Part shown: positions 1 to 64,000 of the stretch, piece by piece
How the letters are laid out: every line of letters starts with the position of its first letter
How positions within the stretch are numbered: the first letter of the stretch is position 1
Source of the DNA: Cyanophora paradoxa CCMP329
Taxonomy: Eukaryota; Plantae; Glaucophyta
Length of the DNA stretch: 64,000 bases
Assembly (NCBI GenBank): GCA_004431415.1
Contig: QPMI01000148.1
Location: 41,782 to 105,781 of the forward strand
Direction: 5' to 3'
Position numbers and translations under genes: made by a program
Notes under the pieces: model-generated
What the model was told of the DNA's origin: nothing
The model's input: the letters and a program-made list of their open reading frames with translations, nothing else
Database searches by the model: none

Positions 1-3000
1 TGCAGGCGCGGGTGCAGGATCTGCGGGGGCGGGCGGGGTACAGGCGTCAGCGCAGGCGCCGGGGGAGGCGGCGGATCGGAGGAAGATCGAATTCGAATTT
101 GAAAAAATGAGGGGGCGGGCCTTCTGGACGTGGACGCCCTCCGTGACCTGGGACGCGATGTCCTGCGGCGTGATGAAGATGAACTGCTTGCGGCCGCCCT
201 CGATGGTGCCGTGCGCCTTGTGCAGGAGGTCCATCGTGATCTGCCTGTTCTGAGCATCCATGAAGACGTCTGCGCGCGGGGCGAAGTCAGAAGAGTCAGG
301 CGTGGGGGGGGGATGGAATGCCGGGTACAGGCGCACCGAACTCGTCCATGACGCGGAAGGGCGACTGGCACTTGCTGCCGACGGCGAGCGTGAAGGCCGT
401 CGTGGTGAAGGATCGCTCCCCGCCCGAGAGCGTCTTGAGGTCCCGCGTGCTCTCCTGGTCCGCGCGCCCCGGGAGCACCGGCTGCGCGGGGCGGGGCGGG
501 GCGGGGCGGGGCGGGGCGGTTGAGGCGGGGCGGGCGGCGAGGCACGGGGCGCCGACCTTAATCTCGAGGGTGCGATTTTGCTGGTCAAACGTGACCGAGC
601 CGTTGCACCCCGGCCGGAGCTCCATGCACGTCCCGAAGATCTGTGCGGGTTTCAATGTTCGAAGATCTGCGCGGGCAGGACCGGCCAGGCCGAGCCGCTC
701 ACATAGTTGATTTCGTCGGCGTACGTCTCCTCCATTTTCTCCAGCTGCTTGATGCGCTTTCCCAGCAGACGGGAGAGCTCCTGCGTCGGCGTCAGGCGCG
801 GGGAAGGGCGGGGGGGGCGGGCGGGGCGCGCGTTCAGGTTGTCCTCCGCCCCATCGCACTGCCGCTGCAGGGTTGCGAGCTTGGAACGGGCCGACTCGTA
901 CTGCTCCTTCGCCTCCTCAACGCTCATTCCGCCGCGCCTGCGCCCAGCGATCAGCGCGACGGGAGCCCGTGCGCGGGCAGCCGGCTAGCCGGCCGGCCGG
1001 CGCGCACCGCTGCTGCTCCTCCTGGCGGTGCTTCTCGGCCCGCCTGATGTCCCGAGCGACAGAGTCGGGCGTCTTGCCCTCCAGGTCGACGTCCTCCCGG
1101 TGGCACATCTCCGCCGCCTGCCCCTCCGCGTCCGCCACCTGCCGCCGCTGCGCCTCCACCCGCTGCGCCGCGAGCTCCAGCGCGCCCTCCGCGTCCCGCA
1201 GCTTGCACTCTGCCTTCTGCACGGACCTCTCCGCCTTCCCGATGCTCTTCGTGAGGTTCTCGACCTCGTCCTGTCCAAGGGGCGTGAGGGAGCGAGGGGC
1301 GTGAGGGAGCGGCCGGCGGCGCGGGCGGGCGGGCGGGCGGCAGGGCGCCCGCGCACCGTGATTTCCTTGAGCCTCGCCTGCGCTTCGGCCTTCTGGTCCT
1401 CTGCGGCCTTGTGGGCCGCGGCCGCCGCGTGCGCCTCCTGCTTCATCCCCTCGATCTCCCCCTGCTTCGCCGCCAGCTCCCCCGAGCACTCGGAGAGGCG
1501 CTTCTCGAGCGCCTGCGGCGCCGCGGCGGAGCGTCAGGACGGGCGCGCCCCGGGCGAGTGCGCTTCTCTTCGTTCGCACGGCGACGTTGCCCTCCAGATC
1601 GGCGATCGAGCCCTCCTCCTGCTGCGGCTCGCGCTTCTCCTCGTCCTCGCGCTTGTACCGCGCCTGGAACATCTGCCTCTCCGCATCCCTGATGCGGTGC
1701 TGCGCGGGGCGTCGGCGCGCGCTCGCTCGCTCGCTCGCGGAGTGCAGACGTCGAGGGCTTGGAACTTGTCGCGGACGACCTTGAGCGCCCTCTCGGCCTC
1801 GCCCTTGCGGGACAGGGCGTCGGCCCTGGCCTGGGTCTCCTTCTTCATCTGCCGCCTGGCCTCTCTGCGAGGCGGGCGACGGCGAGTCAGGGGGCGGCTC
1901 GGCGCGGCCCGCAGGGCGCCGCAGGCGGCACGAAGGGAAGCGAGCGCACTCGATCGTCTCGTCGAAGTTCTCGTCGAAAAAGTTGATGGCCGTGCGGCGC
2001 TGGTGCGATTTCGTGATCTCCGTCATGCCCCTAATAGACAAGGACGTGCCGTCCGCCATTAAAACGCCGGAGCAGTCCTTTCGGTGCGCTGCGGAGGGCG
2101 GTCGCGGCGGCCGGATCGGGGCGCGATAGAAAGCGCAATCGGGGCCGGGGCGACGCACCGAAAGCGACCTTCTGCGCGTCGTCGGCGTTCTCGAAGAGCC
2201 ACGTGCTCTCTATGCGGAACGAGTCGACGAGCATGTTGAAGACGGAGGGGTGCGAGACCTCCAAGACCGAGGCAACCGTCACGGCGCCCTGCTCCGGCGC
2301 CGGCGCGTTCGCGGCCAGGTGCCGCTCCTGCGGGCGGCGTCAGGGACGGGAGGGGGGGGGGAAGGGAGGGGGGTACAGGCGCGCACCGGATACCTGTCCT
2401 CGCCCTGGCGCCGCGTGATCACGGAGATGAACTGATCACTGCGGGTCGCGTCAGTCGGTCGGTCGGGCGGGAGGGCGGTTGGTCGGCCGAGCGCCCCGCG
2501 GGCGGGCGCGGGAGGGAGGAAAAGGGGGGTACGGGGCGCCGCGCACTCGACGCCGGCCTGCCTGGCCAGCTGCATGAGCCGCCTCTCGTCCTCGCGGTTC
2601 GACACGATGAAGGAGCGGAGCGCTTGGCCGACGCAGGCCTCGGCGGCGACGGCCCAGCGCCTGTCCTTCAGGCGCACGAACTTGCCTGCGGGGCAAAGCT
2701 CAGTGGGGCCCGGCCCGAAGCAAAGCGGCGCGGGCGCACCGATGGGGCCGACGGGTTTCTGACGGAAGTCGCCGGCGCGCTGCTCGACGAGCTTCACGAG
2801 CCGCGACATGTTGCGCGCCAGGGCCTCGATCCGGTCGCCCTTGGCCCCGATCGCCGTCTCCTCCGCAGCGCGCGCCTTGCGGATCGCCTCGTCGATCCGA
2901 TTGACATCGGCCGCGAGGTCCGAGACGGCCTTGTGGGCTTGGTTGCGCTCGTCCACCATCTCCTGCTGCGCCCTCTTGAGCTCCTCGACCTCGTTGGAAT

Positions 3001-5068
3001 ACTCCTGCTCCGCCTGCGCCAGCCGCGCCACCCGCTCCTGCCACGCCTGCCGCAGCGACCTGGAGGGCAACAGCGTCGTCGTCGGCCCGGGGGCGGCCCG
3101 GCTCCCGCTCAGGCGGGGACGGGGGCGGAGGGGCGGACTCGACGTCTCGGGACTGCTTGGCGCGCGCGGCGTCCAGCTCCCTCCGCGCCGCTGCGAGCTC
3201 CTTCTCCAGTCGCTTGACCTCTTTCTCCTTGCCAGACAGGGCGCTCTGCGGGCGCGGGCGCGGGCGGCGGTCGGCCACGGGCGCGCCTCGCGGGACGCAG
3301 ATGATGAGCTCCCGCGCGGACCTTGGCGCGGTTCAGGGTGCCCGTGGTGTCCGCGACGGCCGCGTAAGCGGCGTCCGCCGCCTGCGTTGCGTCGCGCTCC
3401 GCCTGGAAGCGCGAGTCGGCCTCCGGCTCGAGGGCCCGGTACTGCTCCTGCAAGTGGGCGCTGTTGGCGCGCGCCGAGTCCAGGGCCTGCTGCCCCCCGT
3501 CGACTCTGATCTGCGCCGCCCCCAGCTCCTCTTCCAGGCCCGCCAGCTTCTGCTCGCCACGAATGAACGGGCGTGAGCGCGCCGCTGAACAGGCCCGCGC
3601 GCGGCGAGGCGAGGCGGGGCGTGGGCGGCCGCGGGGCGCACGTTCTCCTCCTCCGCGACATGAAGCCAGGCAAGCTCGCACTTGTGCCGCTTGATAACTT
3701 CCTCCATGCTTTCCAGCTCCATCAGCTTCTCGTAGACCTGCCGCTTCTCCTCGACCGCCTTCTCCATCGCCGGGAAAGTCTGCCGCCCGCCCGCGCCCGC
3801 CGCGTCACGCAGCGTCGCACGGAGCGCTGCGGGGGAGGGAGGGAGGGTCGCCGTGGCGGGGCCACCTTGCGCTTGTCCTCGAGGACGGCGCGGTACTGTT
3901 CGCACATCTGCTGGGCCTTCGTGTAGTTCTCGCGCGTCTCGTCGAACTGCATCGCGGTCGTGTAGAACTGCGCGAGACCGATCGTCAGGGGCGGCTCCGC
4001 GGGGCGGGCGGGCGGGCGGGCGCCGGCGCGCTCGCCTTGAAGAGCGACTTTTCGTCCGTCTTCTGCAGGAACTCCTTCGCCTGATCTTGCATCATAACGA
4101 CGCAGGGGTTCCTGCGCCGGAGTCAGAGCCGATCGGGGGCAGCGCGGCGCGCTGGCGTAGCGCGCCCGACTTGGATATCCCAGTGATTCACGATGGCATC
4201 CACGAGACGACGCGCATCCTTGCCCTTCGTTCTCTGCCCTACACGCGCAAGCGTGAGTCGCCGCCGCCGTCCGCCGCCGGCCAGGAGCGAAGGGCCAACG
4301 CGGACCGTTCTCGCCGGTGACGCAGAAATCGGATTGCCCGTTGGTGCGAATGGTGCGCTCGATGCTGATGTGCTTCCCGAACTCGTCCTGCCGGAACGGG
4401 TTGCTGCCCTGGTTGCACAGCACGACTTCCACCTTCGCCCTGCGCAGCTCTGCGTCGGCCCGGGCGGGCGGAGCTGGCCGCGTGTGGCGCACTCTCGAAT
4501 CTCGTTGCTGCCTCCCTTGTTGAGAACGAAGTCCTGCGGCCGCAAGGTTGGCGTTCACCGCGGCAGGCGCGTTCAGGTGAACCTACCTTCAGGGACCGCG
4601 CCCTGTTGGTCTTGTTGGCCCTTGCGCCAAGGCAAACGATCAAGGCGGTCGCCATCGCACTCTTTCCGGACCCGTTGGCGCCTGCGCAGCCAGGGTCGGC
4701 TGAAGGGAGACAGAGGTGAACATGCGCTCGGCGACGCGCGGCATGCACCAGTGACGTAGTTCATCTTCGGACCGAACATAGTGTCGACCTTCTTGTGGCT
4801 GCGCTCGTCTCGGTCCGCAGCGCGGGCAGCGCGGCTCAAAGATTTGAAAGTACCACATAAAATTGCTGAGGCGGATGCCCTGCACGCTGCCAGACACGAA
4901 GCCCTCCGGAGGCTTCGCGAAGTACCTCAAGCTCCAGGAGCTGTCATCCGGGGACCGCTTCCGCTTCCCAGCTTTTGTCTGCGCGGGCTGCGACGGGCCC
5001 GCCTGAGACTCCGGCTGTGCGTAGTCCTCCGTCTCCGACTCCTCCTCTAGCCGCCGGCGCGGGGCCAT
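1..5068 (-). CDS. SMC6: Structural maintenance of chromosomes protein 6 (multi-exon; 3' end runs off the window)
   Basis: Hand-spliced exons: MAPRRRLEEE...GSVQGIRLSNFMCHKK; Walker A GANGSGKSA followed by LIVCLGARANKTNRARSLKDFV; coiled coils; hinge KPVGPIG...WAVAAEACVG; signature TLSGGERSFTT; Walker B SPFRVMDEFDVFMDAQNR. TNR after Walker A and DEFDVFMD are typical of SMC6. Confidence 0.9.
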
Positions 5069-5294
5069 CGATCCTTTAACTTCGAATCCCTTGACGCAAG
5101 GGTACGGCGAACGCAATTGTAGCCGTACCCCTTCGATCTCGAAGAACTTCCAGCCTTCTTCTCCCCGTGAACCCCGAGCAGGGTGTGAGGGAGCATCCAG
5201 TCGATTTTAAGCAGGTTCGCGGTTCCCGCCTCTCGCCATCAGTGCGACTCGCGACCTGGCGCTTCTCGCAGACGATCAGCAGCCTCGAACCAAA
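5069..5294. promoter_or_regulatory. Short divergent (probably bidirectional) promoter region between SMC6 and SNU13
   Basis: Only 226 bp separate the two divergent ATGs; function inferred from geometry alone. Confidence 0.5.
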
Positions 5295-5932
5295 ATGGTG
5301 CGACGCCCGCTGCGAACCCATGTGCTTCGTGGCGATCTCACGATCCCGCTCCCGCAGGCCGACGACGCGCCCGCTGTGAACCCCAAGGCGTACCCGCTCG
5401 CGGACACGCAGCTGACCAACAGCATCCTGGATCTTGTCCAGCAGGCTGCCAACTACAAGCAGCTGAAGAAGGGCGCCAACGAGGGTGCGCGAGATCCTCG
5501 CGCTCTGGCGTTCGCGAGGGTCGTCCCGTGATCGCGGGTCACTGCAGCCACCAAGACGCTCAACCGTGGCATTTCGGAGTTCATTATCCTCGCCGCCGAT
5601 GCGGAGCCGCTCGAGATCCTTCTGCACCTCCCCCTTCTGTGCGAGGACAAGGTCGGCCCTGGGCACATCGGCGCGGGCCTAGCTCTCGCCGCCCTGACGC
5701 ACCTCCGCTGCGCAGAACGTCCCGTACGTCTTCGTTCCGTCGAAGACCGCCCTCGGTCGCGCGTGCGGCGTGTCGCGGCCCGTCATCTCCTGCTCGGTGA
5801 CGACCAACGAGGGCTCTCAGCTGAAGAGCCAGATCCAGAGTCTCAAGCTGTCCATCGAGAAGCTCCTCATCGTGCGTTCCTTTTCTTTTCTTATGTGTGC
5901 CCTTGCTGCCGCTCCTGAACGTGCCGCAGTAA
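5295..5932 (+). CDS. SNU13: Snu13/15.5K (L7Ae family) U4 snRNP and box C/D snoRNP protein
   Basis: Exons 5295-5297, 5358-5484, 5548-5651, 5716-5871, 5930-5932 give [130 protein letters not shown]; all introns GT-AG, 58-64 nt. Confidence 0.96.
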
Positions 5933-6608
5933 ATGGATGCGTGGGGCGAGGCTCGGACGATTTCCCCCGGCCTCGAAGCTCAGGAGCTGCCGGTCACATG
6001 CCTAGGAGCTGCCGGCCGCTTTCGATCGTCCTTCTCTCCTTGCTTGCTCCTTGTGAGTCCCCGCATCATTCGTGGCGGGCCGTATGAAGACCCGCTCTCC
6101 TCTTCCACTTCAGTAGGCGACGTCTAGGTAGCTTTAGATTGTAGAGACTTGTGTAGCTAACTCGAATAGTGTGTCCGCTCAACTTTATGATTCCCGTGAA
6201 CGCGTGTCAAGCACCCAATGCCCATCAAGGTCCCCTGGGAGCGAGCCCCGGCCCTGCCGCGGGGCAGCTGCGCGCGTCTGATAGCATTATAGCTTTGTAT
6301 CTGGATTCGTCGAGGTCGACCAGCGCATACGCCGTCAACTGCAGCCGGACGCGGGCCACGCCCGCCAAGCGTACCCCTCAAAGCAGCAACACAAAGCAAG
6401 CCAGCATCTTCAGCAGCGTCAGAGTGCTGTCGCAGAGCTTGCAGCTAGCATAAACAACCCAGATCCAGTCCCTAAGACAGTCCCCCGCGTCAGCTCTCTG
6501 CGTGCCCGCCAGACTGCAAGCCAAGCCATGGAACTCCGGGCTCGGGTTCTCTTCAGCATGAGCTGATCCCTTGTGGCTCCCAAAAGGCCACCCAGCCCCG
6601 CAGGCAGC

Positions 6609-8691
6609 ATGGGGGTCGTCGACGAGGTGGTGTTCCGCGTGTACGGGCCGGCGCCCGAGCGCGCCCCTGTGGACACGCGGAGTAAGCTCTCGCTGCTGCG
6701 GAGCCCGCCGCGGGCGCACTCCACGGAGCCATTCCCCCTGATCCGGCGCCACGCCAAGCGGCTCGTGCAGCCGCGCTACTCGTCGAGCCTCTCGGACCTC
6801 GCGCTTCCGTGGCGGCGGGCGCAGCTGCCGACGCACCCGGCCTTCTACGACGAGGTCAACGTCGACTGGAAGGCGGGGCTGCGCGAGGGCGGCCCGCGCG
6901 AGCCGCCGCTTTCGGTCGCCCCCATGGTTGCCCAGCCTCCTGTCTCCATCCCGCGCGCCTACCCGCGCATCGCCCCAAGCCCAGCGCTCACGGTGCGCGC
7001 CGCGCTCGCCCCGCCCCCTCTTCCCTCCCGAGACGCCCGCCGACTTCTGGCCGGCCGGCCGGCCGCAGGTCCCGTGCTCGTGCCCGCACGGCGAGCACCA
7101 CGGGCACGGGCACGCCCGGGCCGCCCCTCGGCCCCTCGGCGGGCCTTTCAAGGCTGCCGGCTCGCATCCGCACGCCATCGGAGGCGGCGCCGGCGGCGGC
7201 GGCGGCGGCGGCGGTACCCTCGGGCTCCTCCCCCCCGATTCTCCAGTGAAGCCCTTCCACATCGCCCCGGCCCAGGCGCTCCTGGAGGCCCGGCGGCCCG
7301 AGACGGGCGGAACGGACGCGCCTGTACCCCCCGCCGGCCTCCAGGCGCCCCTTCGCCTCGCAGACGCGCTCCTGAGGGCCGACCAGCGCAGCCGGGCCGG
7401 GCGCGCCGCGCGGGGGCGGCGGCGCCCGCCCTCTCCCCCCTCCGCCGCCGACGGGGATCGCCCCGGGACGGGGGGTACCGACATGTCCGGCCTCCTCCGC
7501 ATCGCGGGGGATCTGGAGAGCGCGCCCCCTACCCCCCCGCTCCTCCCCCTGGCGCCCCCCGTGGCGCCCGGCGGCTCCCGCTCCCCACCTCCGATCCCCG
7601 GCGGTGCCCCCGCCCAGCTCCACGCCTCCGACCTCGCCGCTTCGGGCGCCGACGCCCGATACGTCGCCCGTACCCTCCGCAAGGTCGCCTCCCCCCCCCC
7701 TCTTTTTTTCCGTTTCTGCGGTATTTGATACCCCGCCGCAGTTCCTGCCCGAGACAGTCTCTGCGGTGGCGCCGCAGGGATCGGCCCTCGCCGCCTCGCG
7801 TCTCGCGGACGCGCCGCCGCCGCCGCCGCCGCATCCGGCCGGGGCGCGCAAGAGCGCGCGGGGCGCCGGATCGAATGCGGGCGCCGGCGGCTCCTCGCGG
7901 AGGGGCGGAGGGCCCGGGCACGGCATCCAGTCCAGCGGGAGCCTCTTGGCCCTGGGCCTCCAGATCGCGGAGAGCGTCGCGGCGAGGGCGGCCGAAGAGG
8001 CACGGGACGCGGCGCTGCTCGCGGGGCGCGAGGGCGGCGCCGGCGAGGGCGGCGGCGACGGAGAGCACATGGGCGACCTGCTCGTGGGCCGAGTGGGGCG
8101 CGTCAACGTCGCCCAGCGGGACAAGAAGGGGAAGCGGGACAAGAACCGGCCCAAGGGCGCGCTGCTGCTGCGGACGGCGAACGATCAGGAGAGCGGTCTC
8201 CCGACGGACATCGACGACTTCTTCTCGCAGATCGCCGACATGGCTCTGAAGGACGAAAAGGTCGTCGAGCGCGTCCGCGACCGGTGCGCGATTGAGATAA
8301 ATAATATTTCGAATTCGATCTGGTTCTGTACCCCCCTTCCTCCTCCTCGCTTTCTGACGCTTCTGGGGGGTACCGCCAGGATCGTGAACATCCTGGCCGA
8401 CGCCCTCATGCGGGGGAACCAGGAGGACTTCCTCTCCTTCTACGGTACCCCCCGCTCTCAACTCCACCCCCCGTCTCTTTTTTTCTCCCTCTGACGCGCC
8501 TGCACCCCCCCTCCCCTCCCTCCCCCTCAGACCGCATCCCGGTCGCTTTTACGCAGGCGGACTTGGACAATATGAAGCACCGGGCGTGGAAAATCGTCGA
8601 GCAGAAGGGGCGCGTGTGGGGAGACGGCGGCGCCGGCTCCGGCGCTGGCGCTGGCGCCGCCCAACCCGCGGGCGCGGCAGCGCGAAAATGA
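6609..8691 (+). CDS. Hypothetical multi-exon protein with low-complexity middle and helical C-terminal domain
   Basis: Begins MGVVDEVVFRVYGP; short GT-AG introns; 3' exons read DIDDFFSQIADMALKDEKVVERVRDR/IVNILADALMRGNQEDFLSFY/DRIPVAFTQADLDNMKHRAWKIVEQKGRVW...RK*. No family recognised. Confidence 0.6.
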
Positions 8692-9446
8692 CACGTGAGC
8701 TTAAGCTACTATTCGAATTCGTAGTTAGCGTCGAACTCTATTATTATTCAGGATCCGTACTATAAGAGATCGAATACTTGTCCACCCCATGCATGCACAA
8801 GCTCGCGTTCGGCCCGGGGCAGCGACACTTCAAGTGTAGAGATCGTTTAATTCCGCTATTTATACTTCAAGAGCACGATATCCACTATAGCTATAGATAA
8901 GCGAATTAATAGTGATGCAGGCAATAATTGAATGTAGGACTACAGTACTAGGTTAAATCGTAAGAAAAGAAGTGATAAATCTAATTTCGAAGCTGAAATA
9001 TACATCGAAGGCCCTGAGGGGTTCTCGACAGGGACGGGGCGCGCGCGGCATGTACAATACAGTCATTGAATGAAGGGAAGCGAGCACTATAGAGCTGTAT
9101 ACTAAGCACAGCGCATATACGTATACCTATATATATATATATATCCAGCGCATCTACTAATACTGTTGATCACGAGGAAAATTGAGTTCCGAGCGCGAAG
9201 GGTTCGCACACACATTCATATTGAATGTCGAAACTCGGATCAAACACGTTCAAGGGGGCGGGGAAGACCCCCGGACGGTCCGGTACAAATGCATACGTGC
9301 ATACGAAAACTGAATAACTTAGATGTACGTATACCAGTACTATTACTACTAGATTCGAATATATGCCCGAAGAGAAACCGGAAGCGAATGAAGCGAATTT
9401 AATATGAATTCAAAGTCGAGAACCGCCGCGCCGCCGGGCCTTCTGA

Positions 9447-11003
9447 TCAGAAGGACGCGGAAACAATCGGGTTGAGGGTGCCGAGGGGCGGCGCGTGCCC
9501 GTGGACGCTTCCGGGGGTACCGTTCTTGAACTGGGGCAGGGGTACGGCGGGCGAGGCGGGGAGGCGGCCGAGGCGGCGGAGGAGGCGGGAGCGGGCGGGG
9601 CGGGAGGGTACGGTGTCGACGGAGGCGCGGCGGGGTACGGATGCCTCGCGGGCTTCCCGTTCGCGATCGCGCTCCTGCTCCTCGCGATCGCGATCGCGAT
9701 CGTCCTCCCCGTTGCTGCTACCCCCGCCGCTGCTGCCGCTGCTCGGGTCCTCCGGGGGCGGCGAGGGCGGCTTGGAATTGGAGGAAGTGGGGTAGGGCGA
9801 GCCCGAGCGCAGCGGCGGCAGGCGGTCGCGATCGAACGAGGCCGGTCGCTTCGAGGGCGCGGGGAAGGAGGCCGGCGCCTTTCGGGGCGGGGGCGTCGCC
9901 ACGCGCCGCGGCCCGCCTTGGGACCCAGCCGAACTGGAGGTCTCTGCAGCGGGCGTCGCTGGCCGCAGGCAGGGCGCTGACGCCGGGGCGTAGATCATCG
10001 AGCCGCCCATCGCTTCCTGCAAGGGGCAGCGGTCAAGCGTGGCCAAGGCGAGCGGGGTAGCTATAGATAGAGCGCAGGGAAATTGGCGTGTAAATCGTTG
10101 AATTAAAATTAAAGAGCGAACCGCCTGGCGTCGGACGCAGTTAGCGATGGCGAGCCGGCGGAGGGATCGGCAGCCGGACGAGAGGTCAGCCAGCAGTAGC
10201 GCTATCGGATCAGCGTTGGACCCTCCCGCGGCCGCGGCTGCTAGCGCTGCTGCTGCTGTCTCCTTCTTCGAATTCGCTGTCGGCGCCGCCGCCGCCGGCG
10301 GCGGCGGCGCAGGCTTGCGGGGCACGATGCAGGCGCCCAGCGCGACTTCGTGCCACTCGCGGAGGCGCCTCGAGCTCGAGCCGGCGCTGTCCTCGATCGT
10401 GAGGGAGGACGCCACGTGCCTTAGGAACGCGACCAAGTCCGAATTGATCTCGGACGCGCCGCTCCAGAAGCTGGCGAGGGAGACGAGGGACTGCCGGAAC
10501 CACTCGCGCGTGACCCCGCGCTCGTTCCCCTTGCGGTCCACGTCAAAATCGACCTCGCCGATCTTCGAGCACTCGGCCAGATCCCAACTCGTCCTAAGAG
10601 ACCGGTACAGAGCGCTGCGCGCGCGCGAGGGATAGATCTAGATTAGATAAACAGGAAGGTGACGGACTCGGAAATATATATAACAGCAAGCAAGACACTC
10701 AATATAAACATATATAATTACCGGTGAAAGCGCAGGTACATTTCTTTGTTCAGAGCTGTCGCGTCCCGGCTTCCAGAGGCGCAGAGCCAGAGCTGCAGGG
10801 GGCGCCGTTAGCGAGGCTCTAAATCTGGGAGGCACTAGTACTAAACATTCTCATGATCATATAATCAGACGCACCATGTCCAACAACTTGACCACCTCTG
10901 CGATGGGAGACATAGGAACGGCCGAGGAGCTTGAGCCGGGGATCGGCCCAGCGACGGCGGCAGCAGAGGAGGCTGCCTTCGGGTATTCAACGTCGCAAGC
11001 CAT
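9447..11003 (-). CDS. Hypothetical protein, possibly degenerate
   Basis: Coding-like segments MACDVEYPK...EVVKLLDM and LYRSLRTSWDLAECSKIGEVDFDVDRKGNERGVTREWFRQSLVSLASFWSG...VAFLRHVASSLT, then a Pro/Ser/Arg-rich tail. Exon structure uncertain. Confidence 0.4.
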
Positions 11004-14000
11004 GGCTCGAGCTCGGCCGGCCGCGGGACACACAACTGAACTGAGAGGGAGGTGCTTCGCTCGCTGCCACGTGCACAGCTGCCGCCGTATACGTACTAGC
11101 GCGACGCTGGGATGTCGGCAACGCTTCTTCCTGTGCTCAACGCGCTTCTCGAGCTCGAATCCGTCCCAACAAAAGACGGCCGCCGGATATACTGCCGAAC
11201 TGGTCGGATTTACAGCCTGGCAGCCGCACGCGCGCAATGCGCACGGTACGCGTATACGTATACGCGGTCCCGGAGTCCTGGAGCTCGCTACACTTCGGAG
11301 ACCGGCGGGAAGGCCGGCGAGAATCCGAATAGCGATGAAAGAGCTAGCGCTGCTGACTCAGTGCTGAGCCGACGTGTACGGCCGCGCCCACCGTCGAAGC
11401 TTAAGACGTGGCAATTGCAATTGCCGCTTAAGAAGCCTGCAAGTTAGGCTGCAAGCCTGCAACCCGGCGGCTCGACTCGGACTCGGCGAGCATGCGCTGG
11501 CAGGCTCGGTCACAGCCTTGGTACCGGTGTTGCTCGGAGCATGCGCCGGCGCAGCGCCGCTTCTGCGCATGCGCAGCGAGAGTTGATGAGCTCCGACCGG
11601 GTACAGCGTATACGTCGCGCGTTCCTAGTAACGGCGGTACCGGTCCGTCGGCGGACTGTGTAAGTTAACAGTGTAACGTATAACGGCGGACGCCGGACCG
11701 TCGGACACTGCGGACAGTCGATCGTCGTCGACTCGTCGTCGACTCGACGACGAGTCCGACGAGTCGACGTCGAGTCGTCCGGTCAACCGACGATCGCGAC
11801 CGGTACCGCGGTCCGCGGCCGCGGTCCGCGGAGGCTCGATTAATATAATTTGTAATGGAATCAGGCATGATCTGCCTCCGAGGCTCCGAGTCCGAGGCTC
11901 CGAGCGGACGTACCGAGCCTCAGAGGAATCATGCGCATGCGCATGCAAGCCATTGCAACTTGCAAGGATGCGCGGAGTCGCCGCGGAGCACGAGTTTTTT
12001 TATGATCTGGCGGCTTGAACCCCATAACTTCCAAGCCTAAATTGAAGTATACCGGCTCCAAGCCGCATTGTGGGTACGTATATACGTATACAGGCAGGCA
12101 GCATGGCGCATGGCCCATGCATATGGCCATGGCCAGTACGTTCGACGCGTATACGTACGATCACAATCAGTGAATTGATATCGATCATGAGCTAGGAGCC
12201 AAAGACAAGCTTAAGTGACCCGGCCCAGCCTGCATGCGCAGCTGCGCATGCCTGACTGCATGCACAGTTGTAAATTAAACTTGAGATGTGTCACACTGTG
12301 GAATGTATACGTATACGTACGTGCACGTGCCGCAGTGCCACGGTGTGTCACATGAGTCATGCACTGCGGCACACTGTGTGACAGGCCCTGAGGACCCCCG
12401 TGTATCTAGTCGTGTCGGCTTGAAGGCAAGTCGGAGCCTCGGCCTTCCCACGCTGCCATGGCCAGGCTGTTCGGAGCTCATGATCAAGCCGACGTTTAAA
12501 ATTTAAACAAACTTAAGAAGGCGCCGGCGGCGCCGGCCGCCGCACTGAGATTGAGTGACTGAATCGAATTTTTTGTTCCACATTCAAGAAGAAAACAACG
12601 CGGTGATGAAGGTTTCGCAAAAATTAAAACTCAAAGGGCTTTGATTCAAATCAATGCGCGTGTTCGTAACGAGAAGACTCGGAACGTTTGAACTTCCTTA
12701 ATCGAGGCTCCGAGGCAGCGGCGAGGCTGTCCGAGCCAGTGATGAGTCTCTAATTTATAATACAAAATAATACTCATTTATATAATTATTATAATAAACA
12801 TTACTGTAATAGTCCCAGGGCGGCAGTTATTGATAACAATAAAATAACCGGGGGGGATACAGGCTACAAACACTCTAAACGCTGCGTAATTCATGCTTAG
12901 CAACGCCTACGTCAAAAAGAAACGAAGCGCAGCAAGCTATAAGAGTCGTACAGCATCTTTGGCGTTCCGGCAGGTCGCCCGCCCGCCCGTCCAGCCACGG
13001 GGGTACAGTGGGTACGGCGCCTCCCTCTGGTGAATTCGAAACCACGGGAATTTAGATGTCTGCATTCTGAAATCCACAGTATAATAGCTTAGGCGATGTT
13101 CTTATCCCTTTTCTAACGTTTTCGAGCTGTACTGTGAGGTGCGGGGCCCCGGGGTGCCCTCTCTATGGAGCGTTATTTATAATACGCTAATCGTTATAAT
13201 AATATTATATAACGTTAGTGTAATATTATAATAAAAGTGCGGATTTTGGTCTAATCTGTAATCCGATCACTGGTCCGAGCTCGAGCGCTCGTAATAGACT
13301 AATGGTTCAAACGCTAAGTTAATCGAATTCGAATCTATGATGTAACATTGATGTTTCTGCTCATGTCATGAACCTAATGATTGTCATCCATGAATGACCA
13401 TGATGTACATGTTAGACTCATGTATAAGGCTCATGATCGCCGCTTATCCTTGTTCTTGTTTTTTGTTTGACTCTCGGAGATTCGAGCTTGCAGATCGGCT
13501 CGAGCTCTCGAGCTAGCGCCTCTCGGAGCATGCGAATCGCCGCGGCCTTCGCAGTGTGGGGTGGAAGTGACCCGTTGTGACGGGACGCGTCCATTCACAC
13601 GAGCTATCAGCAAACTTGAAAAAGCTACTTGCAAAAAATTACATCTGCGTGCGCGCCGTATACGTACGCGTACGCGGCAGCGTGGGGCAGATCTATATAG
13701 CTAGCGATGCAATTGAATATATAAAGAGTCTCTAGATCTATGCGAGCACGCCCGCAGCGCTACGGCCCTACCGTAGGCGGGCACCGCGGCACGCCGCACG
13801 CACTGTACATGTGGCACTGCAGCTGCAGGGCCCTCGAGCTCACGCTGCCAGAAGGCTTCAAAACGCATTAATGTGGGGGTCCGGGTCCAAAAACGCATTA
13901 CTTACCGGCGCATTACTTAAGTGTTTTACGGTACCGGAGGCGGGCACGTGCACGCACCGTGGCACTGCAGGGCCGCCGGGCCAGTGCAGGCGTTGGCGTT

Positions 14001-15379
14001 GGCTGGTGTGACGAACTTGAAGCAGCTCCTGCGCAAGCGATCGCCGGTCAGAATTAATTATGTTGGACGTTTTCTTTATATAATTATCTTCATGAACAGT
14101 CGACCTTGGGGGAAGGAAGGCCCTTCGGTCCAACGGTACGTAATTAACTACCACGTATATATACGTATACTGGTCGGCTGCAGCTGGTAAGCAGTGTACT
14201 AAGCACTGCTAAGCAGTCACTGAGTGGTAACTTCTCACAGAAAAATTCAAAATGCGAAATTCGTATGAATATTAATTAAGACACGTAGCATTTTGACGGT
14301 AGCAGTACTAGTGGTACCGGCCGCGATAGGCACTGGTACTACGGTAGCACGTGTACCAGTGTACGTATCATCTTCTCTAAACAGTCAGATCATATGCATC
14401 ACTGAGTCATTTTGTATTCGGGCTGCATGCATATGCATGCGCAGCTATACTAGCTATAGTATCTGCTGCCTGGGAGAGCCTCGGAGTCTTAGAGTCGGAG
14501 AGCTGCATGCGCAGCTGCTAATTATAATCATGATCATGATTTATGATACATTCGCGCGTGCTTCCGGCCGCGGGGAATCCGAGATTTTCAGAACGTATAC
14601 ACACCAGCGAATTTATTTTTTCTACGGTGCAAAAGAGATGGCGTTCGTACGTTCAGCCCTCAGTCACTGAGTGAGCACTTCTACTGCCTCTAGTACATAA
14701 TAGAGTCTATAGCTAGCTCACACCTCGATAACTGCGCAAGCCGCTCTGTGTTCGGAAGCCTTGAAGTTCGGAACATGAATCGGATCCGATGATCTACGCA
14801 TGCTGATCATGATCATGCATATGAGCCGCACTGCGGCACTACGGCACTGCGGAACTCGGAAGCTCATTGATGCCATGATGTAAGCTTAAGCGCTCAGCGT
14901 GCGGCCGTAGCTAGCTGTAGCCGCGGTCGGTGATCATGACAAACTTCGAATTCGGAAGTTAAAAAAATCGCGATTGCGCTTCTTCTTTAACTAAACATGT
15001 ACATAAGAAATCGTAGATCGTGGTTCATATGCCAGCTGCAGCAGACCAGATGTAGCTAAACTACACGGCGCGCGACTCGGCGATCAACCAGGAGGCGAGG
15101 TAATTATAAATATACTAGCAGACCGCGCCCGGCCCTGTGCAAGAGTGGCAAGTGCGGGCCACGCGCGGAGGTGCAAGGGGGGGTACTGGTACACATTGCA
15201 GGGTACTTAGGGTGGGAGGGGGGGGGGCGGAAGGGGGGGAGGGGGGAGGGGCAGAGAGGCAAGGCTGGCTGCCGGGCGAGGCGGGCGGGGTGGCGAGGCG
15301 GGCAGGTGGGGTGGCGTCGCGGGCGGCGGGACCGGGCAGGCAGGCAGGCGAAGGCGGCGGCGGGCAGGGAAGCGGGCGG

Positions 15380-16010
15380 AGGGGCAGGTGGCGCCGGGCC
15401 CTGCGCATAGCCTGCACATACGCAGAGCCGAGGCGTCAGCTCGCCCCGGACAGCGGCCGTGCGGGGGCGGGGCCCAGCGGGGGCGGCCGGGCCAGGTGCG
15501 CGGCAGCAGCGGCGGAGCGAACCTGGAGTCGACGACGCTGGAGCAGCCGGCAAGCCTAGGGCGCCGGCGGCGGGCGGGGAAGCGGGCGGAGGGGCAGGTG
15601 GCGCCGGGCCCTGCGCATAGCCTGCACATACGCAGAGCCGAGGCGTCAGCTCGCCCCGGACAGCGGCCGTGCGGGGGCGGGGCCCAGCGGGGGCGGCCGG
15701 GCCAGGTGCGCGGCAGCAGCGGCGGAGCGAACCTGGAGTCGACGACGCTGGAGCAGCCGGCAAGCCTAGGGCGCCGGCGGCGGGCGGGGAAGCGGGCGGA
15801 GGGGCAGGTGGCGCCGGGCCCTGCGCATAGCCTGCACATACGCAGAGCCGAGGCGTCAGCTCGCCCCGGAAAGCGGCCGTGCGGGGGCGGGGCCCAGCGG
15901 GGGCGTCCGGGCCAGGTGCGCGGCAGCAGCGGCGGAGCGAACCTGGAGTCGACGACGCTGAAGCAACCGGCAGGGCGGCGGGCGGGGAAGCGAGCGGAGG
16001 GGCAGGTGGC
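15380..16010. repeat. Tandem repeat, 210-bp unit, three copies
   Basis: gcgccgggccctgcgcatagcc recurs at 15391, 15601 and 15811 with near-identical units. Confidence 0.95.
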
Positions 16011-16876
16011 CTAGGGCCTAGGGCCTAGGGCCGAGGCGCCAGCGCGCTCTGGAGAGCGGCGGCGCGGGGGCGAGGCCCAGTGGCGCCGGCTAGCTCGGCC
16101 CATGGCCAGCTGCAGCTGCAGCGAATACTGCGGGCGCTGGGGCGCTGGCCGCGGGTCAAGACACGCGCGCGTGGCGTTGAGGGCTAGCTATCTAGGCCTA
16201 GGCGTTCACTCGTACGCGTGCGAGGCCTAGGCAGCCCGCCGCGGCGCGGCTAGGCTGCGCCGTACTTGCAATTGCTCACCGGCATGACAGCTCATTGTGA
16301 CTGCGCTTGAGGGTCTAGACATATCGATATCGATATCTAAATCTTAGCTGGAGTCTGCTTGAACCGGAGTTCGTCAGAAACCGAGAGCGAAGCTTAAGGC
16401 GGAACGCCGCGGCCCGAGCTCGAGGCCGCAGCCGGAATTCGAAGCGCACCGGAACGCGGCGTCGCGAGCAGAGCTGCGCATGCGAGCTCGTGCACATGTA
16501 ACAGCTGCTTCGCTTCTTCGCTTGCCATGGCCACCTGCTCCATTCCCCCCTGCTCCATTCCCCCCTGCTCCATTCCCCCCTGCTCCAGCTTGAAGCACGG
16601 GTACTGCAACACGATATCGGCCGAAACTCTCGGGAGCGCTTTTTTTCGGCGCCCGGTACAACAGGTACTTGAGGCGGCCTAGCGCGCGACGCGCCGCTTC
16701 TCGAGCCAAGGCATGTATGACAGAGTTTGTAGAGCGCATTTAGAGCAATCAGGAGCACGTGGTTTGGCGCATATAGCAATAGCAGGTGAGGAGCGGCTTC
16801 GACATGTTTGCGCAGCCCCGCCGGCGCCATTGCATTTTTTTCCGCCGCTCGCAGCGGCTATGGTGCGATCACACCT

Positions 16877-17875
16877 GGGGGGGGGGGGGGCTACGTCGGG
16901 AGGAGACTCTCGACACCACCTACCTACTACTTCACCATACCTAGTCCTCGAGAAACTTACCTGATCTACTCTTAGCCTCGCACACACTAGATATAGCCGC
17001 CCCGACCGACTCGCTGGGCCCGCCCAAGCGAGCGCCTGCCTTGCCTCCCTCTCCCGCTCTGCCTCCCGCTCGCTCTCTTGGCCCTGCCTCCCATTCACGA
17101 CCTCGCCCGCGCTCCTCGCGCCTCGACAGGGAGGGAACGATGGATCGGAAGGCTTGGCGGAAGGCTTCGGCTGGTCGTTGCACCCACCAGATACCCGGCC
17201 ATCGTGCCAGGACCGTGGGTTGAAGGACCGCCGCGGAGGGGGGCTCGCAATTGCCCGCGGCGGGGGTGCGGCGGCTGGTTCGAGGCTGGAAGCCCTGCTG
17301 ACCGAGAAATCCGACCCTCCCCTCCCCGCCACGGCCGGCGCCGACCTTCTCCGTCCCGCCCCACTTCTTCCCCGCAACGTCCCCCTCGCCTCATTCCCCT
17401 CGGCCCCTCTACGCCGACGTGCTTCCACCCGCGCTTCGGGCGAGCGGCCCCTCGACGCGGAGCCCGCCGCGCTAGCTGTAGTCGCGGCCGCGTCGAGAGT
17501 AGGCAGATTAGACCGCGGGTCCGTCCTGGCTTTCCTACCGTACAGTAGAACAGCCCGCGAGCTCCGGACGTCCCGACGGTCCCTAGGCAGGCAGCACTAG
17601 CAGTAGTAGTGTTTTAATTTACCTCCCTCTCGTAGACCCTGGGTAGTCCTCTCGGTAGCCTAGTCCTAAGCTAGGCTAGATGTATAGGTAGTAGCTCTCT
17701 GCTCTGGGTTAGCTTTGCTTTAGTTTACGTCTCCTTGACTAGCTCCACCCTGTCCGATGGCTGATAGGTTCCCTACCCGGCGTAACCAGTAGGCTCATCT
17801 TTCGACTTGACACTTTACGGACTCCTCAGTTCTATCATTAGCCGTATTGTCTCGGTGTGTGCGAATTCACTAATG
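16877..17875 (+). mobile_element. ~1.0-kb non-coding insertion with 15-bp TSD (SINE-like, non-autonomous)
   Basis: ggtgcgatcacacct at 16862-16876 and 17876-17890; starts with a G14 run; last ~130 bp homologous to the end of the 61212-62132 insertion. Strand inferred from the shared right end. Confidence 0.75.
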
Positions 17876-18287
17876 GGTGCGATCACACCTATACGAGAGT
17901 GCATGCAAAGAATCTCATCTTACAAAAATTGCTAACACAGAAAGTACGCCGCACCAATTCACCAGGGGAGCAAGGGAGGGGGTACCCCCCCTTGCAATAA
18001 CGGAAGGGGCGGACGGCCACGGGGATGAAGAGGGAGGGTGCTCGAGGGAAGGGGGAGGACGGGGGCGGGACGGGGCCGGGGGAGAGGGGGGCGGCCGCGG
18101 TCCGAACGGGGGGGAGGGGCGGGGGAGGGGGCAATTGTAATACAAAGTACATGGCGCTGCTACTAGTTCTAGTACTAGAACTAATCGTAAGCGAGATCCG
18201 TCGGAAGGCAGGCGGGCGAAGCTCGAGCTCAGCTCGAGTCGCTGGCTCATATGAATGATCACGATCACCATCATCGCGATCGAGTTA

Positions 18288-21200
18288 CTAAGAGGAGAGG
18301 GAGGCGCGGCGGGGCCGCCCCAGGACAGGGCCCGCGGGGGCGCTGGAGGCGGAGGCCATGGAGGGGCGGTCCCGCAGGATAGAGGCGGACGTGAGTAGCG
18401 GGGCGTTGGCGCGCCGCGGGCGGATGATCTGCGGAGCGGGAGGGGAGGGGAAGGGAGGGGAGGGGGCGGCCGTGAGTCAGGTCCCAGCGGGAGCGGGAGC
18501 GGCGCTGGGGTTGGGTGGAAGGGTAATGAGCGGGGGTGGCATGGGTGGTGCGGAATAAGGGGGTGGAGGTGGAGGGGATAAGAACGAAGGTAGAAGGGGG
18601 GGGGGGGGGGCAAGGGGCGCGAAGAGAGGTGGGGGGGGGGGGGGGGGGGATATAGAGCCTGCATGCTTAGGGTGACGAGCCGGAGGGGGACGGGGGAACC
18701 TTTTTTCCGAGAGCGCTATGAATAGCTAACTGGGGAGCTCCCTCCTAGCCAAGCCTCTAACGGCCCCCTAGGCAAGGGCGCGTGGGAAGGGACCGGGGGC
18801 CGGCGGGAGAAAGGGAGGGAGGGGGGGAGCGGGGGATAGGGAGAAAGGAGGCAATCGCAAAATTATCAATTGCAAGGACGGGGACCTTCTTTTCGGAAGC
18901 TGGAGAAGGGGAAAAGGAGGCAGCCGCAGGGGCGAAGGTGGGGATCCGAAGGGGAAGGGAGGGAGGGGAGGGGTAGGGGAAAAGGAGGCTATTGCAAGCT
19001 TATTAATATTAAGGGCGCGGAGCTAGGCAAGGGCGCGGGCCTATCTGGATCTCGTTGGAAGGTGGGGAGGGGTAGAGAGAGAGGGGGGGGTAGGGGAAAA
19101 GGGACCTTCTTCTCGACGAGGATGCGCGTGATGAGCTGGAAGAAGGAGTTGATGGCCTGCGCCGAAAGAGGGGGGAGGAGAGAGAGTCAGACGAGGCGGG
19201 GGGGGGGGGGGGGGGGGAGGGGGTGGGGGGAGGGGGCTCCGGGCGCGTTGCGCTTCACGAGTTATAAGGGAGAAAGAGAGCTCTAAGAGATCTAAGCTAT
19301 ATATAGACCCGAATCCCCGCCCTCAAATTAGTTCGGAACGGCGCACCGCGATGACCTCGTCCTCAAAAGGCCTCTGAGGCCTCTGATGAGAGATCTAAGC
19401 CCTAAGATAGATTCCCCTTGTCTTCAGCTAACTATAGCTAGGCAACAAGGAAATCGCTCCAATCTGAAACCCCTGTCCTGCGAAATATGGCCCCGTTTGA
19501 AATCAAGACATCTAAGATGACTTCCTCCTTAAGCTTAGAGCTCTAAGAGTTCTAAGCTCTAAAGATAGACCCTCTAGATCTAGATCCCTCTAGATCTCCT
19601 AGAATTTTTGTTATCGGACGCACCGCGATGACCTCGTCCTCGGAGGCCTCGGAGGGGTCGAGCCCGTCGGGGACCCCCCCCCGCCCCGCCCGCATCGCCA
19701 GCGCCAGCGCCGCCGCCGCCGTCGCCTGCGCGCGAGCCCAAGTTGGATATCTTGTAGATCTCAAGGCCTTAAGGCCTTAAGATAGAACCGGACCGGGGCG
19801 AGTGTTGCCTAGCTATAGTTAGCTGAAGACAAGGGGAATTGGAGGGCGGCGCAGGGGCCGCCTACTGCGCACGGGCCCAGGTTGGGTGTATAGAGGGCGA
19901 CCGGACCGGGGGGTACACAGTCTCCTGGGGCTCTCGCATTGCCTAGATTCTTGATATAAGACCAGCCTCGGATTACTGTCAAAAGAAAATGATCTGGATC
20001 TCCGCGCACGGCGAAGCTCTAGATCTTATCTCTAGATCGATGTCTTGTAGATCGTAAGACCTGGCTTCTGATCTAGATGGCGGGGACCGGGCGCACGGCG
20101 CGCTGGATCTCGGGCTCGGGTGCCGCCTCGCTGCCGCGGCGGGGCACGGGCGGCAGCCGCGACGTCTTCCGTGCCATCGGCGGTCCCGACCCCGCAGCCT
20201 CGTCGCCCTGCGGGGCGGCTTGCAATCAGTTCGGGCGCCTTTGCTATAAAAGAGAGTAGGGCGGTGCTGCTCAGGAGGACAATTCGGGAGGATGGACGGG
20301 TGCCCCGGACCTGGCCGGGGGCTTCGGGGCCTTAAGGGATAGTACTAGGCCAGAAAGGGGCGGTGCGCAGTTGCCAAGGGATCCTGGGCCGAGAGAAGAA
20401 GCCCTAAGGGATGCTGGGCCGGCTAGAGAAGGCCAAGGGGAGCCTAAGCCTAAGCTTCAAGGGCCGAGGGACGGGAGCCTCGAGCCTGGCCTCGGATGCT
20501 GGGCCGAGAAGCCCTAAGGGATGCTGGGCCGGCCGAGGATGGTTGGTTGCTGAGGCTTAGAAAAGGCCAAGGGGAGCCTAAGCCTAAGCCTAAGGGGCCG
20601 ATCGCGAGGGCCGGGGGCTGCGACTAAGGGACTAAGGGGAAGCCTAGAGCCTAAGCCTAAGGGGCCCATCGCGAGGGCGGGTAGCCTCGGACCTGGCCGG
20701 GGGCCTCGGAGACGGATGCGAGGGGCTGCTGCTGCTGCTGCGCGGGGGGCGAGGTGGGGTCAGGTGAGCCTCGGAGCTTGTACATTCCTTGGTGAGGTGA
20801 GAGGAGGAGGCGCCCTTGCGGCGCCCCTTAGAAGCTCCTGCCCCCTAGCCCCCTACCCTCCCCCCCCCCCCCCCCCCCCCCTCTCTTGTTCTCACCTGCT
20901 CGAAGGAGTGGCGGGCGACGGCGCAGCGGAGGAGGGCCTCCTCGAACTCCGGCAGGATCAGCTCCTCCAGGTTGTCCTGGGGGTGGGGAGGGGGGAGGGG
21001 GAGCGTCAGAGGAGGGGGGGTCTAGAGCGAGCGGCCGGGAACGGTGCCCAGCGCTACAGCCAGATCCACAGCTAGCGGCGTCGGGAAGGGGGGGGGGGAG
21101 GTGGGGGGGAGGGGGGGGGGCGGGGACGGCGGCCCAAGGGCACCTTGGCGTGGTCGTCCGCGATGGTCACGTCTGGAGGGCGGGGGGTACGTCAGCGGGG

Positions 21201-24200
21201 GTGAAGGGGGGGGGGAGCGGGGACGGGTAGGGCAGCGGGCGCGCCGTCGTCTGCGGGCGAGGGGGGTAGGAGTCAGGGTCCGAGCCAGGGACCGCGATGC
21301 ACAGGGGGTACAGGGGGCACAGGGGGTACAGCTCAAGGGCGGGGGTACAGGCGCACCGATGACGGGGTCGGCCTGGCTCGTCGCGAAGGCGTCCTGGGGG
21401 AGGGCGAAGAGGGGGGGGGGGGGGGGCGGTCAGCGGGCGCGCCACAAGTTGGACCGGAGGCGCCCACAGAGAGCGGTGGCGCCCAAGGCAAGGGAAAGGC
21501 TGTGGGAAGCGAAAGATGGCAGGGCCGCTAGAGGCGAAGCGGAAGGCAAGCGGAGCGGCCTGCCCCCCCCCCCCCCCCCCCCCCCCCCCGCCACATGCTA
21601 GAGCGGGGACCGCTAGAGCTCGAGCCCGTCCCGTCCCGCCCCGCCCCGCCCCGCCCACCCCCGCGTCCCCACGGGCCGGCGCCGGCCCCGGCCGGGGCGC
21701 ACCTGGATGTCCTTCTGGGAGAGGGCCCGGTCCTGCGCGGCGGGCGCGGGGGCGCCGTCAGCCCTCGGCCCGCTCGGCTCGGCTCCGACGCTTAGAGGAA
21801 GCGTGGGGGCGGGGGGCGAGGGCGAGGGCGGGGGGACAGGGGCGAATGGCGAGGGCGGAGGGAGGGACACGCGCCACCCCGAATGGCGTCCTCTAAGCGT
21901 CGGAGCCGGGGTGGGGGGCGAGGGGGGCGGAAGGGGGCACGGGCGGGCCTGGAGGAGGCCGAGGTCGCTGAACATCGCGAGGTACTCCCGGATCGAGATC
22001 TGCGGCAAGGCAAGGCTCTGTGAGCAGCAATCCGGCGGGGGGAGGTCAGGCCGGCGGCGGGGAGGTCGGCGGGGCTCTATATAGCGCAAAGGGGTCGGCG
22101 CCGGGCGATGTACATGTCCCGTGAGCAGCAATCCGGCGGGGGGGGGGCGGCGGTGGGCGGCGGGGCCCTGTCTTCTGCTCCCGGATCGAGATCTTAGCGG
22201 CCGCGACGGCGGGCGAGGCGAGCGCGGCGGTCCTTCATAGGCCGCGGCCCTTATCGGCAGTCCCTTACAGGCGGGCGAGCGCGGCAGTCCCTTATAGGCC
22301 GCGGCCCTTATAGGCAGTCCCTTGTAGGCGAGCGAGCGCGGCAGTCCCTCATAGGCAGCACTCGAGAGCGGTGGGCGACGGCGGGGCCCCCCAGATCTTG
22401 ATCTAAAAAAAGCATTCCGTGGCGCGGGGCAGCGCGGCGCCAGCTCCGGGTGCAAGCGTGGGGCCTGGGGCGGGGCGGGGCGGGACCCGCCCTCCCTCCA
22501 CTATTCCTTCCTCCATGCGGGCGGGGCGTGGGGCAAGCGCTCCGGGTGCAAGCAGGGCGGGGAGGGCGTGGAGGGCGCGGGCAGTGGGACGGTGCGGGCG
22601 GTGGGACGAGGAGTGCGTGGGGTGTGGGGCGGGGCGCGGGGCGCACCGAGCGGGCCTTGTCGGCGCCGTAGATCCGCGTCGCCTGCGCCCCCCGCGACCG
22701 TCGGCCCCGGGCGCGGCCCCTAAAGGCGGGGGCGGCGCCGCGGGGAGAGGGGCGTCGAGAGATAGCCTAAGGTGGCTTAGGTGTGGCGGTAGAGTTAAGG
22801 CTAGGCTGTGCCCGGCACGCGTGGCTTTGCTTGCACTGGGTGTCCTTTATCAACTCTAACCCCGACAGGGCAGAGTCTAAACTCTACCGCCACACCTAAG
22901 CCACCTTAGGCTATCTCTCCGCGGGGAGAGGGGCGTCGGAGAGAGAGCCGCCCCTCAGCCGGAGTCGCCTGCTAGATCCTTGATAGATAGATAGATAGAT
23001 AGATTGGGGGCGAGGAGGAAGGTGGGAAGGGGGCGTTTGTTTGGTGAATCCTAGATCTCCTTCTTAGTAATGTGAGAATAATAAGAGTGAATCTTCTTCT
23101 TCTCCTAAGAAGCTTTTAGAAGTGCTTCCACTTCCTCTTCGAGAAGTGATCCTTGATAGATAGATTGGGGGCGAGGAAGAAGGTGAGAAGGGAGCGCGGC
23201 CCCTAAAGGCGGGAGCGGCGCCGTGGGGAGACGGCCGCGGGGCAGGGCGAACGTTGGTGTCGCGGTTACGGTACCTGCGCACGCGGGGCGGGGCGGGGCG
23301 GGGCGGGGATGCCGTCAGAAGGCATTAAGAGGCCATTAACAAGGGCTGAGAGCATTAAGGAGCTTCTCCTGGCGGCGCGGCCGGAGCCGTACCCCTCGAA
23401 TAGGAAGCGGAGGCACTCTAAAAGCTTCAAAGGAGAAGAAGAAGAAGAAGAAGAATGACTTCAATTATTCTCCTATTACTAAGAAGAAGATCTAGGATTT
23501 AAGCGGCCTATGATTTACTGAGAAGAAGATCTAGGATACACTCTCTTAAGATGATAGCGGCCTACAAGATTAACTCTTATTATTCTCCTATCGACTCTCA
23601 CGCCTCACTAAGGCTCGGGGCGCAAGGGCGCCTTGCGCACCGCTCGAAGAGAAAACGGATCCACTAAGAAGAAGATCTAAGGTTCACTCTTTCTTATTTT
23701 GAAGGATTCACTCTCTGAAGATAGCGGCCTAAAAGATTAACTCTTATTGTTCTCCTATCGACTCTAACTCATAACTAGTGCTCGGGGCGCAGGGGCGCAC
23801 CGTTCGAAGAGGAAGCGGACGGTGGGCCGCACGTCCACCACCACCGCCTGGCCCCGCCGCCCCGCCCCCCGCCCCGTCAGAGGCTCCGAGGCTCCCTCCA
23901 GGTCTAGATCTCCTCTATAAAGCGGGTTCCCGTGGGCAAGGAGGGAAGATATAGCCATAGGTGGCATAATGGTGGCGGTAGCGACTGGCCCCGCCGCCCC
24001 GCCCCCCGCCCCGTCAGCCGAAGAAGGATGCGGCATGGGTTTGGATCTAGATCCCCGTTACGGGGCCAGTCGAGGAGCGCCCCGCCCCCCGCCCCGTCAG
24101 AGGCTCCGAGGCTCCCCCAGTTGAGGAGCGAGCCTGCATCTAGGTCTAGATCTCGGGGGCCCGCCGCCCCGCCCCGCCCCGTCAGAGGCTCCGAGGCTCC

Positions 24201-27200
24201 CCCCAGGTCTAAGTCTCACCCCTAGGACTGAAGCGGGTTCCTGTGGGCTAGGCGGGGAGGAGGGAGGGGGGGGGGGGGAGGGGGGGGGGGAGGGGGGGCG
24301 GTCCGAGGCTCCCCCAGTTGAGGAGCGAGGCTGCATCTAGGTCTCGATATCACTTCTAGGACCTAGACCTAGATGCAGGACCACCACCACCGACTGGCCC
24401 CGCCGCCCCGCCCCGCCCCGTCAGAGGCTCCGAGGCTCCAGAAACCCAGGATCTAGATCTCACCCCTAGGACTGGAGCGGGTTCCTGGGGGCAGCTCATA
24501 GGCGGCTCACTCCTAGATCTAGGGTTCCTCGGGCTCCTCTATGAAGCGGGTTCCTCGGAGGGGGGGGGGTCCCTGAAGCGGGTTCCTATATGAAGCGGCA
24601 TAGGTGGCATAGGATCTAGATCGAGATCTAGGAGCCCCGGAGGGCTCACCGATGATCCTAGATCCAGGCTTCCTCGGGCTCCTCTATGAAGCGGGTTCCT
24701 GTGGGCAAGGGGAGGGGCGCACGACCTTCCCCCCAGATCTAGATCTCTCGCCCCTTTCTCGGGGTCTCTCTCTCTCACGGGGCGCACCTGGACGGCGTCG
24801 TGCTGCATGAGGCGGCGGAACTCCTGCACGTCGTCCCTGCGCGCCCGGGCGGCCCTCAGGCGAGGGGGCCCCGAGGGAGATGATCATGAGCGGTCTAGAG
24901 GAGGATTTCCCGGCCTCGGGCGGCCGTCGGGCGGCCGGCCCTCGGATCAAGCGGATCACGCCGTCAGATCTAGCACAGAGTTATATCGGTGCGCAGCGCC
25001 TCAATCTAGCAATCAATCTCACGTCGTCGCTGCGCCGTCGGGCGGCCCGCCCTCAGGCGAGCCCCGCGCTCGAGGGCGCCGGAGCCGCTCTCTGGCATCG
25101 GGTCGGAGCCACCGCAGAGCCCCGCGCAAGGGCCGCCGCCGGTGTCGAGGGCGTTCTAGGTCGAGGGCCGGTGGGGAGGACCCGAGACGTTCTAGATCGA
25201 GGGCCGGTGGGGGAGGACCCGGCGCGCTCCTGAAGCTAAAGGAGCCCCGGGCCCGGGCCGGCGGGCGCACCACCGCCGTCCCGGCGCAGACTAGAGAGAT
25301 TTCTCTCGGCGCACCAGAGATTTCTCTCGGCCCTCCCCCTTTTCTATGAATCTTAAGCAACCGCGCACCACCTCGCGTTGGGGAGGACGTCGCGCTCCAT
25401 GAGCATCACGAAGCGCTCCGCCACCGTCTTCCCCACGCGCGCCTGCGGGAGGCTCTCCTCAGGGGCGGGTGCGGGAGGCTTAAGGGCTTATGGGTTCCGT
25501 CCTTATGCTCTTAAGCTTATGAAGCTTAGAAGCATAAGAGATTATGGGTCTCCGGCTAAGAAGCTTATGCGGCGGGGCCGGGGCCGGGGCCGCCGTCTTC
25601 CCCACGCGCGCCTGCCCGAGGCTCTCCTCAGAGGCCGGGGCCGGGGGGTTGAGAGGGGCGGGGGCCGGGCGGGGGCGGGGCCGGGACGGGGGGGGGGTAG
25701 GGTCTAAGAGCTAAGCCGAGATCCTCCGGCGGGGCCGGGGGGTACGGACGTAGCGGAGGTTGGCGAGGCGGACGACGGCGTTCATGAACTCCGGCAGCAC
25801 CTGCGCGGGGAAAGGCCGTTAGGTTTAGAAAGAGGAGAAGCGGCTTAGAAAGAAAGGAACGGAGGGGGAGGAGAAGCGGCTTAGTAGTTAAGTGGGAGGC
25901 GAGGCGGGGCGGAGGGTAGGAGGAAAGAAGCGGGGCGGCTTGGTAGCTCTGCTACGTTCAGGGAAGCGGCGGCGGGGCGGCGGCCTCCAGCAGCCTAGGG
26001 GGACGCGACCGGAGCCTAGGCCCGGGCGCTCGCCCATGATCCCGGGGGACGCGTCCTTTGGCGCCTTTAGGGCTCTAGAAGGAAAGGAGGAGAGGAGGAG
26101 AGGGTAATCCCGCTTAGTACCGGCGGACGATTCAAGGACGCGCACCATCGTCAGCTTGTTGTTTCCCTCCACCTCGATCGGGGCGCCCTGGGACGGGAAA
26201 CGGGTTCAGGGGGGGAAGAAGAGGAGGGGGGGGTACCGCACCGCGCGGGCCATGGACTCGACGAGGGCCTTGGGGGGGTCTTTGTTCGCCGAGATGAACA
26301 CGATGTTCACCTGAGAAAGGGTAGACGGGAGAACGGTCGTCAGGGCGGGTTCCCCTCCAGAAGAAGAACAATGGAGAAGGAGCAGGGCAGGGCAGGGAAG
26401 GGTTGGGTGAAAGGAACGGTCGTCAGGTGGGGCGGCCCAAAGTCCGAGCCTAGACATGAGCCCGCCTCGGACCGCCCGGACCCCAAAACCCGGCGACAGC
26501 CCAGCCTCAGCGCCCGAGCCCCTGCCAGGGGCGCGCCTTGGGGGTACAAACTAGATAAAGAGGAGGGCAGGGGGATACGAGGCCCGGCATCCAGTAAACC
26601 TCGGAACTAGGCTATCCCATACCCCTCCCAGGGGCGCGCCTTGGGGGCGGTGAGCTCGCGGCACAGCAGCTGGCAGTCCTGCACGAAGACGTCGAACTCT
26701 GAGGGGGGGGGGAGAAAGGAGATCAGGTGAGCGACATGCAGGCGGGGACGGTGGGGAGGCAGGGGTGCGGGTGTACCCCGCTTGTTGACCGTGTACATCT
26801 CCTCCCCGTCGACGCGCCGCGCCCGCACCGCGATCGCCTTCACCTGTACCCCCGCCGGCCGTGTCGGGGGTATGGGAGCGGAAGGAGGGGAGGGGTACAC
26901 GGGCCTTGGCGCCATCGAGGCGCGCGTAGTAGCGGAAGATGTTCCGTACGGGGATGTAGTACCTGGGGGGTACGGGTAAGGGGCCGGGGGGGGAAGAGTT
27001 GGGGAGGAAGGGGTACGGACTCTTTGTGGAACATGCCCCGCAGCTGCGCGGGAGGGCGAGCAGGGGTACAGTCATCAGGAACGGGGATGGAGCCGAAAAG
27101 GGGTACGGGCGCTCGCCTCGTTGAGCTCCTCGTGGGGCACGTACCCGGAGCGGGTCCGTACCGTCTCGTCTGCGGGGGTACGTCGTTGGAGGCGGTCACG

Positions 27201-28311
27201 GGGTGCGGGGAGGGGCCGCACCCATGCGAGCGAGGCGCCACATTTCGGGGAAGTCGTCTATGATCTTGCGGATGGGACGCGGCCTGCCCGCCCATCGCGC
27301 GCCGTCTCAGCGATCCCCGCGCAGCCTCGAGCGGGCGGGGCTGGCGCGCCGGGACTTGACGGGATCCAGGTCAGCGAGGCGGCGGGTGCGCGTGCGGACG
27401 AGCCCGCCAAAGTCCAGCGTCTGCCGCGGCTTCACCACTGCGCCGAAAGCGCTCAGCGGCCGGCGGCGCGCCCGGCGGGCGGCGGCGCTCGATCGGCGCC
27501 GGTCTAGTGGCTGGGACTGGCGGACCGGGATCCCAGAAGGGGCGGTCGCGACGGATATGCTCCACTGCACTGCCGAAGCTGTGCGAGGCGCGCGGGTCGC
27601 CGTCGTTGTACGCCAGGCACACCAGCAGCTGCTCCGCCCCATCCTGCGCCACGGCGCTCAGAGCAGGGCGGGGACGGAGCGGCCCGGGGCGCGCCCGGCG
27701 CGGACCTTCCACATGCGCTTGTTGAGGGCCATTTCGCCGTGGCGCAGGTACAGAGCGCCGTCGGCGTGCGGCGAGCCGGCGCCGCCGCGCAGCCGCATCG
27801 TCCGCAGCAGCCCGATCGACTCTGACACCGCCTGCGACTCTGCCGCCCCGCCCCGCCCCGCCCCGTGAGGCCCCGGCGGCCCCTGCTGGCCCGCGGCTCC
27901 TGGCGGGGCGCCGGGGCGGGGCGGGGCGCACGGGAGCTGCGGCGGCTGAGCTGAGCCGGTGCAGTCGCCGCGCGGAAGTCCGCCGGGAAGGCCGGCAGCG
28001 AGAGGGCGGCGGCGGCCCCGGCGGCCCCGGCGCCTCCGCCGCGCGCGTGAGCGTCAGCGCCGGCGCGGGCGGCGCGGCGGCCGCCCCGCGCGGAAGGGGC
28101 TCCCTGGGGCCGTCGCGGGCGCGGAGGGCGGCGCCGGCGGCTCCGGCGGCGCGTGGGAAGAGGCGGGCGGGAGGGCGGAGGCGGAGGCCGTTGGCGTGGC
28201 GGCCGCGGTGCTGGCGGAGCCCGCGCGGTCGTGGGAGGGGCCCGCGCTCGACGCTGCGACGTCGGCCGACGCCGCCGCACCGTCGGCAGGCGCGTCCTCC
28301 TCAGAAGCCAT
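18288..28311 (-). CDS. Long multi-exon uncharacterised protein resembling the repeated C-terminal helical/EF-hand-like region of RSPH10B-type proteins
   Basis: Start MASEEDAPAD; exons YIPVRNIFRYYARLDGAK, EFDVFVQDCQLL, VNIVFISANKD, VLPEFMNAVVRLANLRY, VAERFVMLMERDVLPNAR, DDVQEFRRLMQ, ISIREYLAMFSDLGLL, LSQKDIQ/DAFATSQ, DNLEELILPEFEEALLRCA, AINSFFQLITRILVEKK, and a last exon IIRPRRANAP...LSS*. The LPEFxxAxxRxA motif occurs twice. Family call is from recalled motif pattern, not a search. Confidence 0.55.
22218..22356. repeat. Intronic 57-bp tandem repeat, about 2.5 copies
   Basis: gcgagcgcggc(a/g)gtcc recurs at about 22218, 22275 and 22332. Confidence 0.8.
22757..22919. mobile_element. 163-bp MITE-like hairpin element with 40-bp perfect TIRs and an 18-bp flanking direct repeat
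   Basis: TIR gagagatagcctaaggtggcttaggtgtggcggtagagtt (22757-22796) with its exact reverse complement at 22880-22919; cgcggggagaggggcgtc at 22739-22756 and 22920-22937. Confidence 0.85.
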
Positions 28312-28954
28312 CGCCAACGCCGCGCCGCCAACCTTCAGGAGCGGCGGCTTAGCTGCGCGCGGACTGGACGCTTCAGAGACTCCTACAAGAAGCAGCGCAC
28401 TCACTACGCAAGCGGGGTCTCCTGCTCAGAGGGCCGGTTGCGGGCGTCCTCGATTAGGCTCGCAAGCTGTCCCGTCACGTCGCATGCAAGCAGGCGGCCA
28501 TGAGATCTCAAACTTCCGAGATCACTCCGTCGGGCGTGTATACACCACACACGCGCGTACTCGCTCCGCCCGCAATTTCGCTGAGCGTTGAGCCGCTACC
28601 GCAGCCTCTGATTTGCAGGTCGGGCTGGCTTTGCTCAATTCAAGCAAGTGGCCTCTATTGCTGGGATGACGATCTCCTGCCGCCGGTGCTCCGCGTGAAA
28701 GTTGATGCAGCGTTAGTAAATGACTGTACCCTGGCGCTTCGTTCGCAGCTTCGGTTTTGGTCGTAGCAGGTGCGGAGGCTCGCTCGCTCGACCCACTAGC
28801 TCGCTCGAACAGATCCTTGCGCCGAGCAGCCAGCGCTTGCTTCGAGCCGCCAGCGCCAGGGGCCCCTGCTTGATTCCGCCCTGGGCCCCGCGGTGGCGGT
28901 GGCGAGGGCGCGCGCTCCCCGCGGCGCCCTTCTGCCGCTGACCGTCTCGCAGGC

Positions 28955-29990
28955 ATGGGCAGGGGCTGGATCCAGGCAGAGGGGAAGCTGGACCTGACGT
29001 ACGCGGGGCGAACGGAGTGGCCGGCGGCGGAGATCGCGCAAGCGGGACCGGAGAACATCCGCGTGCTCAACCTCGACGGGAACAGGCTCTTGCGTATCCC
29101 GGGCGCCGAGCTCGCCAAGCGAAGGAGAGGCTTTGGTTGCAGGACAACCGGCTTTCGGCGTTGCCGTCGGAGATCGGCCTCCTCGTCGCCCTGCAGAAGC
29201 TGATCGTGAGTGACAACCAGCTGACGGCGCTGCCGCCGGAGATCGGCCGCCTCGCCGCCCTGAAGGAGTTGTGTATCAACGGCAACCCCGTCGTGCTCTC
29301 GTTGCCGGAGTCCGTCCGGCGCGCCGTCAACAACAACTCCAATGTCGGCGACTCTGCTGGGGAAGCCCAGTGCGCCACCGTCGTGCCCTACCTCCGCTCC
29401 CTTCCCGTCCCCGCCCCCGCGGTGCGCTCCGCCGTGCGCGCCGCCCCCGCGCGCCGCCCCTCACTGCCCACCGCAGCCCGCCCCGCAACCCCCCGCCGCC
29501 CCGCCCGTCCCGCACCCCCCTGCCGCCTTCGCCCCTCCGGCCCCAGGTCCTCCCCCCCCTTCACTCCACCCGCCATCCCGACGCGGGCCGCAGCGGGAGG
29601 CGCCGCGGACGCTCCCCGGCCCCTGAAGGCGGTGGCGGGGCAGCTGGAGGCGGCGGCCGTGCGCCTGCGGGAGGAGGCGCGGGCCGCCGCCCTCGCCTCG
29701 GCGAGGGTGGAGGCCCTCGCGGCGGAGCGGGCGGAGGCGCGGGCGGAGCTCGAGGCGGCGGCGCAGCGCGAGCGGCGGGCGGCGGCGGAGGCGGCGGGAC
29801 TCCGTGGGCGGCTGGCGGAGGCGGAGGCCGCGCGTCTCCGGGCCGACGAGCGGCTGGCGCTGTACGAGGGCGGCAGCGCCGGTGGCGCGCCCGGCGGCCG
29901 GCCCTGGGGCGAGGCGGAGCTCGCGGCGGCGGCCGAGCGGCTGAAGGCGGCCCTGGCGCGCGTGGAGGAGCTGCGGATCGCTGCTGCGGA
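28955..29990 (+). pseudogene. LRR array copy A: LRR-coiled coil, frameshifted, RING deleted
   Basis: MGRGWIQAEGKLDL...IPGAELAK, then a frameshifting deletion near 29120 relative to paralogues; LRRs continue in another frame; coiled coil nearly identical to copy B; near 29980 the sequence jumps to the shared 3' region and skips the RING exons. Confidence 0.8.
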
Positions 29991-29995
29991 TCCTG

Positions 29996-30766
29996 GCGGC
30001 GGCGCCACGCGTCGCAGCTCCAAACTCTTTGCTGCGCGGCGCCGCGAGTCGCAGCTCCGGTTCTGTTTACGGGCTCAGCCGTGTACGCGCACCCTCGCGC
30101 CGACCGTTTCTCTCTATAGCTAGATCTGTGCTGCGCATGCAGCCTTCATTCTTAGCCCAACCCCTATAGCTACGCGCATCCTCGCGCCGGCTGCGTGCTG
30201 AGCTCCTTTCTGCAGGCTAGATCAGCGATGGCTAGTGGTCCCAGCCCGCCGCCGCCACTCTTTCCAACCTCATGTCTACGTATACTGCGCAAGTACGTCT
30301 GCAGTTCAAGTTCGAGTAGTTTGATTTCAATGTTCAGAGGTCGAGTTCAATTGCAAGCTGTTATAATGAAGAGCCAATACTAAAAGCTGTTACAATATTA
30401 ATTGAGAGCATTAAGGGTTACGATCGGGGCGCCACGAAGGGCCGTCCCGGCCCCGAAGGCCCTCCGCCCCGAAGGGAAGTCCTCGCCGGAGACACGAGGG
30501 ACTGAACTTCGGAAAGGCGTCCGAAGGAAGGGAGGGGGGGTGGAGGGGGGGGGGGGGTCGGCCCCGAAGGGATCGCTCCTTCGGGAGCCTCGGAGCCCGG
30601 CGCTTCGCCCTACCCCAGCGGACCCCTTCTAGATCTAGAAAGAGGGGGGGCCGAACGGGGGGGTGGGGAGAAAGGGGAATAGAGGATAGTATAGGATAGG
30701 ATACGGGCCCGCTCGCACAACCCGTCGACGTCTACATGAAGGCCCAAGCTATCCCGCTCTTGCTGA
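29996..30766 (+). repeat. Duplicated 3' flank shared by LRR copies A and B (second copy about 34506-35279)
   Basis: Near-identical text from gcgccacgcgtcgcagctcc to ggcccaagctatcccgctcttgctga in both places. Confidence 0.92.
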
Positions 30767-30783
30767 AGTAGAAAACGCAGTAC

Positions 30784-32299
30784 CCCGCTTGTTGACGGTG
30801 TACATCTCTTACCCGTAGACGCGCCGCACCCGCACGGCGATCGATCGCTCGCCATTACCTGTACCCCCGCCGGCCGGGTCAGGGGTGCGGGGGTCAGGGT
30901 GGGGGAAAGCAAAGGAAGGAGGGAAAGGAAACACGCACCTTGGCGCCCTCGAGGCGCGCGTAGAAGCGGAAGATGTTACCTGGGGGGTATGGGTGAGGGG
31001 CCGGGGGATACGAGAGTTGGGAAGAAAGGGGTACGGACTCTTTGTGGAACATGCCTCGCAGCTGCGCCGGAGGGCGAGCAGGGGTACAGGCATCAGGAAC
31101 GGGGATGGAGCTGAAAAGGGGTACGGGCGCTCGCCTCGTTGAGCTCCTCGTGGGGCACGTACCCGGAGCGGGTCCGTACCGTCTCGTCTGCGGGGGTACG
31201 TCGTTGGAGGCGGTCTCGGGGTGCGGGGAGGGGCCGCACCCATGCGAGCGAGGCGCCACATTTCGGGAAAGTCGTCTATGATCTTGCGGATGGGGCGCGC
31301 GCGGCTTGCCCGCCCCGCGCGCCCCGTCTCAGCGATCCCCGCGCGGTGCCGGGCGGGCGGGCGGGCGAGCGCGCCGGGCCTTGACGGGGTCGAGGTCGGC
31401 GAGGCGGCGGGTGCGCGTGCGGACGAGCCCGCCAACGTCCAGCGACTGCCGCGGCTTCACCGCTGCGCCCAAAGCGCTCAGCTTCCGGCGGCGGGACCGG
31501 CGCCTAAGCCTTTGAGCGGGCGGACCGGGGTCCCAGAAGGGGCGGCCGCGGCGGATGTGCTCCACGGCGCTGCCGAAGCTGTGCGAGGCGCGCGGGTCGC
31601 CGTCGTTGTACGCCAGGCACACCAGCAGCTGCTCCGCCCCGTCCTGCGCCGCAGCGATCAGAGCAGGACGGGGAGGGGGCGGCCCGGGGTGGGCCCGGCG
31701 CGGGCCTTCCACATGCGCTTGTTGAGGGCCATTTCGCCGTGGCGCAGGTACAGAGCGCCGTCAGCGTGGGGCGAGCCGGCGCCGCCGCGCAGCCGCATCG
31801 TCCGCAGCAGCCCGATCGACTCTGACACCGCCTGCGACTCTGCCGCCCCGCCCCGCCCCGCCCCGTGAGGCCCCGGCGGCCCCTGCTGGCCCGCAGCTCC
31901 TGGCGGGGCGGGGCGGGGCGGGGCGCACGGGAGCTGCGGCGGCTGAGCTGAGCCGGTGCGGTCGCCGCGCGGAAGTCCGCCGGGAAGGCCGGCAGCGAGA
32001 GGGGCGGCAGGGGCCCGGCGGCCCCGGCGCCTCCGCCGCGCGCGTGAGCGTCAGCGCCGGCGGGGGCGGCGCGGCGGCCGCCCCGCGCGGAAGGGGCTCG
32101 CTGGGGCCGTCGCGGGCGCGGAGAGCGGCGCCGGCGGCGAGTGGGAGGGGGAGGGCGGGAGGGTAGAGCCGGAGGCCGTTGGCGTGGCGGCCGCGGCGGC
32201 GGCGGAGCCCGCGCGGTCGTGGGAGGGGCCCGCGCTCGACGCTGCGACGTCGGCCGACGCCGCCGCACCGTCGGCAGGCGCGTCCTCCTCAGAAGCCAT
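30784..32299 (-). pseudogene. Truncated duplicate (5' exons) of the 18288-28311 gene, unit 2
   Basis: MASEEDAPAD... through IRKIIDDFPEMW and IFRFYARLEGAK to MYTVNKR, after which homology ends. Confidence 0.8.
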
Positions 32300-33150
32300 C
32301 GCCAACGCCGCGCCGCCAACCTTCAGGAGCGGCGGCTTAGCTGCCCGCGGGCTGGGCGCTTCAGGGACGTCTACAAGAAGCAGCGCACTCACCGCGCGAG
32401 GGCTCCTGCTCAGGGCCGGTTGCCGGCGTTCTCGATAAGGCCCGCAAGCTGCCCCGTCACGCCGCGGGCAAGCAGGCGGCCATAAGATCTTCAACTTCCG
32501 AGATCACTCCGTCAGGCGTGTGTACACCACACACGCGCGTACTCGCTCCGTCCGCAAATTCGCTGAGCGTTGAGCCGCTATCGCGGGCCGGGCTGGCTTT
32601 GCTCAATTCAAGCAAGTGGCCTGAGCACTGGCCTCTATTGCTGCGATGACGATCTCCTGCCGCCGGTACTACGCGTGAAAGTTGATGCAGCGGGCAAACG
32701 ACTGTACCCTGGCGCTTCGTTCGCAGCAGCTCGCTGCGGTTCGCAACACTTCGCATGCGCAGCAGCGATATCGCCCGGCCCGCAGGGCCGCCGCGCGCGC
32801 TTGCTCCTCCTAGCGTTCTAGCTCCTAGCGTTCTAGCTCCTAGCGTCAAGCAGCGAGCGCCGGCTTCGAGCGGCCTAGGCCTGCAGAACTCTTGACCGCG
32901 CGGGCTCGGTCGCTTGCTGCGGCAAGGCGATCCATCGAAGGTGAGCGACGCCCTGGCGGGCACATAGGGCGATATCAAGCATCGCCGGGCTCCGGCGCCA
33001 TGACGACGATGATGACGTCGAAGTTGCATCCGAGTAAGTTTCGGGCTGAAGCCCAGAGCGGCCCAGCACTGGGGAACTTCGGAACGCCGATCGAGCGGGG
33101 CGGGGGCGCGCTCCCCGGGGGGCGCTTCTGCCGCTGACCGCCCCGCAGGC

Positions 33151-34483
33151 ATGGTCAGGGGATGGATCCAGGCAGAGGGAAAGCTGGACCTTTGGGGGGA
33201 AGGGCGGACGGAGTGGCCGGCGGCGGAGATCGCGCGGGCGGGGCCGGAGAACATCCGCCACCTCGACCTCGACGGGAACAGGCTCACGAGCATCCCGGGG
33301 GCCGAGCTCGCCAAGCTGAGGAACCTGAAGCAGCTGTGGTTGAATCGCAACCAGCTGGCGGCGCTGCCGCCGGAGATCGACCGCCTCGCCGCCCTGGAAA
33401 AGCTGTGTTTGAACTGCAACCAGCTGACGCGGGCGCTGCCGCCGGAGATCGGCCGCCTCGCCGCCCTGCAAGTGCTGGGCGTGAGCGACAACCTGCTCAC
33501 ATCACTTCCGCCCGAGATCGGCCGCCTCTCTGCCCTGCAGACTCTGTACGTGGACGGCAACCCCGTCGTGGACTCGTGGCCGGAGCCCGTCCGCCGCGCT
33601 GTCGACCGGGGCGATGGTAAAGCCCAGTGCGCCGCCGTCGTGCCCTACCTCCGATCCCTCCTCGCCCCCACCCCCGCGGTGTGCCCCGCTGCGCACGCGG
33701 CTCCTGCTTTCCGCCCCTCACCCCCCGCTGCAGCCCGCCCCCGCCGCCCCGCCCGCCCCGCAACCCCCCGCCGCCCCCGCCCCTCCGGCCCCAGGTCCGT
33801 GCTTCCCCTTTCGGACTTCTCCCTCCAACCTCCCGACGCGGGCCGCAGCGGGAGCCGCCCCCGATTGCCCACTGCCCCTGGAGGCCTTTGCCGGGCAGCT
33901 GGAGGCGGCGGCCGCGCGGCTGCGGGAGGAGGCGCGGGCCGCCGCCCTCGCCGAGGCGCGGGCGGCGGCCCTCGCGGCGGAGCGGGCGGAGGCGCGGGCG
34001 GAGCTCGAGGCGGCGGCGCGGCGGGAGCGGCAGGCGGCGGCCGAGGCGGAGGCGCTGCGCGGGCGGCTGGCGGAGGCGGAGGCCGCGCGTCTCCGGGCCG
34101 ACGAGCGGCTGGCGCTGTACGAGGGCGGCAGCGCCGGTGGCGCGCCCGGCGGCCGGCCCTGGGGCGAGGCGGAGCTCGCGGCGGCGGCCGAGCGGCTGAA
34201 GGCGGCCTTGGCGCGCGTGGATGAGCTGCGGATCGCCGCGCGGGCCGCCGCGCTCAACCGATTCGAGTGCCCGGTGCGCTGCAGTCTGAGCCAGCGGCCG
34301 TTGGCCCGCTCGATGCTGGGCCGGCAGGTGTGCTGGGAGGAGAAGGAGCGGGGGGAGCGGCGGCTCCTGCACCCTTGCGGGCACGTCGTCTGCGCGGCCT
34401 GCGTCCAGCGGCTCGCTGACGGGGCGGGAACGTGTCCCATTTGCCGCGAGCCCTTCGGGGGGTCCGTCCCCATCTACGATTGA
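33151..34483 (+). CDS. LRR array copy B: LRR-coiled coil-C3HC4 RING, putative E3 ubiquitin ligase
   Basis: Five LRR strands in one exon with an LPPEIGRLAAL framework, an Ala/Glu/Arg coiled coil, and spliced RING FECP|VCWEEKERGERRLLHPCGHVVCAACVQRLADGAGTCPICREPFGGSVPIYD*. Confidence 0.88.
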
Positions 34484-35279
34484 GCGCCCTCGCGGTGCGG
34501 CGCCGGCGCGGCGCCACGCGTCGCAGCTCCGAACTCTTTGCTGCGCGGCGCCGCGAGTCGCAGCTCCGGTTCTGTTTGCGGGCTCAGCCGTGTGCGCGCA
34601 CCCTCGCGCCGACCGTTCCTCTCTAGATCTGTGCTGCGCATGCAGCCTTCATTCTTAGCCCCACCCCTATAGCTACGCGCATCCTCGCGCCGGCTGCGTG
34701 CTGTGCTCCTTGCTGCAGGCTAGATTAGCGATGGCTAGTGGTCCCAGCCCGCCGCCGCCACTCTTTCCAACCTCATGTCTACGTATACTGCGCAAGTACG
34801 TCTGCAGTTCAAGTTCGAGTAGTTTGATTTCAATGTTCAGACTCTGAGAGGTCGAGTTCAATTGCAAGCTGTTATAATGAAGAGCCAATACTAAAAGCTG
34901 TTACAATATTAATTGAGAGCATTAAGGGTTACGATCGGGGCGCCACGAAGGGCCGTCCCGGCCCCGAAGGCCCTCCCGCCCCGAAGGGAAGTCCTCGCCG
35001 GAGGCACGAGGGACTGAACTTCGGAAAGGCGTCCGAAGGAGAGGGGGGGGGGGTCGGCCCCGAAGGGATCGCTCCTTTGGGAGCCCGGCGCTGAGCGGAC
35101 CCCTTCTAGATCTAGAAAGAGGGGGGGCCGAACGGGGGAGTGGGTGGGGGGTTTGGGGGGGGGGGGGGGGGGGGGGGGGGAAGAAAGGGGAATAGAGGAT
35201 AGTATAGGATAGGATACGGGCCCGCTCGCACAACCCGTCGACGTCTTCATGAAGGCCCAAGCTATCCCGCTCTTGCTGA

Positions 35280-37165
35280 GATCGGGTACCGGAAAATTTG
35301 CGGCACCGCGACGATTACGGCGGCGCGGCGGGCCAGGCTTCCCTCGTGAGGGTGCCTGATAACGCTGCGTGTCAAGCTGCTCGGAAAGTCGCGGGCCAGC
35401 GCCTCCCGTCCCCTGTAGCCAGAACTAGCTAGACAACCCAGCGCGGCGTCTTTCAAGAGTCGAAACGGAGTCCCTGCCGCCAGTTAGGCCTTCGGACGGA
35501 AATCGGAGCGGCCCGCGACGGCGGAGCGCCCGCCAGCGCCGTCGCGGAAAGACCAGCAACGCAGATCTAAGCACGCATGTCGCCCGCAGATCTAAGCTGG
35601 CGCCGCCGACTTCCTGACAGACAAATCGCGCTCCTGCCTCTTTCAACCCTCACTTTCATCTCTCTTTATGTCTCTCACGCGCGCTGCCGTGCCACAGGCC
35701 GAGCGCACGGAAACGAGCAGGCGCTGGCAAGCGCATCTCCGAGCCGCGGCTCGCCGCCGCAGCCTCCGACACGCGGCCGCCCGGTTCGATCTACAGCCTG
35801 TGAGTTGACCCGCGGTTCGCCTCGCCGCCGCCCGCGCGCTCGCAGATGACGGAGGCGCCACGCCGTCGACGCCGAGCCAAGCTGGACTTCAGCGACGCCC
35901 TCTTGATCGCGGTCGGCGACCTCAACACATGATCGTGATGCTGACTACTACGCTGCCGCAGAGCGCAAGTGCAGGAACGTCCACGACAGCGAGACGTAGA
36001 GCCGTGACACCTCCTCCCCGATGCTAGGGCCCACGGGCGCCCACTCGGACCTCCCCGCTCTTCCCCGAGGTCAGAGCCCACGGGCGCTCGCTCGATCGAC
36101 CCGCGCCGCTTCCCGCCCTCGCCGCCGCCGTCCGCAGCCGTGGAGCGGCCCCCCCGCCCCGCCGCGCCGTGCCCTTCCCGCCCTCGCCGCCTCCGCCCGT
36201 CACCCCGCCCGTCGCCCTTCCCGCCCTCGCCGCGCCCTTCCCTTCCCGCCCTCGCTGCCTCCGCCCGTCGCTGCGGGCCGGGCCCGCCGCGCCGCCGCGC
36301 CCCGCCCTTCCCGCCCTCGCTGCGCCCCGCCCTTCCCGCCATCGCCGCCTCCGCCCGGCGCCGCGGGCCGGCCCCCCCGCCCCGCCGCGCCCCGCCCTTT
36401 CCGCCCTCGCTGCCTCCGCCCGTCGCCGCGGGCCGGGCCCGCCGCGCCGCCTCGCCCCGCCCTTCCGCCCTCGCCGCCGCCGTCCGTAGCCGTGGAGCGC
36501 CCCTCCGCCCCGCCGCGCCGTGCCCTTCCCGCCCTCGCCGCCTCCGCCCGTCGCCCCGCCCGTCGCCCTTCCCGCCCTCGCTGCGCCCCGCCCTTTCCGC
36601 CCTCGCTGCCTCCGCCCGTCGCCGCGGGCCGGGCCCGCCGCGCCGCCGCGCCCCGCCCTTCCCGCCCTCGCCGCCTCCGCCCGGCGCCGCGGGCCGGCCG
36701 GCCCCCCGCCCGCCGCGCCCCGCCCCTCGCCGCCTCCGCCCGTCGCCCCGCCCGTCGCCCTTCCCGCCCTCGCCGCGCCCCGCCCTTCCCGCCCTCGCTG
36801 CCTCCGCCCGGCGCCGCGGGCCGGCCCCCCGCCGCCGCGCCCCGCCCTTCCCGCCCTCGCTGCGCCCCGCCCTTCCCGCCCTCGCTGCCTCCGCCCGTCG
36901 CCGCGGGCCGGGCCCGCCGCGCCGCCGCGCCCCGCCCTTCCCGCCCTCGCCGCCTCCGCCCGGCGCCGCGGGCCGGCCCCCCCGCCCCGCCGCGCCCCGC
37001 CCCTCGCCGCCTCCGCCCGTCGCCCCGCCCGTCGCCCTTCCCGCCCTCGCCGCGCCCCGCCCTTTCCGCCCTCGCTGCCTCCGCCCGTCGCCGCGGGCCG
37101 GGCCCGCCGCGCCGCCTCGCCCCGCCCTTCCCGCCCTCGCCGCCGCCGTCCGTAGCCGTGGAGCG

Positions 37166-37196
<31 letters not shown>

Positions 37197-37683
37197 CCCC
37201 GCCCCGCCGTGCCCTTCCCGCCCTCGCCGCCTCCGCCCGTCGCCCCGCCCGTCGCCCTTCCCGCCCTCGCTGCGCCCCGCCCTTTCCGCCCTCGCTGCCT
37301 CCGCCCGTCGCCGCGGGCCGGGCCCGCCGCGCCGCCGCGCCCCGCCCTTCCCGCCCTCGCCGCCTCCGCCCGGCGCCGCGGGCCGGCCCCCCGCCCGCCG
37401 CGCCCCGCCCTTCCCACCCTCGCCGCTGCCGCCCGTCGCGGCGGGCCCCCCGCCCCGCCGCGGCCCGCCCCTCCCCCTAGCTACCTCGTAGTTCCTGCCA
37501 TAGCACCGCCTAACGTTAGCCCCACCCGATGATCACTGACATGCAGACAACCAACACACTTAGGCAAACACCAAACACAATTCTTTCCATATCCCTAGAA
37601 TATTCCGCCGAGTGGCCCATGTCCGCCGGTTGGATCCTGTGTTCGAATCCGAAACATTGCCCACATGGGCTTTTGAAAAAAAA
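35280..37683 (+). mobile_element. 2.4-kb non-coding insertion with 16-bp TSD, internal VNTR and A tail
   Basis: atcccgctcttgctga at 35264-35279 and 37684-37699; A8 tail at 37676-37683; the paralogous empty site with one copy of the motif is at 30751-30766. Confidence 0.9.
36100..37470. repeat. C-rich VNTR inside the 35280-37683 insertion
   Basis: Irregular reiteration of gcccttcccgccctcgc(c/t)gcctccgcccg and cgccgcgggccg subunits; the long Pro/Arg ORFs here are artefacts. Confidence 0.9.
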
Positions 37684-37716
37684 ATCCCGCTCTTGCTGAA
37701 GTAGAAAACGCAGTAC

Positions 37717-39232
37717 CCCGCTTGTTGACGGTGTACATCTCTTACCCGTAGACGCGCCGCACCCGCACGGCGATCGATCGCTCGCCATTACCTGTACCCC
37801 CGCCGGCCGGGTCAGGGGTGCGGGGGTCAGGGTGGGGGAAAGCAAAGGAAGGAGGGAAAGGAAACACGCACCTTGGCGCCCTCGAGGCGCGCGTAGAAGC
37901 GGAAGATGTTATCTGGGGGGTATGGGTGAGGGGCCGGGGGATACGAGAGTTGGGAAGAAAGGGGTACGGACTCTTTGTGGAACATGCCTCGCAGCTGCGC
38001 CGGAGGGCGAGCAGGGGTACAGGCATCAGGGGTAGTGATGGAGCTAGAGGGGGTACGGGTGATCGCCTCGTTGAGTTCCTCGTGGGGCACGAACCCCGAG
38101 CGCGCCCTCACCGTCTCGTCTGTGCGGGGTACCAGCGGTCACGGAGTACGGGAACGGGCCGCACCCATGCGAGCGAGGTGCCACATTTCGGGGAAGTCGT
38201 CTATGATCTTGCGGATGGGGCGCGCGCGGCCTGCCCGCCCCGCGCGCCCCGCCTCAGTTATCCCCGCGCGGTGCCGAGCGGGCGGGCAGACAGCCGCGCC
38301 GGGCCTTGACGGGGTCGAGGTCGGCGAGGCGGCGGGTGCGCGTGCGGACGAGCCCGCCAACGTTCACCGCTGCGCCGAAAGCGCTCAGCGGCCGGCGGCG
38401 GGCCCGGCGCCTAAGCCTTTGAGCGGGCGGACCGGGGTCCCAGAAGGGGCGGTCGCGGCGGATATGCTCCACGGCGCTGCCGAAGCTGTGCGAGGCGCGC
38501 GGGTCGCCGTCGTTGTACGCCAGGCACACCAGCAGCTGCTCCGCCCCGTCCTGCGCCACGGCGCTCAGAGCAGGGCGGGGACGGAGCGGCCCGGGGCGGG
38601 CCCGGCGCGGGCCTTCCACATGCGCTTGTTGAGGGCCATTCCGCCGTGGCGCAGGTACAGGGCGCCGTCGGCGTGCGGCGAGCCGGCGCCGCCGCGCAGC
38701 CGCATCGTCCGCAGCAGCCCGATCGACTCCGACACCGCCTGCGACTCTGCCGCCCCGCCCCGCCCCGCCCCGTGAGGCCCCGGCGGCCCCTGCTGGCCCG
38801 CGGCTCCTGGCGGGGCGCCGGGCGGGGCGGGGGGGGCGGGCGGGGGCGCACGGGAGCTGCGGCGGCTGAGCTGCGCCGGTGCGGTCGCCGCGCGGAAGTC
38901 CGCCGGGAAGGCCGGCAGCGAGAGGGGCGGCGGCGGCCCCAGCGGCCCCGGCGCCTCCGCCGCCCGCGTGAGCGTCAGCGCCGGCGGGGGCGGCGCGGGG
39001 GCAGCCCCCGCGCGGAAGGGGCTCGCCGGGCCGTCGCGGGCGCGGAGGGCGGCGCCGGCGGCTCGGGCGGCGCGTGGGAGGAGGCGGGCGGGAGGGCAGC
39101 GGCGGAGGCCGTTGGCGCGTCGGCGGCGGCGGCGGCGGCGCCCGCGCGGTCGTGGGAGGGGCCCGCGCTCGACGGAGCGAGGTCGATCGACGCCGCCACA
39201 CCGTCAGCTGGGGCGGCCTCCTCTGATGCCAT
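37717..39232 (-). pseudogene. Truncated duplicate of the 18288-28311 gene, unit 3
   Basis: MASEEAAPAD... with the same exon series and the same breakpoint as unit 2. Confidence 0.8.
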
Positions 39233-40067
39233 CGCCAACGCCGCGCCGCCGGCCAACCTGCAGAAGCGGCGGCTTAGCTACGCGCGGGCTGCAGCTGGGC
39301 GCTTCAGGGACGTCTGCAAGAAGCAGCGCACTCACCACGCAAGCGGGGCCTCCTGCTCAGGGCCGGTTGCGGGCGTCCTCGATAAGGCTCGCAACCTGCC
39401 CCGTCATGCCGAGGGCAAGCAGGCGGCCATGGGATCTCCAACTTCCGAGAACTCTGGCAGCTGGTGTACGCTCACGCGTGCTAGGTCCGCCCGCAATTCG
39501 CCGGGTGCCGTCCACGCTGCAGGCTGGCGTGGCCCGGTTCGAGCACGCCGCGTTTCTGCTCTAACGAAGATCTCCTTCCGCCGATGTTCCGCGTGCAAGC
39601 AGACCCCCGCCGTCAGCGCGAGACCGTACCCCGCTCGGAGCCGCCCGTACCCCGCTCATGACCGCTAGTGTGACAAAGGCTGCTGTGTGTCCGGCGCTTT
39701 GTTTGGACGTTCTCTTCGGAGGTAAGCATGGCCGAGCTCTTTCTGTTTCCGAGCAGCAGGCGAGCTGTGACGCTGTGACGGCCAGGTGACCACTGACCAG
39801 CCGCAGACTGTAGCCGGTAGCCGCAGACCACTGTCGCGAGTCAGCAGTCAACAGTTAACGTACGTAGGCGATCCGTCGACGGTGCGCGAGTCAGCAGCGC
39901 GACGCTGGGCGGGCGCAAAGCCTGCTTCCATTAGTTGCCCCTGCAATCTCCCCATAGGCCGCCGTACGAGTTCGCTCCCCCGAGCCGCGACTCGGGACCC
40001 GCCGGGCGGGGCGGGGGCTCGCTAGCGCTCCCCGCTGCGCGCTTCTGCCGCTGACAGCTCCGCAGGC

Positions 40068-42595
40068 ATGGGCAAGGGGTGGATCCCCGCCGTAGGGAAG
40101 CTGGACCTTGGGGGGGAGGGGCGGACGGAGTGGCCGGCGGCGGAGATCGCGGCGGCGGGGCCGGAGACATCCGCGTGCTCGACCTCAGCTTCAACAAGCT
40201 CACGCGCATCCCGGGGGCCGAGCTCGCCAAGCTGACGAACCTGGAGAAGCTGTACACGACCAGGAACCAGCTTCGAGCGCTGCCGCTGGAGATCGGTCAC
40301 CTTGCCGCCCTGAAGGAGCTGCGCGTGAGCGGCAACAAGCTGGCGGCGCTGCCGCCGGAGATCGGCCGACTTACGGCCTTGAAGCAGCTGTATGCGCACA
40401 GCAACCAGCTGACAGCGCTGCCGCTGGAGATCGGCCGCCTCGGCGCTCTGGAGCTGCTGCGTGCGGATGGAAACCCCGTCGTGGACTCGTGGCCCGAGCC
40501 CGTCCGTCGCACCGTCAACGACAACAAAGGACCGTGGGGCTCAGACGATGCTGCTGCCGCTTCCGGGAAAGCGCAGTGCACCGCTGTCGTGCCCTACCTC
40601 CGCTCCCTCTCCGCCCCCGCCCCCGCGGTGCGCCGCGGCGACTCGCCCCCGCGCATCGCTCCTCACCCCCGCCGCAGGCCCTTCCAGCCCCCTCGCCCGA
40701 TTTCTGCCCTCCTGCCGCACTGGTTCCTTCGGTCGCCTCGTCCGCCACCGCGATGCCAGCTGCCGCCGCCGAGGTACTCCGTGCCCCGCCGCCCCTGCGC
40801 CCCGTTTCTCATCCCTCGCCGCAGCCCGCCCCAACCGTGCCCCCTGCACCCGCAACCCCGGCCCGCCCCGGCCGCCCGGCGTCCCGGCACGCTCTGCGCT
40901 CTCCAGCTTCCCCAGCCACCCAAGTCGCCCCGGCTCCTGGTCCTGCTGATGCGAGCCCGTCAGCGCCTGCTGCCGCCGCCGCCCACCACCAGCAGGACCA
41001 CGGGCCAGCCCCTCAGCAGGCACCCGGGCAGCCTTCTCCGGCGGGCGACGTGCGCTCGTCCCCGAACCCTCCGACCCCTCTGGCCCCCGGTCCGTCCTCC
41101 CCACTCATGCTCTCTGGCTTCAGCCTGCGACGCTGCCCGCCTCGCCAGCCGCACAGCAGCCCCAGGTCCCCAAAAAGGCACCTCCCCGGCTTCCCTCTGC
41201 TTCGGCCGTCCCAGCCCCCTGTCCGCCCTCCCCGCCCGCTTGCCCGCGCTCTGGAGCCTCCGATGCGAGCCCGCCGTGCAGCGCGCCCTCAGCCGGCCGC
41301 CCAGCGTCCCAAGCAGGCGCCGAAGCCGGCGCCCCCGCGGGCCCCCCCGGGGGGCGACGTGCGCTCCTGGAGCGAGGACGACGTCGTCGCGTGGGTCCGC
41401 TCCCGCGGCCAGATCGCCGAGTGCGCCGCGCCGAGCCGCCCAGCCTCGCCCCTTCCAAAGCCTGAGGCGGCGGCAGGTTCGCGGGGGCCTTCCGCTACAC
41501 GAACGGCGTCGGCCTTCTTGCTCTGGGCGACAGCGAGCTCGAGCAGATGGGCGTATCGCACTTCGGCGCACGCCACCGCCTCCTCGCCGAGATCGCCGCC
41601 CTCCGCGGCGGCCAACCCGCGGCCGCTCCCGACAACGGCCCCACTTTGCTCGCCCCCACTTCCCGGCCCCAACGGCCCCTCCCTCCGGGCTACGAGTACC
41701 ACGTCTTGTGCGCATGCATATGGCCTAGGCCACGCGCCTGATAAACTCGCTCGCTAATGGGGCGCAGCATTACGTACCGGCGGTTTCATGGCAAGAACTA
41801 CCTCGCGTCGCTCGTTCACGATGCGTTGGACCATGCCGGGTGCGGCCGCCGGCGCCGGTCCCGCGCCCCGCGCACTGCCCCTGACACGGCAGTAGCTACA
41901 AGGTCTTCCTCGACGTTCGAACGCTGCAGGGCGGCGTCTTCGACTCGAAGATCCTCCAATCCATCCGCGCCTCCTGCGTCGATGGTCCGACTCTGCATTG
42001 GAACCTCTTGCAAAGCTCCTGTGAGCCCGCCACGCGCGCAGTCTTCATCCTCGTGGACGGCACCCTCGAGCGCTGCAAGGAGCTTGACGACTGGTGCGCG
42101 GGCCGTGGCCGGGGGCCGTGGCCGGGGGCCGAGTCGCCTTTTCCTCTCCTCTGACCGCTGGCTGCGCGCAGGGTGCGCCGCGAGATCGCGGAGGCGTGCC
42201 ACCTCGGCAAGGTCGGTCCGCTGCTGCGCCGCATGGCCTGAACTGCCGGCGTCGGACTGACTCTTGCCTCGACCCACGGCCAGGCGATCATCCCCGTGGT
42301 GGACGACCCACAGCAACGCTTCCCGTCAACGGCCGGCCTGCCGCCCGACATGGCGAACTTCCCGCGCCACAACGCCCTCTTCTGGGTGAGCAACATGCAG
42401 GAGGAGTGCGTCGCCCGCCTCTGCCGCCACATCGACGCCGCCGTCGCAAACGTTAAGGTTCGCGTGGACGCTTCTGCTCCGAACCCTGCTGCTGCTGGGC
42501 TGACGCTGCCGCGGCAGCCCTTCGCGTCGCTGCCGGCGCCCCTCCCGCCGCCGGCGCCGGCCGCCGAGAAGAAGAATTCCTGCAGCGTCCAGTAA
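40068..42595 (+). CDS. LRR array copy C: LRR-SAM-TIR (SARM1-like) with C-terminal CaaX; 1-bp frameshift near 40167
   Basis: MGKGWIPAVGKLDL, five LRR strands; SAM DVRSWSEDDVVAWVRSRGQIAEFAGAFRYTNGVGLLALGDSELEQMGVSHFGARHRLLAEIAALR; TIR YHVFITYRRFHGKNYLASLVHDALDHAGYKVFLDVRTLQGGVFDSKILQSI...GTLERCKELDDWVRREIAEACHLGKAIIPVVD...LPPDMANFPRHNALFW; ends KKNSCSVQ*. Confidence 0.85.
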
Positions 42596-43517
42596 CCTGT
42601 CTGGTCTTTCTGACTACTTTATGCGTTTCTATCTGTTTGTTCATTCTTAGAAGACGGAGATGCAAATGTGTGAAAGAGCCCCTACGCAGTTGTAGTTTTC
42701 CTGCAGCTGGTTCACAGCGTTCATGTGCACGTGTGAATTTCGAAGTTCATAGTGTATGATGATTAATATATATTCTTCTGCGAGCTCTGTCAGAAGAGCC
42801 TAGTTTATGGTGCTGCTAGGCGTGACCATACGTGCTGTGCAGCTCTAGCAGGCTGGCGGCGAGAGCGGGCAGAGCTGGTATTCCAGGAGCAAGCACAAGT
42901 ACAGGGTACAAGTGTGTCACCCGGGGTGTGAGCCCGGGAGGGGTACATGAAAAGTAGTGGGGATCCAATCGGCGCACTCAATGCGAGCACTGCGGAGACT
43001 AAGGCCAAGCACTGCGAGTAGCGTGACTCGGGGTGCCGGCTCCTGACGGCACAAAGCCGTGGGGCAATATCTGATATCGATAAAGTGCGACGGTGTGGAC
43101 AGTGACTGGTACTCATGATCAGTGACTAGGCTCGGGCGAAGGCATGCGCAGGGCAGGCAGACGAAGGGGGGCGCCCGCGCCCGCGCCCGCGCCTGGGAAG
43201 GGGGAGCGGAGGAGGCCGGGGCGGGCACGCGCACCTCGGGGGCGGCGAGAGCAGCCGAGAGCCCTCAGACCAGCGATCGCCTTTGCCTGTACCCCCAAGC
43301 GCCTGTCCCGGCCCCGGACGCCTGGGAGCGGCCCGGGCCCGGGTTCCTGGGTCCCTAGGTCGGCCCCGGGTTCGACCCCCCAAGACGCCGCTTGCCGGGC
43401 AGGGGGTAGCCTAGTAGGACGGTGGGCGGGCCCTCTTGGGACCCGCCCCGAACGGCCCGCCGATATAGAGGTCCCAGCTATCCTATCCCGCTCTCACTGA
43501 AGTAAGAAGCGCGGTAC

Positions 43518-45041
43518 CCCGTTTGTCGACGCGCCGTGCCCGGTCCGCGATCGCCTTCACCTGTACCCCCGTCGGCCGTGTCAGAAGCGGGGAGCGACGG
43601 AAGGGGAGGGGTACACGCGCCTTGGCGCCATCGAGGCGCGCGTAGTAGCGGAAGATGTTCCGCACGGGGATGTAGTACCTGGGGGGTACGGGTGAGGGGC
43701 CGGGGGGGGGGAAGAGTTGGCTAGGAAGGGGTACGGACTCTTTGTGGAACATGCCCCGCAGCTGCGCGGGAGGGCGAGCAGGAGTGCAGGAATCAGGGGC
43801 GGGGATGGAGCCGAAAAGGGGTACGGGCGCTCGCCTCGTTGAGCTCCTCGTGGGGCACGTACCCCGAGCGCGTCCTCACCGTCTCGTCTGCCGAGGGGTA
43901 CGGGGTCGGAGGCGATCACGGGGTGCGGGGAGGGGCCGCACCCATGCGAGCGAGGCGCCACATTTCGGGGAAGTCGTCTATGATCTTGCGGATGGGGCGC
44001 GGCCTGCCCGCCCCGCGCGCCCCGCCTCAGTTATCCCCGTGCGGTGCCGAGCGGGCGGGCGGGCGAGTGCACCGAGCTTTGACGGGGTCCAGGTCAGCGA
44101 GGCGGCGGGTGCGCGTGCGGACGAGCCCGCCAAAGTCCAGCGACTGCCGCGGCTTCACCACTGCGCCCAAAGCGCTCAGCGGCCGTCGGCGGGCCCGGCG
44201 GGCGGCGGCGCTCGATCGGCGCCGGTCTAGTCGCTGGGACTGGCGGACCGGGATCCCAGAAGGGGCGGTCGCGACGGATATGCTCCACGGCGCTGCCGAA
44301 GCTGTGCGAGGCGCGCGGGTCGCCGTCGTTGTACGCCAGGCACACCAGCAGCTGCTCCGCCCCGTCCTGCGCCACGGCGCTCGGACCCGGGCGGGGACGG
44401 AGCGGCGCGGGGCGCGCCCGGTGCGGACCTTCCACATGCGCTTGTTGAGGGCCATTTCGCCGTGGCGGAGGTACAGGGCGCCGTCGGCGTGCGTCGAGCC
44501 GGCGCCGCCGCGCAGCCGCATCGTCCGCAGCAGCCCGATCGATTCCGACACCGCCTGCGACTCTGCCGCCCCGCCCCGCCCCGCCCCGTGAGGCCCCGGC
44601 GGCCCCCGCTGGCCCGCGGCTCCTGGCGGGGCGCCGCGGCGGGGCGGGGCGGGGCGGGGCGGGGGCGCACGGGAGCTGCGGCGGCTGAGCTGCGCCGGTG
44701 CGGTCGCCGCGCGGAAGTCCGCCGGGAAGGCCGGCAGCGAGAGGGCGGCGGGGGCCCGGCGGCCCCGGCGCCTCCGCCGCGCGCGTGAGCGTCAGCGCCG
44801 GCGGGGGCGGCGCGGCGGCCGCCCCCGCGCGGAAGGGGCTCGCTGGGGCCGTCGCGGGCGCGGAGGGCGGCGCCGGCGGCGCGTGGGAGGGGGAGGGCGG
44901 GAGGGTAGAGCCGGAGGCCGTTGGCGTGGCGGCCGCGGCGGCGGCGGTGCCCGCGCGGTCGTGGGAGGGGCCCGCGCTCGACGCTGCGACGTCGGCCGAC
45001 GCCGCCGCACCGTCGGCAGGCGCGTCCTCCTCAGAAGCCAT
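43518..45041 (-). pseudogene. Truncated duplicate of the 18288-28311 gene, unit 4
   Basis: MASEEDAPAD... to RNIFRYYARLDGAK/VKAIADRARRVDKR; the last exon lacks the GEEMYTVN segment. Confidence 0.8.
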
Positions 45042-46879
45042 CGCCAACGCCGCGCCGCCAACCTGCAGGAGCGGCGGCTTAGCTGCGCGCGGGCTGGGCG
45101 CTTCAGGGACGTCTACAAGAAGCAGTGCACTCACCGCGCGCGAGGGCTCCTGCTCAGGGCCGTTTGCCGGCGTTCTCGAGGTGGCTAGGCTCGCAAGCTC
45201 TCCCGTCAGGGCAAGGGCACGCAGGCGGCCATAATCTGATCTGATGGGCGGGTGTACGCAACACGGCGGGCGTTCGCGCTCCGCCCGCAATTCGCCGGAC
45301 GTTTGAGCGATCTATATGATCTCTTCCTGCCGGTGTTCCATGTGCAAGCAGATGCAGTGCAAGGAGCTGCCAAGGAGCTGCTACCGGCTGCTGAGGACTG
45401 CTGGTATATACTGCAGCTGTGAGGTTCGACTGAGGGCTTGGAGTGACATGCGCTGGTCGCGAACGCAGAGAAGCCGCGAAGCGGCGAACGAAGTGAGCTC
45501 TACCTGTCTGAATTCGAAGTTCGAGGAGGGTCCCTTTTTTTCGCTAACAAAAACGGGTACAAGATTCACAAAAACTCAATCGAAAGATACGTCGAGCGTC
45601 AGTCCAAAGTCGCCGTCACGGTAGTGTTTTGTGACGCCGTCACGCCCAGGTAATCATTACAAATGCATAAGATTAAGAATGGGCTAGGGCATAGTTTGCA
45701 GCGCAACGCGTTGCATGCGCCAAAGCTTGCGCAATCGGCCTTGGGGAAAGGAGAGGCCCTTAGGTCTGTTGGTATCTTGTCACAAATTTTAGAAAGCGAA
45801 ATTCGTATTTTTGAAGACACCTACTACCCCATTTTAGACCCTGGGGAGCACGATATCGATGGTCCGGCCCGTTTTCCTATGAGAGGCCTCTAATGGGCAG
45901 TAACAGCACCTCGAAAAGCACAGAAAAGCATTTTCCCGGAAAAAAACAGAAAGCGCAAATCACATTGGCCTTCCAAGTCGAAATTTGAAAATTATTAATT
46001 TCAAGAGACCGCACCTCATTCGCTAGCAAATAGTTTCCAAATTAACGGAGCGCCACATGGACGGCCAGCAAATTTGTATGAGACAGGGTCGCAGTGTGCC
46101 ACGATGTGGGATTTAAAAGTATTTGATGCGTTAGTTGAAAGATTATCAAAATAAACAATTTCGACATTTTTTTTTTGAGAGACTACGGTGGGGCGAACCC
46201 CCCGTAGGTAGTGATATTAAAGACAACAAAGCAATCACAAATCAAAGATACAGTAAACTAGCACAAAATATATACAGAATCAAGAGGGATCACGAGAAAG
46301 GACACGATCAGAAGAACGCAAAAGATAAGGAGAACGAGCACGAGGAGAAGGAGTAGAAGAGCTCAAGGGCGTCGATGCAGAAGTACTAGTCACACTAGAA
46401 CGACGAGGAGCACGGGGACGCAGCTTATTAATTATAACGACAGAGGCTTATTAATATTACTGCGAATTAAATTCAAATGATTCATAGATAATTATTAACC
46501 ACCTCCAATTTGGCAAAAAGCGCCGAAAGTCGTTTTAATTTCATTCAGCTGCGCATGCGACGACCAATGGGCCCCTCGGGGCCTGTACTCGGTACAATTG
46601 CGGCCGATTGGGCCCCGCATCGATATCTGTACCCTTGCGGCACAATTCTGTACACAATTCTGTGTACCCTTGCCTAGTGGACCCCCTGTTTCTCCTCCCC
46701 CCTCCCCCGTAACCGCGCGCGGTTGCGGCCGCGGGCGCCGGCCGCGGCCCCCGTTTAAAAACAAAGAGCTGCCACCCTCACGCCGCGAAGCCCCAAGACC
46801 CAAGGCCACTCCTGCTCCGCAGGGACTCGCTTGTTGCAAGCGCCGGAGTCGAGGGAACGTAGAGTTGATGTATCCCCAG

Positions 46880-47417
46880 TAGGGCTGTCGCGGTACGGCG
46901 CGGTAGCGGTAGACTGGTCCTACCGACCGGCCCGGTAGACTTGCCCGGTCTACCGTCATACAAGCCCGGTAGCCATACAAATTCGCCCGTTGGGGGGTAG
47001 CCGGGCGCGCCCCGGGCACCCGGCACGCTACGCATGCTGCATTCAATTCAATTCTAACATCTCTGTTTTCTTTAAGTTCATCTTCCTGCGCTCCTGCCTC
47101 GAGAATATTTAATGGCATCCGAATTTTCAAGAACAAGGTCATGGCTGACAACCACCCCGCACTATAGCTAGCTACTTCCTCACAACTGGGGCTCCTCGAT
47201 CACCCCGCAAGCACAAGCTGTAGATGCGCAAAGTAGCGTGTAAACAGTTTAGGCGCGTAGCGCCTTGGAGCTTGACGAATTTTAGCTTGATTTTGCGTCA
47301 GTTTTCGCGTACTATGCGTGCCAGCCGTGACCTACTGGGCGTACCCGGTCGGTACGGGTCAGAGAGGTCTACCGACCGGGTAGATCTAGAGGGGGGGGGT
47401 CTACCGTGACAGCCCTA
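46880..47417. mobile_element. 538-bp non-autonomous hAT-type element
   Basis: 16-bp TIRs tagggctgtcgcggta / taccgtgacagcccta (one mismatch); 8-bp TSD atccccag at 46872-46879 and 47418-47425; subterminal ctaccg/cggtag repeats. TAGGG termini with an 8-bp TSD are hAT hallmarks. Confidence 0.88.
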
Positions 47418-47835
47418 ATCCCCAGGTCGACCTGTCTAAGTACCCTGGTCGCAGCGCTTTCGACTGCTTTGCCGTCGGCGGGCTTTCGGAGGTCATCTTT
47501 GTGATCAGGTACGTCCGTTTTGAGAGGTCAGGTACGTTCGTCTTGAGATCCTATTGTGCCGTATTGCCGCAGGTCTCTGGACTCGGCACGTGGGGAACCA
47601 TGCCCAAGGAAGTCGCAGGTGCTGCGCATGCGAATTCGAAAGGCGTGAAATTAAACGAATGGTAGGCGCGCTTGCGATGTGATCGTGCCGACTACGCTCG
47701 GCTATCAGCGTTATCATCTCTTGCGGCTTCGCTCTTTCAGGAGATCTAGAGCTGCCCCGCAGATCGAAACCATTAGCATCTCCTCGTTAAGCACTAAAAC
47801 GCTATATATATAGCCGCGAACGCGCGCGCGTACGT

Positions 47836-48100
47836 GGGCGGAGGCGCGGCGGGCGGCAGCACGGCTCGCCGGGCGGGGCGCGCGTAGGCGCGGCGGGCGG
47901 CGGAGCGGCGCGCCGGGCGGGGCGGAGGCGCGGCGGGCGGCGGCACGGCTCGCCGGGCGGGGCGGATCCCGGAGGCGCGGAGGGCAGCGGCGCGGCTCGC
48001 CGGGCGGGGCGGAGGCGCGGCGGCAGGCGGCGGCACGGCTCGCCGGGCGAGGGCGTGGCTAGAACGCGGCGGGGCGGCGCGGGCCGGGGCGAGGCGCGGT
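47836..48100 (-). repeat. Degenerate ~40-bp GC minisatellite, same family as 63183-64000 in opposite orientation
   Basis: Units like ggctcgccgggcggggcggaggcgcggcgggcggc. Confidence 0.75.
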
Positions 48101-50693
48101 GGGCGCTATTAGAGTCAGGCGCCGGCGGCCTAGAAGCTGTCTTCACGTGTTGTTGGGGAAGGGAAAATCACTTCCCCTGTCCCTCTCCTTAGGGCCCAAC
48201 CCTACCCCAAATCCTGTTTCCCCGACCTCCTCAAAACCCCGGCCGCGCGGTATATCCTGAAAGCACATCCGAAGGGGACCCCGAAACCATGTCGCCCGGT
48301 CCCGTCCGACCAAAGGGTGATCCAGGAACGGGCACCAACTCCCGGGACAAAAACGGGTCCAGCGACGCATAGGGAGCAGATATACGAGCCAAACCAGTTC
48401 GAGGTCGTTGCACGCATCATGAACAACATTCCGTACAGCGGGAGCAAGGCCGGATGCGAGCGCGGTTGCGTGGGAGGACGCCGCGCGCCCTAGCCAATCA
48501 CATTAGAGAGTCAGTTAACTTACCCTGAGGAAAGTCTTTTCGCGGACCCCCCCGGCCGCTTTCTCCCTCCCGCCCTGGCCAGCGCTTTCTCCTAAGCTTC
48601 CCGACAGCCCGGCCGGCCGCGGCGCTCTCTGTCACGCGCGCCTCTCGCGCGCGCGGCAGTCTGCTGTAGCTAGCCGCGCCATGAACGCCACAGCCGCTCC
48701 AACCGCACGCACCCCGGTCGCAAGCCGGCCACAAGCCGGTCGCACTAGCTTGCGCCGTGGGGTCGACGTCGCATCAGGTTTGCCCGCGGCGCGCCAGCTG
48801 CGCAGGAGCCCGAGGCCATGTCCGCGCCGCGCAATGCCCCGGGCCCGCGCGCGTCCGCGCGCCGGGCGCCCGGCCGGCGCGGCAGTACGAGCTCGCGCGC
48901 GACGGCCGCGGGGCAATTGCAAGCGCATGCGCAGGTTGCGAACGTCTAGATCTGGCCATGGCCAGCAGCGCGCCTCGAGCTCCGATCCGATCGATCCGAT
49001 CATGCGCACTCGCAACACACGCACATGCCTACCTTCATGCACGGTGCGCTCGCAGCTACGCAGCGCCCCTTGGTACCAGTCTTTGCCCGCTCAGTTGCAT
49101 TATCTCGCCCTAGGCCCTCCGGTCCATTCGGCGTGTCCCGCAATCGCGCGCGTGACGTCGACGGCCTCGCGCTCGCGCGTGACGGGGCATGCGCAAGCGC
49201 AGGAGCAGACATGTACATCCACAAGGTTTGCGAGCCATCCCGGCCCACTGCGCCGCGTCCAACCTCTTCTAGCCTCCTCTTTCGAATTTTATATTTAGCC
49301 TCGAAAACAGCTCGCCTGCAGCTGGCGCCGGCCTGGCGTCGGATGGCCGCGGCCACCGCCTTCAAGGCTTCTGGACCGGAGCCTCGGAGCGCTAGCTCTG
49401 CTTTTCTTCTATTTGAATGGACGCAGCGGTCCTTCAAGATCTCTCTCTAGATTCCTTTCCTGCTCTCTAGATCTCCGGATTCAAGCCATCGCCCCAAATT
49501 CGCGAGTGACTTTCCCTTCCCCGGACCCCGCAGCGGCGTGCACGAGCACGACCCCTTCCGAGCGCGCGCCGCAGCGGGCCCTTTATAATTCAGAACGTTT
49601 AAATTTAACGTTAACCCCCCTTGCACATCCTGATCATGAGATCTAGACGAGCAGGGGCGGGCGGGGGCGAGTCGAAGACCTAGTATATGCATGCTGCAAT
49701 CACATAACTTAAGTTATAATTAGTAAAGGACTTGGTCGCCGATCCGGGCCGAGCCGAGGGCCGGGGTCGCGCGCTCCGCGCGCGACCCCGAGCTCGAGGG
49801 GAGGTCAATCAACGTTAACGTTGAAGGCATCAAGGCATCTTCGAATTAAAAATATTCAAGCTAGCGCTCGCGATCGCCGATCGCGAGTCGCGTATACGTA
49901 CTAGCTTTCACTGCGTTCGCCCCCACTTGCCATCGGCAAGAGGGCACTTGTACCCCTGCGCTCCATATTTACCAAACCGCAGCTAGGTTCGAAGCCGGCT
50001 GTTTTCTGGCATCGCCCGCCTCTCGCTACGCTCACATGCAGCTCACTCTTAGATCCCCGCCCCGCGCAGTGGACTTGCCGCCAGCAGACAGCGCGCGACC
50101 ATCGAGGAACTGCTGACCGCGTGGGCTCTATCGGTTCGGAAAGCTCGGCTCTGCATCGGCAAGGCGATCCTTCGAAGGTGAGCTCCTCCGGGTGGACGCA
50201 TGGCCTGGATTGCTGTCTAGTTGCCGCTGGGCGGATCCCGGTCTAGAATTTACGAATTGCTTCGCTCTGGGCTGCACGGGGCGCCGAGGAGCGTGCTAGG
50301 TCGCTTTCGGATCCCACCTAGCGACGCGGCGGGCGCGCGGGAGTCGGCTAAGATGCGGGGCGAGTATGTGTGGCCGGGCCTGTGGGGGGGGCTCCGCGCT
50401 CCGGCGTCGCTTGCTGCCTCGTTCGCCAACCCACGAACGGGGGGAGGGGGGGAGGACCCAGCGCGCGCCGGGGCGCGGAGGTGCAATCTCCCTTAGGCCG
50501 CCGTCGCTCCCCCGAGCCGCGACTCGGGCGGGGCGGGGCGGCCGGTAAAGGCAGAGCCCGGCGCGCGCGTGCACCGCCCCCTGCGGGAGGGGCTCAGCGC
50601 GGGTCGGGCGGCCCCCCGCAGGCTGGGGACCCGCCGGGCGGGGCGGGGGCGCGCTCCCCGCGGCGCGCTTCTGCCGCTGACCGCCCCGCAGGC

Positions 50694-53600
50694 ATGGGCG
50701 GCTGTCGTAGCAAACAGAGGTGGATCCCGGCGGAGGGCAGGCTGTGCCTGGCGTGGGAGGGGCGGACGGAGTGGCCGGCGGCGGAGATCGCGGCGGCGGG
50801 GGCCGAGCTCGCCAAGCTGACGAACCTGGAGGGGCTGTGGTTGAACGGCAACCAGCTTACGGCGCTGCCGCCGGAGATCGGCCGCCTCGCCGCCCTGAAG
50901 GAGCTGTACGTGCACAGCAACCCAGTCGTGGATTCGTGGCCCAAGCCCGTCCGCCGCGCCGTCAACGAGAACACCGGTATGCTGAACAAGAAAAACGGTG
51001 CTGCGCAGTGCGCCGCCGTCGTGGCCTACCTCCGCTCCCTCCCTGCCCCCGCCCCCGCCGCCACGGTGCGCACCGCCGCCCCGCCCCCGCGCCCTGCCCC
51101 TCACCTCCCGCTGCAGCCCGCCCCCGCCGCTTTGAGCGATTCCGCGGCCTCACCCGCCGCCCCGGTGAGGCTCCCCGCCTCCGACCCAACCCCGCGCCCC
51201 TCACCCCTGCCCCGCAGCCCGCTTCCGCCCCGGCCCCCCCGCCGCCCCGGCCCCTCCGCCAACCGGTCCCCGCATCCCCTCTGTTCGCCCCTGTGTCGCC
51301 GGCCCTCTGACGCCTTCCCGTCGTGCAGCGGCGCCCGCCGCTGGAGGCGCGCCCGCCCCCGTACCCGCCTCGGCCACCGCCCGCCCCCGCCCGCCGAAGC
51401 GGTGCGTTCCGCGCCGCCGCGGTGCGTCCCTCTGCGCCTCCTCCCGCGCGCGCCCGCCCCTCACCTCTCCTCGCAGCCCGCCCCCGTGCCCTCGTCAGCC
51501 CAGCGCTCTCCCGCCGCCACGGCCCCTCCAGCCCCCCCCGGTCCGTGGACGCCTTTTCGCGAGCTCTTCTTTTGCCTTCTGGTGCGAGCTCATGTGCAGA
51601 GACCTCGGCGTCACCGGCAGCTTCTCTCGCCACCGTCGCCGTGGCGCCTGCTGCTGCAGCAGCCTCGCCCCCGGCCGCTCTCACCGCCGCCGCCCCGGCC
51701 GCCCCCGCCCCGGCTCCCGGTCCGTCCAGACGCCCCTCCCGCTTCCTTCCTTCGTTCCGATGCTTCCTGCAGCGGTGCCCGCCTCGCCTGCCGCCACCGT
51801 CGCAGCCTCGCCCGCCGCCGCAGCGCCGCCGCCGCAGCAGCCTCGGCCTTCTGCCGCCGCGGTGAGCCGTGTCGCACCGCCTCTACAAAACTCGCCCCTC
51901 ATGATGACCTCCTGCCGCAGCCCGCCCCCGCTGCCTCGGCCCCGCTTCGGCCCCAGAGTTGGGGGTCGTTCCCTGGAGACCGGAAATTTGACCTGTCAGA
52001 AGAGAGGCGGACGGAGTGGCCGGCGGCGGAGATCGCGGCGGCGGGGCCGGAGAACGTCTTGGAGCTCAACCTTGACGGAAACAATCTGTCACGTATCCCT
52101 GGGGCCGAGCTCGCCAAGCTGACGAACCTGGAGAAGCTGTTCTTGAACCGCAACCAGCTGACGGCGCTCCCTCCAGAGATCGGACTTCTCTCCTCCCTGC
52201 GGGAGCTGCTCGTGTTCACCAACAAGCTGATGTCGCTGCCGCCGGAGATCGGCCGCCTCACGGCTCTGAAGCGCCTAAACGTGGCCGACAACCGGCTGAC
52301 ATCGCTCCCTGTCGAAATCGGCAGCATCCCCGCAATGAAAGAGCTGAACGTGAATGGAAATCCTCTCAAGGACATGCCGGAGCTGCGCGGCAAGGATGAC
52401 GAAGCTGCCCTCGCTTACCTCCGCTCCCTCGCCCCCGCCGTGCGCCCCGCCTCGCCGCCCCCACCCTCGCGGCCGACCCTAATTTCCTGCTGCAGCCAGC
52501 CCCCGCTGCCCCGCCCACCCCGCACCCTGCCGCCGCTGCAGCCGTTGGAGCGCGGGACCCGCGGGGCATGCGCATGGCGGACGTGTGCGAGTGGCTGCGG
52601 TCCGTCGAGCTCGGGGACCTCGCCCCGGCCTTCGAGAGGCACCGCGTGGACGGCAAGATGCTGCTGGAGCTGACGGAGGGCGACCTTCAGCGCGAGCTCG
52701 GCGTCGAGTCGGGCCTCGTCCGCCGCCGCGTACTCAAGGAGGCGCGCCCGCCCCCGCCCCGCCGCCCCGCGCCCGGCCCGGCTGAGGCCCCCCCGCCAGA
52801 TCGCTGACCTCGCGAGGGAGCACGGCCTCGCCAGCGCGGCGCCGAGCGCGCCCCGGGCCCGTCCGCAGAGCGCCGCCGCCGGTCGCGTCCCGCCGCTGCC
52901 CCCGGGCTACGAGTTTCACGCCTTGTGCGCCGCCGTGCCCAGTTGAACTTCTTTCGCCCGCCCCTGAGGCCCGCGCAGCATCACGTACCGGCGGCTGGAC
53001 GGGAAGAACCTCCTCGCGTCGCTTGTGCGTGAGGCGTTGGACAAGCTCGGGTGCGGCCACAGGTGCCCGCCTCGCGCCCTGCTGCCCCTGACGCGGCGGA
53101 AGCTACAAGGTCTTCTTCGACCTGCAGACCCTCCAGGGCGGCGTCTTCGACTCGAAGATCCTTGAGAGCCTCCGCCGCTCCTGCTGCGACGGCGCGCCCC
53201 GCCGGCGACCCCTGCCGCGCCCGCCCTCCCGCCACCGCCCCCCCCCCCCCCCCCGCCCCCCCCCCCCCCCTCCCTCTCCCCCCTACCCGCTCTGACGCCC
53301 GTGCGCAGTCTTCGTGCTCACGCCGGGCACTCTCGACCGCTGCTTCGAGGACAAGGCCCCCTCGGCCGCCCTCTCTAACGACTGGTTCCGCCCGCCCGGC
53401 AGCGCCGCCCCCCGCACCTCCCCCGCCGATCGCTGGGCGGGGCGCGACGCAGGGTGCGGAAAGAGATCGCGGAGGGGTGCCGCCTGCGCAAGGCGATCAT
53501 CCCCTTCGTGGACGACCCGGCCCAGCACTTTCCCGCCTGCGACGGCCTCCCCGCCGACATGGCCGCGTTCTCCCGCCACAACGGTCCGCCCCGCGCTCAC

Positions 53601-53839
53601 GTCCGCCCGAGCTTTCAAGTGTCGATCCGCGCGCTGCTGACGCCTTTTCGGCCGCAGCGGTCTTTTTCAACAACATGTACCAGCAGGCAGTCATCGCCCG
53701 CCTCTGCGCCCTCATCGACGCCGCCGTGGCCGACGCCGCCGTCCGCCCTTCCTCTCCCCCTTTCGAGGCGCCCGCTGCCGGCCGCTGACGGGGCGCGCAT
53801 GCGCAGCCGTTCGAGGAGCTGCCGGCCCCCCTCGCGTAG
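50694..53839 (+). CDS. LRR array copy D: N-terminal acylation motif, LRR-linker-LRR-SAM-TIR (SARM1-like)
   Basis: MGGCRSK start; LRR block 1 (two strands); Pro/Ala linker exons; LRR block 2 (five strands, about 51955-52430); SAM MRMADVCEWLRSVELGDLAPAFERHRVDGKMLLELTEGDLQRELGVESGLVRRRVLKE; TIR FHAFITYRRLDGKNLLASLVREALDKLGYKVFFDLQTLQGGVFDSKILESL...VLTPGTLDRCFED...DWVRKEIAEGCRLRKAIIPFVD...LPADMAAF; ends PFEELPAPLA*. Linker splicing not fully resolved. Confidence 0.85.
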
Positions 53840-54725
53840 ACCCGCCCCGCCGCCTCTGAGGCCCCAAGCCCTGCCCAGCCCGGAGCGCCCGCGGCATTCC
53901 ACGTTCGTTCGGAAGTCAGCAGCTAGCTGCAACAGTGGGCAGCGCGTGCAGGCGGCCTATCGAAGCTCAAGATTCGTTGATAGTTCAAAGCGTTTCACTG
54001 CGAAGATGAAATTCGATGTAAATGCATGTGTAGCAGAACGTGGTTCGAAGCTTGAAATCTCAGATACGAGTAACCTGGCCGCTGCCGGCAGGCCCGTGCC
54101 CCCTCGCCCCTTCCATATGCACCCCCCGGCTCCCCGCCACCCCCGTCGCCCCCGCCTCGCCGGCTGCACATGCCCCGGGCCCTCCTCTTTTGCAATGAAA
54201 GGAGCACATATACACATAATAAAAATTTGTAATAATGATAAAAAATGAGAGTACCCCCATCGGGGTGGGCCCGCCCTCTTTGCAACCCTCACCTCTCCGG
54301 ACACACCCCAACCCACCCACTCCGACGCCTTCCCAGCCCTCATTCTCCTCCACCCCTCCGCTATGTCTACTGCCCTCCTCTCCCTCTGGTCTACCTCCCC
54401 TCCATCCAGCAACCGCTAGGTAATATCTAACGTCTAGACCAAGCGATCTTGCAAAAGATATAGCAGTGAATTGAGGCGGGCCCCCAAACGCGCCGGTCTG
54501 CAGAGACCTCCTAGAGCTCTCTATCGGAATAAGCTAGACGTGATTGATGTGTACAGAGAAGCTAACTGCCGAAACGCAATCCAGCTCTAGCTTGAGGTCT
54601 ATCTAGGTGTTAACTGCGTCACCACAATCGAGGTTTCGTCTATTTTGTCTTAAAGAGATCCCTAACCATATTGCTATGTGAAGTTGCGTTTGGAACAAGC
54701 AAAAAAATTGTGATATATACTTCCA

Positions 54726-57700
54726 ATGGACGTTACCCAGAATAATGCAGCGACTCGGCGCTTCCGGTTGGCCAGAATCAAAGACCAGATCGAAGCGCTC
54801 GCGATATCATTGTATAATCGACGCGTCATACATTGGGCCTTCAAAAATAAATTGATTAGAATTTCAGCACAAGGCTCGAGAACACGTTTTGCAACATTGG
54901 AAAAGTACGCTTCACTCTTGAACGAACTTGCAAGACTTCCTAGACCAGCGCGTCCAGTGTCAGGTCTTCGACTCGAGCTGGCGATTGCTGAGGGCCAGGC
55001 CGACATTGTTCGAGGGTTCTCAGAATTACCTGAGGTTGACGGTGGAGATGATGTTCAAATCAACGGCGGGACTACGACTACAGCGCTTGACGGGCGATAT
55101 GCGGAGTGGAAATACCAATTGCCTCGCGGTTCTGGCCGCGTAACCTCGATGCAAGCCCGATTTGAGAACAACGAACTTTTCAAACAGAACGCAATAGCAT
55201 TCGTTGGCGCCCAGGTAAATCTTGCAGAGGCGGTAAGAATGGGCATTGCACTACAAATCTCTGGATTAGCGGTATACAGAAAGCCAGAGACTGATACAAC
55301 AATTGCAATCATTATTGAGCATCGCCGTTTCGATCGCATCGAGCCAGGGGCAAGCATCGAGACTGCTCTGCGCTCACAGCTGGAAGAACTAGACATTCTT
55401 GCGACAGAGAAAAGCAGGGATTCCTCAGTTTTCGACACATGGATACATCTGGTCTTTAAAACTGTGCGATACTTCCGCCGCATGGGTGGTCGTGGACGTA
55501 GGTTCACACTCCCGCGGTGGCTTGTGGAGAAGCAGGCACTCATCAATATCGATGCTCCGAACAATGAATGCTTCAAGTATGCTGTACTTGCAGCTCAGCA
55601 TGCGCTACGACCGGGCCAGGATTCACGCAGTGCTTGTCATTATCGACCGTATGAGAGCTCTTTGGACTGCACTATGCTCACATTTCCCACCCCGCTAGAT
55701 TCAAAGGTTTTCAAAAAGTTCGAGCAGGCTAACAACGTAAACCTATGTATTTATACGACAGCATTAGATGAACAGGACATTGTACCAATCCATATCAGCG
55801 CAGCAAAAGACGCAATACCAATCTTGTATGTACCTGCAGGCAGCGACAATGATGTAGGGCATTATCTCTGGATCAAGAACATCTCACGTCTGTTTGGAAA
55901 ACATGATTCTCCCGCCAAACACTATTGTCTTGCGTGTCAAACAGGTTTTAGCTCAGGTGCTGCGTTTGAAAATCATCTTAAATATGACCGTTGCCTCGAT
56001 CGAGACGAGCATGCGAGAGATGTTCTGCCGAAAAAAGGAGCCCACATCCAGAAGTTTATTAACTATGAGTACTCAATCCGGCAACGTCTGGTCGGATATG
56101 CTGATTCAGAGACGATTACAATGCCTATTCCCTGCATTAGTGGAAAGACCGAAAACAAAGGTGTGCATGTGATTGCTTCAGTCGGCTGTCTGGTTGTATC
56201 TTCGAAAGGTGAACAGTTTTGTTTCAAATACATGGGTTCGGAGAGCGAGGACTGCGCTGAGAAGTTCGTGCAATGGTTGGACGAAATGGAACCACAATTT
56301 CGAGAGCTCTTGCGAGAGACTGCACCAATCCAGATGACTCAGGAAGAGAAGCAGCGTTTTCAAACGAGGACCGAGTGCTACATGTGCACGGACACGTTCA
56401 AGGATGCGAAAGACAAGCACCGCGATCACTGCCACGATTCTGGACGATACCTCGGGGCCGCCTGCAGAGCGTGCAATCGGCGTCGCGCAAAGGCAGCAGC
56501 CGTTCCAATATTCTGGCACAATGGTCGAGGATTTGACTTCCACCTGCTCGTGCGCGCTCTAGCATCTGGCTATAACCGCCGTTTAGCAGCTTGGAAGGAG
56601 TTTCAAGCATATGTCGAAAGCGAGTTTGAAAGCAAGTACGGTGGACGTGAGATGACCCCAGAGCAGAAAAAGAAGGCGAAGAAGGGGATCGAACGCCGGC
56701 TCCGCCCGCAGAGTCTCCTTTCGATAAAATTCGATCAGGTCTTCCAGAATAGCGAGCGAATTTCGCAGTTCAAGTATGGAATTTACGTTCTACGGGACTC
56801 GGCTCAGCACTTGAATGCGAGCTTGGACGATCTTGCAAAGGCTCTGCCCGCGGAGAAGAAGAAGATCACGCGCTCGCTGCATCTGGACGAGACTCGGTTC
56901 AAGCTTATGACTAGCAAAGGGATTTACCCTTATGATTACATGACAAGCTGGGCTCGCTTTCAGGAGCCTAAACTGCCTGCACGTCGTTATTTCAAAAATC
57001 AGCTTAAACAGAAGAAATGCACGAAAGATGAGTACGCACATGCGAAGGCTGTTTGGCGAGAGCTCGGCTGCAGAACGCTATCAGACTATACAATGGAGTA
57101 TATGATGACAGATATCACGTTACTAGCGGACGTTTTCGAAAACTATCGTGATACGTGTATTGAAACGTATGGCCTAGATCCTAGCTATTTTATGTCATCG
57201 CCGGGATTTGCTTGGCAGGCAGCACTTAAGCACACTGGAGTGAAGCTCGAGCTCTTTCACGAGGGGCAGCAGGATATGCACAGATTTATAGAATCGGGGA
57301 TCAGGGGCGGAATCTCAATGATCTCAAAACGCTACGCACAAGCTGAGAACAAATATTTGAGCATAAAGTTCAACAAATACACCCACGCTGTTGAGCCTAC
57401 AGTCTCACAGTCTACATGCATGTCTAACTACTACCGAACACACAAGGAATCGTGGCTCATGTACCTCGATGCAAACAACTTGTACGGCGTCGCAATGAAG
57501 CGCAAGCTACCCACAGGAGATTTCCGCTGGGATAAACTAGATCAAGACGTCGATGTTATGCAATACGTTGCAAGCCTTGACGCGGATGGAGCTCGTGGCT
57601 ATGCTCTCGAAGTCGATATGTACATGCCTGAGCATCTCCACGACGAGTTCTCAGACTATCCGCTGGCCCCTGAACGGATGTGTGTGTCCAAGGAACACCT

Positions 57701-57971
57701 ATCAAAGCGCCAACAGGATATGATTAACGACGAGAAGCTTTCCTCAGTTGAACGAACTCCAAAGCTCGTTCCGAATCTGCTTCCAAAAAAGAATTATGTT
57801 GTTGATGGACGCTTGCTTCAGCTCTATACGTCACTGGGAATGATAGTAACCAACATCCATCGGGTCCTATCGTACGAACAAAGCGCATGGCTAGGGCGTT
57901 TCATAGATCTCAATACTCAAAAACGTAACACTAGTAAAAACCACCCTGGTTCGTATCGAAGAGAATCTTAG
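54726..57971 (+). CDS. polB: Polinton/Maverick (adintovirus-like) family B DNA polymerase with endonuclease VII insert, C-terminally truncated
   Basis: Intronless 1081-aa ORF with much lower GC than host genes. Motifs: INIDAPNNECFKYAV, HYLWIKNISRL, ExoI YADSET, EndoVII-like HRDHCHDSGRYLGAACRACN, ExoII HNGRGFDFH, KGIYPYDYM, ExoIII YMMTD, IRGGIS, motif A YLDANNLYG. Motifs B (KxxxNSxxGK) and C (YxDTDS) are absent; homology ends at about 57928. Confidence 0.9.
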   Translation: MDVTQNNAATRRFRLARIKDQIEALAISLYNRRVIHWAFKNKLIRISAQGSRTRFATLEKYASLLNELARLPRPARPVSGLRLELAIAEGQADIVRGFSELPEVDGGDDVQINGGTTTTALDGRYAEWKYQLPRGSGRVTSMQARFENNELFKQNAIAFVGAQVNLAEAVRMGIALQISGLAVYRKPETDTTIAIIIEHRRFDRIEPGASIETALRSQLEELDILATEKSRDSSVFDTWIHLVFKTVRYFRRMGGRGRRFTLPRWLVEKQALINIDAPNNECFKYAVLAAQHALRPGQDSRSACHYRPYESSLDCTMLTFPTPLDSKVFKKFEQANNVNLCIYTTALDEQDIVPIHISAAKDAIPILYVPAGSDNDVGHYLWIKNISRLFGKHDSPAKHYCLACQTGFSSGAAFENHLKYDRCLDRDEHARDVLPKKGAHIQKFINYEYSIRQRLVGYADSETITMPIPCISGKTENKGVHVIASVGCLVVSSKGEQFCFKYMGSESEDCAEKFVQWLDEMEPQFRELLRETAPIQMTQEEKQRFQTRTECYMCTDTFKDAKDKHRDHCHDSGRYLGAACRACNRRRAKAAAVPIFWHNGRGFDFHLLVRALASGYNRRLAAWKEFQAYVESEFESKYGGREMTPEQKKKAKKGIERRLRPQSLLSIKFDQVFQNSERISQFKYGIYVLRDSAQHLNASLDDLAKALPAEKKKITRSLHLDETRFKLMTSKGIYPYDYMTSWARFQEPKLPARRYFKNQLKQKKCTKDEYAHAKAVWRELGCRTLSDYTMEYMMTDITLLADVFENYRDTCIETYGLDPSYFMSSPGFAWQAALKHTGVKLELFHEGQQDMHRFIESGIRGGISMISKRYAQAENKYLSIKFNKYTHAVEPTVSQSTCMSNYYRTHKESWLMYLDANNLYGVAMKRKLPTGDFRWDKLDQDVDVMQYVASLDADGARGYALEVDMYMPEHLHDEFSDYPLAPERMCVSKEHLSKRQQDMINDEKLSSVERTPKLVPNLLPKKNYVVDGRLLQLYTSLGMIVTNIHRVLSYEQSAWLGRFIDLNTQKRNTSKNHPGSYRRES

Positions 57972-58200
57972 TGTTCGCCACTATGCAAAACGGAATCTGC
58001 CATAAGAGATCGAACTCTTTTGTATGGCGAACTCTGTGAACACTCTGCTAATTAGTACTGTAAGTATGCGACGGTCCAGAGTTCGAAGACGAGAGTTCGC
58101 GACTTCGAGCAGAGTTCGAGCGCAGCGTTCCCGAGTTCGCTGCATAGTTCGGCTGCAGAGTTTGACCCGAGTTCGAGAGATCGGCTGCAGAGTTCGCTCT
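57929..58200 (+). mobile_element. Probable left end of a CACTA/EnSpm-type transposon interrupting polB
   Basis: CACTAGTAAAAA begins where PolB homology stops, followed by clustered subterminal repeats in both orientations (gaactc early, then many (g)agttcg). The right end was not found in the window. Confidence 0.6.
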
Positions 58201-58589
58201 ATTTATAGAACAGCGATGCGCGCCGGGCGCCCGCCCCGTGCGCGCCGCCCCGCCCGCCCGCTCGCCATCCAGCAGCCCCGGCGCATAGCAGGCATGCATA
58301 CGGAAGTCCTGCAACACTTAAAACATCGCGCCGCCCTCGCGGCCGCTTGCTATTGCTACCGGAAGCTACCACTAGGAAAAGAATTCTAGCGCAGGTATGC
58401 GCGCCCAGCCGCGCCTGCTCCGCCCGTGCACGCCTCCAGCGCCGCCCGCGCCCTCGCCCGCTCCGCCCGCGCCCACTCTGCTCCGCTCGTGCGCGCCCGC
58501 TCCGCTCGCGCACGGCTACTCCGTCGTCGCACACCCCGAGTTCCACGTAATCCTGCAAAGGGGATACATAAGGCGACGGAGCGGGAGGG

Positions 58590-59880
58590 GGAGTACAGGC
58601 ATCTAGACCTAGGGCCCCCTTCGGGCCCGCGCGGGAGGGGTACGCCACCGCCGTCGCCTTCGGACCAAGGGCCGATGGGCCCTTGCCCGAAGGCGGCAGC
58701 GAAGGCGTACCCCCACCGGGGGCCCGGAGGGAGCGCGGGGGGCGGGGTACGGGCATCTAGACCTAGGGCCCCCTTCGGGCCCGCGCGGGAGGGGTACGCC
58801 ACCGCCGTCGCCTTCGGACCAAGGGCCGATGGGGGGCCACTTGCCCGAAGGCGGCAGCGAAGGCGTACCCCCACCGAGGGCCCGGAGGGAGCGCGGGGGG
58901 CGGGGTACGGGCATCTAGACCTAGGGCCCCCTTCGGGCCCGCGCGGGAGGGGTACGCCACCGCCGTCGCCTTCGGACCAAGGGCCGATGGGGGGCCACTT
59001 GCCCGAAGGCGGCAGCGAAGGCGTACCCCCACCGGGGGTCCGGAGGGAGCGCGGGGGGCGAGGTACGGGCATCTAGACCTAGGGCCCCCTTCGGGCCCGC
59101 GCGGGAGGGGTACGCCACCGCCGTCGCCTTCGGACCAAGGGCCGATGGGGGGCCACTTGCCCGAAGGCGGCAGCGAAGGCGTACCCCCACCGGGGGCCCG
59201 GAGGGAGCGCGGGGGGCGGGGTACGGGCATCTAGACCTAGGGCCCCCTTCGGGCCCGCGCGGGAGGGGTACGCCACCGCCGTCGCCTTCGGACCAAGGGC
59301 CGATGGGGGGCCACTTGCCCGAAGGCGGCAGCGAAGGCGTACCCCCACCGAGGGCCCGGAGGGAGCGCGGGGGGCGGGGTACGGGCATCTAGACCTAGGG
59401 CCCCCTTCGGGCCCGCGCGGGAGGGGTACGCCACCGCCGTCGCCTTCGGACCAAGGGCCGATGGGCCCTTGCCCGAAGGCGGCAGCGAAGGCGTACCCCC
59501 ACCGGGGGCCCGGAGGGAGCGCGGGGGGCGGGGTACGGGCATCTAGACCTAGGGCCCCCTTCGGGCCCGCGCGGGAGGGGTACGCCACCGCCGTCGCCTT
59601 CGGACCAAGGGCCGATGGGGGGCCACTTGCCCGAAGGCGGCAGCGAAGGCGTACCCCCACCGGGGGTCCGGAGGGAGCGCGGGGGGCGAGGTACGGGCAT
59701 TAAGACCTAGGGCCCCCTTCGGGCCCGCGCGGGAGGGGTACGCCACCGCCGTCGCCTTCGGACCAAGGGCCCCCGCGATTGGGGGGCGCCTTCCCCGAAG
59801 GGGCCAGCGAAGGCGTACCCCCACCGGGGGGCCCGAAGGGAGCGAGAGGGTGGAAGTTTGGGCCGGGGCGGGGTACGGGT
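58590..59880. repeat. Tandem array of 154/158-bp units, about eight copies, each a long imperfect hairpin
   Basis: catctagacctagggccc recurs at about 58600, 58754, 58912, 59070, 59228, 59386, 59540 and 59698 (the last a variant). Confidence 0.95.

Positions 59881-64000: not shown

What the first reader, a model, noticed from the sequence alone, without database searches (positions are those of the whole stretch)
28955..53839. Candidate protist immune-receptor array: one LRR sensor module fused to alternative effectors (SAM-TIR or RING)
Seen: four tandem co-oriented paralogues share an LRR exon (GRTEWPAAEI cap ... YLRSL cap) but differ downstream. A is coiled coil only (broken), B is coiled coil-RING, C is SAM-TIR-CaaX, D is a second LRR block plus SAM-TIR. 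Known: SARM1 is ARM-SAM-SAM-TIR and acts by NAD+ cleavage; LRRs are ligand sensors in TLRs, NLRs and VLRs. No NB-ARC/NACHT or transmembrane segment is visible, so these are neither NLRs nor TLRs. Inference: a birth-and-death cluster of intracellular receptors in which LRR replaces the ARM sensor of SARM1, with a RING sibling that routes recognition to ubiquitination or regulates the TIR forms. I do not recognise this as a described system but cannot search.
Basis: partly seen in the sequence, partly recalled or inferred. Interest (0 to 1): 0.92.

Follow-up and report, generated by a model that had tools for sequence, protein, structure and literature searches.

The report
Algal LRR receptors with swappable effectors
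The alga Cyanophora paradoxa has a tandem cluster in which one variable leucine-rich-repeat "sensor" exon is joined either to an NAD-cutting module like that of the human axon-death enzyme SARM1 or to a ubiquitin-ligase finger; it looks like an undescribed innate-immune-type receptor family, but no ligand or function has been tested.

Summary
Observation confirmed, with corrections. The window is Cyanophora paradoxa; gene D is EukProt tig00000600_g2283. Four + strand paralogues share one LRR exon ending in a phase-0 intron.
- B: intact 389-aa LRR-coiled coil-RING.
- A: a decayed copy of B (frameshift, RING deleted), not a third architecture.
- C: LRR-SAM-TIR-CaaX. RNA-like contigs splice its LRR cap to its SAM. 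A 1-nt gap at 40166 (error or mutation) is unresolved.
- D: LRR-LRR-SAM-TIR with a myristoylation-type start; not checked in RNA.
Both TIRs keep the E642-equivalent glutamate and hit SARM1 best in the PDB. They sit in a Cyanophora-only clade and have one SAM and no ARM, so they are SARM1-like, not SARM1 members. The LRR C-cap matches the Roco LRR-Roc hinge. Exposed LRR positions vary strongly (pN/pS 1.56 versus 0.44). Each effector is closer to copies on other contigs than to its neighbours, and the repeated unit includes a truncated head-to-head partner gene. The family has at least 20 gene models; I found no paper on it. The scan has already reported it on other contigs. Immune role inferred (about 0.6).

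The parts
26640..28593 (-). u1: 5' part of the parent partner gene (spliced, family unknown), head-to-head with A; further exons continue to at least 24788
28955..30123 (+). Gene A: decayed LRR-coiled-coil(-RING) copy; frameshift near 29120; RING exons deleted at about 29990-30000, where it joins B-type 3' sequence
30767..32727 (-). u2: 3'-truncated copy of the partner gene plus shared upstream region
33151..33678 (+). Gene B LRR exon (N-cap, repeats, Roco-type C-cap), ends in a phase-0 intron; AlphaFold mean pLDDT 95.5
33734..34483 (+). Gene B Pro/Ala linker, coiled coil and C3HC4 RING (exons 33734-33794, 33849-34273, 34328-34483); whole gene 389 aa, open
35280..37683 (.). 2.4-kb insertion ending in an A-run, flanked by a 16-bp target-site duplication, at the B/u3 junction
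37700..39498 (-). u3: 3'-truncated partner copy, same breakpoint as u2; RNA-like contigs show minus-strand intron joints here (may come from the parent or other copies)
40068..40627 (+). Gene C LRR exon; one A missing at 40166 relative to paralogues
40678..41220 (+). Gene C linker exons (40678-40773, 40825-41089, 41149-41220); the middle one is seen directly in RNA-like contigs, the other two are fitted from contig length
41282..41707 (+). Gene C single SAM (exons 41282-41420, 41477-41707; intron seen in the RNA-like runs only)
41690..42457 (+). Gene C SARM1-class TIR over six GT-AG exons; E642-equivalent codon at 42182-42184
42518..42596 (+). Gene C last exon ending in CaaX (CSVQ)
43512..45308 (-). 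u4: 3'-truncated partner copy with a diverged version of the same junction
45309..50100 (.). About 4.8 kb of lower-GC sequence separating u4 from gene D; presumed insertion, not identified
50694..51065 (+). Gene D first LRR block, starting MGGCRSK (myristoylation/palmitoylation-type); upstream non-coding exon donor near 50180
51920..52439 (+). Gene D second, divergent LRR block with short Roco-like C-cap
52496..53839 (+). Gene D single SAM and SARM1-class TIR (two GC donors, one AAG acceptor); E642-equivalent codon at 53463-53465; no CaaX

Best explanation
This is one cluster of a Cyanophora-specific family of cytosolic, probably often lipid-anchored, sensor-effector proteins. SHOWN: a single exon encodes a capped LRR solenoid whose concave-face residues, repeat number and C-cap loop vary between copies. 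It always ends in a phase-0 intron after the Roco-type hinge helix, and Pro/Ala linker exons join it to a SAM-TIR, another TIR type, or a coiled coil-RING. The cluster grew by tandem duplication of a unit holding a truncated neighbouring gene and the LRR gene, and the units now carry different effectors. INFERRED: recombination or gene conversion with other family loci replaced effectors or whole genes. INFERRED: the LRR binds a foreign or damage-associated ligand in the cytosol or at a membrane; ligand-driven clustering plus SAM polymerisation assembles the TIRs, which cleave NAD+ (cell death or an ADPR-type signal); the RING form instead ubiquitinates the bound target, as LRSAM1 does. The likely purpose is defence against viruses, mobile elements or intracellular microbes.
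For: Shared exon and phase-0 hinge. RNA-like contigs of 701-713 nt, without mismatches in the listed pieces, join C's LRR cap to its linker in three runs and run on to SAM exon 1 in two, while the DNA-type run is unspliced; the fitted exon chain is in frame. TIR positions equal to SARM1 F565, Y568, R569, R570, D594, G601, W638, E642 and N679 are kept (E642 catalytic per PMC8295901). Exposed positions pN/pS 1.56 (bootstrap 1.07-2.79) versus 0.44; 81 distinct face pentads among 89 family repeats. At least 20 EukProt models on at least 10 contigs carry the LRR module with several effector types. C TIR is 85% identical to copies on tig20528 and tig56, D TIR 90% to tig532, but C versus D is 66%; B's coiled coil-RING is 87-99% identical to parts of copies on tig56 and tig20704. 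SAM-TIR-bearing sensors form one group in 0 of 200 bootstrap trees. Precedents: LRSAM1 (PMC8567218) and brown-algal ROCO LRRs (PMC3341825).
Against: No ligand, induction, NADase or ligase data. GC3 near 0.9 compresses pS, only 10 repeat units were compared, and concave-face variability is common in any LRR family, so pN/pS above 1 is suggestive only. TIR positions equal to SARM1 W662 and H685 (and Y687 in C) are changed. One SAM may not polymerise. C may be a pseudogene. D's exon joins were not tested with RNA. The sensor tree is star-like and cannot order the swaps. The 'RNA' runs are RNA by the tool's guess only.
Confidence: 0.6

Rival explanations
1. The proteins are real sensor-effector fusions but serve endogenous signalling or quality control (membrane traffic, stress, self-recognition or mating), like SHOC2, RSU1 or the endosomal role of LRSAM1, not pathogen defence.
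For: The LRR fold is closest to Leptospira LRRs, RSU1 and SHOC2. Lipid-anchor motifs fit general signalling. No induction data.
Against: Housekeeping LRR scaffolds are usually single-copy and conserved (general knowledge). Here there are many copies, dead copies, a variable binding face and NADase-class effectors.
Confidence: 0.22
2. The expansion is mostly neutral: an LRR exon copied around by tandem duplication and mobile-element activity in an unstable region, with chance fusions and mostly dead products.
For: A is dead, C has a frameshift, the partner copies are truncated, a retro-type insertion sits in the array and a protein-primed polymerase gene lies 0.9 kb after D.
Against: Framework pN/pS 0.44 (the repeat pattern used fixes some framework sites, which lowers it), intact splice sites and catalytic residues in divergent TIRs, an intact RING, and strong coverage of the LRR exon in RNA-like runs.
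Confidence: 0.13
3. LRR and SAM-TIR exons belong to separate genes, or the fusions are assembly or annotation artefacts.
For: D's joins rest on my exon model and an automatic gene model; long low-complexity linkers; repeat-rich long-read assembly.
Against: For C, single RNA-like contigs join LRR cap, linker and SAM, and a DNA-type contig covers 40477-41187 unbroken. LRR-SAM-TIR models recur on at least five other contigs.
Confidence: 0.04

Closest known systems
SARM1 / TIR-1 (ARM-SAM-SAM-TIR NADase)
   Same: SAM followed by a TIR of the same class: best PDB hit (E 2e-16), 34-36% identity over the TIR, catalytic glutamate and BB-loop glycine kept.
   Different: LRR instead of ARM, one SAM instead of two, long Pro/Ala linker, CaaX or myristoyl-type motifs, multigene family; TIR in a Cyanophora-only clade outside the animal SARM1 group.
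LRSAM1 (LRR-CC-SAM-RING E3 ligase; PMC8567218)
   Same: Gene B has N-terminal LRRs, a coiled coil and a C-terminal C3HC4 RING, with no transmembrane segment.
   Different: B has no SAM, is 389 aa, and shares its LRR exon with TIR-bearing paralogues. Orthology was not tested and is unlikely given the lineage-specific LRR.
Roco proteins (bacterial LRR-Roc-COR; brown-algal ROCO candidate receptors, PMC3341825, PMC11378527)
   Same: Closest non-Cyanophora LRR relatives are mostly LRR-Roc-COR proteins. The C-cap matches the helix before the Roc P-loop. Birth-and-death and diversified LRRs as in Ectocarpus.
   Different: No Roc-COR GTPase. The whole LRR block is one exon, not one exon per repeat, so shuffling acts on effectors rather than on single repeats.
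Plant and animal NLRs; TLRs
   Same: LRR sensor plus TIR effector; clustered, variable genes.
   Different: No NB-ARC or NACHT, no signal peptide or transmembrane helix, and the order is LRR before TIR.
Lamprey VLRs
   Same: Capped LRR solenoid with variable repeat number, a variable concave face and a variable-length loop in the C-cap (caps listed); VLRs appear among fold hits.
   Different: Germline paralogues in the cytosol; no sign of somatic assembly; different caps.

Membership tests
SARM1 | N-terminal ARM autoinhibitory domain | tested here: not met
   LRR in its place; no ARM in Pfam scans
SARM1 | Two tandem SAM domains (octamer ring) | tested here: not met
   One SAM in C, D and family models
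SARM1 | TIR with E642-equivalent glutamate and SARM1-type motifs | tested here: met
   W662, H685 and (in C) Y687 equivalents differ
SARM1 | TIR nested in the animal SARM1 clade | tested here: inconclusive
   Cyanophora-only clade (SH-aLRT 98) drawn outside the SARM1 group, but the backbone is unresolved, the tree is the quick version and no one-clade test was run
SARM1 | NAD+ hydrolase activity | not testable with these tools
   needs an assay
NLR (STAND) | Central NB-ARC or NACHT P-loop ATPase | tested here: not met
   No P-loop in six frames of 28900-53900; none in Pfam scans
TLR | Signal peptide and transmembrane helix between LRR and TIR | tested here: not met
   Highest 19-residue hydropathy 1.1-1.6 in B, C and D
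Roco | Roc-COR tandem | tested here: not met
   No P-loop in any Cyanophora family model
Roco | LRR arm ending in the NPL..P..YL hinge cap | tested here: met
   47 of 76 Roc-bearing hits show this cap a median 19 residues before the P-loop; same cap in the family
LRSAM1 | LRR-coiled coil-RING order with intact C3HC4 | tested here: met
   Gene B
LRSAM1 | SAM domain before the RING | tested here: not met
   No SAM in B or P0128
LRSAM1 | E3 activity on cytosolic bacteria | not testable with these tools
   needs an assay
Diversifying receptor family (birth-and-death) | Many paralogues, pseudogenes, excess change on the binding face | tested here: met
   positive selection suggestive only

The most novel reading that the evidence does not exclude
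A glaucophyte has independently built a cytosolic immune-receptor repertoire without an NLR ATPase. A Roco-derived, VLR-like variable LRR exon acts as a plug-in sensor that is recombined onto SARM1-class NADase, other TIR and ubiquitin-ligase outputs, so recognition specificity and response type are shuffled separately.
Probability: 0.45. Interest if true: 0.8.

Novelty: new variant of a known kind. Interest (0 to 1): 0.62.

Why it matters
I found no description of an immune-receptor family in glaucophytes, an early-branching lineage of the plant supergroup. If these proteins work as inferred, they show a route to LRR-TIR receptors other than TLRs and NLRs, in which an LRR gates a SARM1-class NADase directly. 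They are small, soluble and easy to assay, so the questions of how unicellular algae sense pathogens and whether SARM1-type TIRs served defence outside animals become testable. This cluster adds the RING output and the anatomy of effector replacement within one tandem unit.

Tried and rejected
- Pfam on single TIR exons found nothing (too short).
- The homologue search with SAM-TIR was flooded by low-complexity words and returned only Cyanophora proteins, so I used the HMMER search of representatives instead.
- Other organisms with LRR plus this TIR: none among the 150 nearest TIRs; LRR was present only in Cyanophora proteins. Three metagenomic proteins with LRR and TIR Pfam hits and no Roc (P0083, P0093, P0118) have unrelated C-termini and no SAM on record.
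- Paired head-to-head sensor/helper model (as in plant NLR pairs): rejected. The partner is 3'-truncated at one breakpoint in three of four units, so it is best read as a hitchhiker.
- A as a coiled-coil-only effector class: rejected (deletion of B's RING).
- Terminal inverted repeats bounding the u4-D spacer: none among the 25 longest pairs shown.
- The partner gene's family was not identified.
- The careful TIR tree did not finish; the quick tree was used.
- Literature searches for Cyanophora or glaucophyte with TIR, SARM1 or NADase found no description; the library lacks most subscription papers.
- Window sequence was searched by reference, exon by exon or as stop-free genomic frames. EukProt proteins returned by the tools served as full-length stand-ins, and exons were joined only inside local scripts.
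Full report
Source and setting. The window is about 65-70% GC with short introns. The second LRR block of gene D matches EukProt model tig00000600_g2283.t1 at 100%, and that model is Cyanophora paradoxa, EP00741. The scan has already reported this family on other contigs and just upstream of this window. I treated those notes as leads and tested the claims here.

Observation. The N-cap motif and the YLRSL cap occur five times each, at the stated places. Exon-wise Pfam gives LRRs in B, C, D1 and D2, a C3HC4 RING in B and a SAM in C and D. B is an open 389-aa gene with three GT-AG introns of 54-55 nt. A aligns to B through the coiled coil, then jumps to B's 3' flank, so the RING was deleted; it also has a frameshift near 29120. 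C models as 622 aa with GT-AG introns and ends in CSVQ, but one A is missing at 40166, so the assembled frame stops after 55 codons. D starts MGGCRSK and has two LRR blocks, a SAM and a TIR whose introns sit at the same positions as in C, using two GC donors and one AAG acceptor. No P-loop and no transmembrane-like segment was found.

Transcripts. The single read-laying run covered 37500-43300. Three runs guessed to be RNA each hold a 701-713 nt contig that joins 40477-40626 (LRR C-cap) to 40823-41088 without mismatches; in two of them the listing continues to SAM exon 1 at 41282. The DNA-type run covers 40477-41187 unspliced. Fitting exons to the contig length gives an in-frame chain from LRR through SAM to the start of the TIR. 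The SAM intron and one TIR intron appear as GT..AG joints in the RNA-like runs only. Summed contig depth on the LRR exon is 59-104 in the DNA-type run against about 5 on C's unique linker. That fits many near-identical copies, though the tool warns that depth is no copy number. RNA-like contigs carry the missing A at 40166, but most of them must come from paralogues, so error versus mutation is unresolved. D was not tested.

The sensor. AlphaFold gives a confident capped solenoid (mean pLDDT 95.5), closest to Leptospira LRRs, RSU1 and SHOC2. The N-cap search returned 14 proteins, all EukProt models with this genome's tig ids (this search sees only 196-625 aa proteins). Outside Cyanophora the nearest LRRs are mostly LRR-Roc-COR proteins, and the YLRSL cap matches the helix that precedes the Roc P-loop. 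The module therefore looks like a Roco LRR arm cut off at the hinge (inference). All five blocks end in a phase-0 intron 6-11 codons after the cap, and the four genes share an acceptor two bases before the ATG. Among 10 repeat units in the window, exposed positions have pN/pS 1.56 (bootstrap 1.07-2.79) and the rest 0.44. Across the family, 89 repeats give 81 distinct face pentads. High GC3, the small sample and the fixed pattern used to pick repeats weaken this as proof of positive selection. The C-cap also holds a loop of variable length and sequence (6 residues in B, 18 in C), reminiscent of the VLR C-terminal insert (recalled analogy).

The effectors. D's SAM-TIR hits SARM1 and TIR-1 best in the PDB, and the Atlas ranks SAM-TIR_2 and SARM1 clusters first for a close relative of C. 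Identity to yak SARM1 TIR is 34-36%. Positions equal to F565, Y568, R569, R570, D594, G601, F603, C629, W638, E642 and N679 are kept; W662 and H685 are changed in both, and Y687 in C. Numbering is anchored on E642, which is catalytic per PMC8295901; the roles of the other residues are from my own knowledge. Among the 150 nearest TIRs in 1.84 billion representatives, the top eight are Cyanophora. The rest include a bacterial CHASE2-TIR, metagenomic Sel1-TIR proteins and animal SARM1s, and none outside Cyanophora carries LRRs. In a quick tree, C and D fall in a 12-row Cyanophora clade (support 98) that is not nested in the SARM1 group, on an unresolved backbone. So the TIR is SARM1-class, but the protein is not shown to be a SARM1 orthologue. 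B's layout matches LRSAM1 without its SAM (PMC8567218). The same LRR is joined elsewhere in the genome to two other TIR types, to RING (P0128) and to a WD40 protein. CaaX ends (C, P0086, P0136) or myristoylation-type starts (D, P0131) suggest membrane anchoring (inference).

How the cluster arose. Self-comparison shows four copies of a 1.8-2 kb minus-strand segment, each upstream of an LRR gene. These are the 5' exons of a spliced gene whose full copy continues leftwards from u1. Copies u2-u4 are cut at one breakpoint and are 91-94% identical to each other and to u1. The duplicated unit is thus partner fragment, shared upstream region and LRR gene. Units of common origin now carry different outputs: RING after u1 and u2, SAM-TIR-CaaX after u3, and LRR-LRR-SAM-TIR after u4 plus a 4.8-kb spacer. 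C's TIR is 85% identical to copies on tig20528 and tig56, D's is 90% identical to one on tig532, and C versus D is only 66%. Sensors with SAM-TIR never form one group in bootstrap trees, although the tree is star-like and sensors still cluster by effector more than shuffled labels do. The simplest reading is replacement of effectors or whole genes by recombination with other family loci. Direction and order are not resolved.

Mechanism and verdict. Shown: architecture, splicing of C from LRR to SAM, conserved catalytic glutamate, intact RING, multigene family, variable binding face, decay of one copy. Inferred: ligand binding by the LRR, clustering through SAM and lipid anchors, NAD+ cleavage or ubiquitination, and a defence role (about 0.6). 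Rivals are endogenous signalling (0.22), neutral expansion (0.13) and artefact (0.04). It works like SARM1 and LRSAM1 in output and resembles the brown-algal ROCO candidates (PMC3341825) in evolution, but it fails the membership tests for SARM1, NLR, TLR and Roco. I found no paper describing it. Class: new variant of a known kind; interest 0.62.

Noticed in passing
window 54726-57971 (+): Intronless 1081-aa ORF in a roughly 48% GC island, with DNA_pol_B_2 and Endonuclease_7 hits: a protein-primed polymerase of a Polinton-like or viral element, 0.9 kb after gene D. It is followed by eight copies of a 158-bp repeat at 58581-59844.
   Followed up: partly
window 35280-37683: Insertion with an exact 16-bp target-site duplication and a 3' A-run, typical of LINE-driven retroposition. 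It holds a GC-rich compound tandem repeat (36104-37476) that resembles the repeat at 63540-64000.
   Followed up: partly
window about 19000-28593 (-): Parent of the partner gene: many micro-exons, introns swollen by CTAG-rich repeats towards its 3' end, and helical motifs of the FxEFxxALxR kind. Family not identified; its 5' part is covered by spliced RNA-like contigs.
   Followed up: partly
window 45309-50100: Lower-GC spacer between u4 and gene D with an 87-bp-period repeat (47836-48096) that recurs inverted at 63180-64000; probably one or more mobile-element remnants.
   Followed up: partly
window 1-5200 (-): Exon translations look like an SMC5/6-type gene (from memory, not tested).
   Followed up: no
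EukProt models P0133, P0134, P0135, P0139, P0191 (other contigs): Related TIRs also occur without LRR: SAM-TIR-TIR-CaaX, ZZ-SAM-TIR, TIR-TIR-WW, and apparent single-pass membrane proteins (P0139; P0191 ends in a RING-like motif). TIR modules are widely shuffled in this genome.
   Followed up: partly
window 40753: If C's 1-nt gap is real, a methionine in the first linker exon lies in frame with SAM-TIR-CaaX; re-initiation there would give an LRR-less product. Speculative.
   Followed up: no
joint 40626-41292: Contigs in two RNA-like runs skip from the LRR cap directly to the SAM exon, at much higher depth than C's own linker; probably a paralogue with a short linker.
   Followed up: no

Follow-up and report, generated by a model that had tools for sequence, protein, structure and literature searches.

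The nuclear gene tig00000600_g2281 of the glaucophyte Cyanophora paradoxa, referred to here as copy C, joins an LRR region to a SAM domain, a TIR domain of the SARM1 type and a CaaX-type C terminus. It is a genuine gene whose product, by analogy with SARM1, would probably act as a membrane-tethered, NAD+-cleaving effector. The gene lies on the + strand of the window, by which we mean the whole 64,000-nucleotide stretch of DNA that was analysed, and is represented by two public proteins, P0001 (t1, 580 amino acids; EukProt accession EP00741_Cyanophora_paradoxa_P002351) and P0127 (isoform t2, 585 amino acids). Using the LRR part of the stop-free open reading frame 40079-41728 as a query leads to the public model P0001, and both the gene model and its automatic Pfam matches are already public. 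LRR-SAM-TIR-CaaX is a new architecture around an enzyme domain of a known type; a search of the literature found no paper on TIR, SARM1-like or LRR-TIR genes of Cyanophora or glaucophytes.

We checked the exons of copy C singly against the window and against P0001 and P0127. The model has about 13 exons and 12 introns and gives a product of about 585 residues; the SAM-TIR part of P0001 is identical to the reading of the exons in the window. The coding pieces of the TIR domain (41,690-42,450) are split by GT..AG introns of 56-78 nt, with GTGCG at most donors, and the domain starts a few codons before 41708, within exon 41477..41707. An earlier note on this DNA had listed SARM1-like motifs across 41690-42450 and had described a TIR domain split over about six small exons. 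All of these motifs lie on the + strand where the note had placed them, the HVF|ITYRR motif spans intron 41708-41767, and six exons could be read, all flanked by GT..AG and each mapping onto P0001 and P0127. The tail exon, 42518-42595, lies beyond the end coordinate given there (42450). Downstream of the head, about 1.6 kb of coding exons contain no stop and no frameshift. The features of copy C, with the evidence for each in brackets, are as follows.

40068..40166, + strand: ATG and the conserved head of the family (MGKGWIPA..EGRTEWPAAEIAAAGPE), displaced by one base from the reading frame of the downstream LRR
40068-40078, + strand: first coding piece in the public model, linked to the LRR exon by the predicted intron 40079-40188
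40189..40627, + strand: LRR exon, about four repeats and a conserved cap (Pfam LRR_4, LRR_8 and LRR_14; P0001 residues 5-150)
40678-40773, 40825-41089 and 41149-41220, + strand: Pro/Ala-rich linker in three exons (contig joints; the same exon set as isoform t2, P0127)
41282..41420, + strand: last part of the linker, followed by the first half of SAM (contig joints on both sides; Pfam SAM_1 on P0001)
41477..41707, + strand: second half of the SAM domain, a short linker and the first TIR strand (..YEYHVF) (Pfam SAM_1; joint 41707/41768)
41768..41839, + strand: TIR exon 2 (ITYRR..LASL..) (joints 41707/41768 and 41839/41896)
41896..41984, + strand: TIR exon 3, with YKVFLDV..LQGGVFDSKILQSI and the BB-loop LQGGVFD (alignment to SARM1; mapping to the public proteins)
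42042..42093, + strand: TIR exon 4 (FILVDGTLERCKELDDW), with GTLERC..DDW (protein mapping; joint 42093/42172)
42172..42211, + strand: TIR exon 5 (VRREIAEACHLGK), with VRREI and the GAG Glu codon at 42182-42184 (alignment to DWVHKEI of SARM1)
42284..42457, + strand: TIR exon 6 (AIIPVVDD..LPPDM..WVS..), in which the TIR fold ends (joint 42457/42518; fold model)
42518..42595, + strand: tail exon, with the CaaX-type box CSVQ (codons 42581-42592) and the stop codon TAA (protein mapping; tails of the paralogues)

Searches of the raw window with the TIR domains of mammalian and mite SARM1 (tblastn) matched positions 41873-42433, with E values of 8e-6 and 7e-7, and the best E value outside the two TIR loci of the window was 0.04. 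The match at 41873-42433 needs no splicing model, and the TIR domain at this locus stands far above chance.

Copy C is transcribed and spliced. We surveyed contigs over 39,900-42,800 from three RNA-like runs (X1, X3 and X5, from two studies) and from one DNA-like run (X14). Contigs of the three RNA-like runs contain nine GT..AG joints that fit copy C: in the linker at 40626/40677, 40771/40823 and 41088/41148; in the SAM region and the first part of the TIR domain at 41220/41282, 41420/41477, 41707/41768 and 41839/41896; and in the later TIR domain and tail at 42093/42172 and 42457/42518. Loose contig ends at 42212 and 42277 demonstrate a tenth splice, 42211/42284. RNA-like contigs thus back 10 of the 12 introns of copy C, with an exon set that is that of isoform t2 (P0127), whereas the region is unspliced in the DNA-like run, and this difference establishes transcription and splicing. 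For intron 41985-42041 no joint fits copy C, the sole contig there (about 41982/42041) being mismatched and probably derived from a paralogue, and the joints listed from RNA contigs include none for the predicted intron 40079-40188.

That predicted intron bears on the N terminus of the protein. The ATG at 40068 opens the conserved head of the LRR family; compared with the paralogues, the window is missing one A after 40167 (GAGACATCC in the window, GAGAACATCC in the paralogues and in contigs of four runs), so that the head and the LRR are in different reading frames. Copy C might therefore be a transcribed but decaying copy, in which a one-base deletion after 40167 has uncoupled the head from the body and little or no full-length protein is made. 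The frame of the ATG meets a stop near 40236, the paralogues read GPENIR.. in a single frame at the site of the missing A, and the public model skips the break by means of the 110-nt intron 40079-40188, on which it depends. We nevertheless regard decay as unlikely. The extra A, which would restore the frame, occurs in contigs of all four runs and points to a homopolymer error in the long reads, although these contigs may be from paralogues; moreover, the downstream introns are correctly spliced and the coding exons that follow have stayed open. With the head out of frame and a bypass intron that lacks RNA support, the full-length product of copy C is uncertain, and a functional gene remains the reading that we prefer.

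The assignment of the TIR domain to the SARM1 type, proposed in the earlier note, is supported by sequence matches, by the predicted fold and by phylogeny. On P0001, Pfam recognizes TIR_2 (PF13676) at residues 412-507 (31.6 bits; gathering cut-off, 28) and TIR (PF01582) with 26.0 bits (gathering cut-off, 21.3). In a phmmer search of the PDB the passing matches are confined to SARM1 and C. elegans TIR-1 (19 distinct sequences; best E value, 1e-20), and the next TIR family is represented by grapevine RPV1 (E = 0.22). An AlphaFold model of residues 400-548, built from a 10-sequence alignment, has a pLDDT of 85.5 and a pTM of 0.84; its predicted strands and helices alternate in a beta-alpha, flavodoxin-like arrangement. 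The note had asked whether a structure prediction would depart from the TIR fold; the model is a TIR fold, and in a Foldseek comparison with the PDB ranks 1-36 are all SARM1 or TIR-1 (TM, 0.75-0.88; 32-36% identity). Among the 114 PDB matches at E ≤ 0.001, the best 50 are all TIR-domain structures. When the exons were run one by one, Pfam scored the SAM and LRR exons only and none of the TIR exons, as these are too short alone (13-58 amino acids). An ESM Atlas feature search returned just generic short TIR_2 clusters. We also considered and rejected assignment to a bacterial defence family, for which the PADLOC and NCBIfam matches were weak (ThsB, 2.5e-8; ThcB4, 29 bits where the cut-off is 220).

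The catalytic-type glutamate is intact, as previously noted. DWVRREI aligns with DWVHKEI of SARM1, and its Glu (E488 in P0001 (t1), E493 in P0127; codon GAG at 42182-42184) aligns with E642. LQGGVF aligns with LEAGKF, and the Gly and Phe of the BB loop correspond to G601 and F603 of SARM1. Invariant positions in the alignment of 15 relatives, which come from several lineages, are F, Y and R of the first strand, G and F of the BB loop, and D, R and E of the Glu motif. Relative to SARM1, the loop that precedes DW has three residues fewer. The position of SARM1 H685, marked by structure 6o0u (the H685A mutant of SARM1), is Ser in copy C (WVS on WSH) and varies among its paralogues, and the Picozoa-like relatives described below keep His. 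By analogy with SARM1, NADase activity or production of a cADPR isomer can reasonably be predicted for the TIR domain of copy C.

Two other roles for this domain would not involve cleavage of NAD+. The TIR domain could be a non-catalytic scaffold in the manner of TLR and MyD88, recruiting TIR and SAM proteins of the family and retaining its Glu as a structural relic; the missing equivalent of H685 and the presence of other TIR types in the genome would fit such a role. However, none of the 15 relatives deviates at the Glu, at the Gly of the BB loop or in the WxxxE context, the nearest solved relatives are all active NADases, and adaptor-type TIRs, that of TLR1 for example, score much lower in the Foldseek comparison (TM of about 0.66; 17-19% identity), which together make a scaffold quite improbable. 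Some plant TIRs are reported to act on nucleic acids or make 2',3'-cNMP, and the plant TIRs of RUN1 and RPV1 are the second-best structural class. They resemble copy C much less closely (15-16% identity and TM of 0.6-0.7, compared with 32-36% and 0.75-0.88 for SARM1) and are beyond the reach of the sequence search, and we give very little credence to an activity of this kind in place of NAD+ cleavage.

The preferred reading, a SARM1-like effector, also draws on the rest of the protein, in which the order is LRR, a long Pro/Ala-rich linker, one SAM domain, TIR and a C-terminal CSVQ. Pfam places the LRR at residues 14-100 of P0001 and SAM_1 at residues 318-379 (E = 4e-6, 27.4 bits; cut-off, 23), and exon 41477..41707 alone matches SAM_1 with an E value of 4e-5. 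On P0001 Pfam finds no ARM repeats, the LRR alone lying upstream of the SAM domain, and no NB-ARC or NACHT domain; no second SAM that would form a tandem was found on this protein. Searched alone against the PDB, the SAM domain has no detectable likeness to that of SARM1, its best matches being the polymerising SAMs of tankyrase, DGK-delta and aveugle (E = 0.006-0.03); outside Cyanophora, its nearest matches are Picozoa-like SAMs (E = 3e-6 to 1e-3). CSVQ forms the last four residues and is of the CaaX type but has Ser in place of an aliphatic residue, and the paralogues P0121 and P0053 also end in ..SCSVQ. Such an end makes a putative lipid anchor plausible.

The steps by which copy C may act are modelled on SARM1 and other catalytic TIRs. 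A prenylated CSVQ tail would hold the protein at a membrane, where the LRR would either sense or keep the protein inactive. Self-association of SAM domains would gather the TIR domains, and TIR-TIR assembly would then form an active site in which NAD+ is cleaved using the Glu. The output would be NAD+ depletion or an ADPR-derived signal, serving immunity or cell death.

Word-index homologue searches with the TIR domain returned 9 and 7 proteins, with no SARM1 among them. Given the low sensitivity of these searches, we ran a full profile search, in which a profile of 15 TIRs was compared with 1.84 billion cluster representatives. At E ≤ 0.001 there were 57,687 matching proteins, and a threshold of E ≤ 1e-30 left 2,884, which shows that this TIR class is very large. 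Among the best 150 of the 57,687 are SARM1 of Bos (P0255) and of a mite (P0266), fly sarm1 (P0274), a tir-1-like protein of a crinoid and many proteins whose partner domains are of bacterial type (Ser/Thr kinase, CHASE2, Sel1 and DO-GTPase).

Three features limit the phylogenetic trees: 150 rows are top matches of a profile that was itself derived from sequences of Cyanophora and the Picozoa-like group, the TIR domain is short, and the placement of the outgroup differs between the trees of 159 and 61 rows. In the quick tree (159 rows) the eight Cyanophora TIRs of the SARM1 type form one clade (SH-aLRT, 98). The careful tree (61 rows) recovers the Cyanophora clade (98/93), an animal SARM1 clade (99/95) and a group centred on P0126, a Picozoa SAG protein (99/94). 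These three are joined at 96/91, apart from 34 sampled others, and the comparison with SARM1 that the earlier note had suggested therefore places the TIR domain of copy C with animal SARM1 and Picozoa-like SAM-TIR proteins. An exclusive clade of Cyanophora and SARM1 is absent from the best 61-row tree and is not rejected (AU P = 0.19). Picozoa-like TIRs stand next to animal SARM1 in this tree. Copy C was also considered as a SARM1 orthologue, and this was rejected because it has no ARM repeats, has one SAM domain instead of two and carries a TIR domain that falls outside the animal SARM1 clade.

A SAM profile run on the 159 rows detected the domain in 20, of which 19 belong to the Cyanophora, SARM1 and Picozoa-like groups; the twentieth adjoins these groups, and the remainder has none (0 of 126). 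The near-complete confinement of SAM to three groups suggests that SAM-TIR is a single cassette, either inherited or transferred. SARM1 is usually regarded as an animal protein with a TIR domain of bacterial origin. A TIR atlas preprint (PMC13142454) places SARM1 within a bacterial lineage that has a few protist members, and neither its text nor the supplements covered mention Cyanophora. The SAM-TIR pairing behind an LRR in a glaucophyte, together with the presence of SAM-TIR in a third protist group, raises the question of whether the module is older than animals or has spread among eukaryotes.

Copy C belongs to a lineage-specific gene family whose members stand in tandem. Around it, a shared block roughly 1.4-1.6 kb long is found at about 26,965, 30,983, 37,684 and 43,683, with 63-100% identity between copies, and one such block precedes each LRR-head gene (heads at 28,966, 33,162 and 40,068). 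The gene at 33,162 ends in a RING finger (34,256-34,480; E = 3e-9) whereas copy C ends in SAM-TIR, which shows that tails have been exchanged behind the head: effector tails are swapped behind a duplicated LRR head in a tandem array. Counted from start to start, the tandem segmental units, which occupy 26965-45122, are about 4.0, 6.9 and 5.8 kb apart. A dense array of direct repeats is located at 36061-37487, after the LRR-RING gene and before the shared block that comes next; it consists of 11 overlapping 300-nt copies at spacings of 65, 87 and 190 nt, is about 80% GC and gives translations rich in Pro, Ala and Arg. The window also contains a paralogue with a TIR domain, copy D.

50,694-53,870, + strand: copy D (tig00000600_g2283, P0065), paralogue of copy C
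52893..53716, + strand: TIR domain of copy D, with the Glu of VRKEI intact (comparison with copy C)

The TIR domains of copies C and D are 72% identical over 106 codons, with a dN/dS of about 0.41 for the TIR exons. In copy C, intron 42212-42283 (72 nt, with an in-frame stop) sits between VRREIAEACHLGK and AIIPVVD; copy D has no equivalent intron and reads through at 53480-53505 (..CRLRK|AIIPFVD). The public model of copy D, P0065, seems to lack the YKVFFDLQTLQGGVFDS exon (53104-53190) and has an odd stretch in its place. P0065, P0092 and P0122 form a subfamily that ends in ..LPAPLA and has no CSVQ box.

For the genome, copy C flags a tandem array with swapped effector tails. More tentatively, and with the doubts outweighing the arguments for it, SAM-TIR might represent an old cassette of eukaryotes, for death or immunity, that animal SARM1 shares with picozoan-like protists and glaucophytes. 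The Cyanophora version would be one of several interchangeable tails (SAM-TIR, plain TIR and RING) behind an LRR head that duplicates in tandem arrays, and the products would be lipid-anchored innate-immune receptors without an NLR-type ATPase. Copy C is predicted to be a simple receptor that couples an LRR to an NADase and has neither an NB-ARC nor a NACHT switch, and as such may be useful for studying how TIR enzymes are gated.

Among known systems, the closest in TIR subtype is SARM1/TIR-1 (32-36% identity, E = 1e-20, TM of 0.75-0.88), with which copy C has in common the Glu in DWV..EI, the Gly and Phe of the BB loop, a SYRR-type first strand and a SAM domain directly upstream of TIR. It differs from SARM1 in having an LRR in place of the ARM autoinhibitory domain, one SAM domain rather than two, Ser at the position of H685, a loop before DW that is shorter by three residues, a CaaX tail and a separate clade. 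Picozoa-like proteins, which comprise P0126 of Picozoa sp. COSAG02 and the metagenomic relatives P0131-P0133, P0202, P0206, P0209, P0213 and P0243, share the SAM-TIR order; their TIR domains are 33-38% identical to that of copy C and group with those of Cyanophora and SARM1. In P0126, P0131 and P0132, Pfam detects SAM and TIR alone and no LRR, and P0133 has no match on record; unlike the Cyanophora proteins, this group keeps the His, and it forms its own clade (99/94). Bacterial-type TIR_2 proteins (kinase-TIR, CHASE2-TIR, Sel1-TIR and DO-GTPase-TIR) are 37-44% identical to the TIR domain of copy C but have no SAM domain (0 of 126 rows), carry other sensor domains and lie beyond the 96/91 branch of the 61-row tree. 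The plant TIR-NB-LRR proteins RUN1 and RPV1 are immune receptors that also contain both TIR and LRR, along with a catalytic Glu; their TIR domains are only 15-16% identical to that of copy C, which has no NB-ARC or NACHT domain and carries its LRR first and its TIR last.
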